Source: a plasmid. Taken from it: a stretch of DNA of 64,000 bases. The stretch lies in sequence record NZ_CP118990.1; one strand, written 5' to 3'. The notes below the pieces were generated by a model. That model saw only the letters and a program-made list of their open reading frames with translations. It was not told the DNA's origin and searched no databases. Within the stretch, counting starts at the first letter, position 1. The number at the start of each line of letters is the position of its first letter. The position numbers were made by a program, and so were the translations under genes. Shown here one piece after another: positions 1 through 64,000 of the stretch.

Positions 1-1
1 T

Positions 2-124
2 GACGTGTCCAACAAGGTCATGTTCCTGCATCAGGGGCGGGTGGAGGAGGAGGGCAATCCCAAAGAGATCTTCGCCCATCCCAAGTCGGAGCGATTCAAG
101 CAATTCATCTCTTCCATCTATTGA
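2..124 (+). CDS. ABC transporter ATP-binding subunit, C-terminal fragment (HisP/ArtP-like), partial at window start
   Basis: Frame 2 translates ...NKVMFLHQGRVEEEGNPKEIFAHPKSERFKQFISSIY and ends at TGA 122-124. This is typical of the C-terminus of a polar amino-acid ABC ATPase. It lies directly upstream of the binding-protein gene. Confidence 0.5.
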   Translation, partial: DVSNKVMFLHQGRVEEEGNPKEIFAHPKSERFKQFISSIY

Positions 125-189
125 TGGTCGAGCTGTATTTTCAACAATCTGCGTTTTCAATGATCGACGTGTTTATCAAGGAGAGATAC

Positions 190-963
190 ATGAACAAGCT
201 GATGCTGGCGACTGCCGTGATGACGGCCCTGTGTTCCGGTAGCCTGATGGCCAAGGAGTGGAAAGAGGTGCGGATCGGGGTGGAAGGTGCCTATCCTCCC
301 TTCTCCTGGACCGAGCCGAGCGGCGAGGTGAAAGGCTTTGACATCGACATCGCCAACGCCCTGTGCGAAGAGATGAAGGTGAAGTGCACCCTGGTCAAGC
401 AGGACTGGGACGGCATCATTCCGGCGCTGTTGTCGCGCAAGTATGACGCCATCATCGCCACCATGGACATCACCGAAGAGCGCAAGAAGAAGGTGGACTT
501 CACCCAGAAGTACCAGCACATTCCGGCCCGCTTCGCCGCCAAGAAAGGCACCGAGGTGCAGCTCGACAAGGCCTTCATGGATGGCAAGACCATCGCCGTG
601 CAGCGCGCCACCTCCATGGACACCTACATCACCGACAACTTCCCCAACGCTACCATCAAGCGCTACGGCACCGCAGACGAAGCCTATCTCGATCTGAAAT
701 CCGGCCGGGTTGACTATGTGATGGCCGACTCCGCCGCCATCAGCGACGGTCTGCTGAAGAAAGAGGGTGGCGATGCCTTCGAATTCGTCGGCCCGAAACT
801 GACCGATCCCAAGTGGTTTGGCGAGGGCGCCGGCATAGCGGTACGCAAGGCAGACAAGGATCTGAAAGAGAAATTCAATGCCGCCATCCTGGCCCTGCGC
901 GCCAACGGCAAGTACAAGGAAATCAACGACAAGTACTTCGACTTCGACGTTTACGGCGAGTAA
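190..963 (+). CDS. periplasmic basic amino acid (Lys/Arg/Orn/His)-binding protein, HisJ/ArgT/ArtJ family
   Basis: ORF 121..963. AAGGAGAG RBS precedes ATG 190. The signal peptide is MNKLMLATAVMTALCSGSLMA. Family-3 solute-binding protein sequence. It is followed by hisQ/hisM-like permeases. Confidence 0.8.
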   Translation: MNKLMLATAVMTALCSGSLMAKEWKEVRIGVEGAYPPFSWTEPSGEVKGFDIDIANALCEEMKVKCTLVKQDWDGIIPALLSRKYDAIIATMDITEERKKKVDFTQKYQHIPARFAAKKGTEVQLDKAFMDGKTIAVQRATSMDTYITDNFPNATIKRYGTADEAYLDLKSGRVDYVMADSAAISDGLLKKEGGDAFEFVGPKLTDPKWFGEGAGIAVRKADKDLKEKFNAAILALRANGKYKEINDKYFDFDVYGE

Positions 964-1122
964 CCCCCAGGCGCGCTACCCCGGGTAGCCGCCGAAGGGA
1001 TTGCGGCGAATCATCACGACAGGTTGACCCTCGTCTGTAGTCATCGGGCCCGTTGTCTCTCGCAAGGGAGCGATGGGCCCGCTTAGTTGCAATGGAGCTG
1101 CATGTGTTTGGTTTGAAACCGA

Positions 1123-2840
1123 CATTCCGCACCTGATTTAGGAATAAATTTGCCGATAGCGCTCACCCAATACCTCCAAAATGATCTGCTGGTCTCCTGT
1201 TAGCTCCGTTACTTGTGGCGGAGCTTCTCCCAGTCGATATTCATGGATGCCACCAAAGCGCAAAAAGATCCAACGGGCCGTCGGCTGCTGGGTCGGTTTC
1301 TTTTTCATATCCGCCACACTGCGATTCTGCTCCACTAATCCCTGCCGGATCCGGTGCTCCAACGCTGCGTAAATCATCAGGCTACAGGTCATCACCATGA
1401 GCAACGCTTCAATCCGCTCCGGCTTTTTCAGGTACAGTGAGGAGGTTAAAAACTCCGGGCTCTTGAGAAAACGAAAGCCCCGTTCGACATTCTGCTGCGC
1501 TTTATAGGTGGCCAAAAGTTCGGCCATGGTCAGCGTATCGCTGTGGTCATTGGTCGCCAGGATGAACACCCCGGTCTGGTTGCGGGCCTCTTCAACGCAA
1601 GCCAGGCTAGTTGCCGCCAACCCAGTGATTTGAAACTGATGGCCAATTGGCTCTTCGCCACGCTTGGGTCTGCCACGTCCTGTATAAACGGGTTCACCTA
1701 CCACTTCGGCATCCAGTTGCAGCAGCATCAAGCTGGCGGTAAAACAGCTCAACTCAGCTTGGGCATCCGCCTCACAAGCAAAGCGTCGGGCACACAATTT
1801 GGCGAAGGCTTTGAGCTCGCGGGTACTGTCTTTGAGCAGGTTTTTGGCCAATGTCTGCTGCTCGCGGTGGCTGGCTTGTTCGCTGCGCACCAGCAACCAA
1901 CGTTGCGCGACCCCGGCATAATTCGCGTGTTGCCAACGGCCATGATAGCCATTGCCCAGAGCGGTCAGCGGTTGTGCACCTATGGTTGCCACGGCCTGCT
2001 TTGCCTCATTGAGAGTGACGGGCACCCGGGTCACAAATAGTTGCTGCTGTTGCGCCAGTAATTGCAAGGTATCGGCGCAGTACAGTGCGGCATCGCCGAC
2101 CAGATAACGGCACTCCTGCGCGGCCTTGAGACTGCTCAAATGGCGACGAACGGTCTGGGCAAAGGCTTTGGTGTCATTACTATTGCCGCTCAGGGCCTGC
2201 ATATAGACAGGTAGGCCGGCCTGATTTTCACAGATGAGCTCAAGGATCACTTGATTCAGCTCTGGCCGGTGATCACGACTATAACCACGCACCAGTTGCA
2301 GCTTACCGACCAGATCCCCATCGGCACAGTCATAGGCGCCATCGACGTGGAAGCTGGTAATATCGAGGTGCACTGCGGTGCTTTTGAGCCCCAGCCGCTC
2401 GACAACTTGCGCCGCCATCACCTGATACAAGGCGCTGACATCGGCCTCAAAGAGGGCATCGAGACAGCGACCGAGCACATCATCATTGAGGTCATCAGCA
2501 CAGATCCCGGGGCCAATCAGGCGCTCAACCGGCTTGTTAGCGAAGAATTGCGGGAACATGTGCAGGGTGCTGCTGTGAAAGCCGAGGCCGTTCACTATCA
2601 TGGCGACCAAGGCTTCACCATGTGAGACCTTGAAAGGCGGGGTTTTGGGGAGCAAGGCATCGATCATGCGGGCAATGCCCAGTTCCTGGCAGAGTGCGGC
2701 GACCAAACCAAGGTGATCGAGGTTACGGATCGAGATAGCGGGTGCGGCCATGATGATCTACCTGCAAAAGAGAGTAATAGATCAGAACTGCCGATCGCCG
2801 TCAAGCACTGAAAATAGCAAAATCAGGTGCGGAATGACGG
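1123..2840. mobile_element. IS element, IS4 superfamily (IS1634-like), with 17-bp terminal inverted repeats
   Basis: CATTCCGCACCTGATTT at 1123-1139 is the reverse complement of AAATCAGGTGCGGAATG at 2824-2840. These bracket a single 537-aa transposase ORF. The element is inserted between the binding-protein gene and hisQ. Confidence 0.6.
1138..2751 (-). CDS. DDE transposase (IS1634/IS4 family-like, 537 aa)
   Basis: ORF 1138..2751 on the minus strand. Its N-terminus MAAPAISIRNLDHLGLVAALCQELGIARMIDALLP is typical of IS1634-group transposases. The size fits and it is flanked by inverted repeats. Confidence 0.7.
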   Translation of the reverse strand: MAAPAISIRNLDHLGLVAALCQELGIARMIDALLPKTPPFKVSHGEALVAMIVNGLGFHSSTLHMFPQFFANKPVERLIGPGICADDLNDDVLGRCLDALFEADVSALYQVMAAQVVERLGLKSTAVHLDITSFHVDGAYDCADGDLVGKLQLVRGYSRDHRPELNQVILELICENQAGLPVYMQALSGNSNDTKAFAQTVRRHLSSLKAAQECRYLVGDAALYCADTLQLLAQQQQLFVTRVPVTLNEAKQAVATIGAQPLTALGNGYHGRWQHANYAGVAQRWLLVRSEQASHREQQTLAKNLLKDSTRELKAFAKLCARRFACEADAQAELSCFTASLMLLQLDAEVVGEPVYTGRGRPKRGEEPIGHQFQITGLAATSLACVEEARNQTGVFILATNDHSDTLTMAELLATYKAQQNVERGFRFLKSPEFLTSSLYLKKPERIEALLMVMTCSLMIYAALEHRIRQGLVEQNRSVADMKKKPTQQPTARWIFLRFGGIHEYRLGEAPPQVTELTGDQQIILEVLGERYRQIYS

Positions 2841-2883
2841 TTGAAAGGATATTGGGACGGGCAAGCCCGCTCAATGCGTTGCA

Positions 2884-3636
2884 ATGGAGCCGCATATGTT
2901 TGATTTGAAAGGATACGAAGCCTCCCTGCTGGAGGGGGCCTGGGTCACCCTGGAGGTGGCGCTGGCTTCCCTGCTGCTGGCGCTGCTGCTGGGCATGCTG
3001 GGAGCGCTGGCCAAGCTTTCCCCCTACAAGTGGGCGCGCGGCATCGCGACCGCCTACACCACCGTCATTCGCGGCATCCCTGATCTGGTGCTGATGATGC
3101 TGCTGTTCTTCGGCGGCCAGGTGCTGATCAACGGGATCTGTACCTGGGTCAACGAGGCCTACAACAACTACCTGCTGGAGAGCAATCCGAACCAGGAGTG
3201 GGTTTCCCTGCTGCCGGATTACATCGACATCAGTCCCTTTGCGGCCGGGGTCGCCACCATCGGCTTCATCTTCGGCGCCTACATGACCGAGACCTTCCGC
3301 GGCGCCATCCTGGCGGTGGACAAGGGAGAGCTGGAAGCCGCTCGCGCCTTTGGCATGCGGGCGACCCAGGTGTTTATACGGATCCTCTTTCCCCAGATGA
3401 TGCGCCACGCCCTGCCGGGCTTTGGCAATAACTGGCTGGTACTGCTGAAAACCACGGCCCTGGTCTCCATCATCGGGCTCGATGACATGGTGCGCAAGGC
3501 GTCCCTGGCGGCGGGCTCGACCCAGCAGCCGTTTACCTTCTACATGGCGGTGGCGTTGATCTTCCTGATCTTCACCGCGGTCTCGACCTCGGCTCTCAAG
3601 TGGGCCGAACGTCATTACGCCATCAAGACGAGGTAA
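2884..3636 (+). CDS. hisQ: histidine/basic amino acid ABC transporter permease HisQ-like
   Basis: ORF 2884..3636. It carries the EAA-loop permease motifs. The segment RGIPDLVLMMLLFFGGQ is closely similar to enterobacterial HisQ. The start may be ATG 2884 or 2896. Confidence 0.85.
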   Translation: MEPHMFDLKGYEASLLEGAWVTLEVALASLLLALLLGMLGALAKLSPYKWARGIATAYTTVIRGIPDLVLMMLLFFGGQVLINGICTWVNEAYNNYLLESNPNQEWVSLLPDYIDISPFAAGVATIGFIFGAYMTETFRGAILAVDKGELEAARAFGMRATQVFIRILFPQMMRHALPGFGNNWLVLLKTTALVSIIGLDDMVRKASLAAGSTQQPFTFYMAVALIFLIFTAVSTSALKWAERHYAIKTR

Positions 3637-3729
3637 GCCATGCCGTATTCAATGCAGTCATTCGTTTACAGTGATAGTCGCGGTGTCAGTGCCGAGCGTA
3701 TCTACATCACGATCAAGACGAGGTAAGCC
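3620..3729. repeat. 22-bp direct repeat of the hisQ-stop/hisM-start junction flanking a 66-bp insert
   Basis: ATCAAGACGAGGTAAGCCATG occurs at 3620-3641 and again at 3708-3729. The second copy supplies the hisM start codon. Confidence 0.6.
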
Positions 3730-4422
3730 ATGGATTTCTCCATCATTCTCACGGAGTGGCCCACCTATTGGGAGGGCTTCTACACCACCATCTGGCTGGT
3801 GGCGGCCTCCCTCATGCTTGGCCTCATGCTGGCGGTGCCCATGGGCATTTTGCGCAACAGCCGCAACTGGCTGATCAAGGGGCCGATCTGGGCATATATC
3901 TACTTCTTCCGCGGCACCCCGCTGCTGGTGCAGTTGTTCATCATCTACTACGGCGCCGCCCAGTGGGAGTGGCTCAAAAACGGCCCCGCCTGGGTGCTCT
4001 TCTCCGAGGCCTGGTTCTGCGCCCTGCTGGCGTTCACCCTCAACACCGGTGCCTACACCGCCGAAATAGTGCGCGGCGCCGTGCTGAACATGCCAAAGGG
4101 ACAGATCGAGGCGGCCAATGCGTTTGGCATGAGCCGCTGGCAGACCCTCACCCGCATCATACTGCCCAACTCGTTTCGCCGTGCGCTGCCCGCCTACAGC
4201 AACGAGGTGATCTTCATGCTGCAGGGCTCGGCGGTGGCGGGCATCATCACCATCGTCGACCTGACCGGTGCCGCGCGGATCATCAACTCCCGCTACTACA
4301 GCCCGTTCGAGGCGTTCCTGACCGCCGGCCTGCTCTACATGCTGCTCACCTTCGCCATCGTCTGGCTGTTCAAGAAGTGGGAGGCCCGCTGGCATGCGCA
4401 CCTGCGTCCCCGCAGTGTCTGA
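3730..4422 (+). CDS. hisM: histidine/basic amino acid ABC transporter permease HisM-like
   Basis: ORF 3730..4422. Strong similarity to HisM, for example YIFRGTPLLVQLFIIYYG, NTGAYTAEIVRGAV and ALPAYSNEVIFML. Confidence 0.85.
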   Translation: MDFSIILTEWPTYWEGFYTTIWLVAASLMLGLMLAVPMGILRNSRNWLIKGPIWAYIYFFRGTPLLVQLFIIYYGAAQWEWLKNGPAWVLFSEAWFCALLAFTLNTGAYTAEIVRGAVLNMPKGQIEAANAFGMSRWQTLTRIILPNSFRRALPAYSNEVIFMLQGSAVAGIITIVDLTGAARIINSRYYSPFEAFLTAGLLYMLLTFAIVWLFKKWEARWHAHLRPRSV

Positions 4423-4444
4423 CCTGATACAAAAGCCAGAGACA

Positions 4445-4471
4445 AAAAAGCCCGCAGTTGCGGGCTTTTTC
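4445..4471. terminator. bidirectional rho-independent terminator between hisM (+) and kpsS (-)
   Basis: AAAAAAGCCCGCAGTTGCGGGCTTTTT is a GC stem with A-run and T-run flanks. Confidence 0.7.
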
Positions 4472-4485
4472 TTGCTCGGCATGAG

Positions 4486-5799
4486 CTAGAGCATGGTCAC
4501 CGGAGTGAGCATCTCCTCGGTCAGGAGGCAAAATGCACTCAGGATGGCCAAGGCCCCGACAACGCCGGAAGGTGTTGCCGCGCGTTGACTCTTCTGGGCA
4601 GAGAGGGCCTGCACATTGTGCTGCTGGATCTTCTCCACCACGGCCATGGCTCCCATGTCCAGATGACGGTAGAAGCTGGCATTGAGCTGGGTCAGATGCA
4701 GCAATGACTGGCGCATCCGCTCGAAGGTCTCGCTGCAAACCGGGCTCTGCTTGTGCCAGAACTTCGCCAGCGTGCCCCGGGTGGTGAGCCCAGGCAGGTC
4801 GTAGAGGGCCCGCCCCATGCAGAAGGTCGGCACCTGGTGCAGCAGGGCGGAGAGGCCCACCGTGCTGTTGATGGTGATAACCCCTTTGAGCAGCGGATAG
4901 AGGGTGGGCAGTGGCAGCTCATAGCCATAGAACACCCGCCCTTCCAGCCCGAGCAGCGTCACCAGGCGGTTGATCTGGGGCTGATAGCTGACATAGCCCC
5001 GATCCATGGGGTGGTGCTTGAACAGCAACACATCCTCGTGGCGGGCGTGCTCGGCGAAGGAGTTCATCACCTGGGCGACCATCTCTTCCACCCCGCTCAA
5101 ATCCGAATGCTCCCGGATCTGAAAGTCTTCGGTGACCTGCAGCGGCACGAAGAAGATATGCCCCTTGTGCCGGGGCAGAGCCTTGAGCAGGGAGTGGTCG
5201 CTCCATCTGTGCTTCCACTTCACCAGGCCCCCAGCGACCCAGCCCCTGGCCTCCTGATAGAGACTCCAGGGCCTGTGATTGACGAAATGGGGGTAGCGCC
5301 AGCGCAACAGGTTCTTGTTGATGTGGTAGCGGCTGGCATACCAGGCCCGGCGTGCGAAGGTCTTGCCCACTTTCAGCGGCGCCTCATAAGGCGCTGGCCA
5401 TGTCATCTCGGCCAGCGAGTCACGCTTGGCATAGAGCGGGCTAAAGGCATTGACGCCCCCTTGCTCCAGGGTCACGAAATCGGGACGCAGGTAGCCCTCC
5501 TCCATGGCCCAGACACGGATTTTTTTCAGCTTGCAGATACGGATGGCCTGCTGATGGTAGTAACGGCAATCACCGTAACAGATGAGGCTGTCGATGCCAT
5601 GGTGCTTGATGAAGCGGCGAAAGAAGGTGTTCCAGGTATCCGGCTTGCCGGTGAAGCGTTCGCTATGGCCCACGCAGCGCCAGCACTCATCCCCCCCGTT
5701 GAAATGGATCTTGTAGACCTCGTGGCCGGCGTCGGAAAGCGCCTGGCTGAGGGTCTGAAAGAAGGGGCCCAGCGGTCCTTGCAGCAGCAAAATCTTCAT
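4486..5799 (-). CDS. kpsS: capsule polysaccharide export/biosynthesis protein KpsS (beta-Kdo transferase family)
   Basis: ORF 4486..5799 minus strand. LLLQGPLGPFF...FNGGD...EEGYLRPDF...GGVNAF matches the E. coli KpsS N-terminal region. Confidence 0.8.
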   Translation of the reverse strand: MKILLLQGPLGPFFQTLSQALSDAGHEVYKIHFNGGDECWRCVGHSERFTGKPDTWNTFFRRFIKHHGIDSLICYGDCRYYHQQAIRICKLKKIRVWAMEEGYLRPDFVTLEQGGVNAFSPLYAKRDSLAEMTWPAPYEAPLKVGKTFARRAWYASRYHINKNLLRWRYPHFVNHRPWSLYQEARGWVAGGLVKWKHRWSDHSLLKALPRHKGHIFFVPLQVTEDFQIREHSDLSGVEEMVAQVMNSFAEHARHEDVLLFKHHPMDRGYVSYQPQINRLVTLLGLEGRVFYGYELPLPTLYPLLKGVITINSTVGLSALLHQVPTFCMGRALYDLPGLTTRGTLAKFWHKQSPVCSETFERMRQSLLHLTQLNASFYRHLDMGAMAVVEKIQQHNVQALSAQKSQRAATPSGVVGALAILSAFCLLTEEMLTPVTML

Positions 5800-5806
5800 G
5801 TACGAC

Positions 5807-7891
5807 TTATCTCATCAACTGGGGAAGGGAGGGGCGTTGCAGCAGGGTCTGCGCCAGATAGCTCAGCTTGACTTGCCAACGTTGCCAGCGGCTCGACTTG
5901 CGGCCGGATGATTGACCTTGCGTGGCCAGTTGGCGGATCAGCTGCTCCGGACTTATCCAGAGTCCGCTCTGCCAATCGATATAGAGCGGATAGGCCACCA
6001 GGGTCAGATAGACCAGTGCCGCCAGGGGGAGCGAGCGCTGGCGCCGGGCCGGGGGATGGGCATCCGTGGTCAGTCCCCAGCCGCTGTAGAAGGGCTGGCC
6101 CCAGGTCGTCACCTTGACCCCTTGCACCAGCGCCTCGAAGCCGCTCAGGGAAGTCATGGTGTGCAGCTCGTCCACGTGGGGATAGAGGCTGGTCAGGCCG
6201 ATATCCAGCACCTGGCTGTCCACACACTCCGCCAGGCAGGCCGCAGAAATCGCCCCGGCCCGATTGCCCGCCACCACATCCGGGTGGGGCTTGTAGAGAA
6301 TGTGGGCCTCTGGCTTGGCGGCGCGCACCGCCCACAGCAACTGCTCGTTGCTGCGAATGGTCGGGCTGCCGGTCAGGATGGAGGCATCCCCATCCACCTG
6401 GCCCACCACCAGCACCAGGGGACGGCCATCGGCGGGAGGCGTGAAGTGCGCCGGGGCGCCGACATTGTATTTGCTCACCTTGTTTTCGCGCAGCAGGGTG
6501 AGCAGTTGCTCGCCCCGGTCGAGCTGTGACCGGGTCAGCTCCTGATAATTGAGCAACTGTTCGAGTCCACTGGGGCTGCGGCTGTCGAAATAGATCCCGA
6601 CCGGATCCAGCGACAGGGAAGAGGGGCGGCACAGGTTGGAGCCAAGCCCCCTGGAGCGGATAAAGCCATCTTCCACCCGAATGGCCGAGGTGAGCTCGGG
6701 GTAACGACTGCCCCATACCAACACCTGTTCATCCCCGGTCAGCCGTTTTGGCGGCTTGCGCACAAAACAGAGTTCCTCAGCTAGGGGCTGGCAGAAGGCC
6801 TGCATAAAGGCACGTTTCCACAAGGAGAACCCCACCAGATAGAGCCTGCGCCAGCGGGGAGCGGCCTTCTGCTGGCGGGCGATGATGGCGATCACCTCTT
6901 CCACCTCGCAGCGTTGGCCAAGCACGGGATCCAGATAGCGGGGATAGCAGATCAGCGCCGCCGCCACTAGCTGGGCCAGTGAGACCTGAACGTTGCGGCG
7001 TTCGCACGGTTTGCTGTCCTGGGTCAGACCCCAACCCGCATAAAACGGCATGCCGAAGCAATACACCGATTTGCCGAGCAGCAGCGCCTCGAAGCCGAGC
7101 TGGGATGACACTGTGTAAACGGCATCCACCAGGTTGAGCAGGGCATGGGGATGACAATGGTCAGCAACGATCTCTACATCCCTCAGTTTCAGTCTGGCCA
7201 GCACGCCACGCTTCTTACCAAAGCGGGTGTCCGGGTGGGTGCGAAGCAAGAGGCGGGCATCGGGATGATTGCGCCGCGCCGCCTCCACCATGGCGATAAA
7301 GTCCGCCTCGCTTGCCAGAGCGCCGGGAATGGAGAGATCCCCGGCCACCTGATCCACCAGCAAGACCCTGGGCCTGCCATCTTGCTGCAGGCGCTGGGCC
7401 AGTGCCACAGGCAGCCCGGCGACATCCTTCGCCGTCAGGCTGGTCGCCGAACAAGAAGAGAGAGAGGCGGGTCGCCCGGCATAGCAGTTGTATTTGGTGA
7501 CCCCAAGGCGCACCAGCTCATGGACAAGCCGCTCGGCTCGCGTCAGCATGGCGGCATCACAGGGAGTGGCGATCAGTTGCTCTAGCTGGCTGGGCTGGCG
7601 TGCATCGTAATAGATACCGACCGGATCGGCGATAAGGGACACCGCCTTGCCGCCCTTGGCCGGATGGCCGATATAGCCAATAAAGCCATCTTCCAGCTGC
7701 CAATAGGGCAGGCCCAATTCCTGTGCTTTCTGCTTAATCTGGCGGGTATTGGCTTTTTGGCCCCAGCCGATGCAAACATCTTCCTCTGCGGGAATGTCGG
7801 AAGAGGTAAGACGTTGCAAGGGCTGATTCAGGCACGCGCAAAGTTCTTGAGCGCGTGCCACCATCCCAGATGATGTTGTCCATAGCGTCAT
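5807..7891 (-). CDS. kpsC: capsule polysaccharide export/biosynthesis protein KpsC (two-domain beta-Kdo transferase)
   Basis: 694-aa ORF with duplicated KpsC/KpsS-like halves. It lies immediately upstream of kpsS on the same strand. Confidence 0.8.
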   Translation of the reverse strand: MTLWTTSSGMVARAQELCACLNQPLQRLTSSDIPAEEDVCIGWGQKANTRQIKQKAQELGLPYWQLEDGFIGYIGHPAKGGKAVSLIADPVGIYYDARQPSQLEQLIATPCDAAMLTRAERLVHELVRLGVTKYNCYAGRPASLSSCSATSLTAKDVAGLPVALAQRLQQDGRPRVLLVDQVAGDLSIPGALASEADFIAMVEAARRNHPDARLLLRTHPDTRFGKKRGVLARLKLRDVEIVADHCHPHALLNLVDAVYTVSSQLGFEALLLGKSVYCFGMPFYAGWGLTQDSKPCERRNVQVSLAQLVAAALICYPRYLDPVLGQRCEVEEVIAIIARQQKAAPRWRRLYLVGFSLWKRAFMQAFCQPLAEELCFVRKPPKRLTGDEQVLVWGSRYPELTSAIRVEDGFIRSRGLGSNLCRPSSLSLDPVGIYFDSRSPSGLEQLLNYQELTRSQLDRGEQLLTLLRENKVSKYNVGAPAHFTPPADGRPLVLVVGQVDGDASILTGSPTIRSNEQLLWAVRAAKPEAHILYKPHPDVVAGNRAGAISAACLAECVDSQVLDIGLTSLYPHVDELHTMTSLSGFEALVQGVKVTTWGQPFYSGWGLTTDAHPPARRQRSLPLAALVYLTLVAYPLYIDWQSGLWISPEQLIRQLATQGQSSGRKSSRWQRWQVKLSYLAQTLLQRPSLPQLMR

Positions 7892-7911
7892 TATTGATTC
7901 TCGCTACGCGG

Positions 7912-8646
7912 TTAATTGTTTTTTATGAAGAGTTCATATTCAGCGGGGATACCGCAGAAAATAACTTCTTCTGGAGCGATAATGCTATATCTGATGTCTG
8001 CACCTTCATTTATCAGTTGATTATACAACGGTGCAATATAATATTCTCCTGCATCAAGGTCTTTCAATGATATTTGCTGGTATTTATTGAATGCACGAAT
8101 GAAGTCTTTTGTATATCGCCAAAAATAAAGGCCTGTACAGCAGTATTTTGAGATCTCCTTTTTCTCGGCTGTCAGCGCAACACTATGGGCATCTTCATTC
8201 TTTGGCAGAATATTGCTCCAGTTTTTACCTTCACCAATAAAGGTTTCTAAATAGCCATCGACATTTTTAATGTCAAAAGTACTTGGGTAGGTAAATCCAG
8301 GGCGGAACGTATCTATGTTAAAGATTAACAGTGATTCGTCCATTGCGATGTTAGCTGCAATCAGCCCAAGCTGAACTGTTTGTGCCTGTCCTTTAGTAGG
8401 TTCATCCAAAATAACAATTTTAAAATCATTAATACCTAAGCTCAAACATTCTGAGTGGATAAACTCATACGTGTCATTGACATCAAGGGCAATGAATAGG
8501 AATTTTTCAGAGTTGAAATATTTCTGGAAACTGCTAACAGAATGGTTAAACAGCGTTTTTCCATGTGCCTCTAGCATGTATTTAGGTTTTGTATATCCGG
8601 CGCTTTTAAACCGAGAGGAAAGACCTGCCATAGGGATAACAATCAT
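7912..8646 (-). CDS. putative sugar/phospho-alcohol nucleotidyltransferase (LicC/NTP-transferase-like) of capsule region 2
   Basis: AT-rich ORF. N-terminal MIVIPMAGLSSRF is a nucleotidyltransferase glycine-rich loop. It is clustered with a kinase and a HAD phosphatase. Confidence 0.45.
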   Translation of the reverse strand: MIVIPMAGLSSRFKSAGYTKPKYMLEAHGKTLFNHSVSSFQKYFNSEKFLFIALDVNDTYEFIHSECLSLGINDFKIVILDEPTKGQAQTVQLGLIAANIAMDESLLIFNIDTFRPGFTYPSTFDIKNVDGYLETFIGEGKNWSNILPKNEDAHSVALTAEKKEISKYCCTGLYFWRYTKDFIRAFNKYQQISLKDLDAGEYYIAPLYNQLINEGADIRYSIIAPEEVIFCGIPAEYELFIKNN

Positions 8647-8649
8647 GCT

Positions 8650-10263
8650 TCACTCTCCAATTAGTTTTTTATACAGCCTGAACGAATTAGCAATAAACGC
8701 TTTCTGACGGTCTGGTCTGTCAGAATGCAAAGGTAACATTGACAAGAATAAATGCAGCGTTATCGCTATTATCTCTTTTTCTGAATAGCCCAGCCCAGAA
8801 AGGATTATGTTGTTATATTCCGCTTCCAGTTCGCTTTGATAATTTTCGTCAAGATAAAACTGTATATCAGTCTGATCTTGCTGCTCAGTTAATTCATAGT
8901 GGCCGCTAATGATGAGATCATAATAGCCGACAATAGAGTGATACAACTTGGCTAAATCATAGCGACGGTCGCCATAAATAGTTAAATTGCCCTGCGCATC
9001 AATTCCTCTTGGATCAATGCACTTGATTGCGCTTACTCTACTGTCGAATAACAGATTACTGAAACAAAAATCACCGTGAACAATTGAGACATCCGTCTTT
9101 TTAGCTTTCTGAATGAACTCAGCACTTTTTCGGGCTAGCTCAAAAAGTGTCAGGGAGTCATTCTTTTCTGAGTAGCTGTATTTTTTCTCAATAAAATTAA
9201 TGCCAGTTAAATGAGAGTGTTCTTCTAAACGTTCTAGAGTTTTGTGCAAATATAGTTCGTCAAGCGATGACAGCGAGCATTCATCAGAAGTGTAATGATG
9301 CAGTCCGGTAAGGACCTCTCTTAAGGAGGTAAGAATGTTTTTCCAGCTTGTTAAAGGCAGAGAACCAAAAACAAATAGATCGCTTAAAGGAAGAAGATAG
9401 AGATACTCGAGGCTATATTCAGAACCGTCAAAATCACTCTCTCCCTTTTTGTGAGAGAGCAATTGTGGTGTATGTAATCTCAGCTCGGAAGGAATAGCAT
9501 TAAACCAGTTTCCTTCAGCATATATTTTTTTGCCTTTGGTACTGGATTTCTTTAATACTAATCGTTTTGATATTTTTAGGTCGTTAAATGCACGCTGAGT
9601 AGTTAAATAAGTTCTGGAATTAAAGAAACTGTTGATATGACCAAGGTCAAGCCATTTCCCAGAAGAGTTAAATTTCATGGGGGTCTTATTATGATAAGAC
9701 CTGATTGCTGAGACAAAATCCATTTTGTTTTCAATCAGTGACTTGATGAAAGTCAATGGGCTGTTAAAGGAAAAATAGCCTGATAAGACGCTATTATCAT
9801 CATTGGTCCATTCGGTATCAGGGGTTTTAAGTTCACATGATTTGCTTATATTTGAAATGGATGCGCGCTTATAGAACCCTTTATTGGGATGAGTGCTTAT
9901 CTCATCTCCGTGAGAAAGTTTCATATCAATAAATAGCGTGTCGCCATGTAAAATTCTGAAATTTTCATGGTAACTTGCGGAGGAATTCCAGCAGTATAGG
10001 ACTGACTCACCTAGCGAAATGCCATCAGGCACTCTAATGATGCGTATGCCAAGAGACTTGAGCTTTATTGCATCATAGTTATTTAGCTTAAAGCTTTCTG
10101 GAATAGAAAGATAAATATCATCAGTTAGATCCTGCTCTCGTAACATTTCAACTTGTAATTCATACAAGCGGCGGTTCTGAACGGGGAGAAAGCTGGGGGG
10201 GATTAATCCGATTTCAGTTACAAAATCTTGATCTACATATGCTGCTGATGTAATCAGGATCAT
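8650..10263 (-). CDS. two-domain protein with C-terminal choline/aminoglycoside-kinase-like (APH/ChoK) domain
   Basis: Contains VHGDFCFSNLLFD, a Brenner HGDxxxxN catalytic motif, and DLAKLYHSI. The N-terminal half is of unknown function. Confidence 0.5.
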   Translation of the reverse strand: MILITSAAYVDQDFVTEIGLIPPSFLPVQNRRLYELQVEMLREQDLTDDIYLSIPESFKLNNYDAIKLKSLGIRIIRVPDGISLGESVLYCWNSSASYHENFRILHGDTLFIDMKLSHGDEISTHPNKGFYKRASISNISKSCELKTPDTEWTNDDNSVLSGYFSFNSPLTFIKSLIENKMDFVSAIRSYHNKTPMKFNSSGKWLDLGHINSFFNSRTYLTTQRAFNDLKISKRLVLKKSSTKGKKIYAEGNWFNAIPSELRLHTPQLLSHKKGESDFDGSEYSLEYLYLLPLSDLFVFGSLPLTSWKNILTSLREVLTGLHHYTSDECSLSSLDELYLHKTLERLEEHSHLTGINFIEKKYSYSEKNDSLTLFELARKSAEFIQKAKKTDVSIVHGDFCFSNLLFDSRVSAIKCIDPRGIDAQGNLTIYGDRRYDLAKLYHSIVGYYDLIISGHYELTEQQDQTDIQFYLDENYQSELEAEYNNIILSGLGYSEKEIIAITLHLFLSMLPLHSDRPDRQKAFIANSFRLYKKLIGE

Positions 10264-10661
10264 TTATTTCCACCATCTTTAAATGGATTCTCTTTATCAA
10301 GCAGGGCTTTAATTTGATCGCAACTTAAAGATGCAAACTCAGACGGCCTGATGGATTTATCGTCGACATAGAATCCCTCAAATCCGCACCAGGGCTTGCC
10401 AAGAATAACTTCATCATAGGGGACACCATTATTATTTAACCATTCAATAATGGTCGGCAAAGTATGTATATTCATTTTCCCGATATTGCCGTCATAAGTT
10501 CTCATATTTCGGCTGGTAAATATTATTATTGCATAACCGCTAGCCTTATATTCAACCAAGCGATTAATAACCTCTTTATTAGCAGGTTTATTACAATAGG
10601 TGGTATCGCTATCAATTGTAAGTGTACCATCAAGATCTATTACAATTTTTTTCATTTTCAA
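10260..10661 (-). CDS. HAD-superfamily phosphatase-like protein
   Basis: N-terminal IVIDLDGTLT is a HAD motif I. It overlaps the upstream kinase gene by 4 nt, which suggests translational coupling. Confidence 0.6.
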   Translation of the reverse strand: MKMKKIVIDLDGTLTIDSDTTYCNKPANKEVINRLVEYKASGYAIIIFTSRNMRTYDGNIGKMNIHTLPTIIEWLNNNGVPYDEVILGKPWCGFEGFYVDDKSIRPSEFASLSCDQIKALLDKENPFKDGGNK

Positions 10662-13600
10662 TCACATCCAGAAATATTTTTATAAAGGATTGATAGTTAG
10701 TATCTTCTTTCAAGTCCGTCTGACTATTGAATTCTTCAATAATCGTATCACTTAATTGTATCGGACATGGTGCTGTAACTGTAGCTTGATGATAATCCTC
10801 TCTCGCTGTTGATTTTACCGGTACAATATTGTGATGAACCATCCAAAGGAAAAATAATGCGTGAGCATCATACATTGGAAACTGTTCAAAAGGTGATAGC
10901 TTTTTAGCTGTGAAACTGGCTTCCCATAGGCTAGAAATAGTTAAATATGTGTCTCTTTTGCATATGAAAAAGCCGTCATTTGGGCCAACCGCAGCACTCA
11001 TACCAATAGAAATTTGATTTTCATCAATTGTATTAATATCATTTAAACTTAGTGGGGATAAAATGGTGCAATCTGTTCTAAGCCTCAAGATATAATCATA
11101 TTTAATATTATTAGCCTCTTCATGCGCAACCACTTGTTCCGCTGCGGAGTGGATACCATAAAACATCTTAGCCTGATTGTAATTACCTCTACTTTTAAAC
11201 TGTTCTCTATGTTCACCAAGTGAATAAATAAAATCATCTTGATTTTCAATCACTGCACTTGTATATCGAATAAAACTATTTAATGTTGTCTGATCAAGAA
11301 AATGTTCTACAGGTGCTTCAATAATAGCAGCGGATTTTGGAAATTTTGATTTAAAATTATTGAAATCCAAAATTTGCTCTGGAATATTACTCCTAACTTT
11401 TTTTCCAAATAACCGCGGTGACCAAGTCGTTTTTGGGCCACCACATATACCAGGCCACGAATGGTACACATCCCACGTGTGAATAAACACGTCGGCATCT
11501 AATTGTTCTACAATATTGGTGTAAATTGATTTCAGTGAGTGTGCATTACCTCTAATCATTCCTGAAATGCAGACCGCCACCCTAGGTTTTTTAGTTATAG
11601 CCGTATTGTTATATTTGTTAATCAAACGGTTAAAATCTTCATATAAACGTATAGCACCTGGCTCATCAATGTGCTTTGAAAATAAATATGCAACTTTTTG
11701 TATATGATTATAATAGGAGGCTCTTAGGGTGAAAAATTCATATCGTTTAGTCGAAAGGCAATAATGAATAACAGTGCTAACAAGATATTTTTTGCTTGTG
11801 TCGCTTAAGTTGTTACTTGTTAGCATGCTATCTACAATTTTTATGGCTGTTTCAACTTTCAATACTGCCATCGAAACAAGTCTATTAACGGCATAAATTA
11901 AAATCATGCCATCAAGTTCTGCTATTTTGTCGCTTATGTATCCGTTTTCGTGGTCTGAAATTAAATCATTACACCTATTTATGTCGTTATTAATCAATAA
12001 ATATAGTAAATTTAGGTACTTATCATTTAAGGCAAGTTCGATGCCCTGCTTAGAAGGAAGGAACTGATTTTCATAAAAGTCGATAAAGAAATTTTGTGAA
12101 TTAGAAATAATATTATGAGGGTTACTTATTTTCGACTTCAGGAATGAAAGGCCAAGGTGTTCTATAGAATGAATTATTTCATCAAACTTTCCCATTTCCG
12201 CCATAAGTCTATAGCAATCAGTTAGCAACAAGTCAACGTTAGAATGTGCAACTTCAATATATTCATCAATGGCATCATCAAAATGCCAATGTGAAATTTT
12301 TTTCTGTATGTTGAAAATGTGTTGATTTTTTCCAGTGTTTTCGTACTGTTCAATTTTTGATATGTATTTGTATGTGGGGTGTTCAATTTTTTGAGAAAAT
12401 AGAGATGATTTATAAGATATTAGAATGTAAGCATCATACCTACCCAATGGCAAATCTGAAATATCTATCCCTTTGTTACCTATGGTAGAAAAATATGCCT
12501 TTTGATAGATGCTGTGACCTCCTAACTCCTCATTTAACTCAGGACGGTGACTCATCCCTAGATTGTATGAGAAGTTATGCTGGTCATTTGTAAGAAGTAG
12601 ATAATATTTTGCATCACCCCATTTTTCTAGTTCTACACCAGGAACTATAAATACTCCGTCGTAGTGAATAAGCCAATCTTTTTGCCAACTGTTATGTATA
12701 CGAAAAATACCTTGTTGTGGACATTTACGCATATCTTTTTTGACAAGAAAGGCGCAAACATTATCAGAGTAAACACGATATTCATAGGGTCCATTAATGG
12801 ACTTAATATCTATCTGATTGCCTGTAAGAGTAGTGATTAATTGCTCGTTTTTTATTTGTATTTCAACCAGTAAACGATAACTACCACAGGGTAAGGAAGA
12901 TAAATCTATCCCTTTTTGACCGACTGAGGCGAAGGCAGCAGCCTGATAGTCGCAATATGTTTCTTCATAGAAGGTGTATGAAACCATCTTGTCTTTTATT
13001 GCGCCGATGGCAAAACTATAATCAGTCTTATCGCTTCGCAGTATCAATTTTCGCGATAAAATGCCAAAATCAGGACAAGGATAACCACGAACGAAGGCAA
13101 CACCTTTCGGAAAAAATATACTATCATTAAGTTTAGCGCCCTGTAGCATTGCAACGGGTTGATTTTTTTTCCTCTGAGCTATTAGTTTTTTATTCGACTC
13201 CCAGCCTTCCAATGGAATTCCATTACTTACTTTACCAAAGTGTGGTGTAATGCTCTCCCCATGTGCATAGATTATGGATAAAATGATCGGAACATTATAG
13301 CGACTGATCGTATTATGTTGCCATGCAAGCGCAGAGTTAGTAAAAATGAAGTTAAAATTATCATATTTCTCAAAGAGAGAGAGGAACGGATAAACTTCAG
13401 TTTGATACTGTTCATCTTGTGGAGAGCTAATTAAGTAAATGTTTTTATTTTTATTTTTGTCATGAGCGAGAAGATCGGGGATTAATCTATCCAGATAATC
13501 TGTATTTTCTTTAGATTCATGTATTTGTAACTCTGTGTGAGCTTTGGCATTTGTACTACAATAACTGCCTATTTTAATCTGCGGACAAGAAGCAATTATT

Positions 13601-13995
13601 TTGTTGAAGTCATATTTTATTCCATAATAAAGGGCTGCACTACCGCCCTTCGATGCACCATAAAGCGTACATTGGATTCGTGTCAATTCAAGGTGTCTTA
13701 AAACAGCATCTATTAATGCAATAACGGCGTGCTCGATAGAGAAATCCATATCGCGGCACAGATAGTAAGCGCATTTTCCAAAAAAATCATCTTTTATCCA
13801 TAGGACATTAGAGCGACACTCTGACAAAGCCTGCCCATCAAAATCGTATGCTATTGGGTTAGCCCCGCCAAAACCGGAAAACACAACTAAAAGGTGTTGC
13901 CGATCTTGCTTTCCTCGTCTGAATTTATATTTTACCTGCACATCTTCAAATTCAAAAAGACATTCAGTTTTGGGTTTATCAAGTTCAATCATCAT
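10630..13995 (-). CDS. large (1121 aa) capsule region-2 protein of unknown function, with N-terminal alpha/beta-hydrolase-like segment
   Basis: Long AT-rich ORF. A GASKGG motif (GxSxG-like) sits in an LYGASKGGSAALYYG context. No further confident domain call. Confidence 0.35.
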   Translation of the reverse strand: MMIELDKPKTECLFEFEDVQVKYKFRRGKQDRQHLLVVFSGFGGANPIAYDFDGQALSECRSNVLWIKDDFFGKCAYYLCRDMDFSIEHAVIALIDAVLRHLELTRIQCTLYGASKGGSAALYYGIKYDFNKIIASCPQIKIGSYCSTNAKAHTELQIHESKENTDYLDRLIPDLLAHDKNKNKNIYLISSPQDEQYQTEVYPFLSLFEKYDNFNFIFTNSALAWQHNTISRYNVPIILSIIYAHGESITPHFGKVSNGIPLEGWESNKKLIAQRKKNQPVAMLQGAKLNDSIFFPKGVAFVRGYPCPDFGILSRKLILRSDKTDYSFAIGAIKDKMVSYTFYEETYCDYQAAAFASVGQKGIDLSSLPCGSYRLLVEIQIKNEQLITTLTGNQIDIKSINGPYEYRVYSDNVCAFLVKKDMRKCPQQGIFRIHNSWQKDWLIHYDGVFIVPGVELEKWGDAKYYLLLTNDQHNFSYNLGMSHRPELNEELGGHSIYQKAYFSTIGNKGIDISDLPLGRYDAYILISYKSSLFSQKIEHPTYKYISKIEQYENTGKNQHIFNIQKKISHWHFDDAIDEYIEVAHSNVDLLLTDCYRLMAEMGKFDEIIHSIEHLGLSFLKSKISNPHNIISNSQNFFIDFYENQFLPSKQGIELALNDKYLNLLYLLINNDINRCNDLISDHENGYISDKIAELDGMILIYAVNRLVSMAVLKVETAIKIVDSMLTSNNLSDTSKKYLVSTVIHYCLSTKRYEFFTLRASYYNHIQKVAYLFSKHIDEPGAIRLYEDFNRLINKYNNTAITKKPRVAVCISGMIRGNAHSLKSIYTNIVEQLDADVFIHTWDVYHSWPGICGGPKTTWSPRLFGKKVRSNIPEQILDFNNFKSKFPKSAAIIEAPVEHFLDQTTLNSFIRYTSAVIENQDDFIYSLGEHREQFKSRGNYNQAKMFYGIHSAAEQVVAHEEANNIKYDYILRLRTDCTILSPLSLNDINTIDENQISIGMSAAVGPNDGFFICKRDTYLTISSLWEASFTAKKLSPFEQFPMYDAHALFFLWMVHHNIVPVKSTAREDYHQATVTAPCPIQLSDTIIEEFNSQTDLKEDTNYQSFIKIFLDVIENEKNCNRS

Positions 13996-14164
13996 AATGA
14001 TATCTTCAAGTGGTTTAAGGTGTTAGGCGCTGTTGCCTAAATCAGACCAACTCACGAACGAGCATGAACTGTTTATGGTGTGCACATTCTATGTGCGACT
14101 CGAACAAATATCGTCCATGCTGGGTGATGTCTTCGCATTTTTATGTATGAAAAACTGGAATGAC

Positions 14165-17100
14165 TCAAAAATCACTCACAATTTCATTATCGGTATGCTG
14201 AGTAAATACAGGCCTCAATGTCCCGCTCAGTGAATCATTTTTGGCAAGCAGCAATGCTGACTGCATTCTCTCCCAGCAATGCTCTGGTGCCTGGGTAGGA
14301 TAGAGTCGCAACAACTCTCGCCAGCACATGGCAGCTTGTTGCCAACGGCCATTCAAGTGAGCGACCTCAGCCTTGAGTATCCACTCATCCATATTGCAGG
14401 GGGGGCGGGTGCTTGAATTATCCAGATATTTCTGGGCTGGCTCTATTTCACCGAGCATCCGCAGTGCCAAGGCAAGCTTGTAAGGGGCATCATCCAATAC
14501 ACCAATTAGCGATGGCCAGATATCGGCAGCCATATCCCAGCGCTCGGCCATTAATACGATTTTACCAGCCTCAGTCATGATATTTAAATCAGCTGGATGG
14601 TTGGCTAGCAGCCATGTCACCATGTCGATTGCCGAGTCTAACTGTTTAGCCATTCTCAACGATTTTAAATAGATGGCTACCATAGAAAGTGGTAAATCGT
14701 TACGGTTGGGGAAGGCTTGGGCAAGCTGTCTATAGGCTTTTGTGAAATCATTTCGCGCGAAGGCAAGCAGCGCTATTTCACGGCGGCAGGTACTATCCGA
14801 TTTGGTGTGCTTCTCAAAGCCAAGCAATTGCTGATGCGCCGCATCGAATTCGCCGAGTTCGCGATACGCCTGAGCGAGCAACAATTCTGGTTTCAGCGTG
14901 CGCAACTCATCAGGGGTAAATTGCACGATCATGTTTGACAACAGTTCAATGACCTGCTGCCATTCACCCTTGGCCGAATCGATAATGGCGGTGCAGCACA
15001 GTTGTTCGTGCTTCGACAGTGAGCTGAATGTGGGCGATGATATCTGCTGTGATACCCCTACCCAATCCTCCATCGCAAGTTGGCAATGCAGATGCCGGGT
15101 GGGTGTATATCCTTCACCACTTGATTGCAACTCGGCCCAGATGCACTCTGCTTGCTCCCATTTGCTGTTGGCCATCAGAAGCTCGGCTTTTTCTGCCTGA
15201 GCTTCGTGGCTCAATGGCAAACTGCGCACGGCTTGCCGTGCATCATATTCGTCGAAATGGCACCACGCTTCACTGAATTTCCCTTGATTACGCAGGCTGG
15301 TTGCCAAGCCAAGACAGGCTGCACCATGATGGGTCTCATCCATCAGCGCATATATCTGTGACCAGCGCTGCTCTGCCAATGGCCATATTTTTGCCTTGCT
15401 GGCCTGTTTTGCATACTCCAGCAATATCGGCATATTAATAATCTCGGGGTTGCGTGGTGCATCGAGCTCCTTGATCGCCTGATAGACTCGCTCGCAGTTT
15501 TTCCCATCCCGGTAAGGAAATGTTTTTAAAATTCTGGTTAATATTTTTTCGCTTGGCTTTCCATCATTGGATAGCATTTCTTCCAGCTCAGCGAACAACT
15601 CCTGCTGATTTGTTACAACAGGGCCAAAACCATGTTTTCGATAATCGTAATATCCTTTGGTATACAAATGATCGCCGCTGAAAAATGATTCCTCGTCAAA
15701 TTGATAATAAATATTGGGTTTATCTAATATCGCCATATCGAAGGCCACCGAAGAGTAGTCGGTGATCATCATGGCCGCGCGAGAGAATACCTGCTGGATG
15801 GGCGTCGTGTTATTACTCATTACCTCAATATAATCGGGAACATTAAAGAGATCTAGATATGGGGCAACATTTGAATGTGGATAGAAGGCGACCCTAAAGT
15901 CAAATTTTTCAACAAGTCGCTTCAGTAATGGAGAATGCAAGACCTCAAACCAATGCAGGGCATATTCAGTCTGCATAAAATCAGGGTTGATCCGTCGTTC
16001 ATTACCATTTTTGATGACATCACCGACTAAATTTTTACGCCACGTAGGCATGATTACAATAAGCCGCTCAGTTATATTCTCACTACGTAGCAGGGCATCA
16101 TGACGCGGGAAGCCGGTTAATACAACATCTTTGCTTGTGAATTTGTATGGGCTGCCATCGCTTACAATAGAATGATATTCATCAGGCGTGGCGGTGATAA
16201 AGCAATTGATGGCTTCTTTGGTATTTAGCCAGCTAGATAGATTATCTTTAGTGATGCCATGCTGAAGGAACACGAGATGACGGCCAGCCAATGATCTTGG
16301 GCCAAAATAATTAGATACGTATTTGTCAATATGTGAACTTATTATTTTTTGGCAAGATCGTAAAGCGACTTCATGTTCATCGCTGCCAAAGGCAAGCATA
16401 TTAAACCCTTCAGCGGATAAGCGTTGCCAGTCACTGGAAGAAGATTCAAGCACAAAATAGATATCTTGCTCAGGGTGATGGTTTTTAATGTAGCGGTACA
16501 GATGTTCTGCATTATCATCTGCCTGCGTATTGCGATCCATCAGTAGCCAAGAATATTGGTATCTTTTATCGATCTTGTAGTTTGGTTTTTGTGACTTGAA
16601 GTGGGATGCGATTTGGCTATAAGAAACACCATTGTTGTGCTGCTTGCCAGCCAATGATACACGTGCCGCCATGTTACCAATGGAGACTTTCAAGGTGGCG
16701 TTTGATACTTGCTGTTCGGATGAAATGGGTACCCAGATTCTGCGCTCAATAACAAACGAATCGCCAAGGAATTCATGTCCCATGCTCTTGGCAAAGCATG
16801 GCATGACATCTACACCACCAATATTAAACGCTTCTAGGCCAACATCTCGCGTGAAATAGCGAAGCTCAACCATGCCTTTTATATGATCGAATGCTTCGAT
16901 ATAGACAATCTGGAGTGCAGGGTCTATTTTCTTGAATAATCCAAGAAGTGCTACTTTGTGGTAGAACCAGCATCCAGCCAGCTCAAACTCCATAATGGTG
17001 TCAACATCAATATGGGTAAATAATTCAGTCACTAATGACTTGAATCTGTTTATTTCCCCCTCAGAGAGGAAGGCAAGAGTATGCTTATTGTTAACCAAAC

Positions 17101-18046
17101 GCTTGAAGTACCATATCAAATGATAAAGTACTGTTCGCTGAATATGCTTAGGTACATGACCTTGAGTGTTGATATATCGATTAAACATATCAATACAGCC
17201 GTGAACCAAGACATCATCATAAAGTCCTTTCTTCTCCCAAGCACCATCAAGGGTTGAGCTGCCATCGCTACGCTTTCTGTAATAATATTTAGCCTTACTG
17301 ACAAAGCCGACATTGCCATCATTAAAGTCAGATAAATAACAACCTACAAAGTGAGCATCTTCAAAACTTGGTTTGATTTTGCTACTGAATCCAATATTTC
17401 TGTTTAGAATAATATCGCTTTTGAATACCGCAGTGCTGGCAGACAACTGCATATTTTTACCCAAGTTATTAACAGGGGTTACTATGTCTCCTTTACTGAA
17501 TCGATATCTAAGAGGGTGGGTATCTTTATATATTTTTTCATCTTCAAAGTACAAAATGAAATTATTGCAAAGCATTACGACATCATTATTTTTTTGCTTG
17601 TGAGCAAAAAGGTCTATTTGGTAAAAATAATCCTGATCCAGAATATCATCCGGGTCAGTAAAGGTTACCCACTCGGTATTGACGTGCTGCATACCCAAGT
17701 TACGGGCAGATGCCTGACCACCATTTTCTTTATAAAGATATTGAATGTTATCAGGGTATTTTTTTTGCCATTTTTTGATGATGGCGGCGGAGTCATCCGT
17801 AGAGCCATCATCCACCAGAATAAGGTGTATATGCTTTTTAAAGTCCAGGCGCTGTTTGGTGACACTTGTAATATACTCATCGAGATAGCGGCCAACATTA
17901 TAAACGGCAGAGACAATGGTGTACTGATAATGACCATTGATCTCTTTCGGTTTTAGCGCGTCGATACTATGGCGTCTCTTTATCGCCATATCGGCAAAAA
18001 ATGACTTGGGATCACGCATTAATTTACGAAATTTTCGTTTAAACAT
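14165..18046 (-). CDS. 1293-aa multidomain capsule synthase: GT2 glycosyltransferase plus TagF-like glycerophosphotransferase-like region plus C-terminal TPR repeats
   Basis: N-terminus [17 protein letters not shown]...[12 protein letters not shown] is a GT-A/GT2 DxD-type motif. The middle region carries LQHGITKD, which resembles the TagF-family HG(T)P(L)K motif. The C-terminal third is repetitive and helical, like TPR repeats. Confidence 0.5.
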
Positions 18047-19145
18047 GTTGGCTCTCGCTTAAGAAAAATTGTTGCAAAGTTAACTTTATTTTTTCGTTAC
18101 TTATGGTTTTATCTTTTGTATTGAAATCGTTGGCACAAAATGAATGAGGTAAGGTACCATTCTTTTTTGATAAATGCAGAGCATTGAAATAACTAGCGGC
18201 AGCTGGCGAGCGAATATTAAAGTAATAACAAATATCCCTGGCCAATACGGCAGATCCATCCAGATAAGTAAACCAAGGCACTAAAAAGGTTGCCATATTT
18301 AGATCGTTATTCGCTCTGAACTTATTTGGTAAAAAGCTATTTATTTCATGCTCAAATGTTTGCCAGCATTTTAGATATAGGCTTTTCCGTAGTGGCACAT
18401 AGGTATGTACCAGTGGGGAGTCGAGAGCTTCGCCATCAAACTGCTGGGCCAGCAAAGATCTGCCTGCTAGCGAGGCCTTTAATGTTGGTGTTGGGTTTCC
18501 CTTCTTATGCATATCATCCAGACTTTTTTGTGAAATAAAAAGTGAGGCGATACCATTGCTCTTGAAAAAATGCCCAACAGGAAGAGGGCGGGCAACAAAT
18601 ACATCGTCATTGAAATAAATAAAATGCTCTGCCAGTCCACAAATATGGTGCAGATGTGCCTCTATCACATGGGAGTTGAAGGTAGGCAAATACTGTGCGG
18701 GTATAATATCTTTGTGATCAACAAATTTGACTCGCTTGTCATGATTTTCATCAAGCCATGCAGGGCGCTGGTTGTCGGTCACAATAAATATATTTCGAAC
18801 CCACGGGAGGTATTTTATGACACAGCGAAGAGAATATTTTAGCTCATCATGATTACTAAATCTGGCTGGATCTTTGGCATGAAGGCCCGTCTCTTCACAG
18901 TATGTTTCCCGGCAATGGTTATAACGAGCTACCCAGTTTTGATCTTTGTCATCTACCCAAGTAAAGACTACGTCAACCGGAAAATTGACGGAAATTTTTT
19001 CCTCTATCGCTAAATCATGCCGCATCAGGATGTTCTCTTCCTCTTCGCGACAGAATATTTCATTTCTAAAAACCGGGTAGCGTTTATTCAGATGATCCCG
19101 GAAAAAAACACCGGGATTTTTGAAGAATTTCTTTATCTTTCTCAT
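18039..19145 (-). CDS. Stealth-family capsule hexose/polyol-1-phosphate transferase
   Basis: [14 protein letters not shown] matches the Stealth CR1 motif (IDVVYTWVNGSD-like). Length and position in region 2 fit. Confidence 0.55.
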
Positions 19146-19188
19146 GATGAAGCAACGTATTTATTGTGATTGGACGAGCTCTTAAAAC

Positions 19189-20085
19189 TTAATGCTGTAA
19201 TTTTGCAATAAAGTTGCGGAAATCCGTACCAAGAAAGGGGTGGCGCATTCCATGCTCGACGAATGCCTTGAGATAACCCAGTTTATCGCCGCAATCATGC
19301 GAGCGCCCCTGAAGGCAAAAAGCGTCTGTATCATGTGCCTTTAGCAAGGTTGCGATAGCATCGGTTAATTGGATTTCATCGCCAGCTCCAGGAGCCGTTC
19401 TCTTTAAATGTTCCCAAATTTCTGGAGAAAGAACATAACGGCCCACAATAGCCAGATTCGATGGCGCCTCTTCCTGGTCTGGCTTTTCCACGACTGCAAT
19501 CATTTTTGAAAACATGCCCGCATCAATCTTATGTCCGGCACAGTCGACAACACCATATTTAGATACTTGGCTCCATTCGACAGGTTCAACCATGACTTGA
19601 GAGCGCCCTGTTTCTTTAAACTGTCGGATCATTTTTGCCAGGTTATCATGCTTGAGATCCGCTGCTGCATCATCCAGTAGCACATCCGGCAGGACAACCG
19701 CAAAAGCATTATCACCAATCAGCGGATACGCACATAAAATTGCATGACCCAACCCTTTTGCCTCTCCTTGGCGGACATGCATGATGGTTACATCCTTGGG
19801 GCATATAGTCTGAACTTCTTCCAGAAGCTGCCTTTTTACTCGGCTCTCCAGAGTGGCTTCCAATTCAAACGATTTATCGAAGTGATTCTCGATGGCATTT
19901 TTTGATGAATGTGTGACCAAAATTATTTCTTTGATACCGGCAGCAATACACTCATTGACCACATATTGGATCAATGGTTTATCTACAATAGGAAGCATCT
20001 CTTTTGGAATGGCTTTTGTAGCAGGTAACATGCGGGTACCCAACCCTGCAACTGGAATGACGGCTTTCATTTTATCCCTTAGCAT
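19189..20085 (-). CDS. galU: UTP-glucose-1-phosphate uridylyltransferase GalU
   Basis: [40 protein letters not shown] is near-canonical for the GalU N-terminus. Confidence 0.85.
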
Positions 20086-20480
20086 TGTTTATATTGATTA
20101 TTATATGGCATAGAGCAGGTGGGACTATAAATATGAAATAGTTCCTCTGTCTTACCTTGTGGAAATTGAAATTATGATTTTTGATGTCCTCTCAAAAGTC
20201 AGTTTCACTTCGTTTTAAAATAATCTTGGACAATTAAAGAAGTTAGATGCCGAGATTTAATTAATAGTGAGCTACTCAACTCGAAGATGATCTCTTTATT
20301 TTTATGGTTGCACCTCTCGAACTAGCTAAAGGTGGTCATCTCAAGAAGAGTGCCGGATACAAGTGTGACTGGCTTCTGGCTAAACCGTCGGCAGATTGGC
20401 AGAGCCTTGGCCCATCAAGTGAGATAGGGCACATGAGATCCTCATGTGCCTGAGCCCGTCAATTCAATACCATATCTCAG

Positions 20481-21683
20481 TCAGTCCTGGTGCTCACGCA
20501 GGGTGGCGAGACCCATCACTATCAAGCCATAGAAGAGGAACAACAATACACCGACGGTAGCCAAGTTGTAGAGGCGGCGCGGGTATTCGGCATCTTGGGC
20601 CAAACTGGGTTGGCTGATAACCAGCAGGTGCTTAAGCTTGCGGTATGCCTCGACCCTGGTCTGCTCCAGGCTGATGAGGCCCGTCTTGTAGAGATCTGCT
20701 GCCAGAGTGGCCTGGGTCTGTACATCTAGATAACCGGCGTTGATCTCGTTCATGGCATCTTTATCGAGACCGGTGAGCTTGGCACGTTCCTGCTCCAGCT
20801 GCCTTGTCAGGGCATCGACCCGGCTTTGCACCGAGATGACGGCGGGGGCGTTCTCTCTCATATAGCTGCGCAGTTGTTTGAGCTGCGCCTGTTGGTTTAC
20901 CAGCTCGCCCTCAATCTGGCTGACGACCCCGAGACGTGCGCTACTGGTGGATTCCGGGCTGATCAGTTGATGGCTGTTTTGAAACGCCAGCACCTTGGCC
21001 TTCTCATCCTGCAGCCGTCGATAGGCGCGATCGACTTCTTTCTCGACAAAGGCCAGCTGATCCAGCGCCACCTGATGCCCCAGCTTGTTGATAAAGCGTT
21101 CGGACTCCTTGAGCATCAGGCCCACCACCCGCTGACCATATTCGGGGTCAAACGCCTGCAACTCGATGGTGAGCACGCCCGACAGTTCATCAAAACGTAA
21201 CATCAGGTGGTTACGATAATATTCAATAAAATCTTCCCGGCTGACATCCTGTGGCAGGCGAGAGAAATAGTCGGCCTGGTCGTTCTGGTAATGGGACTTG
21301 AGGTTGAGCTCTTTATCCAGCTTGGCCAGCAGATCCCAGGAGTTCAGATAATCCTGGATCAATAGGGCATCCTGATGATTGCTGCCGCCAATACCCAGCA
21401 TCGAGAGGGCATCGGGCAGCATCTTGATCTGGTCCGCCTGCTTGATGATGATCTCCGCCCGGCTCACGTAACGGTCAGAGGCGATGATCCCCAGATAGAG
21501 AGCCGCAATGGTAAAACAGGCAACGACCCAGAGAAAACTGCCGAGCTTGAGGCTCTGCTGCCAGGAGCGGTGGGCAATCTGAAAGCCGCTGGAGTCGATA
21601 AAAAAGCGTTTGGGTTCATTGCCGAGCTTGCGCAGTTTGCGCGCAAAACGGGATGGTCTTTCGGAACGGATAGGTTGGGTCAT
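20481..21683 (-). CDS. kpsE: capsule polysaccharide export inner-membrane protein KpsE
   Basis: 400-aa ORF with an N-terminal TM segment and a long coiled-coil periplasmic region. It lies upstream of kpsT and kpsM. Confidence 0.75.
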   Translation of the reverse strand: MTQPIRSERPSRFARKLRKLGNEPKRFFIDSSGFQIAHRSWQQSLKLGSFLWVVACFTIAALYLGIIASDRYVSRAEIIIKQADQIKMLPDALSMLGIGGSNHQDALLIQDYLNSWDLLAKLDKELNLKSHYQNDQADYFSRLPQDVSREDFIEYYRNHLMLRFDELSGVLTIELQAFDPEYGQRVVGLMLKESERFINKLGHQVALDQLAFVEKEVDRAYRRLQDEKAKVLAFQNSHQLISPESTSSARLGVVSQIEGELVNQQAQLKQLRSYMRENAPAVISVQSRVDALTRQLEQERAKLTGLDKDAMNEINAGYLDVQTQATLAADLYKTGLISLEQTRVEAYRKLKHLLVISQPSLAQDAEYPRRLYNLATVGVLLFLFYGLIVMGLATLREHQD

Positions 21684-21698
21684 GGTGAATGCAGCTTG

Positions 21699-22361
21699 TT
21701 ATAGATTCTGATAAATGCGGATGGCGTCATCGATATTGTCGAAGATTTCCAGTGTACTGTTGCGCAGCAATATCCCCATGTCGCACTGTTGGCGCAGGTT
21801 TTTCATGTCGTGGGACACCATGATAAGGCTCGCGGTTTCGCGCTTTTGATTGAAGGTATCGATGCATTTTTGTTTGAAACGGGCATCCCCCACCGAGGTG
21901 ATCTCATCGGTCAGATAGATATCAAAGTCAAAGGCCATACTGACGGCGAAGGAAAACTTGGATTTCATACCGCTGGAGTAGGTTTTTATTGGCAACTCGA
22001 AGTGCTTTCCTATTTCGGAAAACTCCTTGACCCACTCCTCCACCTCTTGGGTATCGCGTACCCCATGAATACGGCAGACGAAGCGGGTGTTCTCCCGCCC
22101 TGTCATGCTGCCTTGAAATCCGCCACTGAGGGCCAGCGGCCAGGAGACGCGACAATGGCGCGTTACCTTGCCCTGATTGGGTGTATCCATGCCCCCCAGC
22201 AGGCGAAGCAGGGTGGATTTGCCCGCCCCGTTGACCCCCAGAATACCGATGTTGCGATCCTGCGGCAGTGTGATGCTCACATCGCGCAGCACATAGTTGC
22301 GGCCGAACTTGGTGGGGTAGTACTTGGATACATTGTCGAGAATGATCATGTTATTCCGCAC
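21699..22361 (-). CDS. kpsT: capsule polysaccharide ABC exporter ATP-binding protein KpsT
   Basis: Walker A GVNGAGKST, ABC signature YSSGMKSKF and Walker B FDIYLTDE. Confidence 0.85.
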   Translation of the reverse strand: MRNNMIILDNVSKYYPTKFGRNYVLRDVSITLPQDRNIGILGVNGAGKSTLLRLLGGMDTPNQGKVTRHCRVSWPLALSGGFQGSMTGRENTRFVCRIHGVRDTQEVEEWVKEFSEIGKHFELPIKTYSSGMKSKFSFAVSMAFDFDIYLTDEITSVGDARFKQKCIDTFNQKRETASLIMVSHDMKNLRQQCDMGILLRNSTLEIFDNIDDAIRIYQNL

Positions 22362-22371
22362 TCATTGGCGA

Positions 22372-23172
22372 TCAACTGGCGATCAGCCGGCGATGGCTCA
22401 GACGATAGCAGCTCATGGCAAAAGTCAGCAGCAGCAGGGTCACGCCTGACAGATAGGCCGCGCTGACATTGGGACTGCTGTAACCGGCGATCCAGCCACT
22501 TCGAATCAGCTCGAGGGCATGCACCAGCGGGTTCCATAAAAACCAGTGTTGATACTGAACTGGGATGCTGATCAAGGGATACATCACGCAAGAGATAAAC
22601 ATCAGCGGCATCATCAGCAGACCGAGGAACTTGTCTGCCTCCTGAAATAGCGTGCAGATAACGCAGAAGACGATACCGAGGGAAAAGGAGAACACCATCA
22701 ACAGCAAATAGATGAGGATCACCTGCAAGGGATCCGCCGGAATGGCATCAAACCCGAACCAGAGCAGCCCCAGCACCAGGATGATCCCCACCATCATGCC
22801 AATCATGGTCTCGAGCATGAAACGGGCAACAAAGGTGGCGAAGGGGGTGACCTGACGGTAGCAGAACAGCCCCATATTGGCGCTGACCGCGGATTGCAGC
22901 TTGCTCACGACATTCTTGAAAAAAATAAAGGGTAAATAACCGGCGGTAATGAAGAGCGGCGCCGGCGCCCCTCCGAATCCGCTATGGCCGCGCATGCCAA
23001 AAATGAGGCTGAATGCGCCAATGATGAGCAGTGGGTCGAGCAGGGCCCAGGCATAGCCAAGTCGGTAACTGCCAAAACGGGTCTTCAGTTCTCGGATAAG
23101 CAAACCGAACGTCACATCGCGCAGTACCTGCAAGGGCGTTCGAGGTGTTTGATTGAGAATGGGTTTATGCAT
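22372..23172 (-). CDS. kpsM: capsule polysaccharide ABC exporter permease KpsM (ABC-2 type)
   Basis: 266-aa polytopic membrane protein immediately upstream of kpsT. It is ABC-2 family-like. Confidence 0.8.
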   Translation of the reverse strand: MHKPILNQTPRTPLQVLRDVTFGLLIRELKTRFGSYRLGYAWALLDPLLIIGAFSLIFGMRGHSGFGGAPAPLFITAGYLPFIFFKNVVSKLQSAVSANMGLFCYRQVTPFATFVARFMLETMIGMMVGIILVLGLLWFGFDAIPADPLQVILIYLLLMVFSFSLGIVFCVICTLFQEADKFLGLLMMPLMFISCVMYPLISIPVQYQHWFLWNPLVHALELIRSGWIAGYSSPNVSAAYLSGVTLLLLTFAMSCYRLSHRRLIAS

Positions 23173-23235
23173 TGAGTCGTTTACCGTATGGCAGACTCGC
23201 CGATTGGCGAGCCTGCATTGTTCGGTGTGGGCGGT

Positions 23236-25011
23236 TTAGTTGATGGCTACGTTCGCCGCCACGGCGATCTGATAGATGATCTGGGTAATGTCTTTGACAG
23301 ACTGCATGGTTTTGCTGTCAACCTTGGGCAACACCATGATCTGATCCCCTGGCTGAACATTCCCCTGGCCCTTGAACTCCACCAGCCCGTTGGCATGGAC
23401 CACGGCGATGCGCTGATCATTGGCTCGTTCGGTAAACCCACCAGCCCAGGCGACATAATCATCGAGGTCGGCATTGGCGTTGTAGACCACGGCTTGTGGC
23501 ATCAATACCTCACCACCCACCTGGATAAGGTCAGTCTTGTTCGGGATCACAATCTGGTCGCCTTGCTCCAGCTGAATGTTGGCGATGATGCCCTTGTCGG
23601 CGACGACGACCTTGCCCAGAGGCTGAATCTTGCGGGCCTTGTCCACAAACTGCATGACCAGCTCGGCCTCTTTGGCACGGATGGTCGCCTCACCATCCGA
23701 ACTGGCCGGCGCGGTGAATACGCTGCGCTCCAGCCGGTTGAGCGACTCATCCAGCATCTCTTTTTGCCGGATGGCCACGCTCTTTCGCATCAGATAGATG
23801 GATTGGTAATCGGCCAGATCCGGATTGATCGGAATGTGGTTGAGCAGATCGTGCAGTTTGGTCTCTTTGCGGACGGTGAAGTAAGAGGGTCCCATATAAC
23901 TGCCGGTGACCTGCACATCGTAAACTTGTGCATGCATGTCATCGTTAAACAGCACCTTGTCGCCGTCCTTGAGTTGGACCTGGGCAAAATCTTTGTAAGG
24001 CAGATAAATAGAGAAGGGACCGTTTGCACGATCACCAATTACTCCGACATGACTCACCTTGGCGAGGGGCAGGGCATAATTGATGAGCTCAGAGCCCTGC
24101 GTATTGCGCTGCTTTAATTCGAAGCGGAATGGATTGCGAACCTTGCCAGCCACATTGATCATCGGCCCCTGGGGTTCCACCAGGATCACATCCTGATCTT
24201 TCAGGGAAAGCTTGGGCATTTTGCCCTTCTGCATGAATTCATACAGGTCGATCTGCTGGAGGACCTGGTTTTGGCGCAAGACCTTGATTTGACGGTAGCT
24301 GCCACGCTCTGAATCGATGCCACCCGCCCGCTTGAGGAAATAGAGCACGCTGTCAGACGATTGTCCGGCATATTGGCCTGGGCGGATCACCGGCCCTGTC
24401 ACGAATACACTCACTGGTGTTGTCGTCAGCAAATTGACGTAAATGTTGACGTTGTTGGTGAATACATCACCAATCTTGCTGGTTACCAGATTATTGATTT
24501 GGCTGGCAGGAACATTCTTGACATTGATGGGGCCAACATCAGGGATGAAAATATTGCCCTGATTGTCGACCGTTACCACATTGGAGAAATTGACGGCGCC
24601 CCAGATCCAGATATTCAGCTTGTCACCTGGTGCTATCAGGTAATTGTCATTCAAGCCATCACTGCGTTCGGTTTCATATCCACCTGCAAAGAGGTTGGCG
24701 CCGTAGGGGGGAGGGAGTCCGGCCTCGGCCTGTGGCAGTAATTTCCGCACATCGGCCTCACCTGGCAGCAACATGCCTTGCCGATTTTGTTGCGCAAAAC
24801 TGCCGGTTGTTGAACTTGTGCTGGCTTGACCACTCAGCGATGACTGGCCGCCAAGTTGGGGCCGATTGTTATCCCCTGAATTACCCGACAGGTTATAGCC
24901 AAATGATGCCCCATTTGCCTGGGCCTGGTCCGGTGCACTAGCCGCCATGGTGGTGCAGGAGGCACTGATGAGAAACAGGAGGGTACTCAGATGACGAACG
25001 TTCATTTTCAA
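23236..25011 (-). CDS. kpsD: periplasmic/outer-membrane polysaccharide export protein KpsD (Wza-like)
   Basis: 591-aa ORF with a signal peptide MKMNVRHLSTLLFLISASCTTMAA. It has a polysaccharide-export (Poly_export/SLBB) architecture and precedes kpsM. Confidence 0.75.
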   Translation of the reverse strand: MKMNVRHLSTLLFLISASCTTMAASAPDQAQANGASFGYNLSGNSGDNNRPQLGGQSSLSGQASTSSTTGSFAQQNRQGMLLPGEADVRKLLPQAEAGLPPPYGANLFAGGYETERSDGLNDNYLIAPGDKLNIWIWGAVNFSNVVTVDNQGNIFIPDVGPINVKNVPASQINNLVTSKIGDVFTNNVNIYVNLLTTTPVSVFVTGPVIRPGQYAGQSSDSVLYFLKRAGGIDSERGSYRQIKVLRQNQVLQQIDLYEFMQKGKMPKLSLKDQDVILVEPQGPMINVAGKVRNPFRFELKQRNTQGSELINYALPLAKVSHVGVIGDRANGPFSIYLPYKDFAQVQLKDGDKVLFNDDMHAQVYDVQVTGSYMGPSYFTVRKETKLHDLLNHIPINPDLADYQSIYLMRKSVAIRQKEMLDESLNRLERSVFTAPASSDGEATIRAKEAELVMQFVDKARKIQPLGKVVVADKGIIANIQLEQGDQIVIPNKTDLIQVGGEVLMPQAVVYNANADLDDYVAWAGGFTERANDQRIAVVHANGLVEFKGQGNVQPGDQIMVLPKVDSKTMQSVKDITQIIYQIAVAANVAIN

Positions 25012-25029
25012 AACAGATACCTTCGAGTT

Positions 25030-25404
25030 TTATTGTTCAGCAAGAAGGCTGCTGACAGAAGCTTGATCCAATTGAGGTATCAGGTACCACAGTTCTTCGC
25101 TCTTGCATGCGACACTTCTTTGCGAGTGGCCTTGCATGTTGTTGAACAAGAGGTCAACGCACTCACGTCCCATGGCCGACACATAGCGTTGACCCAGGGT
25201 GAAGGTAACGCCGTTTGTGCTGAGTGCAGCCCCCTGAGGTTGAGTGTTGAGCGCCTGTTGCAGGTTTGCTGGCATGGCTTGCAGTGCTGTGGTCGATGAT
25301 GGATTGACGAGGGGACGGGAGGCTTCGACCTGCTTTGGTTCATATGCGCAGCCAGCAATAGACATGGCTAGCGATATCGCCAGAAACCGGGTTGCGTAGT
25401 TCAT
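25030..25404 (-). CDS. small lipoprotein, first gene of the capsule export operon
   Basis: Signal peptide plus lipobox MNYATRFLAISLAMSIAGC. Confidence 0.5.
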   Translation of the reverse strand: MNYATRFLAISLAMSIAGCAYEPKQVEASRPLVNPSSTTALQAMPANLQQALNTQPQGAALSTNGVTFTLGQRYVSAMGRECVDLLFNNMQGHSQRSVACKSEELWYLIPQLDQASVSSLLAEQ

Positions 25405-25574
25405 GTGTCAATATTATCCATGGAGTCAAAACTTGAAGTGTAAATTCTTTGTTAATTTAATGTTGTGGGCAGTGTTCGTTTTGCGATAATGCTTGTCTCA
25501 TGTTGTTCCTTGGTGTTGCTGTACTGAAACTGTACACGGGAATAGATTATCTCAAAAGGCAAAAAAAGAAAAAA

Positions 25575-25583
25575 GCTACCGCA
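25575..25583 (-). promoter_or_regulatory. possible ops-like (RfaH) element in the capsule operon leader
   Basis: The minus strand reads GTGCGGTAGC, which is 7 of 8 against the ops core GGCGGTAG. Located in the 460-bp leader upstream of the lipoprotein-kpsD operon. Confidence 0.25.
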
Positions 25584-25822
25584 CGGAAGTGACATTGCTC
25601 CGGTCTAGGATGGTCAAATTGTGGCTTGAAATAAAATTAAAAACAAAAGACGGACTGTCATCAACAGCCCTGTTTGAATAGCTTTCCAGTCGTGCTGGAG
25701 CCGAGCCCGCGTATATTGCGTCATTTCGAGGCGCTCGTCATGTTTAATTTTATTCCGGGCGTATATTACAGGGCAAGATCGCGAACGTTTTTTAAGCAGG
25801 GCATGAGGATTTGACCGACCGA

Positions 25823-27026
25823 ACAGGGTGTGATCTTATACTCTCTTTTACGGGAGTTTCGTCATGAACCATCAAGCGGCATTTACCCAATTCTTCTCCG
25901 AACTTGAAGACCCTCGTCAGACAACCAAAATCGCGTACCCCTTCTTCGATGTGGTTTTTCTCACCGTCTGTGCTGCTATTGGTGGGGCTCAAGGTTGGGA
26001 AGATATCGAGCTTTTCGGCGAGGCACATCTAGAATGGTTTCAGCGTAATGGATTGTTTCATAACGGATTACCTGTTCACGACACCATAGCCAGGATCATC
26101 TCCCGTATTCAACCGGAGCAATTCCAGAACGCCTTTGTCCGCTGGATGCAAGCAACATCAGAACGTACCGATGGTGAGCTGATTGCCATTGACGGCAAGA
26201 CCTTACGCAGCTCTTACGACCGAGACAGTCGTCAGTCTACCATTCATATGGTCAGTGCCTTTGCCGCTGAGAATCGTCTGGTGCTCGGGCAAGTCAAAAC
26301 AGATGCGAAATCTAACGAAATCACCGCCATTCCTGAATTACTGGCACTCCTCGATATAAAAGGCTGCCTGGTATCCATCGATGCCATGGGCTGCCAGACT
26401 GAGATAGCCTCAACCATAATCAAGGGCGGTGGCGACTACTTGCTGGCGGTAAAAGGTAACCAGCCCACACTGCATAATGCAGTACGCGCAGCTCTGGGCG
26501 AGTCGACCAAGAAGCCACTGAGTGAAGAAACGTTCAGTGTCGAGAAAGAGCACGGTCGCATTGATGGCCGCGAGTACCATGTGTTACCAGCCGGAGCACT
26601 ATCAGAGCAATTTCCAGAGTGGAAAGCGCTGAAGAGTGTTGGTGTCGCAATATCCTATCGAATTGAAAATATGAAAAAATTTTCGATGGAGTATCGCTAC
26701 TACATCAGCTCGGCTGAACTGACACCAGAGCAGTTTGCCTCAGCGGTACGAGGGCACTGGGCAATTGAAAATAGCCTGCATTGGGTTCTGGATGTCGTGA
26801 TGAATGAGGATGCCTGCCAGATATATCGAGGTGATGCTCCTCAAATATTGGCCTGTGCACGACACATGGCGCAAAACATGCTGCGAGCCGAAACCAGCCG
26901 TAAGGCAAGCTTGCGGAAGAAGCAGCAATTTGCGGGCATGAGCAGCCCATATCTGGAAAAGGTACTGGATGCTGGGTTAGCTGAACTGGCATCAATTTAA
27001 CAATATGTTCACGCTCTCGCCCTGAC
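25823..27026 (+). mobile_element. ISAs1-family (H-repeat) insertion sequence
   Basis: Single transposase ORF. Imperfect terminal repeats CAGGGTGTGA (25823) and TCTCGCCCTG (ending about 27026, reverse complement CAGGGCGAGA). Exact ends are approximate. Confidence 0.6.
25864..27000 (+). CDS. ISAs1-family transposase (H-repeat-associated protein, YhhI-like)
   Basis: Strong similarity across its full length to E. coli H-repeat protein and ISAs1 transposases. Examples are GAQGWEDIELFGEAHLEWF, AIDGKTLRSSYD, EITAIPELLALLDIKGC and HWAIENSLHWVLDVVMNEDAC. Confidence 0.85.
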   Translation: MNHQAAFTQFFSELEDPRQTTKIAYPFFDVVFLTVCAAIGGAQGWEDIELFGEAHLEWFQRNGLFHNGLPVHDTIARIISRIQPEQFQNAFVRWMQATSERTDGELIAIDGKTLRSSYDRDSRQSTIHMVSAFAAENRLVLGQVKTDAKSNEITAIPELLALLDIKGCLVSIDAMGCQTEIASTIIKGGGDYLLAVKGNQPTLHNAVRAALGESTKKPLSEETFSVEKEHGRIDGREYHVLPAGALSEQFPEWKALKSVGVAISYRIENMKKFSMEYRYYISSAELTPEQFASAVRGHWAIENSLHWVLDVVMNEDACQIYRGDAPQILACARHMAQNMLRAETSRKASLRKKQQFAGMSSPYLEKVLDAGLAELASI

Positions 27027-27092
27027 TGGATCGGTGGCACTAAGGATGGTCAGCTTTATGGAACTGGGAAGGTTACTTACTACAACGCTGAG

Positions 27093-30000
27093 ATGAAAGC
27101 GATGCTGGGGAGTGGGTCCGTAGGTTCTGGTGCCAACTTGGCTTACCCAAATGGTGTTCAGTCACAACATCGATTGCTATTCAATGTGAAAGACCGGGCC
27201 GGGAACAGCTCGACAAAGCAGTTTGAGTTTTATAACAACTCCGCTTGTGGGAGTGAGGAACCGACGCTCGTTGCTATTGAAGATCCCACCTACAGTGGCG
27301 CTTACCTTGGCCTTAGCGCATTTCAGGGTTTTCGTCAGACCAGTGGTAGCACCCCCATCAACAAAAACCCGCTGAAAGCGGTATATCGTATCCCCCGGTC
27401 ACAATACCGCGGGCTTCCAGAGGGGGCTATTTTCGGTGGGCTCCCTGCTGGGATCACAGATCGTGGATTGGCGCACACTGATTCTCAGTATGCCTATGTC
27501 GTTGTTGAAGGTCCCGCTGGTCCTGATGGTACATTCAACTGGACTAACTACGGCTGGACAAACAACTCTACCTGGCGATGCAGCCCATTGCGGGTCCCTA
27601 ATCCTCAATTCACATCAGAAACAATCCCACCTGATTGGAAATCCATTAGTGCATACGTTGACGGTGTAGGTTGGGTTGGGAGCAGTTATGGTGCGCCTGG
27701 CACGAAGCCAAAACCGCCGAGAGATACGAAAATATCGCAAATTAAGGTTAGTTTGGAACCTAGGGTTTATACCCAAACGGTCTCCATGTATGGCAGTTCA
27801 TGCGAGGTTGCACCGAACCAATCAGAGTGCACAATGGCGGTAAATATACCATTCAACCAGACCGGAACGGCAAGCTATTACCATACGAGACCTGCGGCGC
27901 AGCACAAGAATATTCCAGGCCTGCTGTCTCAATTCAGCCATGTTTGGGAGTGGGATGCAGAGGACCCGCATATCCAGGAACTTGTGAGCCGGGATGACCA
28001 AAATAAGATCGTAACATTTACAGCTTTTGAAGGGCATACCGGGGCGACCTGGGGGAGGGTCAAGCTGGCAGCAGCCGGGCTTGTTGCAAAAAAAAATGGC
28101 GTTGATGTCGAATCGTTCTCAGCAACAAGTATCAACACCTCGGGTAATGACTCCACTGTAGTGGTCTCCTACAAGGGCCTTGCCGACGGTGTATATGACA
28201 TCTACGGCTGGGTGAATGATGCCTACGGCAACCGCAGTGAAACGAAATTCTTTACCATTACGAACGACAATACACCTCCTTCGATTGCTATCACGATTCC
28301 GAGCGGAAACAATGTTGAATCATTAGATAACATCCTCATTGATGTGACTGACGGAATGACGGCCAAGCCCACTGTGACGATGGTCAATCTCAAGGGGGGG
28401 CCAGCATCGGACGATGTTTACCTCACAGTCCGAGCAGTGTCAGATACTCGATTCAAGCTCGAATACCCCGTCATGTTCCCTTCTTTAAAGGCTGGGGAGA
28501 GTTACACGCTTTCAATAGAGGCGAAAGATGCTCAGCAAAACACAGCTAAAGCATCAGCTCAGTTTGAATACAAACCTCAGCAAGTGACGCTGGCGGACGG
28601 GATGGATGGCAAGGTCATGATCCCGGCCGTGACGCAGGAGTTTACCCACGCTGACGGCAGCAAGATCATCGAGACAAAGCCGCTGACCCTCAATGATGGC
28701 TCCACGGTGACCGGCTCCTATGACGTGTTCGCCACACTGCGGTCTGATGCCAAAGTACCGCTCGTGGTCAACGGGGTGCGTATCGAACCGGGCCAGACCA
28801 TGGGGATCATGAGCCAGCACAACTTCGGGGCCTCCGGTGGACGCCTGAGTCTCTCTGTTAAACCTGCGGTGGCCGATGTTATCGGCACTTCCGGCCTGCT
28901 GGTGATGACGGCGGCGCCCAACTCCCCGATCCTGGTGCTGGACGTGACCACCTGGAAGCCGACGGCGAAGCTCTCCGCGGAGTCATGGACGGTGCGCCAG
29001 GTGATTGACCCGGTAAAGATCTTCGCCCTGCCGGACGCCGGTGTCCCCTGCCGCTTCACTTCCAAAGAGGATGAGGCGAAGCGTTCCGACCCGATCCGGG
29101 ACCCGGTGTGTCTGTTGCAGTGGGACCGCACCCCGGACGAGGCCGAGCAAAGCACCCAGGAGACCGAAGGCCTGAAACTGGCGGGTCTGGTGGGCCAGGC
29201 GGTCAGCCTGGGTGAGCAACCTGTCGAGTACAGCCTCTACCTGTTTAGCGGCGACGGCTCCAAGGTTAAGGTAGGCGGCGGCAACCGCAATCTGACTGTC
29301 ACCACGGCCTACGGCTCGGTGGGCTATACCCCCGGCCCCGAGTTGGCGCAGGTCAACCGCATCATTGAGAGCTTCGACGTGCGGATGAGCCAGAACCTGG
29401 GTCCAGCGTGTTCGATGACGCTGAGTGCCGATCAGGCGAAGAAGGATGCGGCCAACAAGGCCTCCGGCAGCATCAGCCGTACCTGCCTGTTTGAATGGCA
29501 GGCCATCCCGGATGGGCTGATGCAAGACCAGAGCACCACCACCCCCGGCCTGAGCGGTACTTTGGCCGATAAAAAGGCACACCCCGTCGGCTGGCGGGTG
29601 AGCACCTACAGCAAGAACGGCACTCGCGTGACCCTCAACGACCAGACCTTTACCATCGATGCAATAGACCCCCCGGTGCCGACCGTGGATTTGTCCTCAA
29701 AGTACAAATTCCGGGACAACATCTACATGGTGCCAATGCAGGGTGACTACCTGGGGGACGCGACGATCACCGCCGAGCGGGCGGACCTGGACGTGGCGAT
29801 CATGCGCAATACCGACACCCTGGAGTCGGAGACCTTCACCCCCGGCTGGGGCGCCAACACCAAGGTCTACCGTCGGCTGAACACCGACCAGCGGGCTCTG
29901 TGGGAGGAGACTACCTATAAGGTGAAGGCGGCCTACAACAAGGTGCCGGAGGTGAAGACCGAGGCGGTGTACCGGGCTGTGTCGGTGCCGTCCTACAACC

Positions 30001-32000
30001 TGGTGCCGGTGGTAGAGGTAGCTGGCGACACAGCCATCGACACCCAGGCGCTGCCGGTGCGGGTGAAGATCCAGGATCAGTACAAGCCGAACGAGGCGTT
30101 TGACGCGACCGCGATGGGGACCTGGAAGGTCAGGTTGATCCGTCAGATGGCGTACAACAAGACCGAGGTGCTGACCGACTTTGCCAACGCGCCGAACGGT
30201 GAGGCGAGCTTTGCGGTGGATCTGTCAAAAGTGGACACGACCTCGGTGCGGATCGTGGCTGAGGCGGAGCTGGTCTCGCCGTTTGAAGGGTACACCCGGA
30301 CAGTGCAGTCCACGCGGCCTGCGTTCCTGACTGTGCTGCGGGGCGGAGCTATCGGGGCGGAAGTTGACGCCCGTCGGCTGTCGGGCGAGGCGCCGTTCAC
30401 GGCGGTGTTCAAGCTGGCGCTGAATGACCGTCAGGACTACCGGGCGACCGGGGACGTGGTGTGGGATGTCAGCAGCGACGGCGGGGCGACCTGGGAGAGC
30501 TCCACGCCTGAGGAGCGCTACAAGTACCAGATGGTGAAAGTGTTCGAGAAGGGGACCTACAAGGTGCGGGCCAAGGTGATCAACCGCAACTCCAGCGCCG
30601 CGGCGTATACCGAAGTGGTGGACGTGATCGCTTATGACAAGCCGAAGCTGGAAGTGAAGGGGCCGCAAACCCTGTTTGTGGGCAGTGAGGGCACGTTCTC
30701 GACCCGGCTGACGGTGAAGGATGAGGAGATCGGTGCAGATAACGCTGTGGTGGAGTGGTCAACCGATGGTGGGAAGACCTACGACAAGCAGGGCCCGACG
30801 CTGACGCTGAGCAGCGACAAGGACACCCGGATCAAGCTGTGGGCACGGGTGCGCTCCGGGGATGCCCCTGCGGACGATGAGTATGCCTACCGGGTGGCGA
30901 AGACGGCGGTGGAGTTCCGGGTAGTGAAACCGCCACGGCCGTATGTGTCGGGGCCGTCGGTGATCGAGACGGGCAAGACCTACACCTTCAAGGCGACGAA
31001 CAGCCTGCCGTACAAGGGGATGGATGTGCAGGTGAAGGGGGTCTTCGTTCTGCCGAACGGGCAGCGGGTGGACGGTGACACGGCGCAGTACACGCCGAGC
31101 GCGGAGGATCTGACCAGGGAGCGGGTAGAAACCAGCTACACCGCCTGGATAGAAGGGTTCCGGGAGCAAGGGGCAGAAGCGACACACTCGATGTACTCTC
31201 GCGTCTGGGAATACGTGTGGCCGCGGTTCGGGATGCAGGTGCGCAGGACGGCGAACGTGGCGCCCGCGGCGATCACCATGACGGCACGGCCAATCGGGTT
31301 CTCGGGCAAGCTGGACGAGGCGGTCTACGAGTGGACGTTGCCGGAAGGCGCGACCATTGAAGATCAGAAGCAACCGGCTGTGCGGGTGTTCACAATGGGC
31401 CGTGCGGGCGAATACCTGGTGAAGCTCACGGTGCGGGATGCTCGGGGCAACGAGACGGTCCTGGAAGAGCCGGTGAAGTTGGGTGAAGCCGAGCAGTACG
31501 TGATCGACCTGCAATACTCCGGCTCGAATGCCAACGATCGGGAGCCGCTGGATGTGCTGTTGCGGCCGTACATCTCGGGCGGTCACCCGCGAGACCGGAT
31601 CCAGACCAGGCAGTATACGGTGGACGGCAAGCCACTGGAGAGCGCGGGGTTCTATGGTCGCACGACGTTGCAGGCAGGTGAGCACCAGATCATGCTCAAG
31701 GCGACGTCGGAGATGGGCAAGAATGTCGAGGGCAAGCTGATGCTCAAGGTGGCGGAGAACAAGCTGCCGACGTGCACGGTGCGCAGTCGGGAGACGATCG
31801 GTTCGTGGATTGTGTACGCGGGCTGCGAGGACTCGGATGGCCGGATGAAGTCCTATCAATGGACGGTCGGGGGTGAGGTGCAGGCCATCACAGCGGACCG
31901 TCTGACGATCAGCAAGGGCAAGAGCGGTGTGATGCCGCCGATAACGCTGGTCGGGGTGGATGACTCCGGTGGTAAGTCGGAGTCAGTATCCCTGAACTGA
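27093..32000 (+). CDS. giant (1635 aa or longer) Ig-like/BIG-domain surface protein, 5' end apparently disrupted by the ISAs1 insertion
   Basis: Long ORF rich in T, V, G, S and D with repetitive beta-sandwich-like segments. The reading frame stays open upstream of the first ATG right back to the IS end, reading ...DGQLYGTGKVTYYNAEMKAML. Confidence 0.5.
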   Translation: MKAMLGSGSVGSGANLAYPNGVQSQHRLLFNVKDRAGNSSTKQFEFYNNSACGSEEPTLVAIEDPTYSGAYLGLSAFQGFRQTSGSTPINKNPLKAVYRIPRSQYRGLPEGAIFGGLPAGITDRGLAHTDSQYAYVVVEGPAGPDGTFNWTNYGWTNNSTWRCSPLRVPNPQFTSETIPPDWKSISAYVDGVGWVGSSYGAPGTKPKPPRDTKISQIKVSLEPRVYTQTVSMYGSSCEVAPNQSECTMAVNIPFNQTGTASYYHTRPAAQHKNIPGLLSQFSHVWEWDAEDPHIQELVSRDDQNKIVTFTAFEGHTGATWGRVKLAAAGLVAKKNGVDVESFSATSINTSGNDSTVVVSYKGLADGVYDIYGWVNDAYGNRSETKFFTITNDNTPPSIAITIPSGNNVESLDNILIDVTDGMTAKPTVTMVNLKGGPASDDVYLTVRAVSDTRFKLEYPVMFPSLKAGESYTLSIEAKDAQQNTAKASAQFEYKPQQVTLADGMDGKVMIPAVTQEFTHADGSKIIETKPLTLNDGSTVTGSYDVFATLRSDAKVPLVVNGVRIEPGQTMGIMSQHNFGASGGRLSLSVKPAVADVIGTSGLLVMTAAPNSPILVLDVTTWKPTAKLSAESWTVRQVIDPVKIFALPDAGVPCRFTSKEDEAKRSDPIRDPVCLLQWDRTPDEAEQSTQETEGLKLAGLVGQAVSLGEQPVEYSLYLFSGDGSKVKVGGGNRNLTVTTAYGSVGYTPGPELAQVNRIIESFDVRMSQNLGPACSMTLSADQAKKDAANKASGSISRTCLFEWQAIPDGLMQDQSTTTPGLSGTLADKKAHPVGWRVSTYSKNGTRVTLNDQTFTIDAIDPPVPTVDLSSKYKFRDNIYMVPMQGDYLGDATITAERADLDVAIMRNTDTLESETFTPGWGANTKVYRRLNTDQRALWEETTYKVKAAYNKVPEVKTEAVYRAVSVPSYNLVPVVEVAGDTAIDTQALPVRVKIQDQYKPNEAFDATAMGTWKVRLIRQMAYNKTEVLTDFANAPNGEASFAVDLSKVDTTSVRIVAEAELVSPFEGYTRTVQSTRPAFLTVLRGGAIGAEVDARRLSGEAPFTAVFKLALNDRQDYRATGDVVWDVSSDGGATWESSTPEERYKYQMVKVFEKGTYKVRAKVINRNSSAAAYTEVVDVIAYDKPKLEVKGPQTLFVGSEGTFSTRLTVKDEEIGADNAVVEWSTDGGKTYDKQGPTLTLSSDKDTRIKLWARVRSGDAPADDEYAYRVAKTAVEFRVVKPPRPYVSGPSVIETGKTYTFKATNSLPYKGMDVQVKGVFVLPNGQRVDGDTAQYTPSAEDLTRERVETSYTAWIEGFREQGAEATHSMYSRVWEYVWPRFGMQVRRTANVAPAAITMTARPIGFSGKLDEAVYEWTLPEGATIEDQKQPAVRVFTMGRAGEYLVKLTVRDARGNETVLEEPVKLGEAEQYVIDLQYSGSNANDREPLDVLLRPYISGGHPRDRIQTRQYTVDGKPLESAGFYGRTTLQAGEHQIMLKATSEMGKNVEGKLMLKVAENKLPTCTVRSRETIGSWIVYAGCEDSDGRMKSYQWTVGGEVQAITADRLTISKGKSGVMPPITLVGVDDSGGKSESVSLN

Positions 32001-32035
32001 GACACCAGCATAGCCATTCAAACACTTCCATTCGT

Positions 32036-32066
32036 AAGCCCGGTTAACTACCGGGCTTTTTTTTTT
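32036..32066 (+). terminator. rho-independent terminator after the giant surface-protein gene
   Basis: AAGCCCGGTTAACTACCGGGCTTTTTTTTTT. Confidence 0.8.
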
Positions 32067-32073
32067 ACGATAC

Positions 32074-32095
32074 CGCTGGATGTGACCAAAATGGG
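32074..32095 (+). promoter_or_regulatory. CTGG-N-CCAAAA box upstream of dsbC-like gene, related to the core of the six R modules
   Basis: CGCTGGATGTGACCAAAATGGG resembles the R-module core GCTGGTCGCCAAAAACAAACAGC. Confidence 0.3.
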
Positions 32096-32157
32096 CCGTT
32101 ACACAGTCGAGGCTATTTAATCCCCGCAGATACACTCCCAGCATCTAGGAGTTCGAC

Positions 32158-32883
32158 ATGGGGGTAAACATGCTTGGAAAAATTCTTGGGGGGCTGATGG
32201 TGCTAGGGGTCACAACCATCCCGGCTCCATTGGTTGCAGCCTCAAAGCTGGAAATTACAGATCCCAGGGCGGCCAAGATCAAGGAGATTGTGACCCTGCC
32301 CATCAAGGGGATCAGAGCAGTCGAGAGTGATGGTCAGATCGTCTTCATCTCAGACAACGGTAGGTTTGTCATTACAGGGCAGATTTACGATGTGTGGGGT
32401 AAAAAACCCCTCAGCTCGATGTCGGAAATGCGTGATGTCGCCGACCGCTTGCATCTCCAGGATATGGGAATGGATGTTGATAAGCTGAACACCATCTCGT
32501 TCGGGCATGGGCCAAAGGATGTGGTTCTGTTTGTCGATCCACGCTGCGGTGTCTGCCACAAGTTGATTGGTGAGGCCAAGCCATTGGCTGAGGAATACAC
32601 CTTCAAGATCGTCGTTATCCCTGCCCTAGGGGATGAATCAAACCAGCTTGCCAAAGCGCTGCACTGCGCGAAGGACAAAACCAATGCGCTGGATGCGCTC
32701 TTGAATAACACCCTGGGTGCTCTCCCGTCAAAATCGCCATGCGATCCCGCTCAATATGACCAGACCCTGATGACAGCCCACCTGATCGGTATTCAGGGGG
32801 TGCCTTTCGTCGTTGCACCCGATGGACGTGTAAGCAAGGGACGCCCTAATAACCTGAAAGCATGGTTGGAGAGTGCACAATGA
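32158..32883 (+). CDS. dsbC: DsbC-like thiol:disulfide interchange protein of the conjugative element (s054/dsbC-like)
   Basis: Signal peptide, the CGVCH thioredoxin-fold active site and DsbC/DsbG architecture. Located immediately upstream of traC, as in SXT/R391 and IncA/C elements. Confidence 0.75.
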   Translation: MGVNMLGKILGGLMVLGVTTIPAPLVAASKLEITDPRAAKIKEIVTLPIKGIRAVESDGQIVFISDNGRFVITGQIYDVWGKKPLSSMSEMRDVADRLHLQDMGMDVDKLNTISFGHGPKDVVLFVDPRCGVCHKLIGEAKPLAEEYTFKIVVIPALGDESNQLAKALHCAKDKTNALDALLNNTLGALPSKSPCDPAQYDQTLMTAHLIGIQGVPFVVAPDGRVSKGRPNNLKAWLESAQ

Positions 32884-35324
32884 TCGTGACCATCAAGAAG
32901 AAGCTCGACGGTGCGTTGATCCCGGAACATATGCGAGCCTCCGGAGTGATCCCTGTCCTGGCCTATAGCGAAGATGAACAGATATTCCTCATGGATGATC
33001 AGAGCGCCGGTTTCGGTTTTATCTGTGAGCCTCTGTGTGGGGCGGATGAAAAGGTGCAGGAGCGTATGAACGGCTTCCTGAATCAGGAGTACCCCTCCAA
33101 GACGACAATCCAGTTCCTGTTATTCAGATCCCCCGATATAAACCAAGAGATGTACCAGATGCAGGGGCTGCGTGACGGCTTCCGTCATAGCCTGCTGAGC
33201 TCCGTCATCCAAGAGCGAATCAGCTATCTCCAGCACCACACAACAGAAAGGATCATGGCGAGGACCAGCAAGGGCATCTACGACAACGGCCTGATCCAAG
33301 ACCTCAAATTGTTCGTTACGTGCAAAGTTCCCATCAAAGGCAACACCCCGAACGCGACTGAGCTCGCTGAGCTCGACCAATTGAAAACCAAGGTTGAGTC
33401 CTCTCTTCAAACGGTTGGCCTGCGGCCTAGGACAATGACCGCTGTGAACTATGTCCGAATCATGGGCACCCTTCTCAATTGGGGACCGGATGCTTCTTGG
33501 CGCCACGATGCCAGCCTATGGGAAACAGATAAGCCGATTTGTGAGCAACTCTTTGACTACGGTACAGACCTTGAAGTCAGTAAAAATGGCATTCGTTTGG
33601 GCGACTATCATGCCAAGGTGCTGTCAGCGAAGAAGCTACCGGATATTGCCTACTTTGGGGATGCGATCGCCTATGCAGGGGACCTGACGGGGGGTAACTC
33701 CAGCATCAAAGAGAACTACATCGTGGTTACCAACGTCTTCTTCCCCGAGGTGGAGAGCACCAAAAATACCCTTGAGCGCAAGAGGCAGTTTACGGTCAAC
33801 CAAGCTTACGGCCCGATGCTCAAGTTTGTCCCGGTCCTGGCAGACAAGAAGGAATCTTTTGACACGGTATATGAGTCCCTGAAAGAGGGGGCCAAACCGG
33901 TCAAGATAAGCTACTCCCTCGTGATTTTTGCCCCGACGAAGGAGAGAGTTGAATCGGCGGCAACAGCTGCACGGAGCATTTGGCGTGAGAGCCGTTTCGA
34001 GCTGATGGAAGATCGCTTTGTTGCCCTGCCGATATTCCTCAATAGCCTTCCGTTCTGCACCGACCGGGACGCAGTGCGTGATCTTTTCCGGTACAAGACC
34101 ATGACAAGCGAACAGGCAGCCGTCGTGCTACCGGTGTTTGGTGAGTGGAAAGGCACCGGCACATTTCATGCTGCTTTGATCTCCCGCAACGGGCAGCTCA
34201 TGAGCCTGTCGCTGCATGACAGTAACACCAACAAGAACCTTGTCATTGCCGCAGAGTCTGGTTCCGGCAAGTCGTTCCTGACCAACGAACTGATCTGCTC
34301 CTACCTCTCCGAGGGAGCTCAGGTGTGGGTTATTGACGCCGGTAAGTCCTATCAGAAAATGTCAGAGATGCTCAAGGGCGATTTTGTGCACTTTGAAGAG
34401 GGGACCCACGTTTGCCTCAACCCGTTTGAGCTGATCCAGAACTACGAGGATGAGGAGGATGCCATCGTGAGCCTGGTGTGCGCGATGGCTTCTTCCAAGG
34501 GGCTGTTGGTTGAGTGGCAAATCTCCGCACTGAAACAGGTGTTGTCCTCGATATGGGAAGAGAAGGGCACCGAGATGAAGGTGGACGACATCGCTGAGCG
34601 CTGCTTGGAGGGGGCGGATCAGCGCATGAAGGACGTGGGCCAGCAACTCTATGCCTTCACGTCAGGAGGTAGCTACGGCAAGTATTTCTCGCAGAAGAAC
34701 AACGTTTCTTTCCAGAACCAATTCACTGTGCTTGAGCTGGATGAGCTCCAGGGGCGAAAACACCTGCGGCAGGTAGTTCTGCTCCAGCTTATCTACCAGA
34801 TCCAACAAGAGGTGTTCCTAGGGGAGCGCAACCGCAAAAAAGTGGTGATCGTGGATGAGGCTTGGGACCTGCTGAAAGAGGGCGAAGTCTCGGTTTTCAT
34901 GGAACATGCCTACCGGAAATTCCGTAAATATGGTGGCAGCGTTGTCATCGCAACCCAGTCTATCAATGACCTGTATGAAAACGCAGTGGGACGGGCCATT
35001 GCTGAGAACTCAGCGAGCATGTACCTGCTCGGGCAGACAGAAGAGACCGTCGAATCAGTCAAACGAGCTGGTCGTCTGGCCCTCTCGGATGGCGGTTTCC
35101 ACACCCTCAAAACAGTTCACACCATTCAGGGTGTCTATTCAGAAATCTTCATCAAGTCGAAAGCCGGGATGGGCGTCGGCCGCCTGATCGTGGGTGACTT
35201 CCAGAAGCTTCTGTACTCGACAGACCCGGCGGATGTGAATGCCATCGATCAGTTCGTCAACCAAGGGCTCACTGTCCCAGACGCTATCAAAGCGGTGATG
35301 CAAGCCCGCCGACAAGCAGCATAA
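32880..35324 (+). CDS. traC: type-F conjugative transfer ATPase TraC (VirB4 family)
   Basis: About 815 aa. Walker A GSGKS (AAESGSGKSFLTNEL) and Walker B VVIVDEAWDLL. ORF called from 32862. ATG 32880 is preferred because it is preceded by GGAGAG. Confidence 0.85.
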   Translation: MIVTIKKKLDGALIPEHMRASGVIPVLAYSEDEQIFLMDDQSAGFGFICEPLCGADEKVQERMNGFLNQEYPSKTTIQFLLFRSPDINQEMYQMQGLRDGFRHSLLSSVIQERISYLQHHTTERIMARTSKGIYDNGLIQDLKLFVTCKVPIKGNTPNATELAELDQLKTKVESSLQTVGLRPRTMTAVNYVRIMGTLLNWGPDASWRHDASLWETDKPICEQLFDYGTDLEVSKNGIRLGDYHAKVLSAKKLPDIAYFGDAIAYAGDLTGGNSSIKENYIVVTNVFFPEVESTKNTLERKRQFTVNQAYGPMLKFVPVLADKKESFDTVYESLKEGAKPVKISYSLVIFAPTKERVESAATAARSIWRESRFELMEDRFVALPIFLNSLPFCTDRDAVRDLFRYKTMTSEQAAVVLPVFGEWKGTGTFHAALISRNGQLMSLSLHDSNTNKNLVIAAESGSGKSFLTNELICSYLSEGAQVWVIDAGKSYQKMSEMLKGDFVHFEEGTHVCLNPFELIQNYEDEEDAIVSLVCAMASSKGLLVEWQISALKQVLSSIWEEKGTEMKVDDIAERCLEGADQRMKDVGQQLYAFTSGGSYGKYFSQKNNVSFQNQFTVLELDELQGRKHLRQVVLLQLIYQIQQEVFLGERNRKKVVIVDEAWDLLKEGEVSVFMEHAYRKFRKYGGSVVIATQSINDLYENAVGRAIAENSASMYLLGQTEETVESVKRAGRLALSDGGFHTLKTVHTIQGVYSEIFIKSKAGMGVGRLIVGDFQKLLYSTDPADVNAIDQFVNQGLTVPDAIKAVMQARRQAA

Positions 35325-35337
35325 ACGAGAGAAGAGA

Positions 35338-35655
35338 ATGGACATCAAATCGATTGCAATCGCCGCGGTACTCGGTGCCGCTGGTGGCTTTAGTGGCAGC
35401 TATTACGTGCTGAATGAACAAACCTCGGCCATGCAAGAACGGCTGAACCAGTCTCCGCCCATCGTCGTCGTGGATTTCACCAAAGTTGCAGCCTCATATC
35501 CTGCTGGGGCCTCCGCAGAAGAGGTAGAGAAACTGATGGTCAAGACCAACGATGCGATCCTCAAACTCAAGGATGCGGGCTACTTGGTCCTCGATGCGGG
35601 ATCTGTGGTTGGTGCCCCTAGCGATGTCTACCTGCCGGAGGATTGGCTGAAATGA
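35338..35655 (+). CDS. small conjugative-transfer-associated protein (TrbI-like?) between traC and trhF
   Basis: 105 aa with an N-terminal hydrophobic segment. Its position is conserved in SXT/IncA/C-type tra clusters. The family assignment is uncertain. Confidence 0.35.
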   Translation: MDIKSIAIAAVLGAAGGFSGSYYVLNEQTSAMQERLNQSPPIVVVDFTKVAASYPAGASAEEVEKLMVKTNDAILKLKDAGYLVLDAGSVVGAPSDVYLPEDWLK

Positions 35656-36185
35656 TCCAATCCCCGAAGGACTGGCTAGTGAAGAAGAGGGAGTCATGGC
35701 CGCGTTTTGGTATGAAAGCTGCCCTTGTGCTGCTGGCTCTGCTGGTGACGGGCAATGGGTTCATGAGCAGGTACCGCATTGGTATCGACCCGCAGAATGA
35801 AAAATGTCTCCCTGGGTACACGGTGTATTTGATCGATTTGAATGATCGGTCACTTCAAAAGGGAGCGATTTACTCCTTCCACGCAAAGAATCTCCAACCG
35901 CTCTACAAAGACGGCACCCGTATGGTCAAGATCTTGGCCGGAATGCCTGGGGACGTAGTGGAAGTTGACCAGTCATGGAATACCACGGTGAACGGGGAGG
36001 TCGTCGGGGAGGGGCTCCAGCTCGCTCGTAGGCTGCATCTCAATGAGAGCCAGTTTTACGGTAAGCGGACACTGACGGAAGGACACTACTGGTTTATGGG
36101 GAAGAGCCCATTCAGTTTCGACTCACGCTATTGGGGGACGGTGAACGATGAGCAAATCATTGGTCGCGCTTATCCCCTCCTATAA
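35643..36185 (+). CDS. trhF: conjugative signal peptidase TrhF/TraF (S26 family-like)
   Basis: 180 aa with an N-terminal TM segment. S26-like. Lies between traC and traW. Confidence 0.65.
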   Translation: MAEMIQSPKDWLVKKRESWPRFGMKAALVLLALLVTGNGFMSRYRIGIDPQNEKCLPGYTVYLIDLNDRSLQKGAIYSFHAKNLQPLYKDGTRMVKILAGMPGDVVEVDQSWNTTVNGEVVGEGLQLARRLHLNESQFYGKRTLTEGHYWFMGKSPFSFDSRYWGTVNDEQIIGRAYPLL

Positions 36186-37413
36186 GAGGATTGCGGTAGC
36201 AGTGCTGCTTGCCACGTCAGGCAATGCTTTCTCTCAAAATGCAGTCTTGACGGAGGAAGACATCGCCTTGATCGAGCAAGGGAGGTCTATCTCCAAAAAA
36301 GCGTCAGAGCTCGATCTATCGTTGCCCTTGCAGAATCGGCACATGAGTGAGGCTCAGAACGAAGCGAAGGATTTTTTCAGCCAGCTCCAGTCAACCGATA
36401 AAACCCTGAAAGAGATGCAGCGTAAGCAAGCGGAGAAGGGGGTATATACCGACCATCGGATGCTCGTCTTTGCTTCGCTCTCTTTGGGTGAGCAGGGGCT
36501 TGATGATGTGCTCTCCGCCGTATCAGGCCAGTCTGATGCGGTGATTGTGTTCCGGGGCATTCCTGAGGGGATGAACCTCGGCCAAGGGGTCAAGGCCATT
36601 CAGGATCTTGCGGCCAAGAAGGACCCGGTGCCGAACATTATCATCAATCCCCAGTTGTTCAAGCTGCACAATGTTACGTCGGTACCGACCGTCATCATAC
36701 TTGACGGCGAGCAACTGTTGGGCCAGCAACCAAAGGTGGTGGCCCAGGTTTCCGGTCTGGCGGATCCATCTTGGCTGGCTCGGGAGGTCAAAAGTGGGGA
36801 GGTGGGGGATCTTGGCGTGAGGGGGCCCGTGGAGGAGATCAGCGAACCTGACCTCATAGACGTTGCCAAAGCACGTCTTGCCAAGATCGATTGGGCGGAG
36901 AAGAAGAAACAAGCCATTGAGCGGTTCTGGAGCAAGCAGAACTTCCATGAGCTGCCTAGGGCGACTAAGGCACGGACTCGTGAAGTGGACCCAAGTGTCG
37001 TGGTGACGAAGGATATTGCAGCTGCGGATGGGTCAGTGTTCGCTCGGGCCGGTGAAGTGATCAACCCCCTGTGCGATCTCCGCATGGAATGTCAGCCAGG
37101 GACTCGCCCTTTCACGCAGGCGGTAGTCGTCTTCGATCCACAGGACAAAAAGCAGATGGCTCTGCTGGCGAAAGCTCTGCCAAAAATAAGGCTGGAGCCT
37201 GGGGTTCAAAGAATCACCTTCATAGCCACGGCCCTTGATAAAGACAAGGGATGGGACTCCTACAAGAGTGTCTCTGACCAGATTAACTCGCCAATTTACC
37301 TGTTGACCCCGGATCTCATTTCCAGATTCGAGCTGGAGCATACCCCGACAGTCATCACAGCCAAGAACCGGATGTTCATTGTCCGCGAGCTCGTAGAGGA
37401 AGCTGATAAATGA
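36148..37413 (+). CDS. traW: type-F conjugative transfer pilus assembly protein TraW
   Basis: 421 aa with a signal peptide. Position and size match TraW. Confidence 0.7.
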   Translation: MSKSLVALIPSYKRIAVAVLLATSGNAFSQNAVLTEEDIALIEQGRSISKKASELDLSLPLQNRHMSEAQNEAKDFFSQLQSTDKTLKEMQRKQAEKGVYTDHRMLVFASLSLGEQGLDDVLSAVSGQSDAVIVFRGIPEGMNLGQGVKAIQDLAAKKDPVPNIIINPQLFKLHNVTSVPTVIILDGEQLLGQQPKVVAQVSGLADPSWLAREVKSGEVGDLGVRGPVEEISEPDLIDVAKARLAKIDWAEKKKQAIERFWSKQNFHELPRATKARTREVDPSVVVTKDIAAADGSVFARAGEVINPLCDLRMECQPGTRPFTQAVVVFDPQDKKQMALLAKALPKIRLEPGVQRITFIATALDKDKGWDSYKSVSDQINSPIYLLTPDLISRFELEHTPTVITAKNRMFIVRELVEEADK

Positions 37414-38081
37414 TTTTCGCCCCGGCTTTCCAACCAATTAAACATGTCGGCACAGGATCCTTTGTCGCAGCGGAGGTTCTGGCTCGCTGGTATGACGAAG
37501 GCCGGGTGGTTGCGCCATCCAATATCAAGGTACCTTTGAACTGGGGGCTGGTGGATATAGAGGTAGCAAGGTTCATTCAAAACAACTTGCCATTTGGTCG
37601 AGTTCAACATCGTGCTCTATTCATTAATGTCTCGGAGCAAACTCTCGGTACGGACAGTATTTTTCAGACATGGGCAGGGATTATTAACCGAATTGCCAAG
37701 GATCGGGATACCCGAATTGTCATTGAAATTACAGAGGGCGTACAGGATACGTCTTTAGCCGAGAGATGGGATGCACTAGCAAATTTGGGGGGAGAGTTTG
37801 CACTCGATGATTACGGTGATAAGCACTCGTCCATGGCGAGGCTGAGTCAATACGTTTGGCATTATTGCAAGTTTGACGCAAGCAGGCTCCATTCTTTGGT
37901 GGACTATCCAGCAATTCAATATTGCCGCGAAAATGGAATTCAGCTGATTGCTGAGCAAATTGAAACTCCCCTCCAGGAAGAACGTGCCAAATTATTTGGG
38001 CTGTTGTTGCAGCAAGGTTTCTATCACGGGAAACCGACAGCTTTGGACGAATATATGAATTGCGTAAAGGCCTTATCATGA
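37410..38081 (+). CDS. EAL-domain-like protein (possible c-di-GMP phosphodiesterase-like, short) inserted between traW and traU
   Basis: EVLARW is the EAL signature. DDYGDKHSSMARLSQY matches DDFGTGYSSLSYL. KFDASRL resembles KIDRSF. LIAEQIETPLQ resembles VAEGVET. QQGFYHGKP resembles GQGYLFGRP. The ATG overlaps the traW stop as GATAAATGA. Confidence 0.55.
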   Translation: MIFAPAFQPIKHVGTGSFVAAEVLARWYDEGRVVAPSNIKVPLNWGLVDIEVARFIQNNLPFGRVQHRALFINVSEQTLGTDSIFQTWAGIINRIAKDRDTRIVIEITEGVQDTSLAERWDALANLGGEFALDDYGDKHSSMARLSQYVWHYCKFDASRLHSLVDYPAIQYCRENGIQLIAEQIETPLQEERAKLFGLLLQQGFYHGKPTALDEYMNCVKALS

Positions 38082-39085
38082 TTACGAAAATCTTGAGAGT
38101 TATTGCCGTGAGTGCAGCGCTTTGGGGCGGTTCTGTCGCCGCCGACCCAGGATGCCAAAATGCCGATGTGATTAGTGGGAAGCTAATCACAGATGTCTGC
38201 TGGAGCTGCATTTTCCCTATCAAAATTGCAGGTGTCCCGATCAGTGGTCCTGGTGGGAGTTATCCCGATGACTCAGCCAAGAATCCGCTGTGTTTGTGCA
38301 ACGACAACTTGGGAGTCCCCCGACCGGGGGTAACCACCTCGATGTGGGAGCCAGCGAGACTCATCGAGTTCCAACGGGTACCGGGTTGCTCATCGGTTCT
38401 TAATGGCATGAGATTCCCATTTGACAGGACCAACCAGGGACACCACGGGGAAGGGGATATGGATGGTGGGGATGGGTCGTTCATGCACTACCACTACTAC
38501 GCCTTCCCGTTGCTGACGATGCTGGATCTCTTCGTCAAGCAAGCCTGTAATCCAGATGGTTACATGGACCTGGACATCATGTACCTCTCCGAACTGGACC
38601 CTACCTGGAACAACGATGAGTTGGCCTTCTTTACTAACCCTGAGGCGGCCCTGGTTGCGAACCCCGTTGCGGCAATGGCCTGTACCGCTGATGCAGTGTC
38701 ATCCACAGCGGGCAAGCCATTAAAGCAGATGTTCTGGTGCGCGGGCTCCTGGGGGACTCTGTACCCGCTGAGCGGTAACCAGAACGGAGGGAAGGGGGTG
38801 ATCAGGGATAGTTCTTTGCTGAGCGCTAGGGTGCTCACGGCGCTTCACCGCCGCGGCCTTGCATGGAAGACCATGGGAGATGAGGCGATGTGTCGGGGGG
38901 TGATTAGCCCGACGATGCCTAAGACACAGTATAAGTTCACGTTGTTGCATCCCGTGCCAGAGACAGATTCATCCCACGTCATCGGCGAATCTGCATTGAC
39001 TTGGGGCCTTTCCAAAACGATCCCAGCAATAGGTCAAGACCCAATCTATACCATCTGGCGATGGAACGACTGCTGCAACAGGTAA
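38060..39085 (+). CDS. traU: type-F conjugative transfer protein TraU
   Basis: Signal peptide and the conserved CWSCIFPI and cysteine pattern of TraU. Confidence 0.85.
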   Translation: MRKGLIMITKILRVIAVSAALWGGSVAADPGCQNADVISGKLITDVCWSCIFPIKIAGVPISGPGGSYPDDSAKNPLCLCNDNLGVPRPGVTTSMWEPARLIEFQRVPGCSSVLNGMRFPFDRTNQGHHGEGDMDGGDGSFMHYHYYAFPLLTMLDLFVKQACNPDGYMDLDIMYLSELDPTWNNDELAFFTNPEAALVANPVAAMACTADAVSSTAGKPLKQMFWCAGSWGTLYPLSGNQNGGKGVIRDSSLLSARVLTALHRRGLAWKTMGDEAMCRGVISPTMPKTQYKFTLLHPVPETDSSHVIGESALTWGLSKTIPAIGQDPIYTIWRWNDCCNR

Positions 39086-39094
39086 GGACGTGAT

Positions 39095-41869
39095 ATGAAC
39101 AACCAATCGGTAGTCTACAAATTCATTGCAGCTACACTGACGCTCACCATTTCAATGCTGCCTGTGCATGGGTACGCCGCTGACGGCATCGCTAAAGTCG
39201 GAATGGAAGCTCAGGATCTGGGCAATGAGATGGCTAACTCATTCAAAGGATCGTCGGGTTCGGTGCAGAACGGGCAAATTACACTGCCATCCATCAAAGA
39301 TGGGAAATTTGATACATCAGGACAGGCTAGTTTTAGCGTCAATGAGCTATTCCCAGGTACTAGCGGTTCAAATTCTCAAGGGAGTAGCTACTACTTCCCG
39401 GATGCGAACAATCCGAACGTTGATAATTTAAAGGGTATGTACGACTCGAATACGAATATGGATTCGCAAGGCGGTAATGCTCAAGGTTCTCTTTATTCTG
39501 ATGCGAATGGTAGTAGTCCATCAATATCCGGTGCGGCATATAAAGTGTTGCTTGATGCAGCCAATCGCTCAAGGCCTGATTTCTCCAATGATCCGATGCT
39601 AAATATGAGCAAAGACACCTATGAGAATATAGATCTTATTTCACAGGGGTTTGGGGATTGCTCTGCTGAGTCAGTGATTAAAGACTCCACTCTAAATACT
39701 CATGTGCCGAAATATGAACGCTGCCAGAGAGTAATGGATCAGAGTGCTGACTGCGAGGTTCTTCATGATTATGATGCGTCGGTTGTGAAGCACTATGACG
39801 GTCCATACAACATAAAATCGTGCGGTGCTGACTGCACTGAATTATGGATTGGTCAGGTTGCGGATAACTACTGGAAAGGCTGGTGTACTATTTATGAAGA
39901 ATACACCAGAGTGATTGTTAGCAACCCTGAGGCAATTGTTTCTGCAACTTTGGAATACGCAAAGTATGACGATTACATGCAAGTTTGGGTAGGCAAATCA
40001 GGAGCGGAAACAAAAGTTTGGCAGGGGCCGAATAACGATTTTCCTCCAGAAACAGCTGGTGAATGTGAGTTGAATACAAGCTGGGAGCAAAACCCAAATG
40101 TAGACGTTACTAAATACTTTAAGAACGTTAACCCAGGGGATGTTGTTACATTTAAAATTAGAGTTTCGGTAGCTGATGAAGGTGAGGGGTTCGGGCGAAT
40201 TAAACTGAGATTTGACCCTTCTAAAACGGTCACAAAGGATACCTGGACTCCACAATCCTGTTTGGACTCGGCTAAAGGTGTCGTTGATAAATTTGCTAAG
40301 GGTTCTTTCGTGTGCAATGACATGCCTGTGGTTGATGCGGATAAATGCACAATTCTGAACGGCATTCGTGTTTGTGAAAGTGACCTTGCTGAATCCCCTC
40401 TGCCGGGGATTGATCGCTTGTGCAGAAAGGTACATGTCAAGGCTGACTGGGATTATTATAAGGGGCAAATGGAGTGCTGGGTTGACCCTCAAGGGGAAAA
40501 GCATTGCCCGGTTAATAATGGTGGAAATCTGAACTCATGCAAGCAGTATGAAAACAACCCTCAGTGTGGGTTCATCAGCTCAGAGTGTATTGACGGTGCA
40601 CAGGGTCAGTCAGGCACATGTTATGTGTTCAAGGATACCTACGATTGCGGCACAGATGTTAAAGTCCCCTCCATGGAGAAGGAGACAGAGTTCAAGTGTG
40701 GGGGACCTATTCGTTGCATGGGTGACGATTGTCTCGACATGACTAAGACGCAGAGCTCAGACTTTGCAAAAGCAACGGCATTGCTCAACGCCGCGCAGTT
40801 TATGACTCAAGATATGACTTGCACGGGCCAAGATGGAAATGACAAGCCTACGGGCGAAGAGAACGTTATTTGTTCCGCCTTTGCGGGAAAAAAAGGCGAG
40901 TGTAAAATTGCGGTCGGCGGCGTATCAGACTGCTGTGAAAAGCCGACCAATATTTCTTTGTCTGATTACCTCGCCTTGATCATGGCGGTGCCAAAGCTGG
41001 ATGGTGCTGTAATGAGCCTAAGTGACGGTAATGTGATGAAAGGGGCATATCAGGTAATCCGCGACCCGGCTGTCCAAGGATGGACCGAAGTTACTAAGCC
41101 ATTCACCAGTTACGTTGAAAACCTGTCAGGAAGTGTGGACTCATTCACTCAGCCAATTGAGCAGTTCGTTGATCAATTTATTGATCAGATTAAAGCTCAG
41201 ATAAAAGAAGTGATGATGGATGTGTTTAAATCAGCTGGGCAAGATGCTGCAACTGAACAGGCGGCCGCGGCCGCTTCCGAACAGGCAGCAGAGCAATTGA
41301 TGCAAAGCGCCGCCACATGGATGAGTACGGCAATGACCATTTATACAATTTATGTCGTTACAATGGTCATGATTCAAATGATCTGGAAGTGTGAAGAAGA
41401 TGAGTTCACTATGAATGCGCAACGTGCTTTGGATAATTGCACCTATGTTGGTTCATATTGTAAAACGAAAGTATTGGGTCAATGTATTGAGGAGCGAGAA
41501 GCTTATTGCTGCTTTAACTCCCCCCTTTCTAGAATTATCCAAGAGCAAGTTAGACCTCAGTTGGGACAAGACTTTGGCTCGGCAGAAAGCCCACAATGCC
41601 AAGGTATTCCTCTGGCTGACATTGGGAAAATTGACTGGAATAAAGTGGATTTGACCGAATGGCTCGGTATTTTACAGCAGAACGGGAAGTTTCCAAATCC
41701 ACAAGACATGGACATCAACAAGCTTACCGGTCAGGGCAGTGATTTTAATATTGATGGTGGAAGAAAAAATGCTCAGGAAAGAGCAACAGATAGACTAGAT
41801 GGTATTGATGTTGATGCTGTCAGGAAAAAGGTGACTGACAATATGGATGTTCCTACTGGTAGCAATTAA
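39095..41869 (+). CDS. traN: type-F mating-pair stabilization protein TraN
   Basis: 924-aa cysteine-rich secreted protein located after traU. Confidence 0.8.
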   Translation: MNNQSVVYKFIAATLTLTISMLPVHGYAADGIAKVGMEAQDLGNEMANSFKGSSGSVQNGQITLPSIKDGKFDTSGQASFSVNELFPGTSGSNSQGSSYYFPDANNPNVDNLKGMYDSNTNMDSQGGNAQGSLYSDANGSSPSISGAAYKVLLDAANRSRPDFSNDPMLNMSKDTYENIDLISQGFGDCSAESVIKDSTLNTHVPKYERCQRVMDQSADCEVLHDYDASVVKHYDGPYNIKSCGADCTELWIGQVADNYWKGWCTIYEEYTRVIVSNPEAIVSATLEYAKYDDYMQVWVGKSGAETKVWQGPNNDFPPETAGECELNTSWEQNPNVDVTKYFKNVNPGDVVTFKIRVSVADEGEGFGRIKLRFDPSKTVTKDTWTPQSCLDSAKGVVDKFAKGSFVCNDMPVVDADKCTILNGIRVCESDLAESPLPGIDRLCRKVHVKADWDYYKGQMECWVDPQGEKHCPVNNGGNLNSCKQYENNPQCGFISSECIDGAQGQSGTCYVFKDTYDCGTDVKVPSMEKETEFKCGGPIRCMGDDCLDMTKTQSSDFAKATALLNAAQFMTQDMTCTGQDGNDKPTGEENVICSAFAGKKGECKIAVGGVSDCCEKPTNISLSDYLALIMAVPKLDGAVMSLSDGNVMKGAYQVIRDPAVQGWTEVTKPFTSYVENLSGSVDSFTQPIEQFVDQFIDQIKAQIKEVMMDVFKSAGQDAATEQAAAAASEQAAEQLMQSAATWMSTAMTIYTIYVVTMVMIQMIWKCEEDEFTMNAQRALDNCTYVGSYCKTKVLGQCIEEREAYCCFNSPLSRIIQEQVRPQLGQDFGSAESPQCQGIPLADIGKIDWNKVDLTEWLGILQQNGKFPNPQDMDINKLTGQGSDFNIDGGRKNAQERATDRLDGIDVDAVRKKVTDNMDVPTGSN

Positions 41870-41885
41870 CCCGAATTGCGTGAAA

Positions 41886-41912
41886 AAGGGAGGCATGATG
41901 CCTCCTTTTTTA
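41886..41912 (+). terminator. rho-independent terminator after traN
   Basis: AAGGGAGGCATGATGCCTCCTTTTTTATT. Confidence 0.8.
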
Positions 41913-41934
41913 TTGGGTGCAGGTTGCTAGATCT

Positions 41935-42600
41935 AGCCCGCCAGCCGGGGGATCATGGCCGGGGGCCTGCGGCGGCCCCGGTTCCCGAGCGGCGGCGGCC
42001 GATGCCGGTGCGGCTGGATGCCGGAGCTCGCCCACCAGCCGGGGGATCATGGCCGAGGGCCTGCGGCGGCCCCGGTTCCTGAGCGGCGGAGGCCGGTACC
42101 GGTGCGGCTGGGTGCCGGAGCTGGCCCGCCAGCCGGGGGATCATGGCCGGGGGCCTGCGGCGGCCCCGGTTCCCGAGCGGCGGCGGCCGATGCCGGTGCG
42201 GCTGGATGCCGGAGCTCGCCCACCAGCCGGGGGATCATGGCCGAGGGCCCGCGGCGGCCCTGGTGCTCGATGGGCAGCAGCTGGTGGTGGGTATGGGGGG
42301 GGGGCCCGGAGCCGCCAGCCGGGGGGGATCATGGCCGAGGGCCCGCGGCGGCCCCGGTTCCCGAGCGGCGGCGGCCGATGCCGGTGCGGCTGGATGCCGG
42401 AGCTCGCCCACCAGCCGGGGGGGATCATGGCCGGGGGCCTGCGGCGACCCGGTAGCCGGTTCCAGCTCGGTGCCCTGGTGCTCTATGAGCAGCTGCCGGT
42501 GGACGGAGCCAGAGCTGGCTCACCAGCTGGGGGGATCATGGCCGGGGGCCTGCGGCGGCCCCGGCGAGCCGGTTCCCGCTCGGCGGTGGTCAGAGTGGGT
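41935..42600. repeat. tandem array of about 7 copies of a 94-bp, approximately 80%-GC repeat (last two copies degenerate)
   Basis: CCAGCCGGGGGATCATGGCCG recurs at 41941, 42035, 42129, 42223, 42317 and 42411, with a diverged copy at 42521. Units 1 and 3 are identical. The 94-bp period is not a multiple of 3. Confidence 0.85.
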
Positions 42601-42621
42601 GCTAAGACTGGTATTTGTAGA

Positions 42622-42652
42622 TAAAAAAATGGCCGCTAACAGATGGCGGCCA
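42622..42652 (-). terminator. rho-independent terminator of the minus-strand lipoprotein gene
   Basis: The minus strand reads TGGCCGCCATCTGTTAGCGGCCATTTTTTTAT. Confidence 0.7.
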
Positions 42653-42667
42653 GAGAAGGGGCGATGT

Positions 42668-43549
42668 TTAAGAAGGATAAACAAAGAGCTCGGGTTTACC
42701 CTTTTCAAGCAGATATGGGAATTGGACCTTATCACCACTTTCCATAGTGACTTCTTTCGGAGCTAGATAGATGAAGCCCCAAGTCGGGAGGTTTTGGCTG
42801 ATTTTGGCATAGACAGCTTGTTCAGGAGCATGGCTTGCTGCGCCATTTGTGACATTGATGAAGTTAAACTGCGTTTCATGACCGGAAGTGAAGGCATACG
42901 CATCCCCTTGAACTCCAGTAATGAACGCTGGAGCTGTGCCCCGACTCGGTTCTACGACACGTACCTTGATGGAGCACATATCCGAAACCTTACTTTTACC
43001 ATTGATCCAAGTCGGGCAGCCCCATTCGTTCTTGTAAAATTGGTACGTCAGGTTGCCATCTTTGTCGTAGAGCAGAGTGAACTGCGCTCCTAGATCGGTC
43101 AGCGATGACTCGACAGAAAATTTCACATGTGAAATAAATTTGGCTTGAGCGTCAGCGGGAGATGCAGCCTCGCTTGCGGGCATCCAAGCAAGCAGGCTGT
43201 TACGGGAGCCATGCTGCTTGGGACCTATTGCCCAGTTAGCTAAATTGACCAGCCCGCCCTGCCAGTCAGATAACCCACTAACGCTCGGGGAGATATAGCC
43301 AGAGAGCACATAGGCGGCCCCAAAGGTTTTGGTATCTGTCAGTCGCTCCAACTGATCGCGTGGAACAGACGCATCCTGAATCCCTGTTTTCAGGTCACCG
43401 GCCTCGGCAATGTTGAAGGCGCGGCTGTGGTCAGTTTTGTAAGTTGCCGGTTCATAGCGGGCGCTCGTGCTTGCGCAACCAGAGAGCGTAGTCATGCACA
43501 GAGCTGTAGTGGCGATCAGTATCTTATTCATTACGTTCTCCTTACTCAC
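42668..43549 (-). CDS. lipoprotein of unknown function (variable region after traN)
   Basis: Lipobox MNKILIATTALCMTTLSGC. The start is probably the MNK methionine at 43531. The gene contains the 14-bp palindrome TTTCACATGTGAAA at 43121-43134. Confidence 0.55.
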   Translation of the reverse strand: MSKENVMNKILIATTALCMTTLSGCASTSARYEPATYKTDHSRAFNIAEAGDLKTGIQDASVPRDQLERLTDTKTFGAAYVLSGYISPSVSGLSDWQGGLVNLANWAIGPKQHGSRNSLLAWMPASEAASPADAQAKFISHVKFSVESSLTDLGAQFTLLYDKDGNLTYQFYKNEWGCPTWINGKSKVSDMCSIKVRVVEPSRGTAPAFITGVQGDAYAFTSGHETQFNFINVTNGAASHAPEQAVYAKISQNLPTWGFIYLAPKEVTMESGDKVQFPYLLEKGKPELFVYPS

Positions 43550-43663
43550 CTGAATGGGGTTTCACTTCATTGGCCTAGATAATATCACGGCATCAAAAAA
43601 TGCAACTGTAAAAAAAAGCCCCTCATTCAACTGAGGGGCAAGCACGGGTTGTTACAGGTTGTT

Positions 43664-44359
43664 CTATGCAACAGCTTTATCAGCCTGGTTCTCGATGTCA
43701 GCTTCGGCATCCAGCTCGTGTTGAGCGGCGACCGGGGCGGCTTGCGCAACTTCACTCTCTTTGCCCTTGGCATGAGCGGAGACTCTGGCCCGTTTTTCGA
43801 TGCCAATGATGCGGCCAGACAGTTTGAACAGGCGTTGTTGCCACTGATAGTTCGCTTCGGTCCGTTGCTTGTTGCTGAGGATGGCATTGAGCCAGAGTGT
43901 ATCGACGATACCCATCAAGCCATCAAGCTTGCGGATCAGATGAACAAACTGGGCCACTTGGGGAGAACTAATCTCGATGTCATAGGTGGTCGGATGGCTG
44001 TAGCCAGGCATACCGTCGATACCATTGTCTGCCATAACTTTCTTGAGTTGGGCGGTGCCCTTATCAAGATCTTCGGAAACCTTGGCGATGAGTTCCAGGA
44101 TGATAGCTTCAACCTGGTCGATTTCATCCTGTTCGCCGATGATGCGGAGGATAACATCAATAGAGAACAATGAGTTAGATACCCGGTCGAAACTGCGGTC
44201 CATGACACGTTGTGCCTGGAGGCTGTTCATTGTGACTGAGTTTTTAAACACCGGACGAGAGTAGTCCGGACGACTGATGTTAGGACGCGGCTGGCTTGCC
44301 GCGACAGCTATTTCTGCTTCTGCCATTGATATGCTCCTTAGGGTACGGGGTAAACGCAC
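43664..44359 (-). CDS. hypothetical 231-aa coiled-coil protein
   Basis: Intact ORF with a predicted alpha-helical region. No confident family assignment. Confidence 0.4.
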   Translation of the reverse strand: MRLPRTLRSISMAEAEIAVAASQPRPNISRPDYSRPVFKNSVTMNSLQAQRVMDRSFDRVSNSLFSIDVILRIIGEQDEIDQVEAIILELIAKVSEDLDKGTAQLKKVMADNGIDGMPGYSHPTTYDIEISSPQVAQFVHLIRKLDGLMGIVDTLWLNAILSNKQRTEANYQWQQRLFKLSGRIIGIEKRARVSAHAKGKESEVAQAAPVAAQHELDAEADIENQADKAVA

Positions 44360-44454
44360 GATAAGGATAAAGAGATTTTTTTCGTAATCAGATCGCTCAA
44401 GTTGCCCAAAATGGACACCTACAGCGTTTTCTATCCGAAATAGATCCGCTATAT

Positions 44455-44520
44455 TTGAAGCATCTCAGTCGCTCTGCGACTTTGTGTGAGATAGCTGGTC
44501 TCCAAAAACAAACAGCATTC
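44455..44520 (+). promoter_or_regulatory. R1: diverged copy of the repeated promoter-like module (core GAGATAGCTGGTCTCCAAAAACAAACAGCA)
   Basis: Shares the GATAGCTGGTC(G/T)CC(C)AAAACAA(A/G)CAGCA core with R2-R6. Sits upstream of the gene starting at 44616. Confidence 0.5.
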
Positions 44521-44615
44521 TGCTATGTGCCATCTGGCATTTTTAAACCCCACACCGGGGGCGTACTCCCGGTTATCGGGTGTTGCCCCTGTAATACCTT
44601 TCAGGAGTAACACCA

Positions 44616-44977
44616 TGCACATCATCACTTTCATTGCTGTTCTGTTCGTCGCTCTGGGTATGCTTTTCATCGGCGCGAAGGTCTTTGCACTTTCGTTTGT
44701 TGCCCTTGCCAAGCTGTTTCAGCGCGTCGGCTTGTTCCTCTGGAACAAGCTCCCAGTCGCTTCGATTGGTTTGTTCCTCAAGAACAAACTTGTCGAGCCA
44801 GCAATGCGGTCTTTGAAGGCCGTCATAACAAAGAACGTAGCCAAAGCCCGCAAGCCCAAAGCTACTGTTGTGTTTGAACCGCAAGCATTTAATGTTCCGC
44901 GTATTGATTTCGAGCTGGCCTATCCGGATCTCGATGTCCCTGCGTACTTGCGTAAGGGTACCAATATCGTCTGGTAA
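44616..44977 (+). CDS. small membrane protein (120 aa)
   Basis: The true start is ATG 44616 (MHIITFIAVLFVALGMLFIG), preceded by an AACCC GC-hairpin leader and an AGGAG RBS. The ORF call of 44525 is an upstream extension. Confidence 0.5.
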
Positions 44978-45061
44978 CCTCGGTCGTCACTGACTGTTTT
45001 AACCCATCGGGGCAACTCTCCCCGCTGGGGATGTTGCCCCTTTTAACTCCAGGAGCAACAT

Positions 45062-45154
45062 CATGGAAATCGCTATCATCGCTACATGTATCCCTCCCGC
45101 CTGGTTCATCTCTCGCCCGCTGGTGAAGATTGCTGAGTGGTTTGGCTACCGCTG
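45062..45154 (+). CDS. possible 30-aa small hydrophobic protein
   Basis: ATG preceded by an AACCC GC-hairpin leader and an AGGAG RBS. Followed by a strong terminator. Below the size cutoff of the ORF track. Confidence 0.3.
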
Positions 45155-45164
45155 ATAGTTAATA

Positions 45165-45191
45165 CAAAGAGAGAGGGTCACCTCTCTCTTT
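45165..45191 (+). terminator. rho-independent terminator
   Basis: AAAGAGAGAGGGTCACCTCTCTCTTT. Confidence 0.7.
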
Positions 45192-45268
45192 GGTCAAGCC
45201 TCTGTGGCTTGTCTTTAAAGCCCGCTGCATGAGCTGGCTTTGACGACAAGCTACAGGGGGAATGTCGA

Positions 45269-45448
45269 ATGCAACAACACGTATACGACGATAACAAGGG
45301 CGTCATCTACCTTGCCGACGGGCGCGAAGTTAGGTTTGACTCGACACTCTATTCCAGCGCAGAACTGGCGCATAGCGAAGCGGAGAGATGGGCCAAATTA
45401 ACGGGCGTCATCGGCCAGGACGACGATGTGATGATGTTCGTCCATTAA
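45269..45448 (+). CDS. possible 59-aa protein
   Basis: ATG 45269 preceded by AGGGGGA. Encodes MQQHVYDDNKGVIYLADGREVRF... and is followed by a GC hairpin AGGTGGCCTCACAAAGAGGCCACCT. Confidence 0.35.
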   Translation: MQQHVYDDNKGVIYLADGREVRFDSTLYSSAELAHSEAERWAKLTGVIGQDDDVMMFVH

Positions 45449-45517
45449 TAGGTGGCCTCACAAAGAGGCCACCTCTAACTTGAAGCAAGTCTGCTCACTC
45501 ATGGCTCGGTCATCAGT

Positions 45518-45606
45518 CAGTAGATTTTGTTCTCTTCGGAGAGCGAAAAAGTGCGATAGCTGGTCGCCAAAAACAAACAGCAAACGAACGTTTTTTTTCT
45601 AACCCA
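45518..45606 (+). promoter_or_regulatory. R2: repeated promoter-like module (77 bp identical to R3)
   Basis: AGATTTTGTTCTCTTCGGAGAGCGAAAAAGTGCGATAGCTGGTCGCCAAAAACAAACAGCAAACGAACGTTTTTTT. Lies directly upstream of the type-A leader and the cobS-like gene. Confidence 0.6.
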
Positions 45607-45666
45607 TCCGGGTGCATCCTCCCGGTTCGGGAATAGATGCGCCTGCCATTTATAAGGAACGCATCT

Positions 45667-46635
45667 ATGTCTCAATACGCTCAATACTCAGTAAGCAAGG
45701 TCTTCGGTATGCCAAGCATCCCGGAAAAGGTTTTGGCTGTTGGCTATGCCGATACCACTAACCCGTTCATCCCTGCTACTGATCCCAACTACGTTTTCCG
45801 CAAAGAGTTTCTGCGAGAGGTTTTGGCCTTCCTCAAAGAACCTGGCGGTGACGGGTTGTTCACTACGGGCCCTACCGGGTCAGGTAAAACCTCTGGGATC
45901 ACTGAAATCGCGGGTCGTCTGAATTGGCCTGTACAGCAAATCACTGCCCATGGGCGGATGGAGCTGTGCGACCTGATCGGACATCACGCGCTGATTGCAG
46001 CTAACCCCGGTGAACCCCCTGTCATGAAGTTCATGTATGGACCGCTGGCAGTTGCCATGCGTGAAGGTCATATCCTCCTCATCAACGAGGTGGATCTGGC
46101 TGATCCTGCCGAACTGGCTGGTCTCAATGACGTCCTTGAAGGTCGTCCTCTGGTGATCGCTCAGAACGGTGGTGAAATCATCAAGCCGCACCCGATGTTT
46201 CGTGTGGCTGTTACCGGCAACTCTACTGGTTCCGGTGATGCTTCTGGTTTGTACCAGGGCGTGATGATGCAGAATATCGCCTCAATGGATCGCTATCGTT
46301 TCATCAAGGTGGGATATGCCGAAGATATTGCTGAACTCAGCATTCTTGGACGTGTCACTCCCAACCTGCCGGAGAACATCCGAAGTGGAATGGTGCGTAT
46401 CGCCAACCAGGTGCGCAAGCTGTTCCTCGGTGAGAACGGTGAAGATGGTCAGCTCAGCATTACCATGTCCACTCGGACGTTGGTGCGCTGGGCCAAGCTC
46501 TCTCTCGCCTTCCGTGGTGCCCCTAACGCTCTTGAGTACGCCTTGGATCAAGCTCTGCTTATCCGGGCCGCGAAAGAGGAACGTGAAGCTGTCCTGCGCA
46601 TTGCGAAGGATGTGTTTGGCGAACAGTGGCGCTAA
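45667..46635 (+). CDS. CobS-like AAA+ ATPase (MoxR/CbbQ family, s063-like)
   Basis: Walker A GPTGSGKT and Walker B LLINEVD. The true start is ATG 45667 (MSQYAQYSV), preceded by an AAGGAAC RBS. The ORF call begins at 45637. Confidence 0.8.
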   Translation: MSQYAQYSVSKVFGMPSIPEKVLAVGYADTTNPFIPATDPNYVFRKEFLREVLAFLKEPGGDGLFTTGPTGSGKTSGITEIAGRLNWPVQQITAHGRMELCDLIGHHALIAANPGEPPVMKFMYGPLAVAMREGHILLINEVDLADPAELAGLNDVLEGRPLVIAQNGGEIIKPHPMFRVAVTGNSTGSGDASGLYQGVMMQNIASMDRYRFIKVGYAEDIAELSILGRVTPNLPENIRSGMVRIANQVRKLFLGENGEDGQLSITMSTRTLVRWAKLSLAFRGAPNALEYALDQALLIRAAKEEREAVLRIAKDVFGEQWR

Positions 46636-46648
46636 GGGGAGGGCGGAT

Positions 46649-47545
46649 ATGAAGCTCAATGACTGTCTGTGCCGTCGTTACACCTTTTCTACTGTGACCG
46701 CTTGGCAAGTTAATCAAACGTTCATTGGTTTCAAAGTGCTGCGGGAGCCCAGCTCCTCAGCACCGGGCCAATTAGTGATGGTTGAAATTTGTCAGGTTGT
46801 TATAAATGGAAAGGCTCAAAATTGGTCCGAGCAGCAGCTTGGAAATACCTTTGAAGCCAACAGCTTTGAAACCATCCCGATGGTCTACCAAGACCAAGAA
46901 AAGCAGCATGTGTCGAAGTTAATCGAGCAGGGGTATGTCTACCTGGACGAGGTACTGGTAAACGCAACGACACGTATTGTGCAGGAAGTGGTAAAGGAGC
47001 GGGCGAACACCTCACCTGTGTGGTGTTCAGTCAACTGGTTGTTTACCCCTCCACCTGGAGGGGGAAAGATCTACAAAAAGTTTCTCAACAGAGTATTTGC
47101 CGAAGCCGCCACTTTGATTGAGTTTAAAGTTGAGCGAGATGGGAGCGATGATGAGCAACTATCCGGGGCATTGATGAGAACGGACAGTGGTTTTGAGCTG
47201 AGGGTAGATCGTAGTCTTGGCGAAAACACCATCCATCCTGACACGCTGGAAGGCGCTGGTGAGATTCGCTACGAACATGGTTATTTGCCGTTGCTGATCC
47301 TGATATACCTGCAACAGCAATATGCCTACCATTTCGTCGGTGTGAGCAATGCCCCATGGGTGACGTTCTGCGATGAGCAGGGCAACCCCTTTGAGTATTC
47401 GAACTTTGATTCGCTGGTACCCTTCATTGAGCGGTTCGGTTTCAGCTATGACGAGGTGAGGAAGGATGCGGAAAGGCTTGGCCTTGCGTCTGCACTGATC
47501 CGTCTGGCTGGGATTGAAACCGAGCAAGAGGACTTGTTCTTTTAA
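46649..47545 (+). CDS. hypothetical protein (s064-like position)
   Basis: ATG 46649 preceded by AGGGGAGG. 298 aa. Confidence 0.45.
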   Translation: MKLNDCLCRRYTFSTVTAWQVNQTFIGFKVLREPSSSAPGQLVMVEICQVVINGKAQNWSEQQLGNTFEANSFETIPMVYQDQEKQHVSKLIEQGYVYLDEVLVNATTRIVQEVVKERANTSPVWCSVNWLFTPPPGGGKIYKKFLNRVFAEAATLIEFKVERDGSDDEQLSGALMRTDSGFELRVDRSLGENTIHPDTLEGAGEIRYEHGYLPLLILIYLQQQYAYHFVGVSNAPWVTFCDEQGNPFEYSNFDSLVPFIERFGFSYDEVRKDAERLGLASALIRLAGIETEQEDLFF

Positions 47546-47650
47546 CCTTCGGAAGGGAGCTTTTCCCTTCCAAGTTACTTGTAATTAACCCTTCGGGGGC
47601 ACTACTGCCCCGAGGGGCATGGTGTCCCCCAATCACATTGGAGATACACC

Positions 47651-48655
47651 ATGTCTGAAACTAATTCCTTGGTTGTCCGTATGGCTTCCCGCTTCGGAGT
47701 CGATGGCGATAAGTTCTATGCAACGTTGAAAGCAACGGCATTCAAGCAGCGTGATGGCAGTGAGCCGACACATGAGCAGATGCTGGCGCTCATGGTTGTT
47801 GCGGAACAATACAACCTCAACCCCTTTACTCGGGAAATCTATGCGTTTCCTGACAAGCAGAATAAGGGGATTGTTCCGGTTGTTGGCGTTGATGGCTGGA
47901 GCCGTATCATCAATGACCACCCTCAGTATGATGGCGTCGAGTTCGTCTATACGGACAAAATGGTCAAAATGCCGGGGGCAAATGTCGAGTGCCCTGAGTG
48001 GATTGAGTGCGTGATTTACCGTAAGGACAGATCTCGCCCCACCCGCATCAAGGAGTTTCTCGATGAGGTCTATCGTCCGCCGTTTCAGGGGGATGGTGAG
48101 TATGGTGCGTACACAGTTAACGGTCCCTGGCAGACTCACACCAAGCGTCAACTCCGTCATAAAGTGTTGATTCAGTGTGCTCGGGTCGCGTTAGGTTTCT
48201 CTGGTATCTACGACCAGGATGAAGCCGAACGCATTCGCGAGATGGAGCAAGCTACGGCGATCAATCCCGCTGTAGCCAATCTTCCATCACCGGAAACCGT
48301 AAGTCAGATCGTGCCAGAGCCGGTTCAGGAAGTTGTGCTCATTGAGCACAAAGAAATGGACCCCATGCTGACCAAACTCGTTGGCCGCGCCATTAAAGGC
48401 AATGCCTGGTCTGCGGCACACGAGTATGTTGAAGAGCGATACAAAGGTACTCAGTTGGCGTATGCAGTTCACTACCTTCGTGAGAAGCAGATGGACCACA
48501 TGCCCCCCGCTGATGCCGACTACCAGGACATGCAAGGGCCGGTCATTGAACATGATCAGGCAGGTGCAGCACCGGTAGTTCAGGAATCCAATTCCCAACC
48601 ATCAAGTAAAGTGGAGGAGCCTCCCGTGATGGAAGAGGAAGTATGGTACGAGTAA
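47651..48655 (+). CDS. bet: lambda Red-beta (Bet) family single-strand annealing protein
   Basis: Near-identity to lambda Bet segments, for example KEIYAFPDKQNKGIVPVVGVDGWSRIIN, GPWQTHTKRQLRHKVLIQCARVALGF and GIYDQDEAERI. Confidence 0.9.
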   Translation: MSETNSLVVRMASRFGVDGDKFYATLKATAFKQRDGSEPTHEQMLALMVVAEQYNLNPFTREIYAFPDKQNKGIVPVVGVDGWSRIINDHPQYDGVEFVYTDKMVKMPGANVECPEWIECVIYRKDRSRPTRIKEFLDEVYRPPFQGDGEYGAYTVNGPWQTHTKRQLRHKVLIQCARVALGFSGIYDQDEAERIREMEQATAINPAVANLPSPETVSQIVPEPVQEVVLIEHKEMDPMLTKLVGRAIKGNAWSAAHEYVEERYKGTQLAYAVHYLREKQMDHMPPADADYQDMQGPVIEHDQAGAAPVVQESNSQPSSKVEEPPVMEEEVWYE

Positions 48656-48722
48656 TAAACCCCACCGGGGGGCTTCCCCCCTGTTGGGGGGATCTCCCTC
48701 CTAACCACTGGAGAGGTCCGTC

Positions 48723-49733
48723 ATGAAAATAGTCAACCTGTCGCAGCGCGAGGAGGATTGGCTTGCATGGCGGCGTCGAGGCATAACCGCCACCGACGCC
48801 GCTATCTTGCTCAATCGTTCTCCGTACAAAACCCGATGGAGACTGTGGGCCGAGAAGACCGGATATGCGCGAGAAGTCGATCTGAGTCTCAATCCTTTGG
48901 TTCGCCGAGGGGTTGCGAATGAAGATTTGGCAAGGCGAGCTTTCGAGGAGAAGCATGATGACATGCTGCTCCCGGTTTGTGTCGAATCGGTACAATATCC
49001 CCTCATCCGTGCTTCGTTGGATGGATTGAGGGATTGCGGTGAGCCGGTCGAGCTGAAATGCCCGAGCGCGACTGTCTGGCAAGACGTTTGTCTTGAGAAA
49101 GCAAACAGCAACGCATACAGGCTTTACTACCCGCAGGTGCAACATCAGCTCCTGGCTACGGGTGCAAAGCAAGGGTGGCTAGTCTTCTACTTTGAAGGCC
49201 TGATCCTGGAGTTCCCCATACTCCGTGATGAAGCCATGATTCAAGAAATCTTGGCTGAGGCACAGCGGTTCTGGCAGCAGGTGGTGGACAAGAAGGAGCC
49301 CGAAAAAGATCCGGAGAAAGACCTCTTTATACCGCAAGGTAAAGAGGTTAACGCATGGATCGCTGCGGCTGAGGAGTACCGTCTTTATGATGCAGAGGCT
49401 CAGGAGCTGAAACAGCGCTTGGCCGAGTTGCAAGAGAGGCAGAAACCTCACCTCGACACCATGAAGGCCCTCATGGGGCAATACTTCCATGCCGACTACT
49501 GTGGCGTGATGGTGACAAGGTACAAAGCGGCAGGTAGGGTGGACTACAAGAAGCTGTTGGCTGACAAGGCTGCGGGTGTTAAGCCCGAAGACATCGACCA
49601 GTACAGAGAAAACTCATCAGAGCGGTGCCGAGTGACGGTAACTGGCTCGGTGAAACCACGGTACATTGTGGATGATAGGGTCTTGGCCCCTCTCCAAAAT
49701 CTATCGGAAGAAGTAACGTCAAGTTGGTGGTAA
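48723..49733 (+). CDS. exo: lambda-Exo/YqaJ-like 5'-3' exonuclease (alkaline exonuclease family)
   Basis: N-terminus ...RRGITATDAAILLNRSPYKTRWRLWAEK is a YqaJ-type motif. Located immediately downstream of bet. Confidence 0.8.
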   Translation: MKIVNLSQREEDWLAWRRRGITATDAAILLNRSPYKTRWRLWAEKTGYAREVDLSLNPLVRRGVANEDLARRAFEEKHDDMLLPVCVESVQYPLIRASLDGLRDCGEPVELKCPSATVWQDVCLEKANSNAYRLYYPQVQHQLLATGAKQGWLVFYFEGLILEFPILRDEAMIQEILAEAQRFWQQVVDKKEPEKDPEKDLFIPQGKEVNAWIAAAEEYRLYDAEAQELKQRLAELQERQKPHLDTMKALMGQYFHADYCGVMVTRYKAAGRVDYKKLLADKAAGVKPEDIDQYRENSSERCRVTVTGSVKPRYIVDDRVLAPLQNLSEEVTSSWW

Positions 49734-49791
49734 GCGGGGATTTCCCCGCTTTACCCGTTTTCCACTGTGGACTCCATGAGTCTCCAATGGA

Positions 49792-49880
49792 AAGCAGATT
49801 TTGTTCTCTTCGGAGAGCGAAAAAGTGCGATAGCTGGTCGCCAAAAACAAACAGCAAACGAACGTTTTTTTCTAGCCCAA
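49792..49880 (+). promoter_or_regulatory. R3: repeated promoter-like module
   Basis: Identical over 77 bp to R2. Followed by a type-A leader (CCGGGCGCATCCGCCCGG ... GGGACGTGATGCGCC). Confidence 0.6.
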
Positions 49881-49937
49881 CCGGGCGCATCCGCCCGGTA
49901 TGGGACGTGATGCGCCTCAAAAATATGGAGTGCATCA

Positions 49938-51130
49938 TGACTAAAGTGAACCACCTGAATCGCCTGTGCATCATTCACGTTGACTTCGACATCTGGAGCG
50001 GCCAGACCCGTTTGACCGCTGCGGACTTGAAGTTGGGAGTGGGCGGAGAAATCCCCCCCGAGAAGATTGCACTGCTCGGTAGTAAAAAAATCTGTGATCC
50101 GGCGAAGCTGAAAGGCTTCCATCGTCTGAAAACAGAAACTCGCCGTCTCCTGCTGAAATTCGGTATGCCGTTCATGAACGGTTTTGCCGTGCCGGTAGAG
50201 AAGGTCGATGAAATTACTGGAAAGCTCGATGATGTGGGCAGCCAGTTCAATGCTCTAAAACAAGACTTCATCAGGGGCTATAACATGGCTGTTGATGAGT
50301 GGTGTCTGGAGAACCCTGAATACGAAGGTGCTCTTCGCGCTGGCGCTCTCCCTAAGGAGACTGTCGAGAAGCGGATTGCCTTCGAATACCAGGCATTCAT
50401 GATCGTGGCCGATAGCGATAAAGGCCATGCAATGAAGCTCAACCGCAAGGTCGAGTGTCTCGGGGATGACCTCATTACCGAAGTTACCCAGGAAGCCAAT
50501 AAGTTCTACATGGAGCGTCTGGCGGGCCGTGATCAATGTGCTCTCACGACACGACAAACACTCCGGAACATCCGCGATAAAGTGGATGGGCTGAGCTTCC
50601 TGAACAGCGCGTTTACCCCACTGGTTAAGCTGCTCGATCAAACCCTCCGGGGTTACGATCAACATGCAGAGGGGCGAAATGTCGTTGCACCTTTCTTCTA
50701 CCAGGTTGTGGCCGCAGTGCTGATCATGAGCGATAAGGGGCGTATCGAACAATACGCCAACGGTTCGCTCACCGTGGAAGGGATGGCCGAGGGTGTGGTT
50801 GGTGCTGAGCTCGTTGCAAGCGCCGATCAGACGCCGCTCCATCAAAGTAATGCACAGCCTGCTGCACCTATTGCTCCCGAAATCGGGAACACCAATGCGC
50901 AAGCTGCTGAGGTGCTGGTTGATGAGGCTGACATCGATGCCTTCTTCAACAACTATGTAGAAAATCATGATGCTGGTGGTCAGAAAGAGGAGAAGACCGA
51001 GGCTGCACCGGTAGTACCGGACGTGGCTAAGGAACCTCTGGAAACCCCAGTGGAAAATGTAGTGGTGAATCAAACTCCCGTAGTTGAGACGCCACCGAAA
51101 GACGACGGCGTAAACGATCTTTACTTCTAA
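49938..51130 (+). CDS. hypothetical 397-aa protein (conserved between exo and cobT-like in this element)
   Basis: The true start is ATG 49937-49939 (MTKVNHLNRL), preceded by an AATATGGAG RBS region and the R3/leader. The ORF track extension from 49724 is rejected. Confidence 0.5.
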
Positions 51131-51211
51131 GCGCCTCGTTCAATAAACCTACCCGGAGGGGATAGCCACCCTCCGGGATGGACTATCTCCTTCTCTACCT
51201 GGAGAAACGAT

Positions 51212-53008
51212 ATGTCCAAGAAAAGAACCATCTATAGCGCCTTGCCTATCGTGGCAGCTGCTTATGGAGAGAAGCTCGGTGTCAAAGTGGCGATCGGTAA
51301 CGATACCGCTTACACCGACGGAAAAACCATCGTGGTACCGAATATCCCTGACGATTATCCGAACATGGATGCCGTCTGGGGGTATTTGGCTCATGAGGCT
51401 GCCCACGTCCGTTTTACGGATTTTGGCGTGCATCGCCGTAAAGGCCTTCATGCTGAGCTGTCCAACATCCTGGAGGACTGCCGCATCGAACGGGCCATGA
51501 TGGATCTCTTCCCCGGTACCGCGCAAACCCTGAACGAAGTGGCTCGTTATATGGCGCAAGCAGGCCATTATGAGCATGTTACGGATGACGAGGCCCCGGC
51601 CTCGATCCTGACAGGGTTTTGCCTCTACTGGTTGCAAACCAAGGCTGTGGGCCAAACAGTCCTGCAACCCTACCTCGATTCGGCAACCACCGTTATCGGG
51701 CGAGTGTTCCCTCAAGGTGTCGTTGTGCGGCTCAACGCTTTGCTGCGTAAAGCCGTGAATACGAAATCCACCGCTGAGGTTATTTCCTTGACCGACGAGA
51801 TCATCAAAATGATTGAGGAGGAGAAGGAGAAAGAAGAGCAAAAATCCCAGAATGGTCAGGGTGATCAAAATCAGCAAAATGCAGGTGGCGAGCAACCTCA
51901 GAACAATCCGGGCGGGAGTGGGCAGGATCAAAATCAAAGCGCAGGTGGCAATGGTGGCGATCAGCAAGGCAAAGACCAGAAGCAAGAAGGGGCTGGTGGT
52001 CAGTCTGATCCGAAAGGACAAGGCGACCAAGGCTCATCGAATGCCGATGGGAGCACTCAGGCAGGACAGCAATCTGCTGGTGGTGATAATGGCACGTCCA
52101 AACAGGACGCGGCCAAGTTGCTCCAACAGGTTCTTAATGCCGGTGCAGGTGATTTGCGTGGTGACGCGCATGATGCACTGAAAGCTGAGCTCAACCAGGT
52201 GGCACAGGAGCAGGGCAACAGCAGCTATACGACTGTTCGCACTGCCAGTGACACTCACAACAACCCCATCGCAGGTAAAAGCCTGATTGGGAATGTAAAG
52301 AGCACCACGGCCAAGATCAGAACGCAGCTCTACGGCCTGGTACAAGCCAGCCAGCGAGTTGCTCATCGCACTCAGCGTTCAGGGAAGCGTGTTGACGCAC
52401 GGAAGCTACATCGCGTAGTTACCGGCGACACCCGCGTCTTCCTCAAACCGGAAGACAAGAAACGCCCGAACACGGCGGTTCACATCCTAGTTGATATGAG
52501 CTCGTCTATGTCCTATCGGGCAGCCAATGGGAAGGAGCGTCAGGACATCGCACGGGAAGCATCCCTCGCCATTGCTATGGCGCTGGAGGCGATCCCCGGA
52601 GTGAATCCGGCCGTTACCTTCTTTGGTGGCGACGATAATCAACCGGTGTTCAGTGCTGTGAAACATGGAGAGACTGTTCAGAATCGGGCCGGTCGGTTCG
52701 GGTTCAAAGCGAGAGGTAATACCCCGATGGCGGAAGCCATTTGGTATGCTGCCTTTGAACTCACTAAGACCCGTGAAGAACGAAAGATGTTGATCGTAGT
52801 GACAGATGGGGCACCTCAAAATGCCCCGGCCTGTAGCTCTGTCATCAACCTCTGTGAACGCAGTGATGTTGAAGTAATCGGCATTGGAGTTGAGACCAAC
52901 GCGGTAACAAGACTGTTCCCAACGAACATTGTCATTGATGACGCGGCGGCTCTCCAGCGCACGTTGTTCAAGTTGCTTGAGCGGTCCCTGACCTCTTTCG
53001 CGGCTTGA
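51212..53008 (+). CDS. CobT-like von Willebrand factor A (VWA) domain protein with low-complexity Q/N/G-rich linker
   Basis: The C-terminal VWA/MIDAS region is DMSSSM...GGDDNQP...TDGAP. There is a central QNQ/GG-rich low-complexity stretch. It is the partner of the cobS-like AAA ATPase. Confidence 0.7.
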   Translation: MSKKRTIYSALPIVAAAYGEKLGVKVAIGNDTAYTDGKTIVVPNIPDDYPNMDAVWGYLAHEAAHVRFTDFGVHRRKGLHAELSNILEDCRIERAMMDLFPGTAQTLNEVARYMAQAGHYEHVTDDEAPASILTGFCLYWLQTKAVGQTVLQPYLDSATTVIGRVFPQGVVVRLNALLRKAVNTKSTAEVISLTDEIIKMIEEEKEKEEQKSQNGQGDQNQQNAGGEQPQNNPGGSGQDQNQSAGGNGGDQQGKDQKQEGAGGQSDPKGQGDQGSSNADGSTQAGQQSAGGDNGTSKQDAAKLLQQVLNAGAGDLRGDAHDALKAELNQVAQEQGNSSYTTVRTASDTHNNPIAGKSLIGNVKSTTAKIRTQLYGLVQASQRVAHRTQRSGKRVDARKLHRVVTGDTRVFLKPEDKKRPNTAVHILVDMSSSMSYRAANGKERQDIAREASLAIAMALEAIPGVNPAVTFFGGDDNQPVFSAVKHGETVQNRAGRFGFKARGNTPMAEAIWYAAFELTKTREERKMLIVVTDGAPQNAPACSSVINLCERSDVEVIGIGVETNAVTRLFPTNIVIDDAAALQRTLFKLLERSLTSFAA

Positions 53009-53017
53009 TTGAGCATA

Positions 53018-53048
53018 AAGCGGCTACCCCTGGGTAGCCGCCAGTTTT
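53018..53048 (+). terminator. terminator-like hairpin (GCGGCTACCCCTGGGTAGCCGCC followed by a T-run)
   Basis: Stem GCGGCTACCC/GGGTAGCCGC followed by AGTTTTTG. A compensated copy is at 53352-53382. A related hairpin lies at 972-992 downstream of the chromosomal binding-protein gene. Confidence 0.55.
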
Positions 53049-53113
53049 TGAACCCATCGGGGGCTGAGTTCCCCTAATGGGGATGAAGCCTCAATGTTTT
53101 TGAGGAAATCATC

Positions 53114-53314
53114 ATGGAAAACACCACAACCATCACGACCACGAAAGGCTACACACTGAAAGTGCTTCGTGAGGGTTTGTACTACCAATGCACACATCTG
53201 AATGGCGTCGAGTTGACGCCAGACTATCAAGATGTACTGGTACTGAAAACCGACGCTTCCTTCCTCTGCGGGGCGGCATACACCCCAGCAAACTGGGCCG
53301 GTGTGAAAGTGTAG
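53114..53314 (+). CDS. hypothetical 66-aa protein
   Basis: Leader plus an AGGAAA RBS precedes the ATG. Confidence 0.4.
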   Translation: MENTTTITTTKGYTLKVLREGLYYQCTHLNGVELTPDYQDVLVLKTDASFLCGAAYTPANWAGVKV

Positions 53315-53447
53315 TGTGGGATCAATCTGGTCCCGTGCTGTGAAACGATAAGCGGTTACCCCTTGGGTCACCGCCCTTTATTAAAACCCACAGGGGGCTG
53401 ATTTCCCCCTGCTGGGGGATGAGGCCTCTGATTATCGAGGAATACTC

Positions 53448-53939
53448 ATGTCCATCATTTCTTTCAACATCCAAGTAGTGAAAAAGCTTGTAGACGAACT
53501 CAAAGCCACACAAGCCTACTCAGCCAGCACTGGTGATCTGTTCAATCCCGGTATGTATCCGGATGGCGTTCCACGCGATGAACATGGCCGCAGTGAGCAG
53601 GAAGCTGAGAAGTTAGGTGGGTTCTTTTGGCCGTCTTCAAAGTACATCGACCAGAGCAAAGTGAAGCCTTCGCTGGTGCTGGTAGGGGATCATGGCTTGT
53701 ACTTGATCACCAACGCAAAAGCTGAAGGTACTCCGGCCTCTCGTGGAACAGTGGTCTATGCAGCTGGTTGCAATCCCAAGCTGGATGATGACTTCTACGA
53801 GAATAAGTGCGACCTCTTTGGTGGTGATGATGGTTCGGTAAGCCTTCCTATGGAATGGGCCGAATGGGCTATCCAGAACAAGAAGAGAACTTTCCGCTTG
53901 AAATCCACCCGCGGCTCTATTTCGTTGGTGACTAAGTGA
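53448..53939 (+). CDS. hypothetical 163-aa protein
   Basis: Leader plus a GAGGAA RBS precedes ATG 53448. Confidence 0.45.
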   Translation: MSIISFNIQVVKKLVDELKATQAYSASTGDLFNPGMYPDGVPRDEHGRSEQEAEKLGGFFWPSSKYIDQSKVKPSLVLVGDHGLYLITNAKAEGTPASRGTVVYAAGCNPKLDDDFYENKCDLFGGDDGSVSLPMEWAEWAIQNKKRTFRLKSTRGSISLVTK

Positions 53940-54059
53940 GAAATGCACCCAACAGGGTGCAATAATCCAGACGGTTGTCCCCTTTGGGGATGGCCGTCTG
54001 TCACGGTTATTTCACCCGTAAAGGGCAGCTTGAGCGTTATCGCTTATGCTGTTGCTGTG

Positions 54060-54216
54060 CAACAATTTAAGCATGAGGGGGGGGTCCCCTCCTGCTTTCC
54101 TAGGGGCATAAAATTTCACATGTGAAATTGTTTGTGTCACTCGGAAAGCAAGATTTTGCTCTTTGTCGAGAGTGAAGCGTGAGATAGCTGGTCTCCCAAA
54201 ACAAACAGCAATCTAC
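54060..54216 (+). promoter_or_regulatory. R4: terminator hairpin plus 18-bp perfect palindrome AATTTCACATGTGAAATT (54112-54129) plus promoter-like module core
   Basis: GAGGGGGGGGTCCCCTCCTGCTTTCC hairpin, then the palindrome, then ...GAGATAGCTGGTCTCCCAAAACAAACAGCAATC. Upstream of a type-A leader and the gene at 54281. Confidence 0.6.
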
Positions 54217-54280
54217 CTCAGCCCCTCGGGCGCACAGCGCCCGTTGGGTCATGTGCGTCCTCAACACTTAAGGAACGCAT

Positions 54281-54820
54281 ATGACTAACATCGAAAAAAT
54301 CAAAGCAGAAATGCTGAGCATCTCCAAGAAGAACAAGCTGCCGGAATTTTACGTGGAGGATTTGTCTAAGGACTTATCCCTCGTAGAGACGTTCAGCGGT
54401 CACAAGTTGGTATGGGTACTCCGCACTTGCGGGTCTGCCCTGGTGCCGACAAAGGTTGGGGTTCACCCCACTCATGTGACTCACTGGATCTGGGGGAACT
54501 CAGGACAGCAAATCATTACGTACTCGGTTGATACCCTTAGCGGCGTCATCGAGAAGATCGACTTCGAAGAAGCGGAACGCATGATCATGCAGCCGCCACG
54601 CCAGCTCACTCTTTCCCTCGGGAAGGAGGCTATATCCAAACAGGTCAACGAAGTGTTGGCTCTTGGGTGTGACCTCAAGGTCTGGGGGATTTTCGAGTCA
54701 CCGTCCAACGTTGACTCGATAGGTGGCTGGGCTCAGTGGCAGCAATATTTCCTGACCTCCGGAAATCACCTGATGGCTGATTTCGTGGGCAAGGCAATTC
54801 GCTTCACTAGCCAGCGCTGA
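54281..54820 (+). CDS. hypothetical 179-aa protein
   Basis: An AAGGAACGCAT RBS context, identical to that of the cobS-like gene. Confidence 0.45.
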   Translation: MTNIEKIKAEMLSISKKNKLPEFYVEDLSKDLSLVETFSGHKLVWVLRTCGSALVPTKVGVHPTHVTHWIWGNSGQQIITYSVDTLSGVIEKIDFEEAERMIMQPPRQLTLSLGKEAISKQVNEVLALGCDLKVWGIFESPSNVDSIGGWAQWQQYFLTSGNHLMADFVGKAIRFTSQR

Positions 54821-54933
54821 TAGGAGGCGATCATGATCGAACCTATCCGGTACTACTGACACTCAATAACAACCCTCTGGGGCCATGCTGCCCCAAGGGG
54901 CTGGTGGCTCCAAAACATCACTAAGGAGCCCCT

Positions 54934-55428
54934 ATGAACAACCTATCCACCTTGGAAACGATGATCACCCGTGACAGTGCGGCTCTTCGCTTTGTCGAAC
55001 AGCTCGATAAGAACGAACTGAGCTCTCTATCCGGGGAGATTTTTGCCAAGTTCTACTGGTACAAACGTAATCCCCAGTGGTTCAAAAAAGATACCAACCG
55101 ACAATTCGCTCGGCTTCGTTGGATCTGGCGCATCATCAAGAAACGCCTGAGTACCGGGCGGGCCAAGCCTGAATTGACTGTGCATGGTTCCGAGATGGAG
55201 CGCTTCAAACACCTCGGTGGAGATGCCTGGATGTTTTTCCGACATCACCTCGGAACCGGTTGGGAGATCGCTTTCGTGCCATCTCCTTACAGTGGTTTTT
55301 GGGTAAACGTGCATGAGCTACAGCTCTGTACCTACTGCGAAGGTGATGTGGTCATGATGAGGTCTCCTGATGAAGGATCCTTCGAACGTGATTACGGTCG
55401 TCTGTGCCAGTGGTACGAGGACAATTAA
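54934..55428 (+). CDS. hypothetical 164-aa protein
   Basis: Leader plus a TAAGGAG RBS. Confidence 0.45.
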   Translation: MNNLSTLETMITRDSAALRFVEQLDKNELSSLSGEIFAKFYWYKRNPQWFKKDTNRQFARLRWIWRIIKKRLSTGRAKPELTVHGSEMERFKHLGGDAWMFFRHHLGTGWEIAFVPSPYSGFWVNVHELQLCTYCEGDVVMMRSPDEGSFERDYGRLCQWYEDN

Positions 55429-55494
55429 TCCCTAACCAGGGGCGAACATGCCCCTGACGGGGGCAGGTGCGCCCCATCCAAAATGGAGGACACC

Positions 55495-56379
55495 ATGTTC
55501 AAATCGTCAGTATGCTCCTATGAAAATCGGGGGCCTTATGGAAACAACAAGTATCGCGGCAACTGCACGGGTCACATCGTAAAAGACTTTATCGAGTCTT
55601 ACATGAGAAAGCCCGAAGGCCTGGTTGCAGACCCCAGTATCGGGGGAGGATCCAGTGTCGATGTCGCCAACGAACTTGGTGTTCGTTTCAAAGGCACAGA
55701 CCTGCACCAGGGGTTCAATCTGTTGCGGGACGACTTCCGGGCGTTTCTCGGAGAGCCTGCCCATCTAATCTGGTGGCATCCACCTTACTGGGACATGATC
55801 CAATATTCCGGTGAGCAGTGGGGAGAGCCACATAAGTGGGATATGAGTCGAATGACCTTACCTGCCTTTGTGGAAGCGCTGGAGCTCGCAATCATGAATA
55901 TTCATGATGCTTGCGAACCGGGCGGCCACTACGGGATCTTGATGGGCAATCTGAGGCGGGAAGGGGACTACTACAACCTGTCCAGTCTCGTTGAGCGTCT
56001 GGCTCCTGGGAAGCTGGTGGATGAGATCATCAAGACGCAGCACAACTGTGTCAGTGATCGCACCCAGTATGCCGGGAAGCTAGTCCGTATCTCACATGAA
56101 AAGCTCCTCGTGTTTCGTCGTAGTGATTCCACTACATCGCTTCGTCTTCTTCCTGCTGTTGACCGTAGAGCCACCAAATCGGTTGCGACTACCTGGAGTG
56201 CAGCGATAAGGCGTGTGATGCAGGGAAAGACGTTAACGCTAGAGCAGATTTATCAAGAGATGGAGGCTTATGCGAAACACTTTGATAGTCAGTATTGGCG
56301 TGAAAATGTCAGGCAAATTATCGAAGACAGTAAGTTTTTTGTTCAACGCGAGGCCGGTGTCTATGCACTTGCTGAGTAG
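55495..56379 (+). CDS. putative orphan DNA methyltransferase (amino-MTase type, N6-adenine or N4-cytosine)
   Basis: Motif I-like ADPSIGGGSS and motif IV WWHPPYW (a (D/N/S/H)PPY variant). No adjacent endonuclease. The start is ATG 55495 after GGAGGACACC. The ORF call begins at 55483. Confidence 0.5.
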   Translation: MFKSSVCSYENRGPYGNNKYRGNCTGHIVKDFIESYMRKPEGLVADPSIGGGSSVDVANELGVRFKGTDLHQGFNLLRDDFRAFLGEPAHLIWWHPPYWDMIQYSGEQWGEPHKWDMSRMTLPAFVEALELAIMNIHDACEPGGHYGILMGNLRREGDYYNLSSLVERLAPGKLVDEIIKTQHNCVSDRTQYAGKLVRISHEKLLVFRRSDSTTSLRLLPAVDRRATKSVATTWSAAIRRVMQGKTLTLEQIYQEMEAYAKHFDSQYWRENVRQIIEDSKFFVQREAGVYALAE

Positions 56380-56437
56380 CCCTTCCGTGGCGTGACTTCC
56401 CGGATGGGCTGGTCACGTTCTCTTAACCCTAAGGAAC

Positions 56438-56668
56438 ATGACCATGAATATTGAGCTCCGTGCCAGCAGTGATGTGCTGTTGGTTCAGATCGAACGCAAG
56501 GGCCTTACTGTCGAAACACATTGTCGCAGTGGCTTTTGTGGCATGTGTAGGACTCGTCTCGTCAAAGGCCAAGTCGCCTATGAAGAGATGCCGATAGCAT
56601 TTGTGAACGAAGGGGAAGTATTGGTTTGTTGCGCTAAAGCAAAGACTGACGTGACCCTTGAAATTTAA
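56438..56668 (+). CDS. YfaE-like [2Fe-2S] ferredoxin
   Basis: THCRSGFCGMCRTRLVKGQVAY...PIAFVNEGEVLVCCAKAKTDVTLEI closely parallels E. coli YfaE (YQCREGYCGSCRTRLVAGQVDW...PLAFIQPGEILPCCCRAKGDIEIEM). Four conserved Cys ligands. Confidence 0.7.
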   Translation: MTMNIELRASSDVLLVQIERKGLTVETHCRSGFCGMCRTRLVKGQVAYEEMPIAFVNEGEVLVCCAKAKTDVTLEI

Positions 56669-56728
56669 CCCACCCGGAGGGGCCAACCCCCGAGGGGTGA
56701 GGTTCCTCTGAAATATGAGGAAAAGAAT

Positions 56729-57133
56729 ATGTCCACCAAAACTCAACTGGAACAGATCGCCTACAACCACGCTGCCGCGATGATGCTCAGTGATCTGGGA
56801 ACGCATGAAAATGGCTATTCAGCCTATCTGTATTTGTGCGAGCTGGCTGAAAAAAGTGAAGATTCCAACGAACAGCTACCCGACGATATTTCTGCTTGGG
56901 GGCCCTTCGAAAATTGGAATTTGCTCGATGTTCTGAATCAGATCGACTGTGAGGCCGAAGCGCTGCTTCCCACGCTGGAGACTGTTCTGACATTCGCTCA
57001 CAAAGGCATTGTGCAATCTGCTATTGATTGCACCCTGGATTCGGACATGAACCTGCTTGATCTGAAAGATATGGTCGAAAAGGGGAGTGAGCTCGAACAG
57101 GCGGAGACTGTTGGAGGTGTGTATGCAGCTTAA
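56729..57133 (+). CDS. hypothetical acidic 134-aa protein
   Basis: Leader plus a GAGGAAAAG RBS. Highly acidic composition. Confidence 0.4.
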   Translation: MSTKTQLEQIAYNHAAAMMLSDLGTHENGYSAYLYLCELAEKSEDSNEQLPDDISAWGPFENWNLLDVLNQIDCEAEALLPTLETVLTFAHKGIVQSAIDCTLDSDMNLLDLKDMVEKGSELEQAETVGGVYAA

Positions 57134-57575
57134 TCGATTCACAGCTCAAGGTGCCGACAAAAGCCGGATCCTGCGAGCCATCGGTTGGTGCCGACGTAAC
57201 CACCTTTCACTGGCTGGTCTGCCGTTTGATGAGAAGCTGTCCGGGAGTGAAGGGATCAACCTGGAGATTATTTCTCCTCCGGGTGTGTCGCGTGAAATGC
57301 TGACCCAGGCCATTAGTGAAGGCTACTCCGAGCGTGATGTCGTCAGGCATCGCATTTTGGAGTGTCCTCTAGGTTGGTTCATGGAGGCGGAAGGCCGGTC
57401 CTTTGATCAGGACATGTTCCATGACTATGTGGTTGCACATGGTTATGGAGAGCCTTCCACCGAAGCCTATGAGCTGGCAGAGAAGTGGTTCTGGCAAGGC
57501 CATGATTATGCAGTGATCGCCGCAGAAGTCGTTGCGCGTGACCTCTGCATCTGTGATGACGACGATGATGACTAA
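57123..57575 (+). CDS. hypothetical 150-aa protein with poly-Asp C-terminus
   Basis: ATG 57123 preceded by GGAGG. It overlaps the upstream stop and ends ...CICDDDDDD. Confidence 0.4.
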   Translation: MQLNRFTAQGADKSRILRAIGWCRRNHLSLAGLPFDEKLSGSEGINLEIISPPGVSREMLTQAISEGYSERDVVRHRILECPLGWFMEAEGRSFDQDMFHDYVVAHGYGEPSTEAYELAEKWFWQGHDYAVIAAEVVARDLCICDDDDDD

Positions 57576-57675
57576 GCCAATGGCCGTGATCACCGAGTTG
57601 TTGCTCATGAACTGTTAACCCACGGCGCCACTCGCCCTGATGGGGGAGGGTCCTCTGTTCACAATGGAGAAGACC

Positions 57676-57867
57676 ATGACAGAACACAGTCAACTGATAG
57701 TGTTTCCAGGGAACAATTCTGAGTCGGTTGCAGAGGCCAGGGCCATGCTGAGCGCGGTGTCGAAAGATGCCAGCCGAGCAAGCAATCCGGAGCATAAACG
57801 TGACCTTGAATCGCTTTACGACTGGCTGGAGGAGAATATCAATTCTCGTCTGGTGGGCGCGAAGTAA
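57676..57867 (+). CDS. hypothetical 63-aa protein
   Basis: TGGAGAAGACCATG start context is shared with bet (TGGAGATACACCATG) and the MTase (TGGAGGACACCATG). Confidence 0.4.
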   Translation: MTEHSQLIVFPGNNSESVAEARAMLSAVSKDASRASNPEHKRDLESLYDWLEENINSRLVGAK

Positions 57868-57934
57868 CGATGACTCTAACCCTACCGGGGCACTGTGCCC
57901 TGTTGGGGACATGGTGCCCGTCTAAGGAGCTACC

Positions 57935-58288
57935 ATGAGTGCAGTGAAACTGATCCAGAATGTAAACCAGCTTGAGCTACAACTTTTCTTTCTGGAAGAG
58001 ATGCCTAAAACCGCAGAAATTATCCCGTTAGAGCCGAAGCTTGAATGGACTGATGATGAGGTTTGGCAATTACGAGACGGACTGCTCTGGCATAGCCTGA
58101 GAGTCCTGGCCGATGGTCGAGCTGGAGTGGAGATCAAACGGGAGACGATGGGGTGGATGATGTCAGATGACATCCATCCGTTCTCGTTCGTCGTCTGTTG
58201 CGCTCAAGCGGGCTATGACCCATCTGGTATTAGGGAAGGCGTTGAGTCTATCCTAAACCGCCTTGCGCGGGTTAAAGTGGGGGGGTAA
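57935..58288 (+). CDS. hypothetical 117-aa protein
   Basis: Leader plus a TAAGGAG RBS. Confidence 0.45.
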   Translation: MSAVKLIQNVNQLELQLFFLEEMPKTAEIIPLEPKLEWTDDEVWQLRDGLLWHSLRVLADGRAGVEIKRETMGWMMSDDIHPFSFVVCCAQAGYDPSGIREGVESILNRLARVKVGG

Positions 58289-58412
58289 CCCCCTGCTTTC
58301 CCAGAGGCATAAAATTTCACATGTGAAAATTTTTTGTGTCTCTCGGAAAGCAAGATTTTGCTCTCTGTCGAGAGTGAAACGTGAGATAGCTGGTCTCCCA
58401 AAACAAGCAGCA
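58280..58412 (+). promoter_or_regulatory. R5: terminator hairpin plus palindrome (core TTTCACATGTGAAA at 58316-58329) plus promoter-like module core
   Basis: GGGGGTAACCCCCTGCTTTCC hairpin, then AAAATTTCACATGTGAAAAT, then ...GAGATAGCTGGTCTCCCAAAACAAGCAGCAT. A paralog of R4. Confidence 0.6.
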
Positions 58413-58517
58413 TATAGCCTATCCTGACCGGCATCTCCGGTCAGACCATCAAAAACCCATTGGGACGTACACTCCCTTTCGGGTCGTGCGTCCTTCTTTA
58501 CCCCTAAGGAGTACGCC

Positions 58518-58847
58518 ATGAATGTAAATATCAAAACCCTGGTTCTTGAGGCGATCAAAGAAACACTTCGCGTGGCTCAACGCCAAACTCAGAAGCAGCG
58601 GCCAATCGACAACCTCGATGCCGAGTCTATTTGCCACCGCTTCCTCACTGAAAAGGAGGATGCGCTCACCCATGGTACCGATAGCTATGGCTACTGGTTG
58701 ACCGCCTTCATCGAAAGCGATGCTGGTCTGGATGAGGCTGTCGAACTTGATGAAGTAGTTGCCAAGTTGAAGGATGGATTCACTTCCGGCTTCGGCTCTT
58801 GTGAATCAGGGCAGTATTGTTTTGATGTTCACGAGCAGGCTCATTAG
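58518..58847 (+). CDS. hypothetical acidic 109-aa protein
   Basis: Type-A leader plus a TAAGGAG RBS. Confidence 0.45.
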   Translation: MNVNIKTLVLEAIKETLRVAQRQTQKQRPIDNLDAESICHRFLTEKEDALTHGTDSYGYWLTAFIESDAGLDEAVELDEVVAKLKDGFTSGFGSCESGQYCFDVHEQAH

Positions 58848-58917
58848 AAATCCAACCCAATCAGGGCGCATACCCTGCTGGGATACTGCGTCCTATTCTT
58901 GATAGGAGTGCACGACC

Positions 58918-59187
58918 ATGGCATACGCAAGTTTGCTACCAGATCAACGGTTCAATGAGATCTACGACTTGCTGAACCAACGAGTGGCTGCGGCCGCCAA
59001 CGCTGCGTATAACGCGAAGCTGGCGAAAGCGAAAACCCGTAAGCAGCGTGAGTCCTGTGCAGGGCACTACCCAAGCGACTGGTCAGTTCTATTTGGCCTG
59101 TGGTGTCGGGACAAAGTGACGAACTTGCATGTGCTTGACTGCCTGCGATTGGGTCATGTCTACAGCGGCCAGGATCTGGCTAGTTAG
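58918..59187 (+). CDS. hypothetical 89-aa protein
   Basis: Type-A leader plus a TAGGAG RBS. Confidence 0.4.
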   Translation: MAYASLLPDQRFNEIYDLLNQRVAAAANAAYNAKLAKAKTRKQRESCAGHYPSDWSVLFGLWCRDKVTNLHVLDCLRLGHVYSGQDLAS

Positions 59188-59272
59188 ACTGTCCGTAATC
59201 AACTCAATTAACGCCAACCGGCGCATCCGCCCGGTTGGGACGTGATGCGCTCACAATTTACTTGGAGAGCAT

Positions 59273-59579
59273 CATGGAAAAATTACACCTCAAAGACGGG
59301 TACAGCATTTATTTTGCCGATGTCTATTTTGACGACGTGATCTATTCGATGGGTACCGGGCTGGGGTTCACCGACGTGATTTACGGCTATTCATTAGGCC
59401 GCGATCAACAGGAAGCCGAACAGCTGGTGACCGAGAAGTACAATGGAAAAGTTTCTGCAAAGCCCAACGGTGACGAGGTGCGGGTGAAGAAGGTCTATCT
59501 GCGACTCGCTCGCAGTCAGGACATCAACCGCTACACCTTCCCCGAGAACATGGCTGGGTACTCCCACGCCATTCAGTAA
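59273..59579 (+). CDS. hypothetical 102-aa protein
   Basis: Type-A leader plus a TGGAGAG RBS. The ATG 59273 start (MEKLHLK) is preferred over the ORF track start of 59235. Confidence 0.4.
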
Positions 59580-59675
59580 TGCAGATCGCTTTGTACTGAC
59601 AACACACAAACCCAATTGGGGGCCACCACCCCCCGCTTGGGCCGGTAGTGGCCTCTCTTGCTAAAGGAGAAGGCT

Positions 59676-59972
59676 ATGTCCGGAATGAAATACATGAACA
59701 GCTGTGTGAATTGGCCGCAACATGATGTCAGCGCCGAAGGCGGATTGTCAGACATGGTGGATCTGTCCAGAGATGTCTCACGCAGTACCTTTTTGAAGCA
59801 TGTAGACCAGGCAGACCTCCACGAGTTGGAGGCTTGTTTAGGTTACTCACGCTCACCCAGGCAGGGTATGACCATGGCGGACGATTACCACGTCAGCTAC
59901 CACCGGTCGAAACTGCATGGTGACACCGTGTATTACTTGAAGCACTCAGCTATTGAGTACGTTTTCGCGTGA
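59676..59972 (+). CDS. hypothetical 98-aa protein
   Basis: An AAAGGAGAAGG RBS before ATG 59676. The ORF track start of 59658 is rejected. Confidence 0.4.
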   Translation: MSGMKYMNSCVNWPQHDVSAEGGLSDMVDLSRDVSRSTFLKHVDQADLHELEACLGYSRSPRQGMTMADDYHVSYHRSKLHGDTVYYLKHSAIEYVFA

Positions 59973-60055
59973 TACAACAAACACATTAACCCACTCGGGG
60001 CCACACCTCCCGACTGGGGCGGTAGTGGCTCTCCCGACACCAAGGAGATACAAAT

Positions 60056-61680
60056 ATGGCTACTATCGTTAACACCAAATTAGGGGAACATCGGGGCAAA
60101 CCGCGTGTGTGGCTGGAAGGCTACAAGCTGTTGCGTGAAGGCTACTCGCCTGGCACTAAGTTCGATCTGGAGTTGAGAGACTCTCAAATCGTTCTTCGGG
60201 TCAAGGAAGAGGGCAAGTTCACGGTCAGCAAGCGGGAGCGTAATGGCCGTGTCACCCCCATCATCGATTTGAACGCGCAGGAGCTCGCTACCGTCTTTGA
60301 CGGGGTTGAGATGCTCCGGGTGTTCATTCGTCAAGGCGCGATTCTGATCTCTGCTCATCATCAACATGAGCGAGTCGTTGAGCGTGTCAACCGCCTCACC
60401 AGCAAACTGGAGAAGGGAGAGCCTCTTTCGGTATGCAGCCTCTTCCATGGGGGCGGTGTGCTGGATAAAGCGATCCACGCGGGGTTTAAGAGATCGGGTA
60501 TCGCAAGCTCTATCGCGGTTGCTGTCGAGATGGAAGGGTCATATCTTGACTCGTCCCTCGCCAACAACCCTGAGCTGTGGGATGAAAACTCGATAGCTAT
60601 TGAGTCACCCATCCAGGCCGTGAACCTGAGCAGGAATCCCACGCAATGTGAGATCGTGATCGGCGGGATCCCCTGCACTGGAGCTTCTAAGAGTGGTCGT
60701 AGTAAGAACAAACTGGAATATGCCGAATCCCACCAGGATGCCGGAGCACTGTTCTTCAACTTCCTTGAGTTTGTCAAAGCTCTCAATCCAGCAATGGTTC
60801 TGATTGAGAACGTTCCCGAGTACCAGAAAACCGCCAGTATGGAGGTGATCCGGTCTGTGCTCTCCTCGCTAGGATACTTCGTGCAGGAACGCATACTCGA
60901 CGGTAATGAGTTCGGTGTCATTGAATGTCGCAAGCGTCTTTGCGTCGTTGCGCTTTCCCACGGGATTGATGGGTTTGACCTTGAACAGGTTCAGCCAGTC
61001 CGTACCAAAGAAAGCTGCATCAAAGACATTCTTGAGCCTGTCCCACTCGATTCTCAACGTTGGAAGTCATTCGACTATCTGGCGGATAAAGAATTGAGGG
61101 ACAAGCCGCAGGTAAGGGATTCGCACGTCAGCTCCTGACAGGTGATGAAGCTTTCTGCGGCACGGTAGGCAAGGGGTACTCAAAGTGTCGCTCAACCGAG
61201 CCGTTCATTGTTCATCCGGAGCAGAGTGAGCTATCCAGGCTCTTCACCCCAGCCGAACATTGTCGGATCAAGGGGATACCCGAGGAGCTGATTGATGGCC
61301 TGTCGGACACGACTGCTCACGAGATCCTCGGGCAGTCGGTTGCTTATCCTGCGTTCGAGGCCTTGGCCTCATCGCTTGGTAACAGCCTCTGGAGCTGGAG
61401 AGGTATGAAGCCACTCATAGTTGAGCTGGTGGATGATTCTCAGCCGACTATCGGTGGAGGAGACTTCCATTGGGCAACTGCTCTGGTTGACCTGAAAGGT
61501 ACCCTCACGCTATCGCCGACGGCGAAAAAGCTGGGGATGCCTATCCACGTTCGGGACGGCCAACTGGCCGTTTACTCCCGCACTGGTTCGAAGACAAGCC
61601 ACGGCCATGCGCCATGTGAGTATCTCCCGGTCATGCAGTCCGGAGATGCGATCATGGTTCAGTCGTCGCTTGTCCATTAG
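60056..61680 (+). pseudogene. DNA cytosine-5 methyltransferase (Dcm-like) split by a frameshift near 61090-61138
   Basis: Frame A (60056-61138) carries motif I-like LFHGGGVLD, the PC motif GGIPCTGAS and the ENV motif LIENVPE. Frame B (61090-61680) carries motif IX/X-like SRLFTPAEHCRIKGIPEEL and GQSVAYPAFEALA. The two frames overlap by about 48 nt. Confidence 0.6.
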
Positions 61681-61740
61681 CAACTCACCGGGGTAATGCC
61701 GAAAGGCAATTACCCCGGCCTATCCGAAAAGGAGTGAGTC

Positions 61741-62172
61741 ATGAAAATCGAAATGGTTGTGCCCCTACCTGTAGAGGATTCGGGGCTTCAACACAGCATT
61801 GCCAGGTTCCATAATTTTAACATGGACTCAAAGAGGCAAGATAAAGCCAGGTTCTTCCGCAGGGAACCGGTTGTCATCGTAAACCCCGAGACCAAAGCGA
61901 AGGTGTTGCGGTATGCGATGGGTAACCCTGGTGGGCTTTCTATCACCAAGGGAGCGATAGCGTTGGATTACGATGCGGTCGATGCGCTTGGTGTCCGGTT
62001 CAAAGGCGCTGTAGAGCTTGAGGTTCGCAGGGCTAAGCGCTGGGAAGTATGGCAATGGTTCTGGAACCATCGGGATCAGAGCGTTCAGCTGTCAATCAAG
62101 ATGGGCGTAGTCGGTACAGTTCTGGGAGTCCTTGGCTTCCTGACTGGGCTTGCACCGTACCTTCTTGGGTAA
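61741..62172 (+). CDS. hypothetical 143-aa protein with C-terminal TM segment
   Basis: An AAAGGAG RBS before ATG 61741. Confidence 0.45.
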   Translation: MKIEMVVPLPVEDSGLQHSIARFHNFNMDSKRQDKARFFRREPVVIVNPETKAKVLRYAMGNPGGLSITKGAIALDYDAVDALGVRFKGAVELEVRRAKRWEVWQWFWNHRDQSVQLSIKMGVVGTVLGVLGFLTGLAPYLLG

Positions 62173-62245
62173 TTCAAAAAAACCTTATCGGGCAAAGTAG
62201 GCCCGGTACGGGGCTTGCTTTGCTCTCCCTTCAAGGAGAACAGAC

Positions 62246-62644
62246 ATGGCATATCAAGCAACACTCGCGCCTCTTTCTAAAGAAGAGCTGCTGACAATCC
62301 CTTGCTACCGGTACATCAACTTGGAAGTGCAGGAAGCGGATCTCGAACAATGGGATCAGTGGTTCATGCAGTACCGGCGCAAGCCTCATGTCTACAGCAC
62401 CAAGCGCCAGGGATGCAGCACCTTTCGTGCAGAAATCCAGGGTGACTACGTGAATGTTGACTGGCGGGTTTACCGGACCTGGTGTAACACCTTCCATCTT
62501 CGGTACGCACCGTTGCTTAACGAGCTCGGCGTGAAGGTAACAAACCCTCACATCGGTTCGGAAACACAGTTTCTGGTCGCGAAGCTGATGGACAATGGTT
62601 GGCGCCCCAAAGCGCTGGCCGATTGTACTGTCGGAACCAACTAG
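62246..62644 (+). CDS. hypothetical 132-aa protein
   Basis: An AAGGAGAACAGAC RBS before ATG 62246. Confidence 0.45.
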   Translation: MAYQATLAPLSKEELLTIPCYRYINLEVQEADLEQWDQWFMQYRRKPHVYSTKRQGCSTFRAEIQGDYVNVDWRVYRTWCNTFHLRYAPLLNELGVKVTNPHIGSETQFLVAKLMDNGWRPKALADCTVGTN

Positions 62645-62721
62645 CCAGATCTCAATACAAACCCAGAGGGGAACATGCCCCTTTGGGCCATGTTCCCTCC
62701 CCATCATGAAGGAAGAGAACA

Positions 62722-63089
62722 TGGGATTACCCGATTCGTATACCCTGACGGAAACGCTGGATAAGCTGCGTTATGTGCTGACAGAGACCCGCAGAACCGG
62801 CGCCCTTGAGTTGTTGGATAAAGCCGTAAGCAAGTCTCGCGAAGACGACGCTTATGCCAAGCAACTGGAAGTGGCGTTGCTGCGCGGTTCAACGTTGGAG
62901 TGCCGGGAGTTGTTCGCGGTGTTTGGTGATTACATCGCCCCACCAAGAGAGACTTTCCCCCCGTATCCACATATGGATGCAGTCAACGGGATAGACTCTG
63001 GCATGTTGGCGGTGAAACTCGAAGGTCAGACGCCAGGTGCAATGCAAGAGAGCATCGATTTCGTCAAGCTGATGAGAGGTATCGCCTGA
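62722..63089 (+). CDS. hypothetical 122-aa protein
   Basis: The start is ATG 62722 after an attenuator-like leader and a GAAGGAAGAG RBS. The ORF track start of 62595 is rejected. Confidence 0.45.
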
Positions 63090-63120
63090 GCCAATCCGGC
63101 TCAGTCATTTGTCTTAAAGG

Positions 63121-63262
63121 GCAGGGGGAAACCCCTGCTTTCACCACAGTCTACTTACCCATGGCCGCGCCATCGGTAAGCAGATTTTGTTCTCCCTGGA
63201 GAGCGAAAACGTGCGATAGCTGGTCGCCAAAAACAAACAGCAAACTATCAATTTTTTTATTA
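63121..63262 (+). promoter_or_regulatory. R6: terminator hairpin (GCAGGGGGAAACCCCTGCTTTC) plus promoter-like module
   Basis: ...AGCAGATTTTGTTCTCCCTGGAGAGCGAAAACGTGCGATAGCTGGTCGCCAAAAACAAACAGCAAAC. About 90% identical to R2/R3. Confidence 0.6.
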
Positions 63263-63319
63263 ACCCACTGGGGGAACGTGCCCCTGATGGGGCCGTTCCT
63301 TCTCCTACCGGAGAAGAAC

Positions 63320-64000
63320 GATGACTAATTACGTGCAATGCAGTGACCTTCCTGTGGAAGTTCAGCAGATGATGAAATACAAAGCCGCTACCGTCGAAGA
63401 CGCCATTGCCATGCACCGTCAAGGACATGTGACAATCGTGGACAACGGCGTGAGCTGGAGTGTGTATCGGCTGGGAGAATACCTCGGTGTCGTGACTTGG
63501 GAGGGCCATAAAGGAACTCCGAGGAATGTGCCTTGTGTACCCCGCAAGAAATACCAGGACAAAGTGAGCCAGTACCGATTGTTGAGTGTCGAGCTGGTTT
63601 CCGAATCTCAGCTACGGGATGAGGGCATTGAGCTGACCATGGCTCAAATGCTTGAACAGCTTGTTGTGGATGGGCCTCGCTTGGTATTGCCAACATCGGT
63701 CACCTTCGCACCGCATTCCTATCAGGTACTGAAAAAAGCGCTGATAAAGGCAAATGGGAAGTATCAAGGCTCCTCGTTTGGTTTTGATAGTCAAGCAACT
63801 GCAACCGATGTTCTGACCCGGCTTATGCAGGGGGAGGACATCAACATCAAGAAGACCCTCCAGTATTATCCGACCACGGATCCTGCTGGTGATCGTCTTC
63901 TGGATGGTGTGAAGCTCAACGGCAAGGTGGTTTGCGAACCGTCGGCCGGAGAGGGTTACATTGTTCGTCGGGCTCTCGCTGCCGGAGCTAAAGAGGTGTT
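63320..64000 (+). CDS. partial CDS (runs off window): putative SAM-dependent DNA methyltransferase-like protein
   Basis: ATG 63320 after R6, an attenuator-like leader and a GGAGAAGAACG RBS. There is no stop before the window end. VCEPSAGEGYIV near the end resembles amino-MTase motif I (xLEPSAGxG). Confidence 0.4.

Follow-up and report, generated by a model that had tools for sequence, protein, structure and literature searches.

The repeat array and its surroundings

The window, i.e., the whole 64-kb stretch of plasmid DNA that was analysed, contains an array of seven head-to-tail 94-bp units (41936-42600), which starts 67 bp past the stop codon of the backbone gene traN and comprises four regular, one variant and two degenerate units (Table 1). 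Tandem Repeats Finder detects a single array in the window, at 41936-42450, with a period of 94, 5.5 copies, 82% matches and a score of 726. The 31-nt core of the unit occurs seven times with at most three mismatches and is found nowhere else in the 64 kb, nor in 100 shuffled sequences; an nhmmer unit profile also retrieves seven units. The spacings between successive cores are 94, 94, 94, 94, 96 and 111. The original prediction of about seven copies of a 94-bp unit with about 80% GC is thus confirmed by the seven cores and a GC content of 0.79. It had correctly identified units 1 and 3 as identical and units 6 and 7 as degenerate, but unit 4, which it had also considered degenerate, represents a variant type (type C) instead.

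Table 1. Features of the traN-proximal region, in coordinates of the window.
Feature	Position	Strand	Basis or remark
traN, 924 aa, upstream backbone gene	39095..41869	+	ORF; TraN annotation in homologous plasmids
traN terminator, GC-rich hairpin GGGAGGCATGATGCCTCCC, preceded by an A-run and followed by a T-run	41888..41906	.	sequence; terminator scan
GC-rich minisatellite	41936..42600	+	Tandem Repeats Finder, core matches, nhmmer unit profile
GCCGG pentamer at unit junction (CCA GCCGG GGGATC)	41944..41948	+	position by homology
31-nt core GATCATGGCCGGGGGCCTGCGGCGGCCCCGG, seven starts	41951, 42045, 42139, 42233, 42327, 42423, 42534
Units 1-3, regular (GATC register)	41951-42044, 42045-42138, 42139-42232
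Unit 4, variant type C	42233-42326
Unit 5, regular, 96 bp	42327-42422
Unit 6, degenerate, 111 bp	42423-42533
Unit 7, terminal partial	42534-42600
Chi octamer GCTGGTGG (sequence match only)	42032..42039	-	arises from the CCACCAGC junction variant
Further Chi octamer matches	42220-42227, 42408-42415	-
Further Chi octamer match, in unit 4	42280-42287	+
Downstream terminator, hairpin GGCCGC-N9-GCGGCC, minus-strand T-run	42631..42651	-	read from the sequence, not from the terminator scan
Convergent 293-aa ORF, lipoprotein-type signal (..LSGCAS), no Pfam family	42668..43549	-

The array is the GC-richest stretch of the window (mean 0.513, sd 0.082), with values of 0.74-0.81 in 200-bp windows. Its surroundings had been estimated at roughly 60% GC; the flanks in fact have 42-50% and the window as a whole 51%. 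One guess is that this extreme composition was generated by GC-biased gene conversion in a frequently recombining array, another that the unit is of foreign origin and was then amplified. A donor sequence of the unit was not found, and a protein-level search returned just ORFs called within other arrays. Four candidate Chi octamers are present in the window array, and the GCCGG pentamer recurs at every regular unit junction.

Both neighbours of the array belong to the plasmid backbone. The L022 product with the same length as the traN product of the window matches PF06986. The GC-rich hairpin behind traN is kept in pAsa4b/c, pHX3 and the plasmid L005; the terminator scan lists it on the minus strand and it could potentially work in both directions. 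On the other side, the hairpin preceded by a plus-strand A-run (42623-42629) is kept in pAsa4c and pHX3 and is predicted to be the terminator of the convergent gene and the right limit of the array region. This gene, encoding the lipoprotein-like protein, is also present in IncC plasmids, where it lies 38 bp from traN. Bracketed by these two terminators, the array would occupy transcriptionally insulated DNA, in which relatives carry cargo or nothing.

HS4 has been defined as the interval between traN and s063 (PMC3850215). The original assignment of the array to the HS4 position holds, as synteny with IncC and pAsa4 plasmids places it between traN and the next conserved gene. Elsewhere this interval consists of just the 38 bp (IncC) or of six cargo genes (pHX3). 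The gene downstream of the arrays varies and can be the lipoprotein-like gene, a DUF4238 gene or topB, which rules out a tie to one particular neighbour.

Long open reading frames on both strands, proteins predicted by gene callers in relatives, and 96-bp units in pKAM497_1 and pAsa4b that correspond to 32 codons could be taken to mean that the array encodes a repetitive protein or else a structured or regulatory RNA, but this is highly unlikely. The 94- and 95-bp periods of the window and of pAsa4c shift the frame from unit to unit, the ORFs of near-identical relatives differ in frame, strand and length, and stop codons should be rare at 79% GC. A coding repeat is ruled out by the shifting frames, the inconsistent ORF calls and the lack of Pfam domains in the ORF products. 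Together with the occurrence of 94-, 95- and 96-bp periods in relatives, this agrees with the original view of a non-coding array, whose ORFs are artefacts of composition. With respect to RNA, no promoter was found inside the array, terminators are present on both sides, an Rfam search of the array produced sub-threshold matches only, and the units do not fold better than shuffled sequence (z-scores -1.6 to +0.7). A GGGGCC-N6-GGCCCC stem with apparent compensatory changes was dropped after 34 variants had been compared with shuffles (mean z = -0.1).

Because neither a promoter nor a gene is found within the array and terminators flank it, the suggested phase variation has no substrate. The proposed search for G-quadruplex or i-motif propensity yielded 0 motifs on both strands (at least four runs of 3 or more G or C, loops of at most 12 nt), versus 1.3-3.0 on the plus strand of shuffles. 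The array is not a CRISPR array, as had been recognised: the units abut without unique spacers, no Rfam direct-repeat family scores above threshold and the neighbours are traN and the lipoprotein-like gene. A role in Dam/SeqA binding was considered in view of the one GATC per unit and rejected, because a 94-bp spacing of GATC sites is too wide for cooperative SeqA binding and GATC is not retained in the related array of contig L023. A decoy for the master activator AcaCD is also ruled out, since its published box (TGCCCAAAWAGGGCA; PMC4207636) does not occur in the array. The best match to this box in the window is located at 44403, ahead of another gene.

Distribution and turnover of the array family

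The nearest relatives of the window are pAsa4-family Aeromonas plasmids (91-99% identity), while IncC plasmids share about 77-80% identity. The host backbone is therefore that of a pAsa4-like, IncA/C-related Aeromonas conjugative plasmid and not the SXT/R391-type element originally assumed. Homologous arrays were detected in 12 Aeromonas plasmids, in five metagenome contigs retrieved by a DNA-pattern scan, and in L022-L024 by a protein search, so that the family is found solely in Aeromonas plasmids and matching metagenome contigs. It was detected neither in E. coli genomes nor in viral contigs, and two pattern scans that covered 185,579 reference genomes found no match and 2 single matches, respectively, the latter in GC-rich genomes and taken as chance. 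This absence rules out a generic genomic REP. The repeat is not described in the comparative paper on pAsa4 (PMC5088629), nor was a description found in full-text literature searches.

Several arrays can be assigned to the same backbone. Those of L013 and L019 are syntenic with the traN side of the window and the L018/L020 and L023 contigs carry the topoisomerase III gene, while the flank of the L016 array is not readable. In addition to the traN-proximal site, arrays are present at a second backbone hotspot downstream of topB. IS1595 and ISApu2 adjoin arrays in relatives, and array relics adjoin rep and an integrase, with the relic near rep in pGSH8M-1-1 consisting of 1.5 units. The arrays mark sites of rearrangement.

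Within the family, arrays comprise between about 1.5 and about 14 units, with periods of 94-96 bp. About 10 units are found in pAsa4c and in A. caviae CP121793, 9 in pKAM497_1, 1 + 4.5 in pAsa4b, and 1.5 in each of L005, L006 and L007, while the metagenome contig L023 contains about 14 degenerate units. The closest relatives of the window differ by whole units, as expected for the copy-number-variable minisatellite that had been proposed. L024, with flanks 100% and 99.8% identical to those of the window, is shorter by exactly 188 bp (2 units), and L022, with 99% identical flanks, has 9 units and lacks the type-C unit; the copy numbers of the window and of these two relatives derive from short-read or metagenome assemblies, so that assembly collapse may be responsible for part of the differences.

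Identity between units is 0.83-0.93 within arrays and 0.79-0.91 between arrays, mostly 0.79-0.87, with the highest between-array values in close lineages (L024 and the window; L001 and L002). Flanking DNA is better conserved than the arrays themselves, with 96% and 90% identity in the flanks shared by the window and pAsa4c. Comparison of the units shows concerted evolution, with homogenisation within each array. The array evolves as one to several units are duplicated or deleted in register and the units are homogenised, with the result that its copy number and sequence change much faster than the flanking genes. In L023 the array is decaying: the GATC core is gone from about half of the units, while the GC content is still 75-80%.

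The identity of units 1 and 3, which could mislead short-read assemblers, the termination of most metagenome contigs inside arrays, and the difference of exactly two units between L024 and the window are features that an assembly artefact would also produce. However, complete circular plasmid sequences produced by several laboratories have arrays of the same family in this position, and every array has its own sequence variants. The array was thus not invented by assembly, and the probability of an artefact is negligible.

Tn7-like insertions and the nature of the array

Four independent Tn7-like elements with 5-bp target duplications are found inside arrays of the family, in L022, in L003/L004, in L016 and at the edge of the pHX3 cargo. 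This recurrent, site-preferring insertion is a new finding that was absent from the original prediction. The L022 array contains a 205-bp mini-element (TGTGGGATGAAAATAAAG...) with the target duplication GCCGG, and the arrays of pAsa4b and pKAM497_1 (L003/L004) contain a 325-bp mini-element (TGTAAGCGAGCATTAAAGG...) with the duplication GCTGG. These two mini-elements are unrelated. They share their insertion point within the unit, to the nucleotide, and also their orientation, with a compact, right-end-like terminus directed towards the upstream unit. The pHX3 cargo starts with the same right end, which has the identical orientation and lies 6 bp farther along, and beyond the cargo there is a second degenerate unit. 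A third type of TGTG...CACA element, with a 5-bp duplication, occupies a different unit position in L016. An autonomous element with tnsA-tnsB-tnsC-tnsD, located in merT of pKAM471_1, also starts with this right end. The window itself contains no Tn7-like ends, and all of its GCCGG junctions, which are homologous to the target duplications of the mini-elements in relatives, are unoccupied.

The reading favoured here, with a probability of roughly 60%, is that the array is a dispensable, non-coding, fast-evolving plasmid minisatellite (VNTR), which acts at cargo hotspots as a pad for insertion and recombination and is confined to pAsa4-like, IncA/C-related conjugative plasmids of Aeromonas. Judged by the sequences of relatives, the plasmid can do without the array, as close relatives have 1.5-unit relics, other cargo or a 38-bp gap in its place. 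Arrays of the family repeatedly receive Tn7-like mini-transposons and border swapped cargo. The main consequence would be structural, i.e., the provision of a neutral repeated stretch at cargo hotspots, where cargo could be exchanged by homologous recombination between arrays, possibly aided by the Bet/Exo system of the plasmid or by host RecBCD acting at Chi octamers. Some features are not accounted for by a purely neutral satellite: the constant unit length of 94-96 bp in arrays that are only about 80% identical, the somewhat better conservation of the unit's 3' half, the 75-80% GC retained by the decaying L023 array, and the persistence of the repeat at several hotspots of one plasmid lineage.

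The shared unit position of two unrelated mini-elements points to the recognition of something in the unit. It is conceivable, at odds clearly below those of the minisatellite, that the unit is an attachment-like target, in which a TnsD/TniQ-type selector or a guide RNA reads the conserved 3' part and insertion takes place at a fixed distance; the array would then offer a multi-copy safe landing pad on a conjugative plasmid and spread the elements together with their cargo. With random insertion within the unit, the chance that a second event matches the first in position and orientation would be about 1 in 188. The right end of the pHX3 cargo only 6 bp away in the same orientation, the third type of element in L016 and the presence of the same right end on the autonomous tnsABCD element of pKAM471_1 are in line with this proposal, and a precedent exists in Tn7-like elements with a fixed insertion point in CRISPR arrays (PMC11837452). 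On the other hand, both mini-elements also occur, again flanked by 5-bp duplications, in unrelated DNA that is AT-rich or coding and has no unit nearby (pMCR5_045096, duplication GTTCT; pAsa_2939, duplication TGTGC), and the autonomous element in merT does not adjoin a unit. None of the examined arrays is accompanied by an autonomous tnsABCD element, most arrays, including that of the window, are empty, and the L016 insertion uses another unit position. A related mini-element of pRA1 is located within another tandem array, one with 65-bp units, which suggests a preference for repeat arrays or neutral DNA over the sequence of this particular unit. That the 94-bp unit is a dedicated att-like target of one Tn7-like family, which would circulate in Aeromonas and other Gammaproteobacteria, and the array its multi-copy landing pad at IncA/C-type cargo hotspots, is doubtful. 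If true, it would provide a mechanism for at least part of the cargo entry into the hotspots of this backbone, and perhaps also into those of SXT/R391 and IncC relatives, and the pRA1 array with its mini-Tn7 would point to repeat arrays in general as targets of such elements.

A protein-binding array had also been proposed, and it could be centromere- or iteron-like, or topological, i.e., a gyrase or topoisomerase site between convergent genes. Each unit would carry one site on the same helix face, since 94-96 bp correspond to about nine helical turns. The period is indeed kept at 94-96 bp in diverged arrays, the blocks CCGGTACCGGTG and GCCGGAGCT are relatively conserved, the arrays are always located between convergent genes, the topoisomerase III gene adjoins two of them, and there is an analogy with the 43-bp repeats of F sopC and the gyrase site of pSC101 par. 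Nevertheless, the proposal is improbable. Functional sisters with the same backbone lack an array (IncC, and pHX3 with its cargo and two degenerate units), other plasmids keep just 1.5 units, inserts break arrays without apparent cost, and the L023 array decays freely. Neither a dyad symmetry conserved beyond chance nor a conserved hairpin or an AcaCD motif is present in the array, and no partition or replication genes adjoin it in the window.

Taken as a lineage-specific plasmid minisatellite, the array falls into an established class, and nothing indicates that it benefits the plasmid. Its rapid evolution makes it of practical use as a typing marker for pAsa4-like resistance plasmids of fish-pathogenic and clinical Aeromonas, with the warning that the region will break or collapse in short-read assemblies. 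The presence of the repeat at two cargo hotspots and its occupation by Tn7-like elements at a preferred position would, if due to targeting, constitute a testable route of cargo acquisition.

Comparison with known systems

Among plasmid-borne direct-repeat arrays with a period of whole helical turns, sopC of F consists of twelve 43-bp tandem repeats and is the centromere bound by SopB. It adjoins sopAB, carries a conserved inverted repeat in each unit and is needed for stability, whereas the array described here has neither adjacent partition genes nor a conserved dyad and is dispensable in sister plasmids. REP/BIME sequences are also GC-rich, extragenic and often located between convergent genes. 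However, REPs are short palindromes dispersed over the chromosome in hundreds of copies, while the array is a direct tandem, non-palindromic and not found in reference chromosomes.

The array shares its backbone position and the variable cargo of its relatives with HS4 of SXT/R391 ICEs and the IncA/C equivalents. It differs in that the occupant is a repeat array instead of genes, that the replicon is a pAsa4-like plasmid and that some of the cargo has Tn7-like ends.

The Tn7-like transposons described by Chacon Machado and Peters (2025; PMC11837452) have a fixed target position in CRISPR arrays and resemble the insertions reported here in the repeated hits within a repeat array, the fixed unit position and the occurrence on plasmids and chromosomes. 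Those elements are autonomous, use a dedicated truncated TnsD and target repeats with spacers, whereas just non-autonomous mini-elements are found in the present arrays; these insert elsewhere, too, and no selector protein is linked to the unit.

The array also resembles bacterial minisatellites, the intergenic VNTRs used as MLVA loci, which likewise consist of head-to-tail, non-coding units of tens of bp without demonstrable function, are gained and lost in register between close relatives and have homogenised units. In contrast to these, the array belongs to a conjugative plasmid lineage and not to a chromosome, has a GC content of 0.79 in a replicon of 0.51, and occupies several cargo hotspots of one backbone, where it has repeatedly been hit by Tn7-like elements.

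Structure and setting of the repeat array

The window holds one strong tandem array, which Tandem Repeats Finder places at 41936-42450 (period 94, 5.5 copies, score 726). A 31-nt unit core (up to 3 mismatches) occurs seven times in the array, at core-to-core distances of 94, 94, 94, 94, 96 and 111 bp, and is absent from the rest of the window and from 100 shuffles. The array of the original prediction is thus real, and unit comparison confirmed that its units 1 and 3 are identical; of the three units described as degenerate, 6 and 7 are so, while unit 4 is a separate variant, type C (GGTGCTCGATGGGCAGCAGCTGGTGG...). GC content reaches 0.80, with a window mean of 0.513 (sd 0.082, 200-bp windows). 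The surroundings had been put at roughly 60% GC, which is wrong: the immediate flanks measure 0.42-0.50, and the contrast between array and flanks therefore exceeds the first estimate. Gene conversion biased towards GC in an array that recombines often, and amplification of a foreign fragment, are both guesses at the origin of this composition. Four of the 17 E. coli-type Chi octamers (GCTGGTGG) of the whole 64 kb lie in the array, three of them in one orientation; they derive from a CCACCAGC junction variant, and most units of pAsa4-type arrays are devoid of them.

The array starts ~30 bp beyond the hairpin terminator of traN. A second hairpin on its other side (GGCCGC-N9-GCGGCC, T-run on the minus strand) reads as the putative terminator of a convergent lipoprotein-like ORF. 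Two converging terminators would border the array on either side, so that it fills the space between them, and no sigma-70-like promoter is predicted within it. The closest database relatives of the window are pAsa4-family Aeromonas conjugative plasmids (MOBH, MPF_F; 91-92% identity over 21 kb), and matches to IncC plasmids, at 77-80%, cover parts of the backbone. A gap of 38 bp separates these two convergent genes in IncC, where they have one terminator in common; A. veronii pHX3 carries six small cargo genes at the corresponding position. Hotspot HS4 of SXT/R391 elements is traN-s063 (PMC3850215). The earlier assignment to an SXT/R391-type HS4 stands for the position, which by synteny corresponds to HS4, but not for the element, a plasmid rather than an ICE.

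A polysaccharide or capsule gene cluster is also present as cargo on the backbone (GC down to 0.29), with an IS element, the DUF4277 transposase, at its edge. The 1635-aa protein is annotated in related plasmids as 'Ig-like domain-containing protein', and pHX3 and A. hydrophila plasmid CP013966 likewise have a gene annotated 'DNA cytosine methyltransferase' (matches to window 30000-54999).

Positions of features in the window and in compared loci
Feature	Record	Position	Strand	Details
DDE transposase	window	1138-2751	-	N-terminal DUF4277 domain
Polysaccharide or capsule cluster	window	3600-25100	-	
Capsule_synth	window	5807-7891		polysaccharide cluster
Glyphos_transf + GT2 + TPR protein	window	14165-18046		1293 aa; polysaccharide cluster
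Stealth protein	window	18039-19145		polysaccharide cluster
Poly_export/SLBB exporter	window	23236-25011		polysaccharide cluster
Big_3_3 + PKD protein	window	27093-32000	+	1635 aa; just upstream of tra genes
Weaker AcaCD-like match	window	32083		ahead of ORF at 32158
traN	window	39095-41869	+	
Hairpin terminator after traN	window	41888-41906		
Array	window	41936-42600		right end ~42600
31-nt unit cores	window	41951, 42045, 42139, 42233, 42327, 42423, 42534		
Chi octamers	window	42032, 42220, 42408	-	
Chi octamer	window	42280	+	
Second hairpin	window	42631-42651		
Lipoprotein-like ORF	window	42668-43549		293 aa; convergent
Best AcaCD-box match	window	44403-44417	+	108 bp upstream of ORF 44525-44977
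C-5 cytosine DNA methylase	window	60056-61138	+	on backbone
Third-type element	L016	398-1258		
27-bp repeats	L006	3890-3975		
27-bp repeats	L032 (pRA1)	9617-9703		
65-bp tandem array	L032 (pRA1, NC_012885)	4507-5927		

Distribution and turnover of the repeat family

A sensitive BLASTN search of 72,556 plasmids with the array as query returned 12 records, every one from Aeromonas. Complete E. coli genomes (5,426) and viral contigs gave no array match; of two pattern scans with one genome per species, the first gave none and the second two single matches in high-GC genomes, which were taken as chance. A metagenome scan yielded five true arrays, mostly at contig ends, where assemblies break, and a protein search started from an ORF of the array added three further loci (L022-L024). 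Arrays lie 3' of traN in the window, pAsa4b/c, CP121793, pKAM497_1, metagenome loci L013 and L019, and L022 and L024. They also occur 3' of this backbone's topoisomerase III gene: in L023 the two are immediate neighbours, and in L018/L020 3.3 kb of variable genes lie between them; pAsa4c has methyltransferase, helicase and nuclease cargo there instead. Relics of 1-1.5 units are found beside a rep gene in pGSH8M-1-1; an A. salmonicida plasmid and pRA1, the IncA reference plasmid, have relics that are flanked by a hipBA module on one side and a tyrosine recombinase on the other. As far as seen, the family is confined to IncA/C-related Aeromonas plasmids, at several variable positions. In locus L006 and pRA1, 27-bp repeats (ATAACCCCTGTGGGGGATATATCTAA-like) upstream of a hipB-like HTH gene adjoin a single-unit relic and are possibly HipB operators.

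Across the family, arrays contain 1.5 to ~14 units, and the period is 94, 95 or 96 bp. L024 and L022 have flanks near-identical to those of the window and depart from it in the array alone. The L024 array is shorter by exactly 188 bp, or two units, with units 3 and 5 joined cleanly and in register (flanks 100% and 99.8% identical); that of L022 has nine units, including an extra unit 1-2 pair, along with a 205-bp insert and no type-C unit (flanks 99% identical). Both are draft or metagenome assemblies, so that collapse may account for some of the difference in copy number. Unit identity is 0.83-0.93 inside arrays and mostly 0.79-0.87 across different arrays; between the window and pAsa4c, flank identity is 96% on the traN side and 90% on the downstream side. 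Gain and loss of units together with homogenisation mark a minisatellite that evolves through unequal exchange or through slippage.

Tn7-like insertions

Several arrays hold small elements with TGT(G/A)...(C/T)ACA termini, internal 20-bp TnsB-binding-type repeats and 5-bp target duplications, all characteristic of Tn7-like transposition. The 205-bp element of L022 (TGTGGGATGAAAATAAAGTTTCATCC...TTTTCATCCCAACA, flanked by GCCGG) and the unrelated 325-bp element of pAsa4b/pKAM497_1 (TGTAAGCGAGCATTAAAGG...CTCGCCTACA, flanked by GCTGG) occupy the same unit position, between CCAGC[C/T]GG and GG..GATC, with their compact ends on the same side. In pHX3, the cargo opens with an L022-type end that sits 6 bp further on in a degenerate unit, and another degenerate unit follows on the far side of the cargo. 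A third, AT-rich type (~870 bp) in metagenome contig L016 has inverted ends (TGTGAATT...AATTCACA), a GCCCG duplication and small ORFs, and sits at a different unit position from the L022 and pAsa4b inserts. With inserts in several arrays, this array family has thus been struck repeatedly, at a preferred position.

The mini-elements are not limited to arrays. The L022 element recurs, 99.5% identical, inside a nuclease gene of pMCR5_045096 (duplication GTTCT), and the 325-bp element, 98.5% identical, near traM of pAsa_2939 (duplication TGTGC); both mini-elements are mobile. Plasmid pKAM471_1 has, inserted in merT, an autonomous tnsA-tnsB-tnsC-tnsD element that likewise begins with an L022-type end. 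In pRA1, a related Tn7-like mini-element of ~930 bp (target duplication TCTAA) lies inside a tandem array of another kind, with a 65-bp unit and 7.7 copies. This second case of a mini-Tn7 within a plasmid repeat array may mean that such elements have a general preference for repeat arrays, or for neutral intergenic DNA, as target.

Encoded function and interpretation

As originally predicted, the array encodes no protein repeat, since periods of 94 and 95 bp put successive units in different frames, and its ORFs are artefacts of composition. At 79% GC, open frames on both strands are to be expected; the predicted products of the arrays contain no Pfam domains and vary between near-identical relatives. 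Rfam gave no array match above threshold, and folding of entire units was no more stable than that of shuffled sequence (z -1.6 to +0.7). A covarying stem, GGGGCC-N6-GGCCCC and variants, proved only apparent (mean z -0.1 over 34 distinct variants). The suggested G-quadruplex or i-motif propensity was not borne out, with 0 canonical motifs on either strand and fewer than in shuffles. A coding or RNA function is very unlikely, and the same holds for an assembly artefact. The published AcaCD box (PMC4207636) was not found in the array, and AcaCD-like matches in the whole window do not exceed chance in total; the best is TGCCCAAAATGGACA, with 2 mismatches. GATC is present in each unit and is not kept in the decaying L023 array, and the unit's 5' half is only modestly less conserved than its 3' half.

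Copy-number change, concerted evolution and a role as site of insertion and rearrangement are demonstrated properties of the array. The best-supported account, with a probability of about 0.6, is a dispensable, quickly turning-over plasmid minisatellite at cargo hotspots. A role of the unit as att-like target of Tn7-like elements would accord with the coinciding position and orientation of the insertions, but is unlikely given the off-array insertions and the fact that no autonomous Tn7-like element was seen adjoining an array. Still less probable is a periodic protein-binding or topological array: the 94-96-bp period is held and the setting is one of convergent genes, yet the array is dispensable, its units decay freely and they have no conserved motif.

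No description of this repeat was found in the searchable literature. As a minisatellite, the array belongs to an already-known kind of bacterial object, useful for plasmid typing and as an assembly warning. The sole part with potential wider interest is the link between repeat array, hotspot and Tn7-like mini-element, and a precedent for such repeat targeting exists in Tn7-like elements that home in on a fixed position of CRISPR arrays (PMC11837452).

Follow-up and report, generated by a model that had tools for sequence, protein, structure and literature searches.

Twenty-four structured leaders, each about 60 nt long and closed by a start codon, form one family in the stretch of 64,000 nucleotides of plasmid DNA analysed here (NZ_CP118990.1, the window). 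The reading favoured in this work, with a probability of about 0.68, is that these leaders are cis-acting translational gates, OFF by default, within the sense mRNA transcribed from a single long operon. The host is the hde (host-defence-evasion) operon together with its downstream genes, in a conjugative element of the IncA/C-SXT type, a resistance plasmid.

Membership and location of the leaders

The original prediction had listed 22 elements, and direct inspection as well as a covariance model found the described element at 22/22 positions, each directly 5' of a Shine-Dalgarno (SD) sequence and an ATG and opening an ORF of 30-598 aa. The covariance model, built as had been proposed from these 22 window copies, retrieved all of them at E = 7e-14 to 6e-6 and gained two further members, at 62173-62251 (E = 4.5e-4) and 56371-56449 (E = 0.03). 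The resulting family (n=24) spans 44.5-63.4 kb of the window on the + strand only, and the positional link to start codons holds throughout, since every copy ends at one. Positions 1-44,500 gave zero covariance-model matches, and the - strand of the window gave no real ones.

The leader of the first operon gene (vcrx087-like; 44539-44620, ATG 44615, E=4.3e-9), for which orthologues are available, lies within a 5'UTR of ~150 nt, 3' of an AcaCD-type box at 44400-44427, as judged from the box and the spacing to the TSS. The leader of a 30-aa ORF (44993-45068, ATG 45063, E=7.1e-13) is conserved in IncC and Shewanella, and its energy minimum is already the structure termed fold B below. Both the covariance model and the folds identify the leader of the CbbQ/AAA_5 ATPase gene, vcrx089-like and previously called cobS-like (45593-45672, ATG 45667), and those of exo (YqaJ family; 48651-48728, ATG 48723), of the DUF3150 gene (49866-49942, ATG 49937; orthologue alignment A2) and of the VWA/CobT-like gene (51138-51217, ATG 51212; alignment A3). 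The leader of bet (47579-47656, ATG 47651), a RecT family gene recognised by its RecT domain, is the best covariance-model match (E=7.2e-14) and forms folds A and B.

On the same two lines of evidence, the series continues with the leaders of a 66-aa ORF (53043-53119, ATG 53114), directly preceded by a terminator-like hairpin at 53020-53041, of the DUF3085 gene (53377-53453, ATG 53448), of ORFs of 179 aa (54212-54286, ATG 54281) and 164 aa (54863-54939, ATG 54934), both also supported by orthologues, and of the N6/N4 DNA methylase gene (55421-55500, ATG 55495). The first extra member, 56371-56449 (ATG 56444), has a two-hairpin fold and precedes a yfaE-like 2Fe-2S ferredoxin gene with a Fer2 domain. 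Further leaders identified by covariance model and folds open ORFs of 134 aa (56659-56734, ATG 56729), 63 aa (57609-57681, ATG 57676), 117 aa (57870-57940, ATG 57935), 109 aa (58446-58523, ATG 58518), 89 aa (58846-58923, ATG 58918), 101 aa (59202-59279, ATG 59274) and 98 aa (59601-59681, ATG 59676), as well as the C-5 cytosine DNA methylase gene (59980-60061, ATG 60056). The other extra member, 62173-62251 (ATG 62246), is supported by its fold and opens a 132-aa ORF, and the last two copies, again with covariance-model and fold support, precede a 122-aa ORF (62652-62726, ATG 62721) and an ORF beginning at 63321 that the edge of the window cuts short (63254-63326). The + strand genes that have no leader either directly adjoin the preceding gene or overlap it (46646, 53943, 57123), or carry some other structure (45272, 61741).

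The search of related elements and of Rfam, also proposed with the original prediction, returned 26 copies in an IncC plasmid, all within one operon of ~29 kb, and 67 copies in six divergent loci, with no match for the family in Rfam. The IncC tra and resistance genes held no copies in the 98 kb of plasmid searched. The covariance-model hits follow the operon strand in 24/24 window copies and in 67/67 copies of the divergent loci, and the hosts share a conserved gene order. Intercistronic gaps measure 60-95 nt in the ~30 kb operon, the typical leader-bearing gaps in IncC being 61-78 nt. The hexamer TAACCC by itself is not enriched across the window (28 observed vs 20.9 expected); the signal is the TAACCC motif combined with structure, and not the hexamer alone.

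Anatomy, alternative folds and covariation

From 5' to 3', each leader comprises an A/U-rich, G-poor flank, a 5' CCC, a G-run (a), a variable segment (X), a C-run (b), a second G-run (c), a second variable segment (X'), a C-rich anti-SD (d), an A/U-rich loop, the SD and a final segment of spacer and AUG (X''). In the bet leader, these correspond to the 5' CCC at 47589-47591, a (GGGGG) at 47595-47599, X at 47600-47607, b (CCCC) at 47608-47611, c (GGGG) at 47614-47617, X' (CATGGTGT) at 47618-47625, d (CCCCC) at 47626-47630, the loop at 47631-47639, the SD (GGAG) at 47640-47643 and X'' (ACACCATG) at 47646-47653. The AACCC motif is a stem arm whose partner is the second G-run. A chain of complementarity would lead from the SD (GGAG) to d (CCUC/CCCC), a (GGGG), b (CCCC), c (GGGG) and finally the 5' CCC, and would account for the runs of G and C without any trans factor.

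Two structures were computed. In fold A, the energy minimum, CCC:c and a:b form hairpin I, whose loop holds X, and X'd:SD-X'' forms the adjoining hairpin II, which covers the SD and the spacer and also takes in the AUG in roughly 50% of the copies. In fold B, a:d, X:X' and b:c form one long hairpin, an imperfect palindrome of ~40 nt, leaving the SD and AUG single-stranded. The two folds are mutually exclusive, the anti-SD arm taking part in both. The original prediction of mutually exclusive, attenuator- or switch-like pairings around the RBS and start codon is supported by the pairing probabilities (0.7-0.87 for the SD and spacer, ~0.47 for the AUG), by element-specific alternatives, by orthologue covariation and by two published members. 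The exclusivity of its 1:2 / 2:3 / 3:4 scheme is retained, but the topology is really (5'CCC:c, a:b, X'd:SD-X'') versus (a:d, X:X', b:c).

The mean minimum free energy (MFE) of the 78-nt leaders was -31.5 kcal/mol in the window, with z = -3.6 against dinucleotide shuffles; the leaders are also put at -32.0 kcal/mol and z = -3.7. The z-scores of the copies outside the window are inflated because the covariance model selected those copies for hairpin I; 46 other CDS upstream regions of the IncC plasmid gave -17.7 kcal/mol and z = -0.6. When the region from -13 to +13 was forced open, 17/24 window copies adopted the single long hairpin. The computed cost of opening the RBS was 10.6 kcal/mol in leaders vs 9.4 in controls. 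As this is little more than in ordinary genes, the attenuation may be modest if kinetics do not govern the outcome. By this calculation, fold B is what keeps the opening cost ordinary (~10.6 kcal/mol) despite a very stable fold. The computed barrier from A to B is ~20 kcal/mol. In nascent RNA that does not yet include the SD, fold B is the MFE in 98/131 copies, and simple barrier estimates indicated no preference for a transient ON state in such RNA.

The pairings are specific to each copy. Own-versus-cross permutation tests were significant for both aX:X'd and X'd:SD-X'' in seven replicons (p 1e-4 to 1.3e-3). Fold B is preserved by two-sided substitutions among orthologues, which came from IncC, from pAQU-like plasmids and from a further eight genomes: a covariation check on orthologues with shuffle controls upheld it in the DUF3150 leader (92.4% paired, 7/15 pairs two-sided, matched by 0/500 shuffles) and in the VWA leader (85.6% paired, 8/17 pairs two-sided, matched by 1/500 shuffles). 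Fold A was 80.4% paired in the DUF3150 alignment, with 8/25 pairs two-sided; in the VWA alignment it did not exceed the shuffle control, which is probably due to misalignment of the variable loop. Two-sided change was also found in 5/12 pairs of the exo leader orthologues, and in 11 orthologues of the ATPase leader X, X' and X'' covary three ways, as in GTGCATC/GATGCGC/CGCATC vs GTACACC/GGTGTAC/GTACACC. Fold B, plus fold A in one well-aligned orthologue set, is thus maintained by two-sided substitutions. With the tools used, an H-type pseudoknot that combines a:b with X:X' looks the same as fold B, apart from the b:c pairs, which likewise covary.

Compensatory substitutions had been proposed from the comparison of the copies at 62656 and 63263. 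Such changes do occur in orthologues; however, that example is not strictly compensatory, because the two copies are paralogues, and its coordinates, 62661-62686, were wrong, as GGAACATG lies at 62670-62677 and CATGTTCC at 62689-62696. The proposed function at the level of the sense-strand RNA is supported by the strand exclusivity and by a sense-strand fold that is more stable than the antisense one (p = 5e-7). Additionally, the pairings include 273 G-U pairs vs 38 A-C mismatches.

Proposed mechanism and competing explanations

It is proposed that each leader gates translation initiation of the following cistron. Fold A would be the OFF state, with the RBS hidden by hairpin II, and fold B the ON state, with the RBS free. 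The default would be OFF, given that hairpin I forms first and that the barrier to fold B is high, which agrees with the strong attenuation reported for SXT bet. Fold B may stabilise or set the translatable state, and the X/X'/X'' sequences could tune output per cistron. An active event would flip the leader: a ribosome or helicase might open hairpin I, the CCC clamp might be lost through 5' processing, or a factor might act in trans. All 131 copies lack an SD-preceded uORF or leader peptide, none of the operon genes showed a domain typical of RNA-binding proteins, and the leaders have neither a general U-tract nor a fixed spacing to the upstream stop codon.

The leaders could instead punctuate the mRNA, keeping the long intercistronic gaps fully structured and so blocking Rho loading or RNase E entry. 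Alternatively, once the A/U-rich flank or loop has been cleaved, hairpin I would protect the 5' end or fold B the 3' end. RBS cover would then be a side effect compensated by fold B. The base composition of the 5' flank (G <=9% over 10 nt) and of the hairpin II loop (73% A+U, 5% G) is in line with this, as are the structure present in both states, the nearly ordinary RBS-opening cost and a ~30 kb operon with gaps of 60-95 nt. However, a stabiliser has no need to match its own spacer and start codon copy by copy, a complementarity that is highly significant here, nor to have a second covarying partner for one arm, and the sole experimentally tested member attenuates translation, according to the summary given in PMC4542580. 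Punctuation is unlikely as the main explanation, although it is compatible with gating and not mutually exclusive with it. Somewhat less likely still is a relay of translational coupling, in which a ribosome ending at the upstream stop would partly melt hairpin I together with its 5' CCC clamp, b:c would nucleate, and fold B would replace fold A, making translation of each downstream cistron depend on that of the one before it. The height of the barrier requires an active unwinder, the leaderless genes that abut or overlap the upstream gene could be coupled directly, and the stop codon lies <=12 nt before the CCC in 49/127 copies (0-12 nt in many intercistronic copies). The pattern originally described, a stop codon followed by TAACCC, stands for the 37/127 copies with a gap of <=7 nt between stop and hairpin I, but this gap exceeds 20 nt in 65/127 and 100 nt in 19/127. 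Moreover, the first gene's leader lies in a 5'UTR with no ORF upstream, terminator-like hairpins precede some leaders, and a ribosome occupying segment a would itself block a:d.

Two further readings have very little probability. Palindromes acting as DNA, either in ssDNA during conjugation (priming/ssi sites, ssDNA promoters) or as REP/MITE-like or attC-like repeats, would fit the palindromic fold B and a conjugative host element whose recipient receives one strand as ssDNA, and strand bias alone does not discriminate RNA from ssDNA. Yet the 3' arm always consists of SD, spacer and start codon, the X sequences differ among copies with no single shared sequence, and all copies lie in one operon and one orientation; -35/-10 hexamers, attC-type core sites and a nearby integrase are absent, and the conserved gene order also speaks against this reading. 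Just as improbable is transcription attenuation, with fold B as an intrinsic terminator and hairpin I as the antiterminator. The MFE of RNA lacking the SD points in that direction, and T-runs follow fold B in a few copies, such as IncC vcrx087 with T8. However, just 21/131 copies have at least five T among the first 8 nt past the stem, and a terminator scan gave 26 matches vs 19.3 in shuffles (sd 4.1), a marginal excess of which few coincide with fold B. RT-PCR detected a single IncC transcript, vcrx087 - vcrx089 - bet, reaching vcrx094 (PMC7498323). The intrinsic-terminator reading is already largely refuted, and neither antitermination, raised in the original prediction, nor transcription attenuation finds support.

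Relation to known regulatory leaders

The leaders resemble those of ermC and cat in being multi-segment, with a final pairing that hides SD and AUG and a middle-segment pairing that frees them. In ermC/cat, however, a ribosome stalled on a leader peptide flips the fold, whereas the copies described here have no such uORF and their topology is nested (a:d around b:c) rather than 2:3. In the phage MS2 maturation gene, hok mRNA (tac/fbi) and IS10 transposase (fold-back inhibition), the RBS is hidden by an upstream complement and alternative or metastable folds decide translation. Those are single loci with long-range pairings, whereas here a compact, reusable cassette is repeated along an operon. 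GC-rich hairpins that punctuate polycistronic mRNA between most genes also recall REP/BIME elements, in which a single sequence recurs genome-wide in either orientation and the RBS is not part of the element, and the RNase III sites of phage T7 early genes, which are stems of ~20 bp between genes. The present stems differ in being ~11 bp each and copy-specific, and in always including the SD.

The E. coli rpsO (S15) translational operator exists as a double hairpin in equilibrium with a pseudoknot (PMC3985624). It shares with the leaders two adjacent hairpins just upstream of the RBS and over it, a first loop complementary to a downstream sequence and two conformations; however, it is a single copy read by S15, and its pseudoknot is the repressed, ribosome-entrapping form (PMC3985624), whereas the leaders occur in ~25 copies with differing sequences and no known ligand, and their alternative fold frees the RBS.

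Two individual members had been noticed before. A strong "translational attenuator" lies upstream of SXT bet and is also present in IncA/C plasmids, according to work of 2013 as summarised in PMC4542580, and a structure sequestering the RBS was predicted for IncC vcrx089 (PMC7498323). The bet leader at 47579-47656 and the ATPase leader at 45593-45672 are their respective counterparts, with the same operon, gene and position (PMC4542580; PMC7498323). As far as the summary of the bet work goes, both reports concern single leaders, called translation-hindering structures. No description was found in the literature of an operon-wide family (~24-26 copies), of its modular design or of a conserved second fold. 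The hde operon, whose cistrons these leaders would gate, serves the survival of the plasmid under restriction and CRISPR upon entry into a new cell.

Extent and anatomy of the leader family

The leader pattern described in the original prediction was found at all 22 listed sites, each followed by an SD and an ATG opening an ORF, and a covariance model made from these copies (hairpin I plus sequence) recovers all of them. The model added two leaders, one before the ferredoxin gene (56371-56449, +) and another at 62173-62251 (+), and retrieved no copy from the other 44 kb of the window and none from the – strand. A generic two-hairpin detector was too permissive, yielding 41 + strand and 12 – strand matches, a large share of them intragenic, and the covariance model was used instead. 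Rfam 15 gave no match at gathering thresholds over the whole window and none at E<=1 over 44300-64000, and no paper describing the leader family as such was found in the literature search.

In an IncC plasmid (98 kb searched), 26 copies were detected, all in a single ~29 kb operon and on the operon strand, with none among the tra genes or resistance islands. The family is also found at orthologous positions in a pAQU-like Vibrio plasmid, and in Edwardsiella, Shewanella, Vibrio, Alcanivorax, Paraglaciecola, Comamonas, Marinobacterium and Marinomonas loci with VWA proteins of 55-86% identity; six of these loci gave 67 model matches, all 67 on the operon strand. No such leaders were found in a distant syntenic MOBH plasmid (VWA ~31% identical), the Citrobacter plasmid NZ_CP056823.1, whose operon of ssb, recT, exo, MoxR ATPase, DUF3150 and VWA genes spans 3500-16800. 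Its gaps of ~60 nt, similar to those of the window, hold AT-rich unstructured cassettes that end in a near-identical ...TTTAAWTNNATGAGGTATANNATG and often come after a terminator-like hairpin, being a different repeated solution at the same positions.

The leader preceding bet, the RecT-family gene, lies at 47579-47656 and consists, from 5' to 3', of a CCC clamp (47589-47591), segment a (GGGGG, 47595-47599), the variable segment X (47600-47607), b (CCCC, 47608-47611), c (GGGG, 47614-47617), X' (CATGGTGT, 47618-47625), d (CCCCC, 47626-47630), an A/U-rich loop (47631-47639), the SD (GGAG, 47640-47643) and X'' (ACACCATG, 47646-47653). Nearly all copies share one form of the minimum-energy structure, fold A. 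Hairpin I combines an outer stem, CCC:c, with an inner stem, a:b, totalling ~11 bp with X in the loop, and hairpin II (X'd:SD-X''), also of ~11 bp, starts 0-3 nt after it; in the bet leader, hairpin II pairs the stretch from GGAG through ACACCATG. The AACCC motif pointed out in the original prediction proved to be a stem arm of hairpin I and not a free signal.

Against dinucleotide shuffles, the 78-nt leaders reach a mean of -32.0 kcal/mol (z = -3.7), compared with -17.7 kcal/mol (z = -0.6) for a control of 46 other IncC plasmid genes. The pairing probability is 0.65-0.87 at positions -11 to -1 (0.7-0.87 over the SD and spacer) and ~0.47 at the AUG, and positions -20 to -13 form an open loop with 73% A+U and 5% G. 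The stems comprise 1827 GC, 858 AU and 273 GU pairs, and the anti-SD arm is C-rich (CCUC/CCCC). The conservation of G and C runs could be the result of a chain of constraints: with the SD fixed by the ribosome as GGAG, d would have to be CCUC or CCCC because it must pair with the SD, a would have to be GGGG because it must pair with d, and b (CCCC), c (GGGG) and the 5' clamp (CCC) would follow. Such an SD-dictated chain would explain run conservation without a trans-acting reader.

Two other structures were observed in the operon. A hairpin at ~45190-45270 (+), of ~-45 kcal/mol over ~60 nt, precedes a small ORF starting near 45270, and its 3' arm extends into the SD (GGGGGA); it is kept in the IncC sequence L001 (~7960-8035), with -43 kcal/mol. 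A variant of the leader family, missed by the covariance model, occurs before the 61741 gene at 61680-61743 (+) as one long hairpin, CCGGGGTAATGCC...GGCAATTACCCCGG, enclosed by a long-range ACTCAC:GTGAGT pairing in which GTGAGT stands directly before the ATG; this variant is likewise kept in L001 (~23930-23997).

A second fold and its covariation

An alternative structure, fold B, was exposed by forcing positions -13..+13 open, as under a bound 30S subunit. With the RBS forced open, this long hairpin, in which a pairs with d, X with X' and b with c at the tip, leaving the 5' CCC free, was the best remaining structure in 17 of the 24 window copies. The calculated cost of RBS opening was 10.6 kcal/mol for the leaders versus 9.4 kcal/mol for ordinary genes, a value near the ordinary one despite the very stable ground state, since fold B compensates for it. 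Between the two folds, the calculated energy gap spans 6.7-19.5 kcal/mol. In the window, the complementarity of a+X to X'+d averaged -11.7 kcal/mol for own pairs and -7.4 kcal/mol for cross pairs (p<=1e-4), and it was copy-specific in six other replicons as well. The X'd:SD-X'' pairing is equally copy-specific; X therefore duplicates X'' and competes with it for X'. Fold B is more than a chance product of the G and C runs.

The three segments change jointly among orthologues of the ATPase leader, where the X/X'/X'' triplet is GTGCATC/GATGCGC/CGCATC in the window, GCGCATC/GGTGCGC/GCGCACC in IncC and GTACACC/GGTGTAC/GTACACC in Edwardsiella. Pair counts were run on orthologue alignments built from sequence alone; "two-sided" gives the share of pairs with changes in both partners, and "shuffles" the number of shuffled controls matching the observed percentage of paired cells. 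For DUF3150 (9 sequences), fold B was 92.4% paired, against 81.6% in shuffles and <=61.5% in slid registers (two-sided 7/15; shuffles 0/500), and fold A was 80.4% paired, against 74.0% in shuffles (two-sided 8/25; shuffles 0/500), with hairpin II 87.7% paired in this set. For VWA, fold B was 85.6% paired (two-sided 8/17; shuffles 0/500 for cells paired), its pair count or covariation score being reached by only 1 of 500 shuffles, and fold A was 76.3% paired (two-sided 4/23), which was not significant (shuffles 61/500), probably due to loop indels that break up the VWA alignment. Additionally, some alignment columns covary with both alternative partners, as is the case of column 38 of the DUF3150 alignment (A2), whose covarying partners are column 22 in fold A and column 42 in fold B. 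RNAalifold tended toward fold B on the orthologue sets. Among the 22 paralogues, RNAalifold with a MAFFT alignment returned 3 pairs only and a majority vote of individual folds returned hairpin I only; paralogue covariation was set aside as evidence because variable loops shift the register of hairpin II.

The features of a two-state (bistable) translational leader were observed, namely mutually exclusive predicted folds, covariation for each of them, and an RBS hidden in one fold and freed in the other, with fold A not significant in the VWA set. The leader is classified as a translational attenuator with an alternative anti-sequestering fold, whose unusual trait is that a modular cassette is reused ~25 times in one mRNA. 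The original prediction of RBS-pairing attenuators or switches was essentially right, the finding itself being real, and it was the topology that required correction. To this reading are added the second conserved fold, the three-way covariation and the restriction to one operon and one clade of elements, and the family is linked to two earlier isolated remarks in the literature.

Operon setting, probable promoter and ops-like boxes

Co-directional + strand genes fill the window from 44.5 to 64 kb, a region with 93% identity to the Aeromonas plasmids pS44-1 and pAsa4 and ~81% to IncC plasmids, and syntenic with the IncC region downstream of traN and acaB. In the operon, which is syntenic with the IncC ssb-bet-exo genes, the first gene is small; also present are genes for a CbbQ/AAA_5 ATPase, a VWA/CobT-like protein, an N6 methylase, a C5 methylase and a yfaE-like ferredoxin, together with bet (RecT family), exo (YqaJ family), the DUF3150 and DUF3085 genes and numerous small ORFs. 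The hde (host-defence-evasion) operon of IncC makes up the first part of the region there and is driven by the AcaCD-dependent promoter Pvcrx087 (PMC4207636 Table S3; PMC7498323). A perfect AcaCD-type box, AGTTGCCCAAAATGGACACCTACAGCG, was found at 44400-44427 (+), which fits the published AcaCD-binding sequences (PMC4207636 Table 1) and is the sole good AcaCD match of the operon region; a weaker overlapping pair occurs at 32076-32104. Therefore, the operon promoter is likely located at the 44400-44427 box, with a 5'UTR of ~150 nt; in pVCR94 the TSS lies 34-36 nt past the AcaCD motif and ~150 nt before the ATG. This box, together with the TSS spacing, led to the rejection of transcripts that start at the CCC clamp, in which promoter-proximal leaders would be constitutively open. 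The box GATAGCTGG...AAACAGCA was rejected as an AcaCD box.

Another conserved box, GATAGCTGGTC[G/T]CC[A/C]AAAACAAACAGCA, occurs in six + strand copies in the window (44490-44517, 45555-45582, 49829-49856, 54183-54210, 58385-58412 and 63215-63242), with 0 expected by chance. It is found 20-45 nt upstream of a leader in five of the six cases and ~58 nt upstream in the case of the first box, and a AGATTTTGYTCTC...GAGAG hairpin stands ahead of five of the six. Of 17 related loci, 13 carry the exact 11-mer GATAGCTGGTC in several copies, without exception on the operon strand, and most related elements hold between four and six copies of this core. The box is distinct from the AcaCD box. The stretch GCGATAGCTGG agrees at 8 of 12 positions with the ops/RfaH signal, GGCGGTAGCGTG, and the box may therefore be an antitermination or coupling signal.

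Other observations concern the genes and gaps of the region. Between a stop codon and the leader that follows it, hairpins resembling intrinsic terminators and carrying T-runs occur at 53020-53041, ~53340-53375 and ~49745-49770 (+), so that partial terminators may punctuate the operon. The C-5 cytosine methylase ORF (60056-61138, +) encodes 360 aa, versus 541 aa (1626 nt) in IncC and pS44-1; the TTG ORF at 61363-61680 (+) may be its displaced 3' part, in a frameshifted gene or pseudogene. The first operon protein (44615-44977, +) has 120 aa, a hydrophobic N-terminus and no Pfam match, and its C-terminal end, ...DLDVPAYLRKGTNIVW, resembles the conserved FtsZ C-terminal peptide, DIPAFLRKQ; an interaction with cell-division proteins is possible. 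Elsewhere, the block at 8000-20000 has a G+C of 0.35-0.47, much below the 0.50-0.63 of the remaining window, pointing to an insertion or accessory region.

Probable function at the RNA level, known systems and possible switching

Action of the leaders as mRNA, as originally proposed, is favored by several results: every copy is on the coding strand, the SD, spacer and start codon always make up the 3' arm, folding is more stable for the sense strand than for its complement (-32.3 versus -30.0 kcal/mol; 91 of 131 pooled copies; p = 5e-7), and G-U pairs (273) far exceed single A-C mismatches (38). Single-stranded DNA of the same strand would be an improbable alternative, which leaves the link to the RBS unexplained. 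REP/BIME/ERIC repeats, with a match to REP/ERIC families named earlier as a possible objection, are near-identical, dispersed in both orientations and independent of start codons, whereas the leaders occupy one strand of one operon, end at the start codon and carry a copy-specific X; they do not fit such families. Integron attC sites are defined by RYYYAAC/GTTRRRY core sites, an integrase and cassette shuffling, whereas the leaders end in CCC and SD-ATG, gene order is kept across IncC, pAQU-like and Aeromonas plasmids, and the annotation of the syntenic operon regions shows no integrase; intI1, the class 1 integron integrase of IncC, belongs to the resistance region, ~5 kb past the operon's distal end.

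As regards attenuation at other levels, an intrinsic terminator or transcription attenuator requires a GC-rich hairpin with an immediate U-tract, which the leaders do not combine: a U-tract (>=5 T within 8 nt downstream of the fold B stem) was present in only 21 of 131 copies (mean 2.6), and an intrinsic terminator scan was only marginally above shuffles. Attenuation of the ermC/cat type involves a leader peptide ORF with its own SD over the first stem segment, which is lacking here, since no SD-preceded ATG uORF was found from 30 nt upstream of hairpin I to its loop (0/131 copies). RNA thermometers (ROSE, fourU) hold the SD in weak, heat-labile U-rich or UUGCU pairing, in contrast to the G-C-dominated leaders of ~-32 kcal/mol. 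The closest resemblance is to the SXT/IncA/C bet attenuator, which, in the account of Garriss 2013 contained in PMC4542580, lies directly upstream of bet in a SetCD/AcaCD-driven operon, as in the window, forms an RNA structure over the RBS, as does the window bet leader in its predicted fold, and is reported to lower downstream translation in vivo.

Fold A of the full leader lies 8.2 kcal/mol below fold B, and for the prefix transcribed ahead of the SD the MFE structure is fold B in 98 of 131 copies. Direct-path barriers are ~12-13 kcal/mol for conversion of B to A and ~20 kcal/mol for the reverse, and the passage from hairpin I to fold B on nascent RNA also faces ~20 kcal/mol, estimates that cover nested structures and direct paths. 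A transient ON window, with fold B forming first on nascent RNA, was thus unsupported by nested-structure kinetics, given the barrier from formed hairpin I. Because hairpin I is transcribed first and this barrier separates it from fold B, the simple expectation from these calculations is that leaders would settle OFF and need an active event to open, in agreement with the strong attenuation reported for SXT bet translation (PMC4542580) and with the RBS-sequestering structure predicted at vcrx089 (PMC7498323). An upstream terminating ribosome was discarded as a general trigger, as hairpin I begins anywhere from <0 to >100 nt after the stop codon and at <=7 nt in only 37 of 127 cases, and a Pfam scan of 29 operon proteins revealed no RNA-binding or helicase domain. 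A leader peptide, intrinsic termination and a transcription start at the clamp likewise failed as general triggers.

It could be imagined, although we regard it as improbable, that the leaders of one element (~24-26 per replicon examined) form a post-transcriptional regulon switched jointly by a single signal linked to conjugative entry or a modified transcription complex. As one candidate, an RfaH/NusG-type factor might be loaded on RNA polymerase at the ops-like boxes and would bring a tethered ribosome to each emerging SD before hairpin II closes; the same effect could come from a putative plasmid RNA or protein binding the exposed 5' CCC clamp. If such a regulon existed, host-defence-evasion proteins would be made only from properly licensed transcripts.

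If the two-state design of the attenuator is true, it would account for the poor expression of bet and exo despite their strong transcription, would point to a de-attenuation step as a potential target, and would represent a natural compact RBS gate that avoids cross-pairing over ~25 uses in one mRNA. In that case, the three-way covariation and the SD-dictated chain of runs would make this gate useful for RNA design and for studies of alternative-fold co-evolution. The hde genes (AAA ATPase, vcrx090, ssb, bet, exo) let IncC and SXT/R391 elements survive restriction and CRISPR cleavage on entry (PMC7498323), and the operon also bears orphan DNA methylases. Since the leaders are found in the operon that bears these genes, control of hde translation bears on the establishment of major multidrug-resistance vectors.
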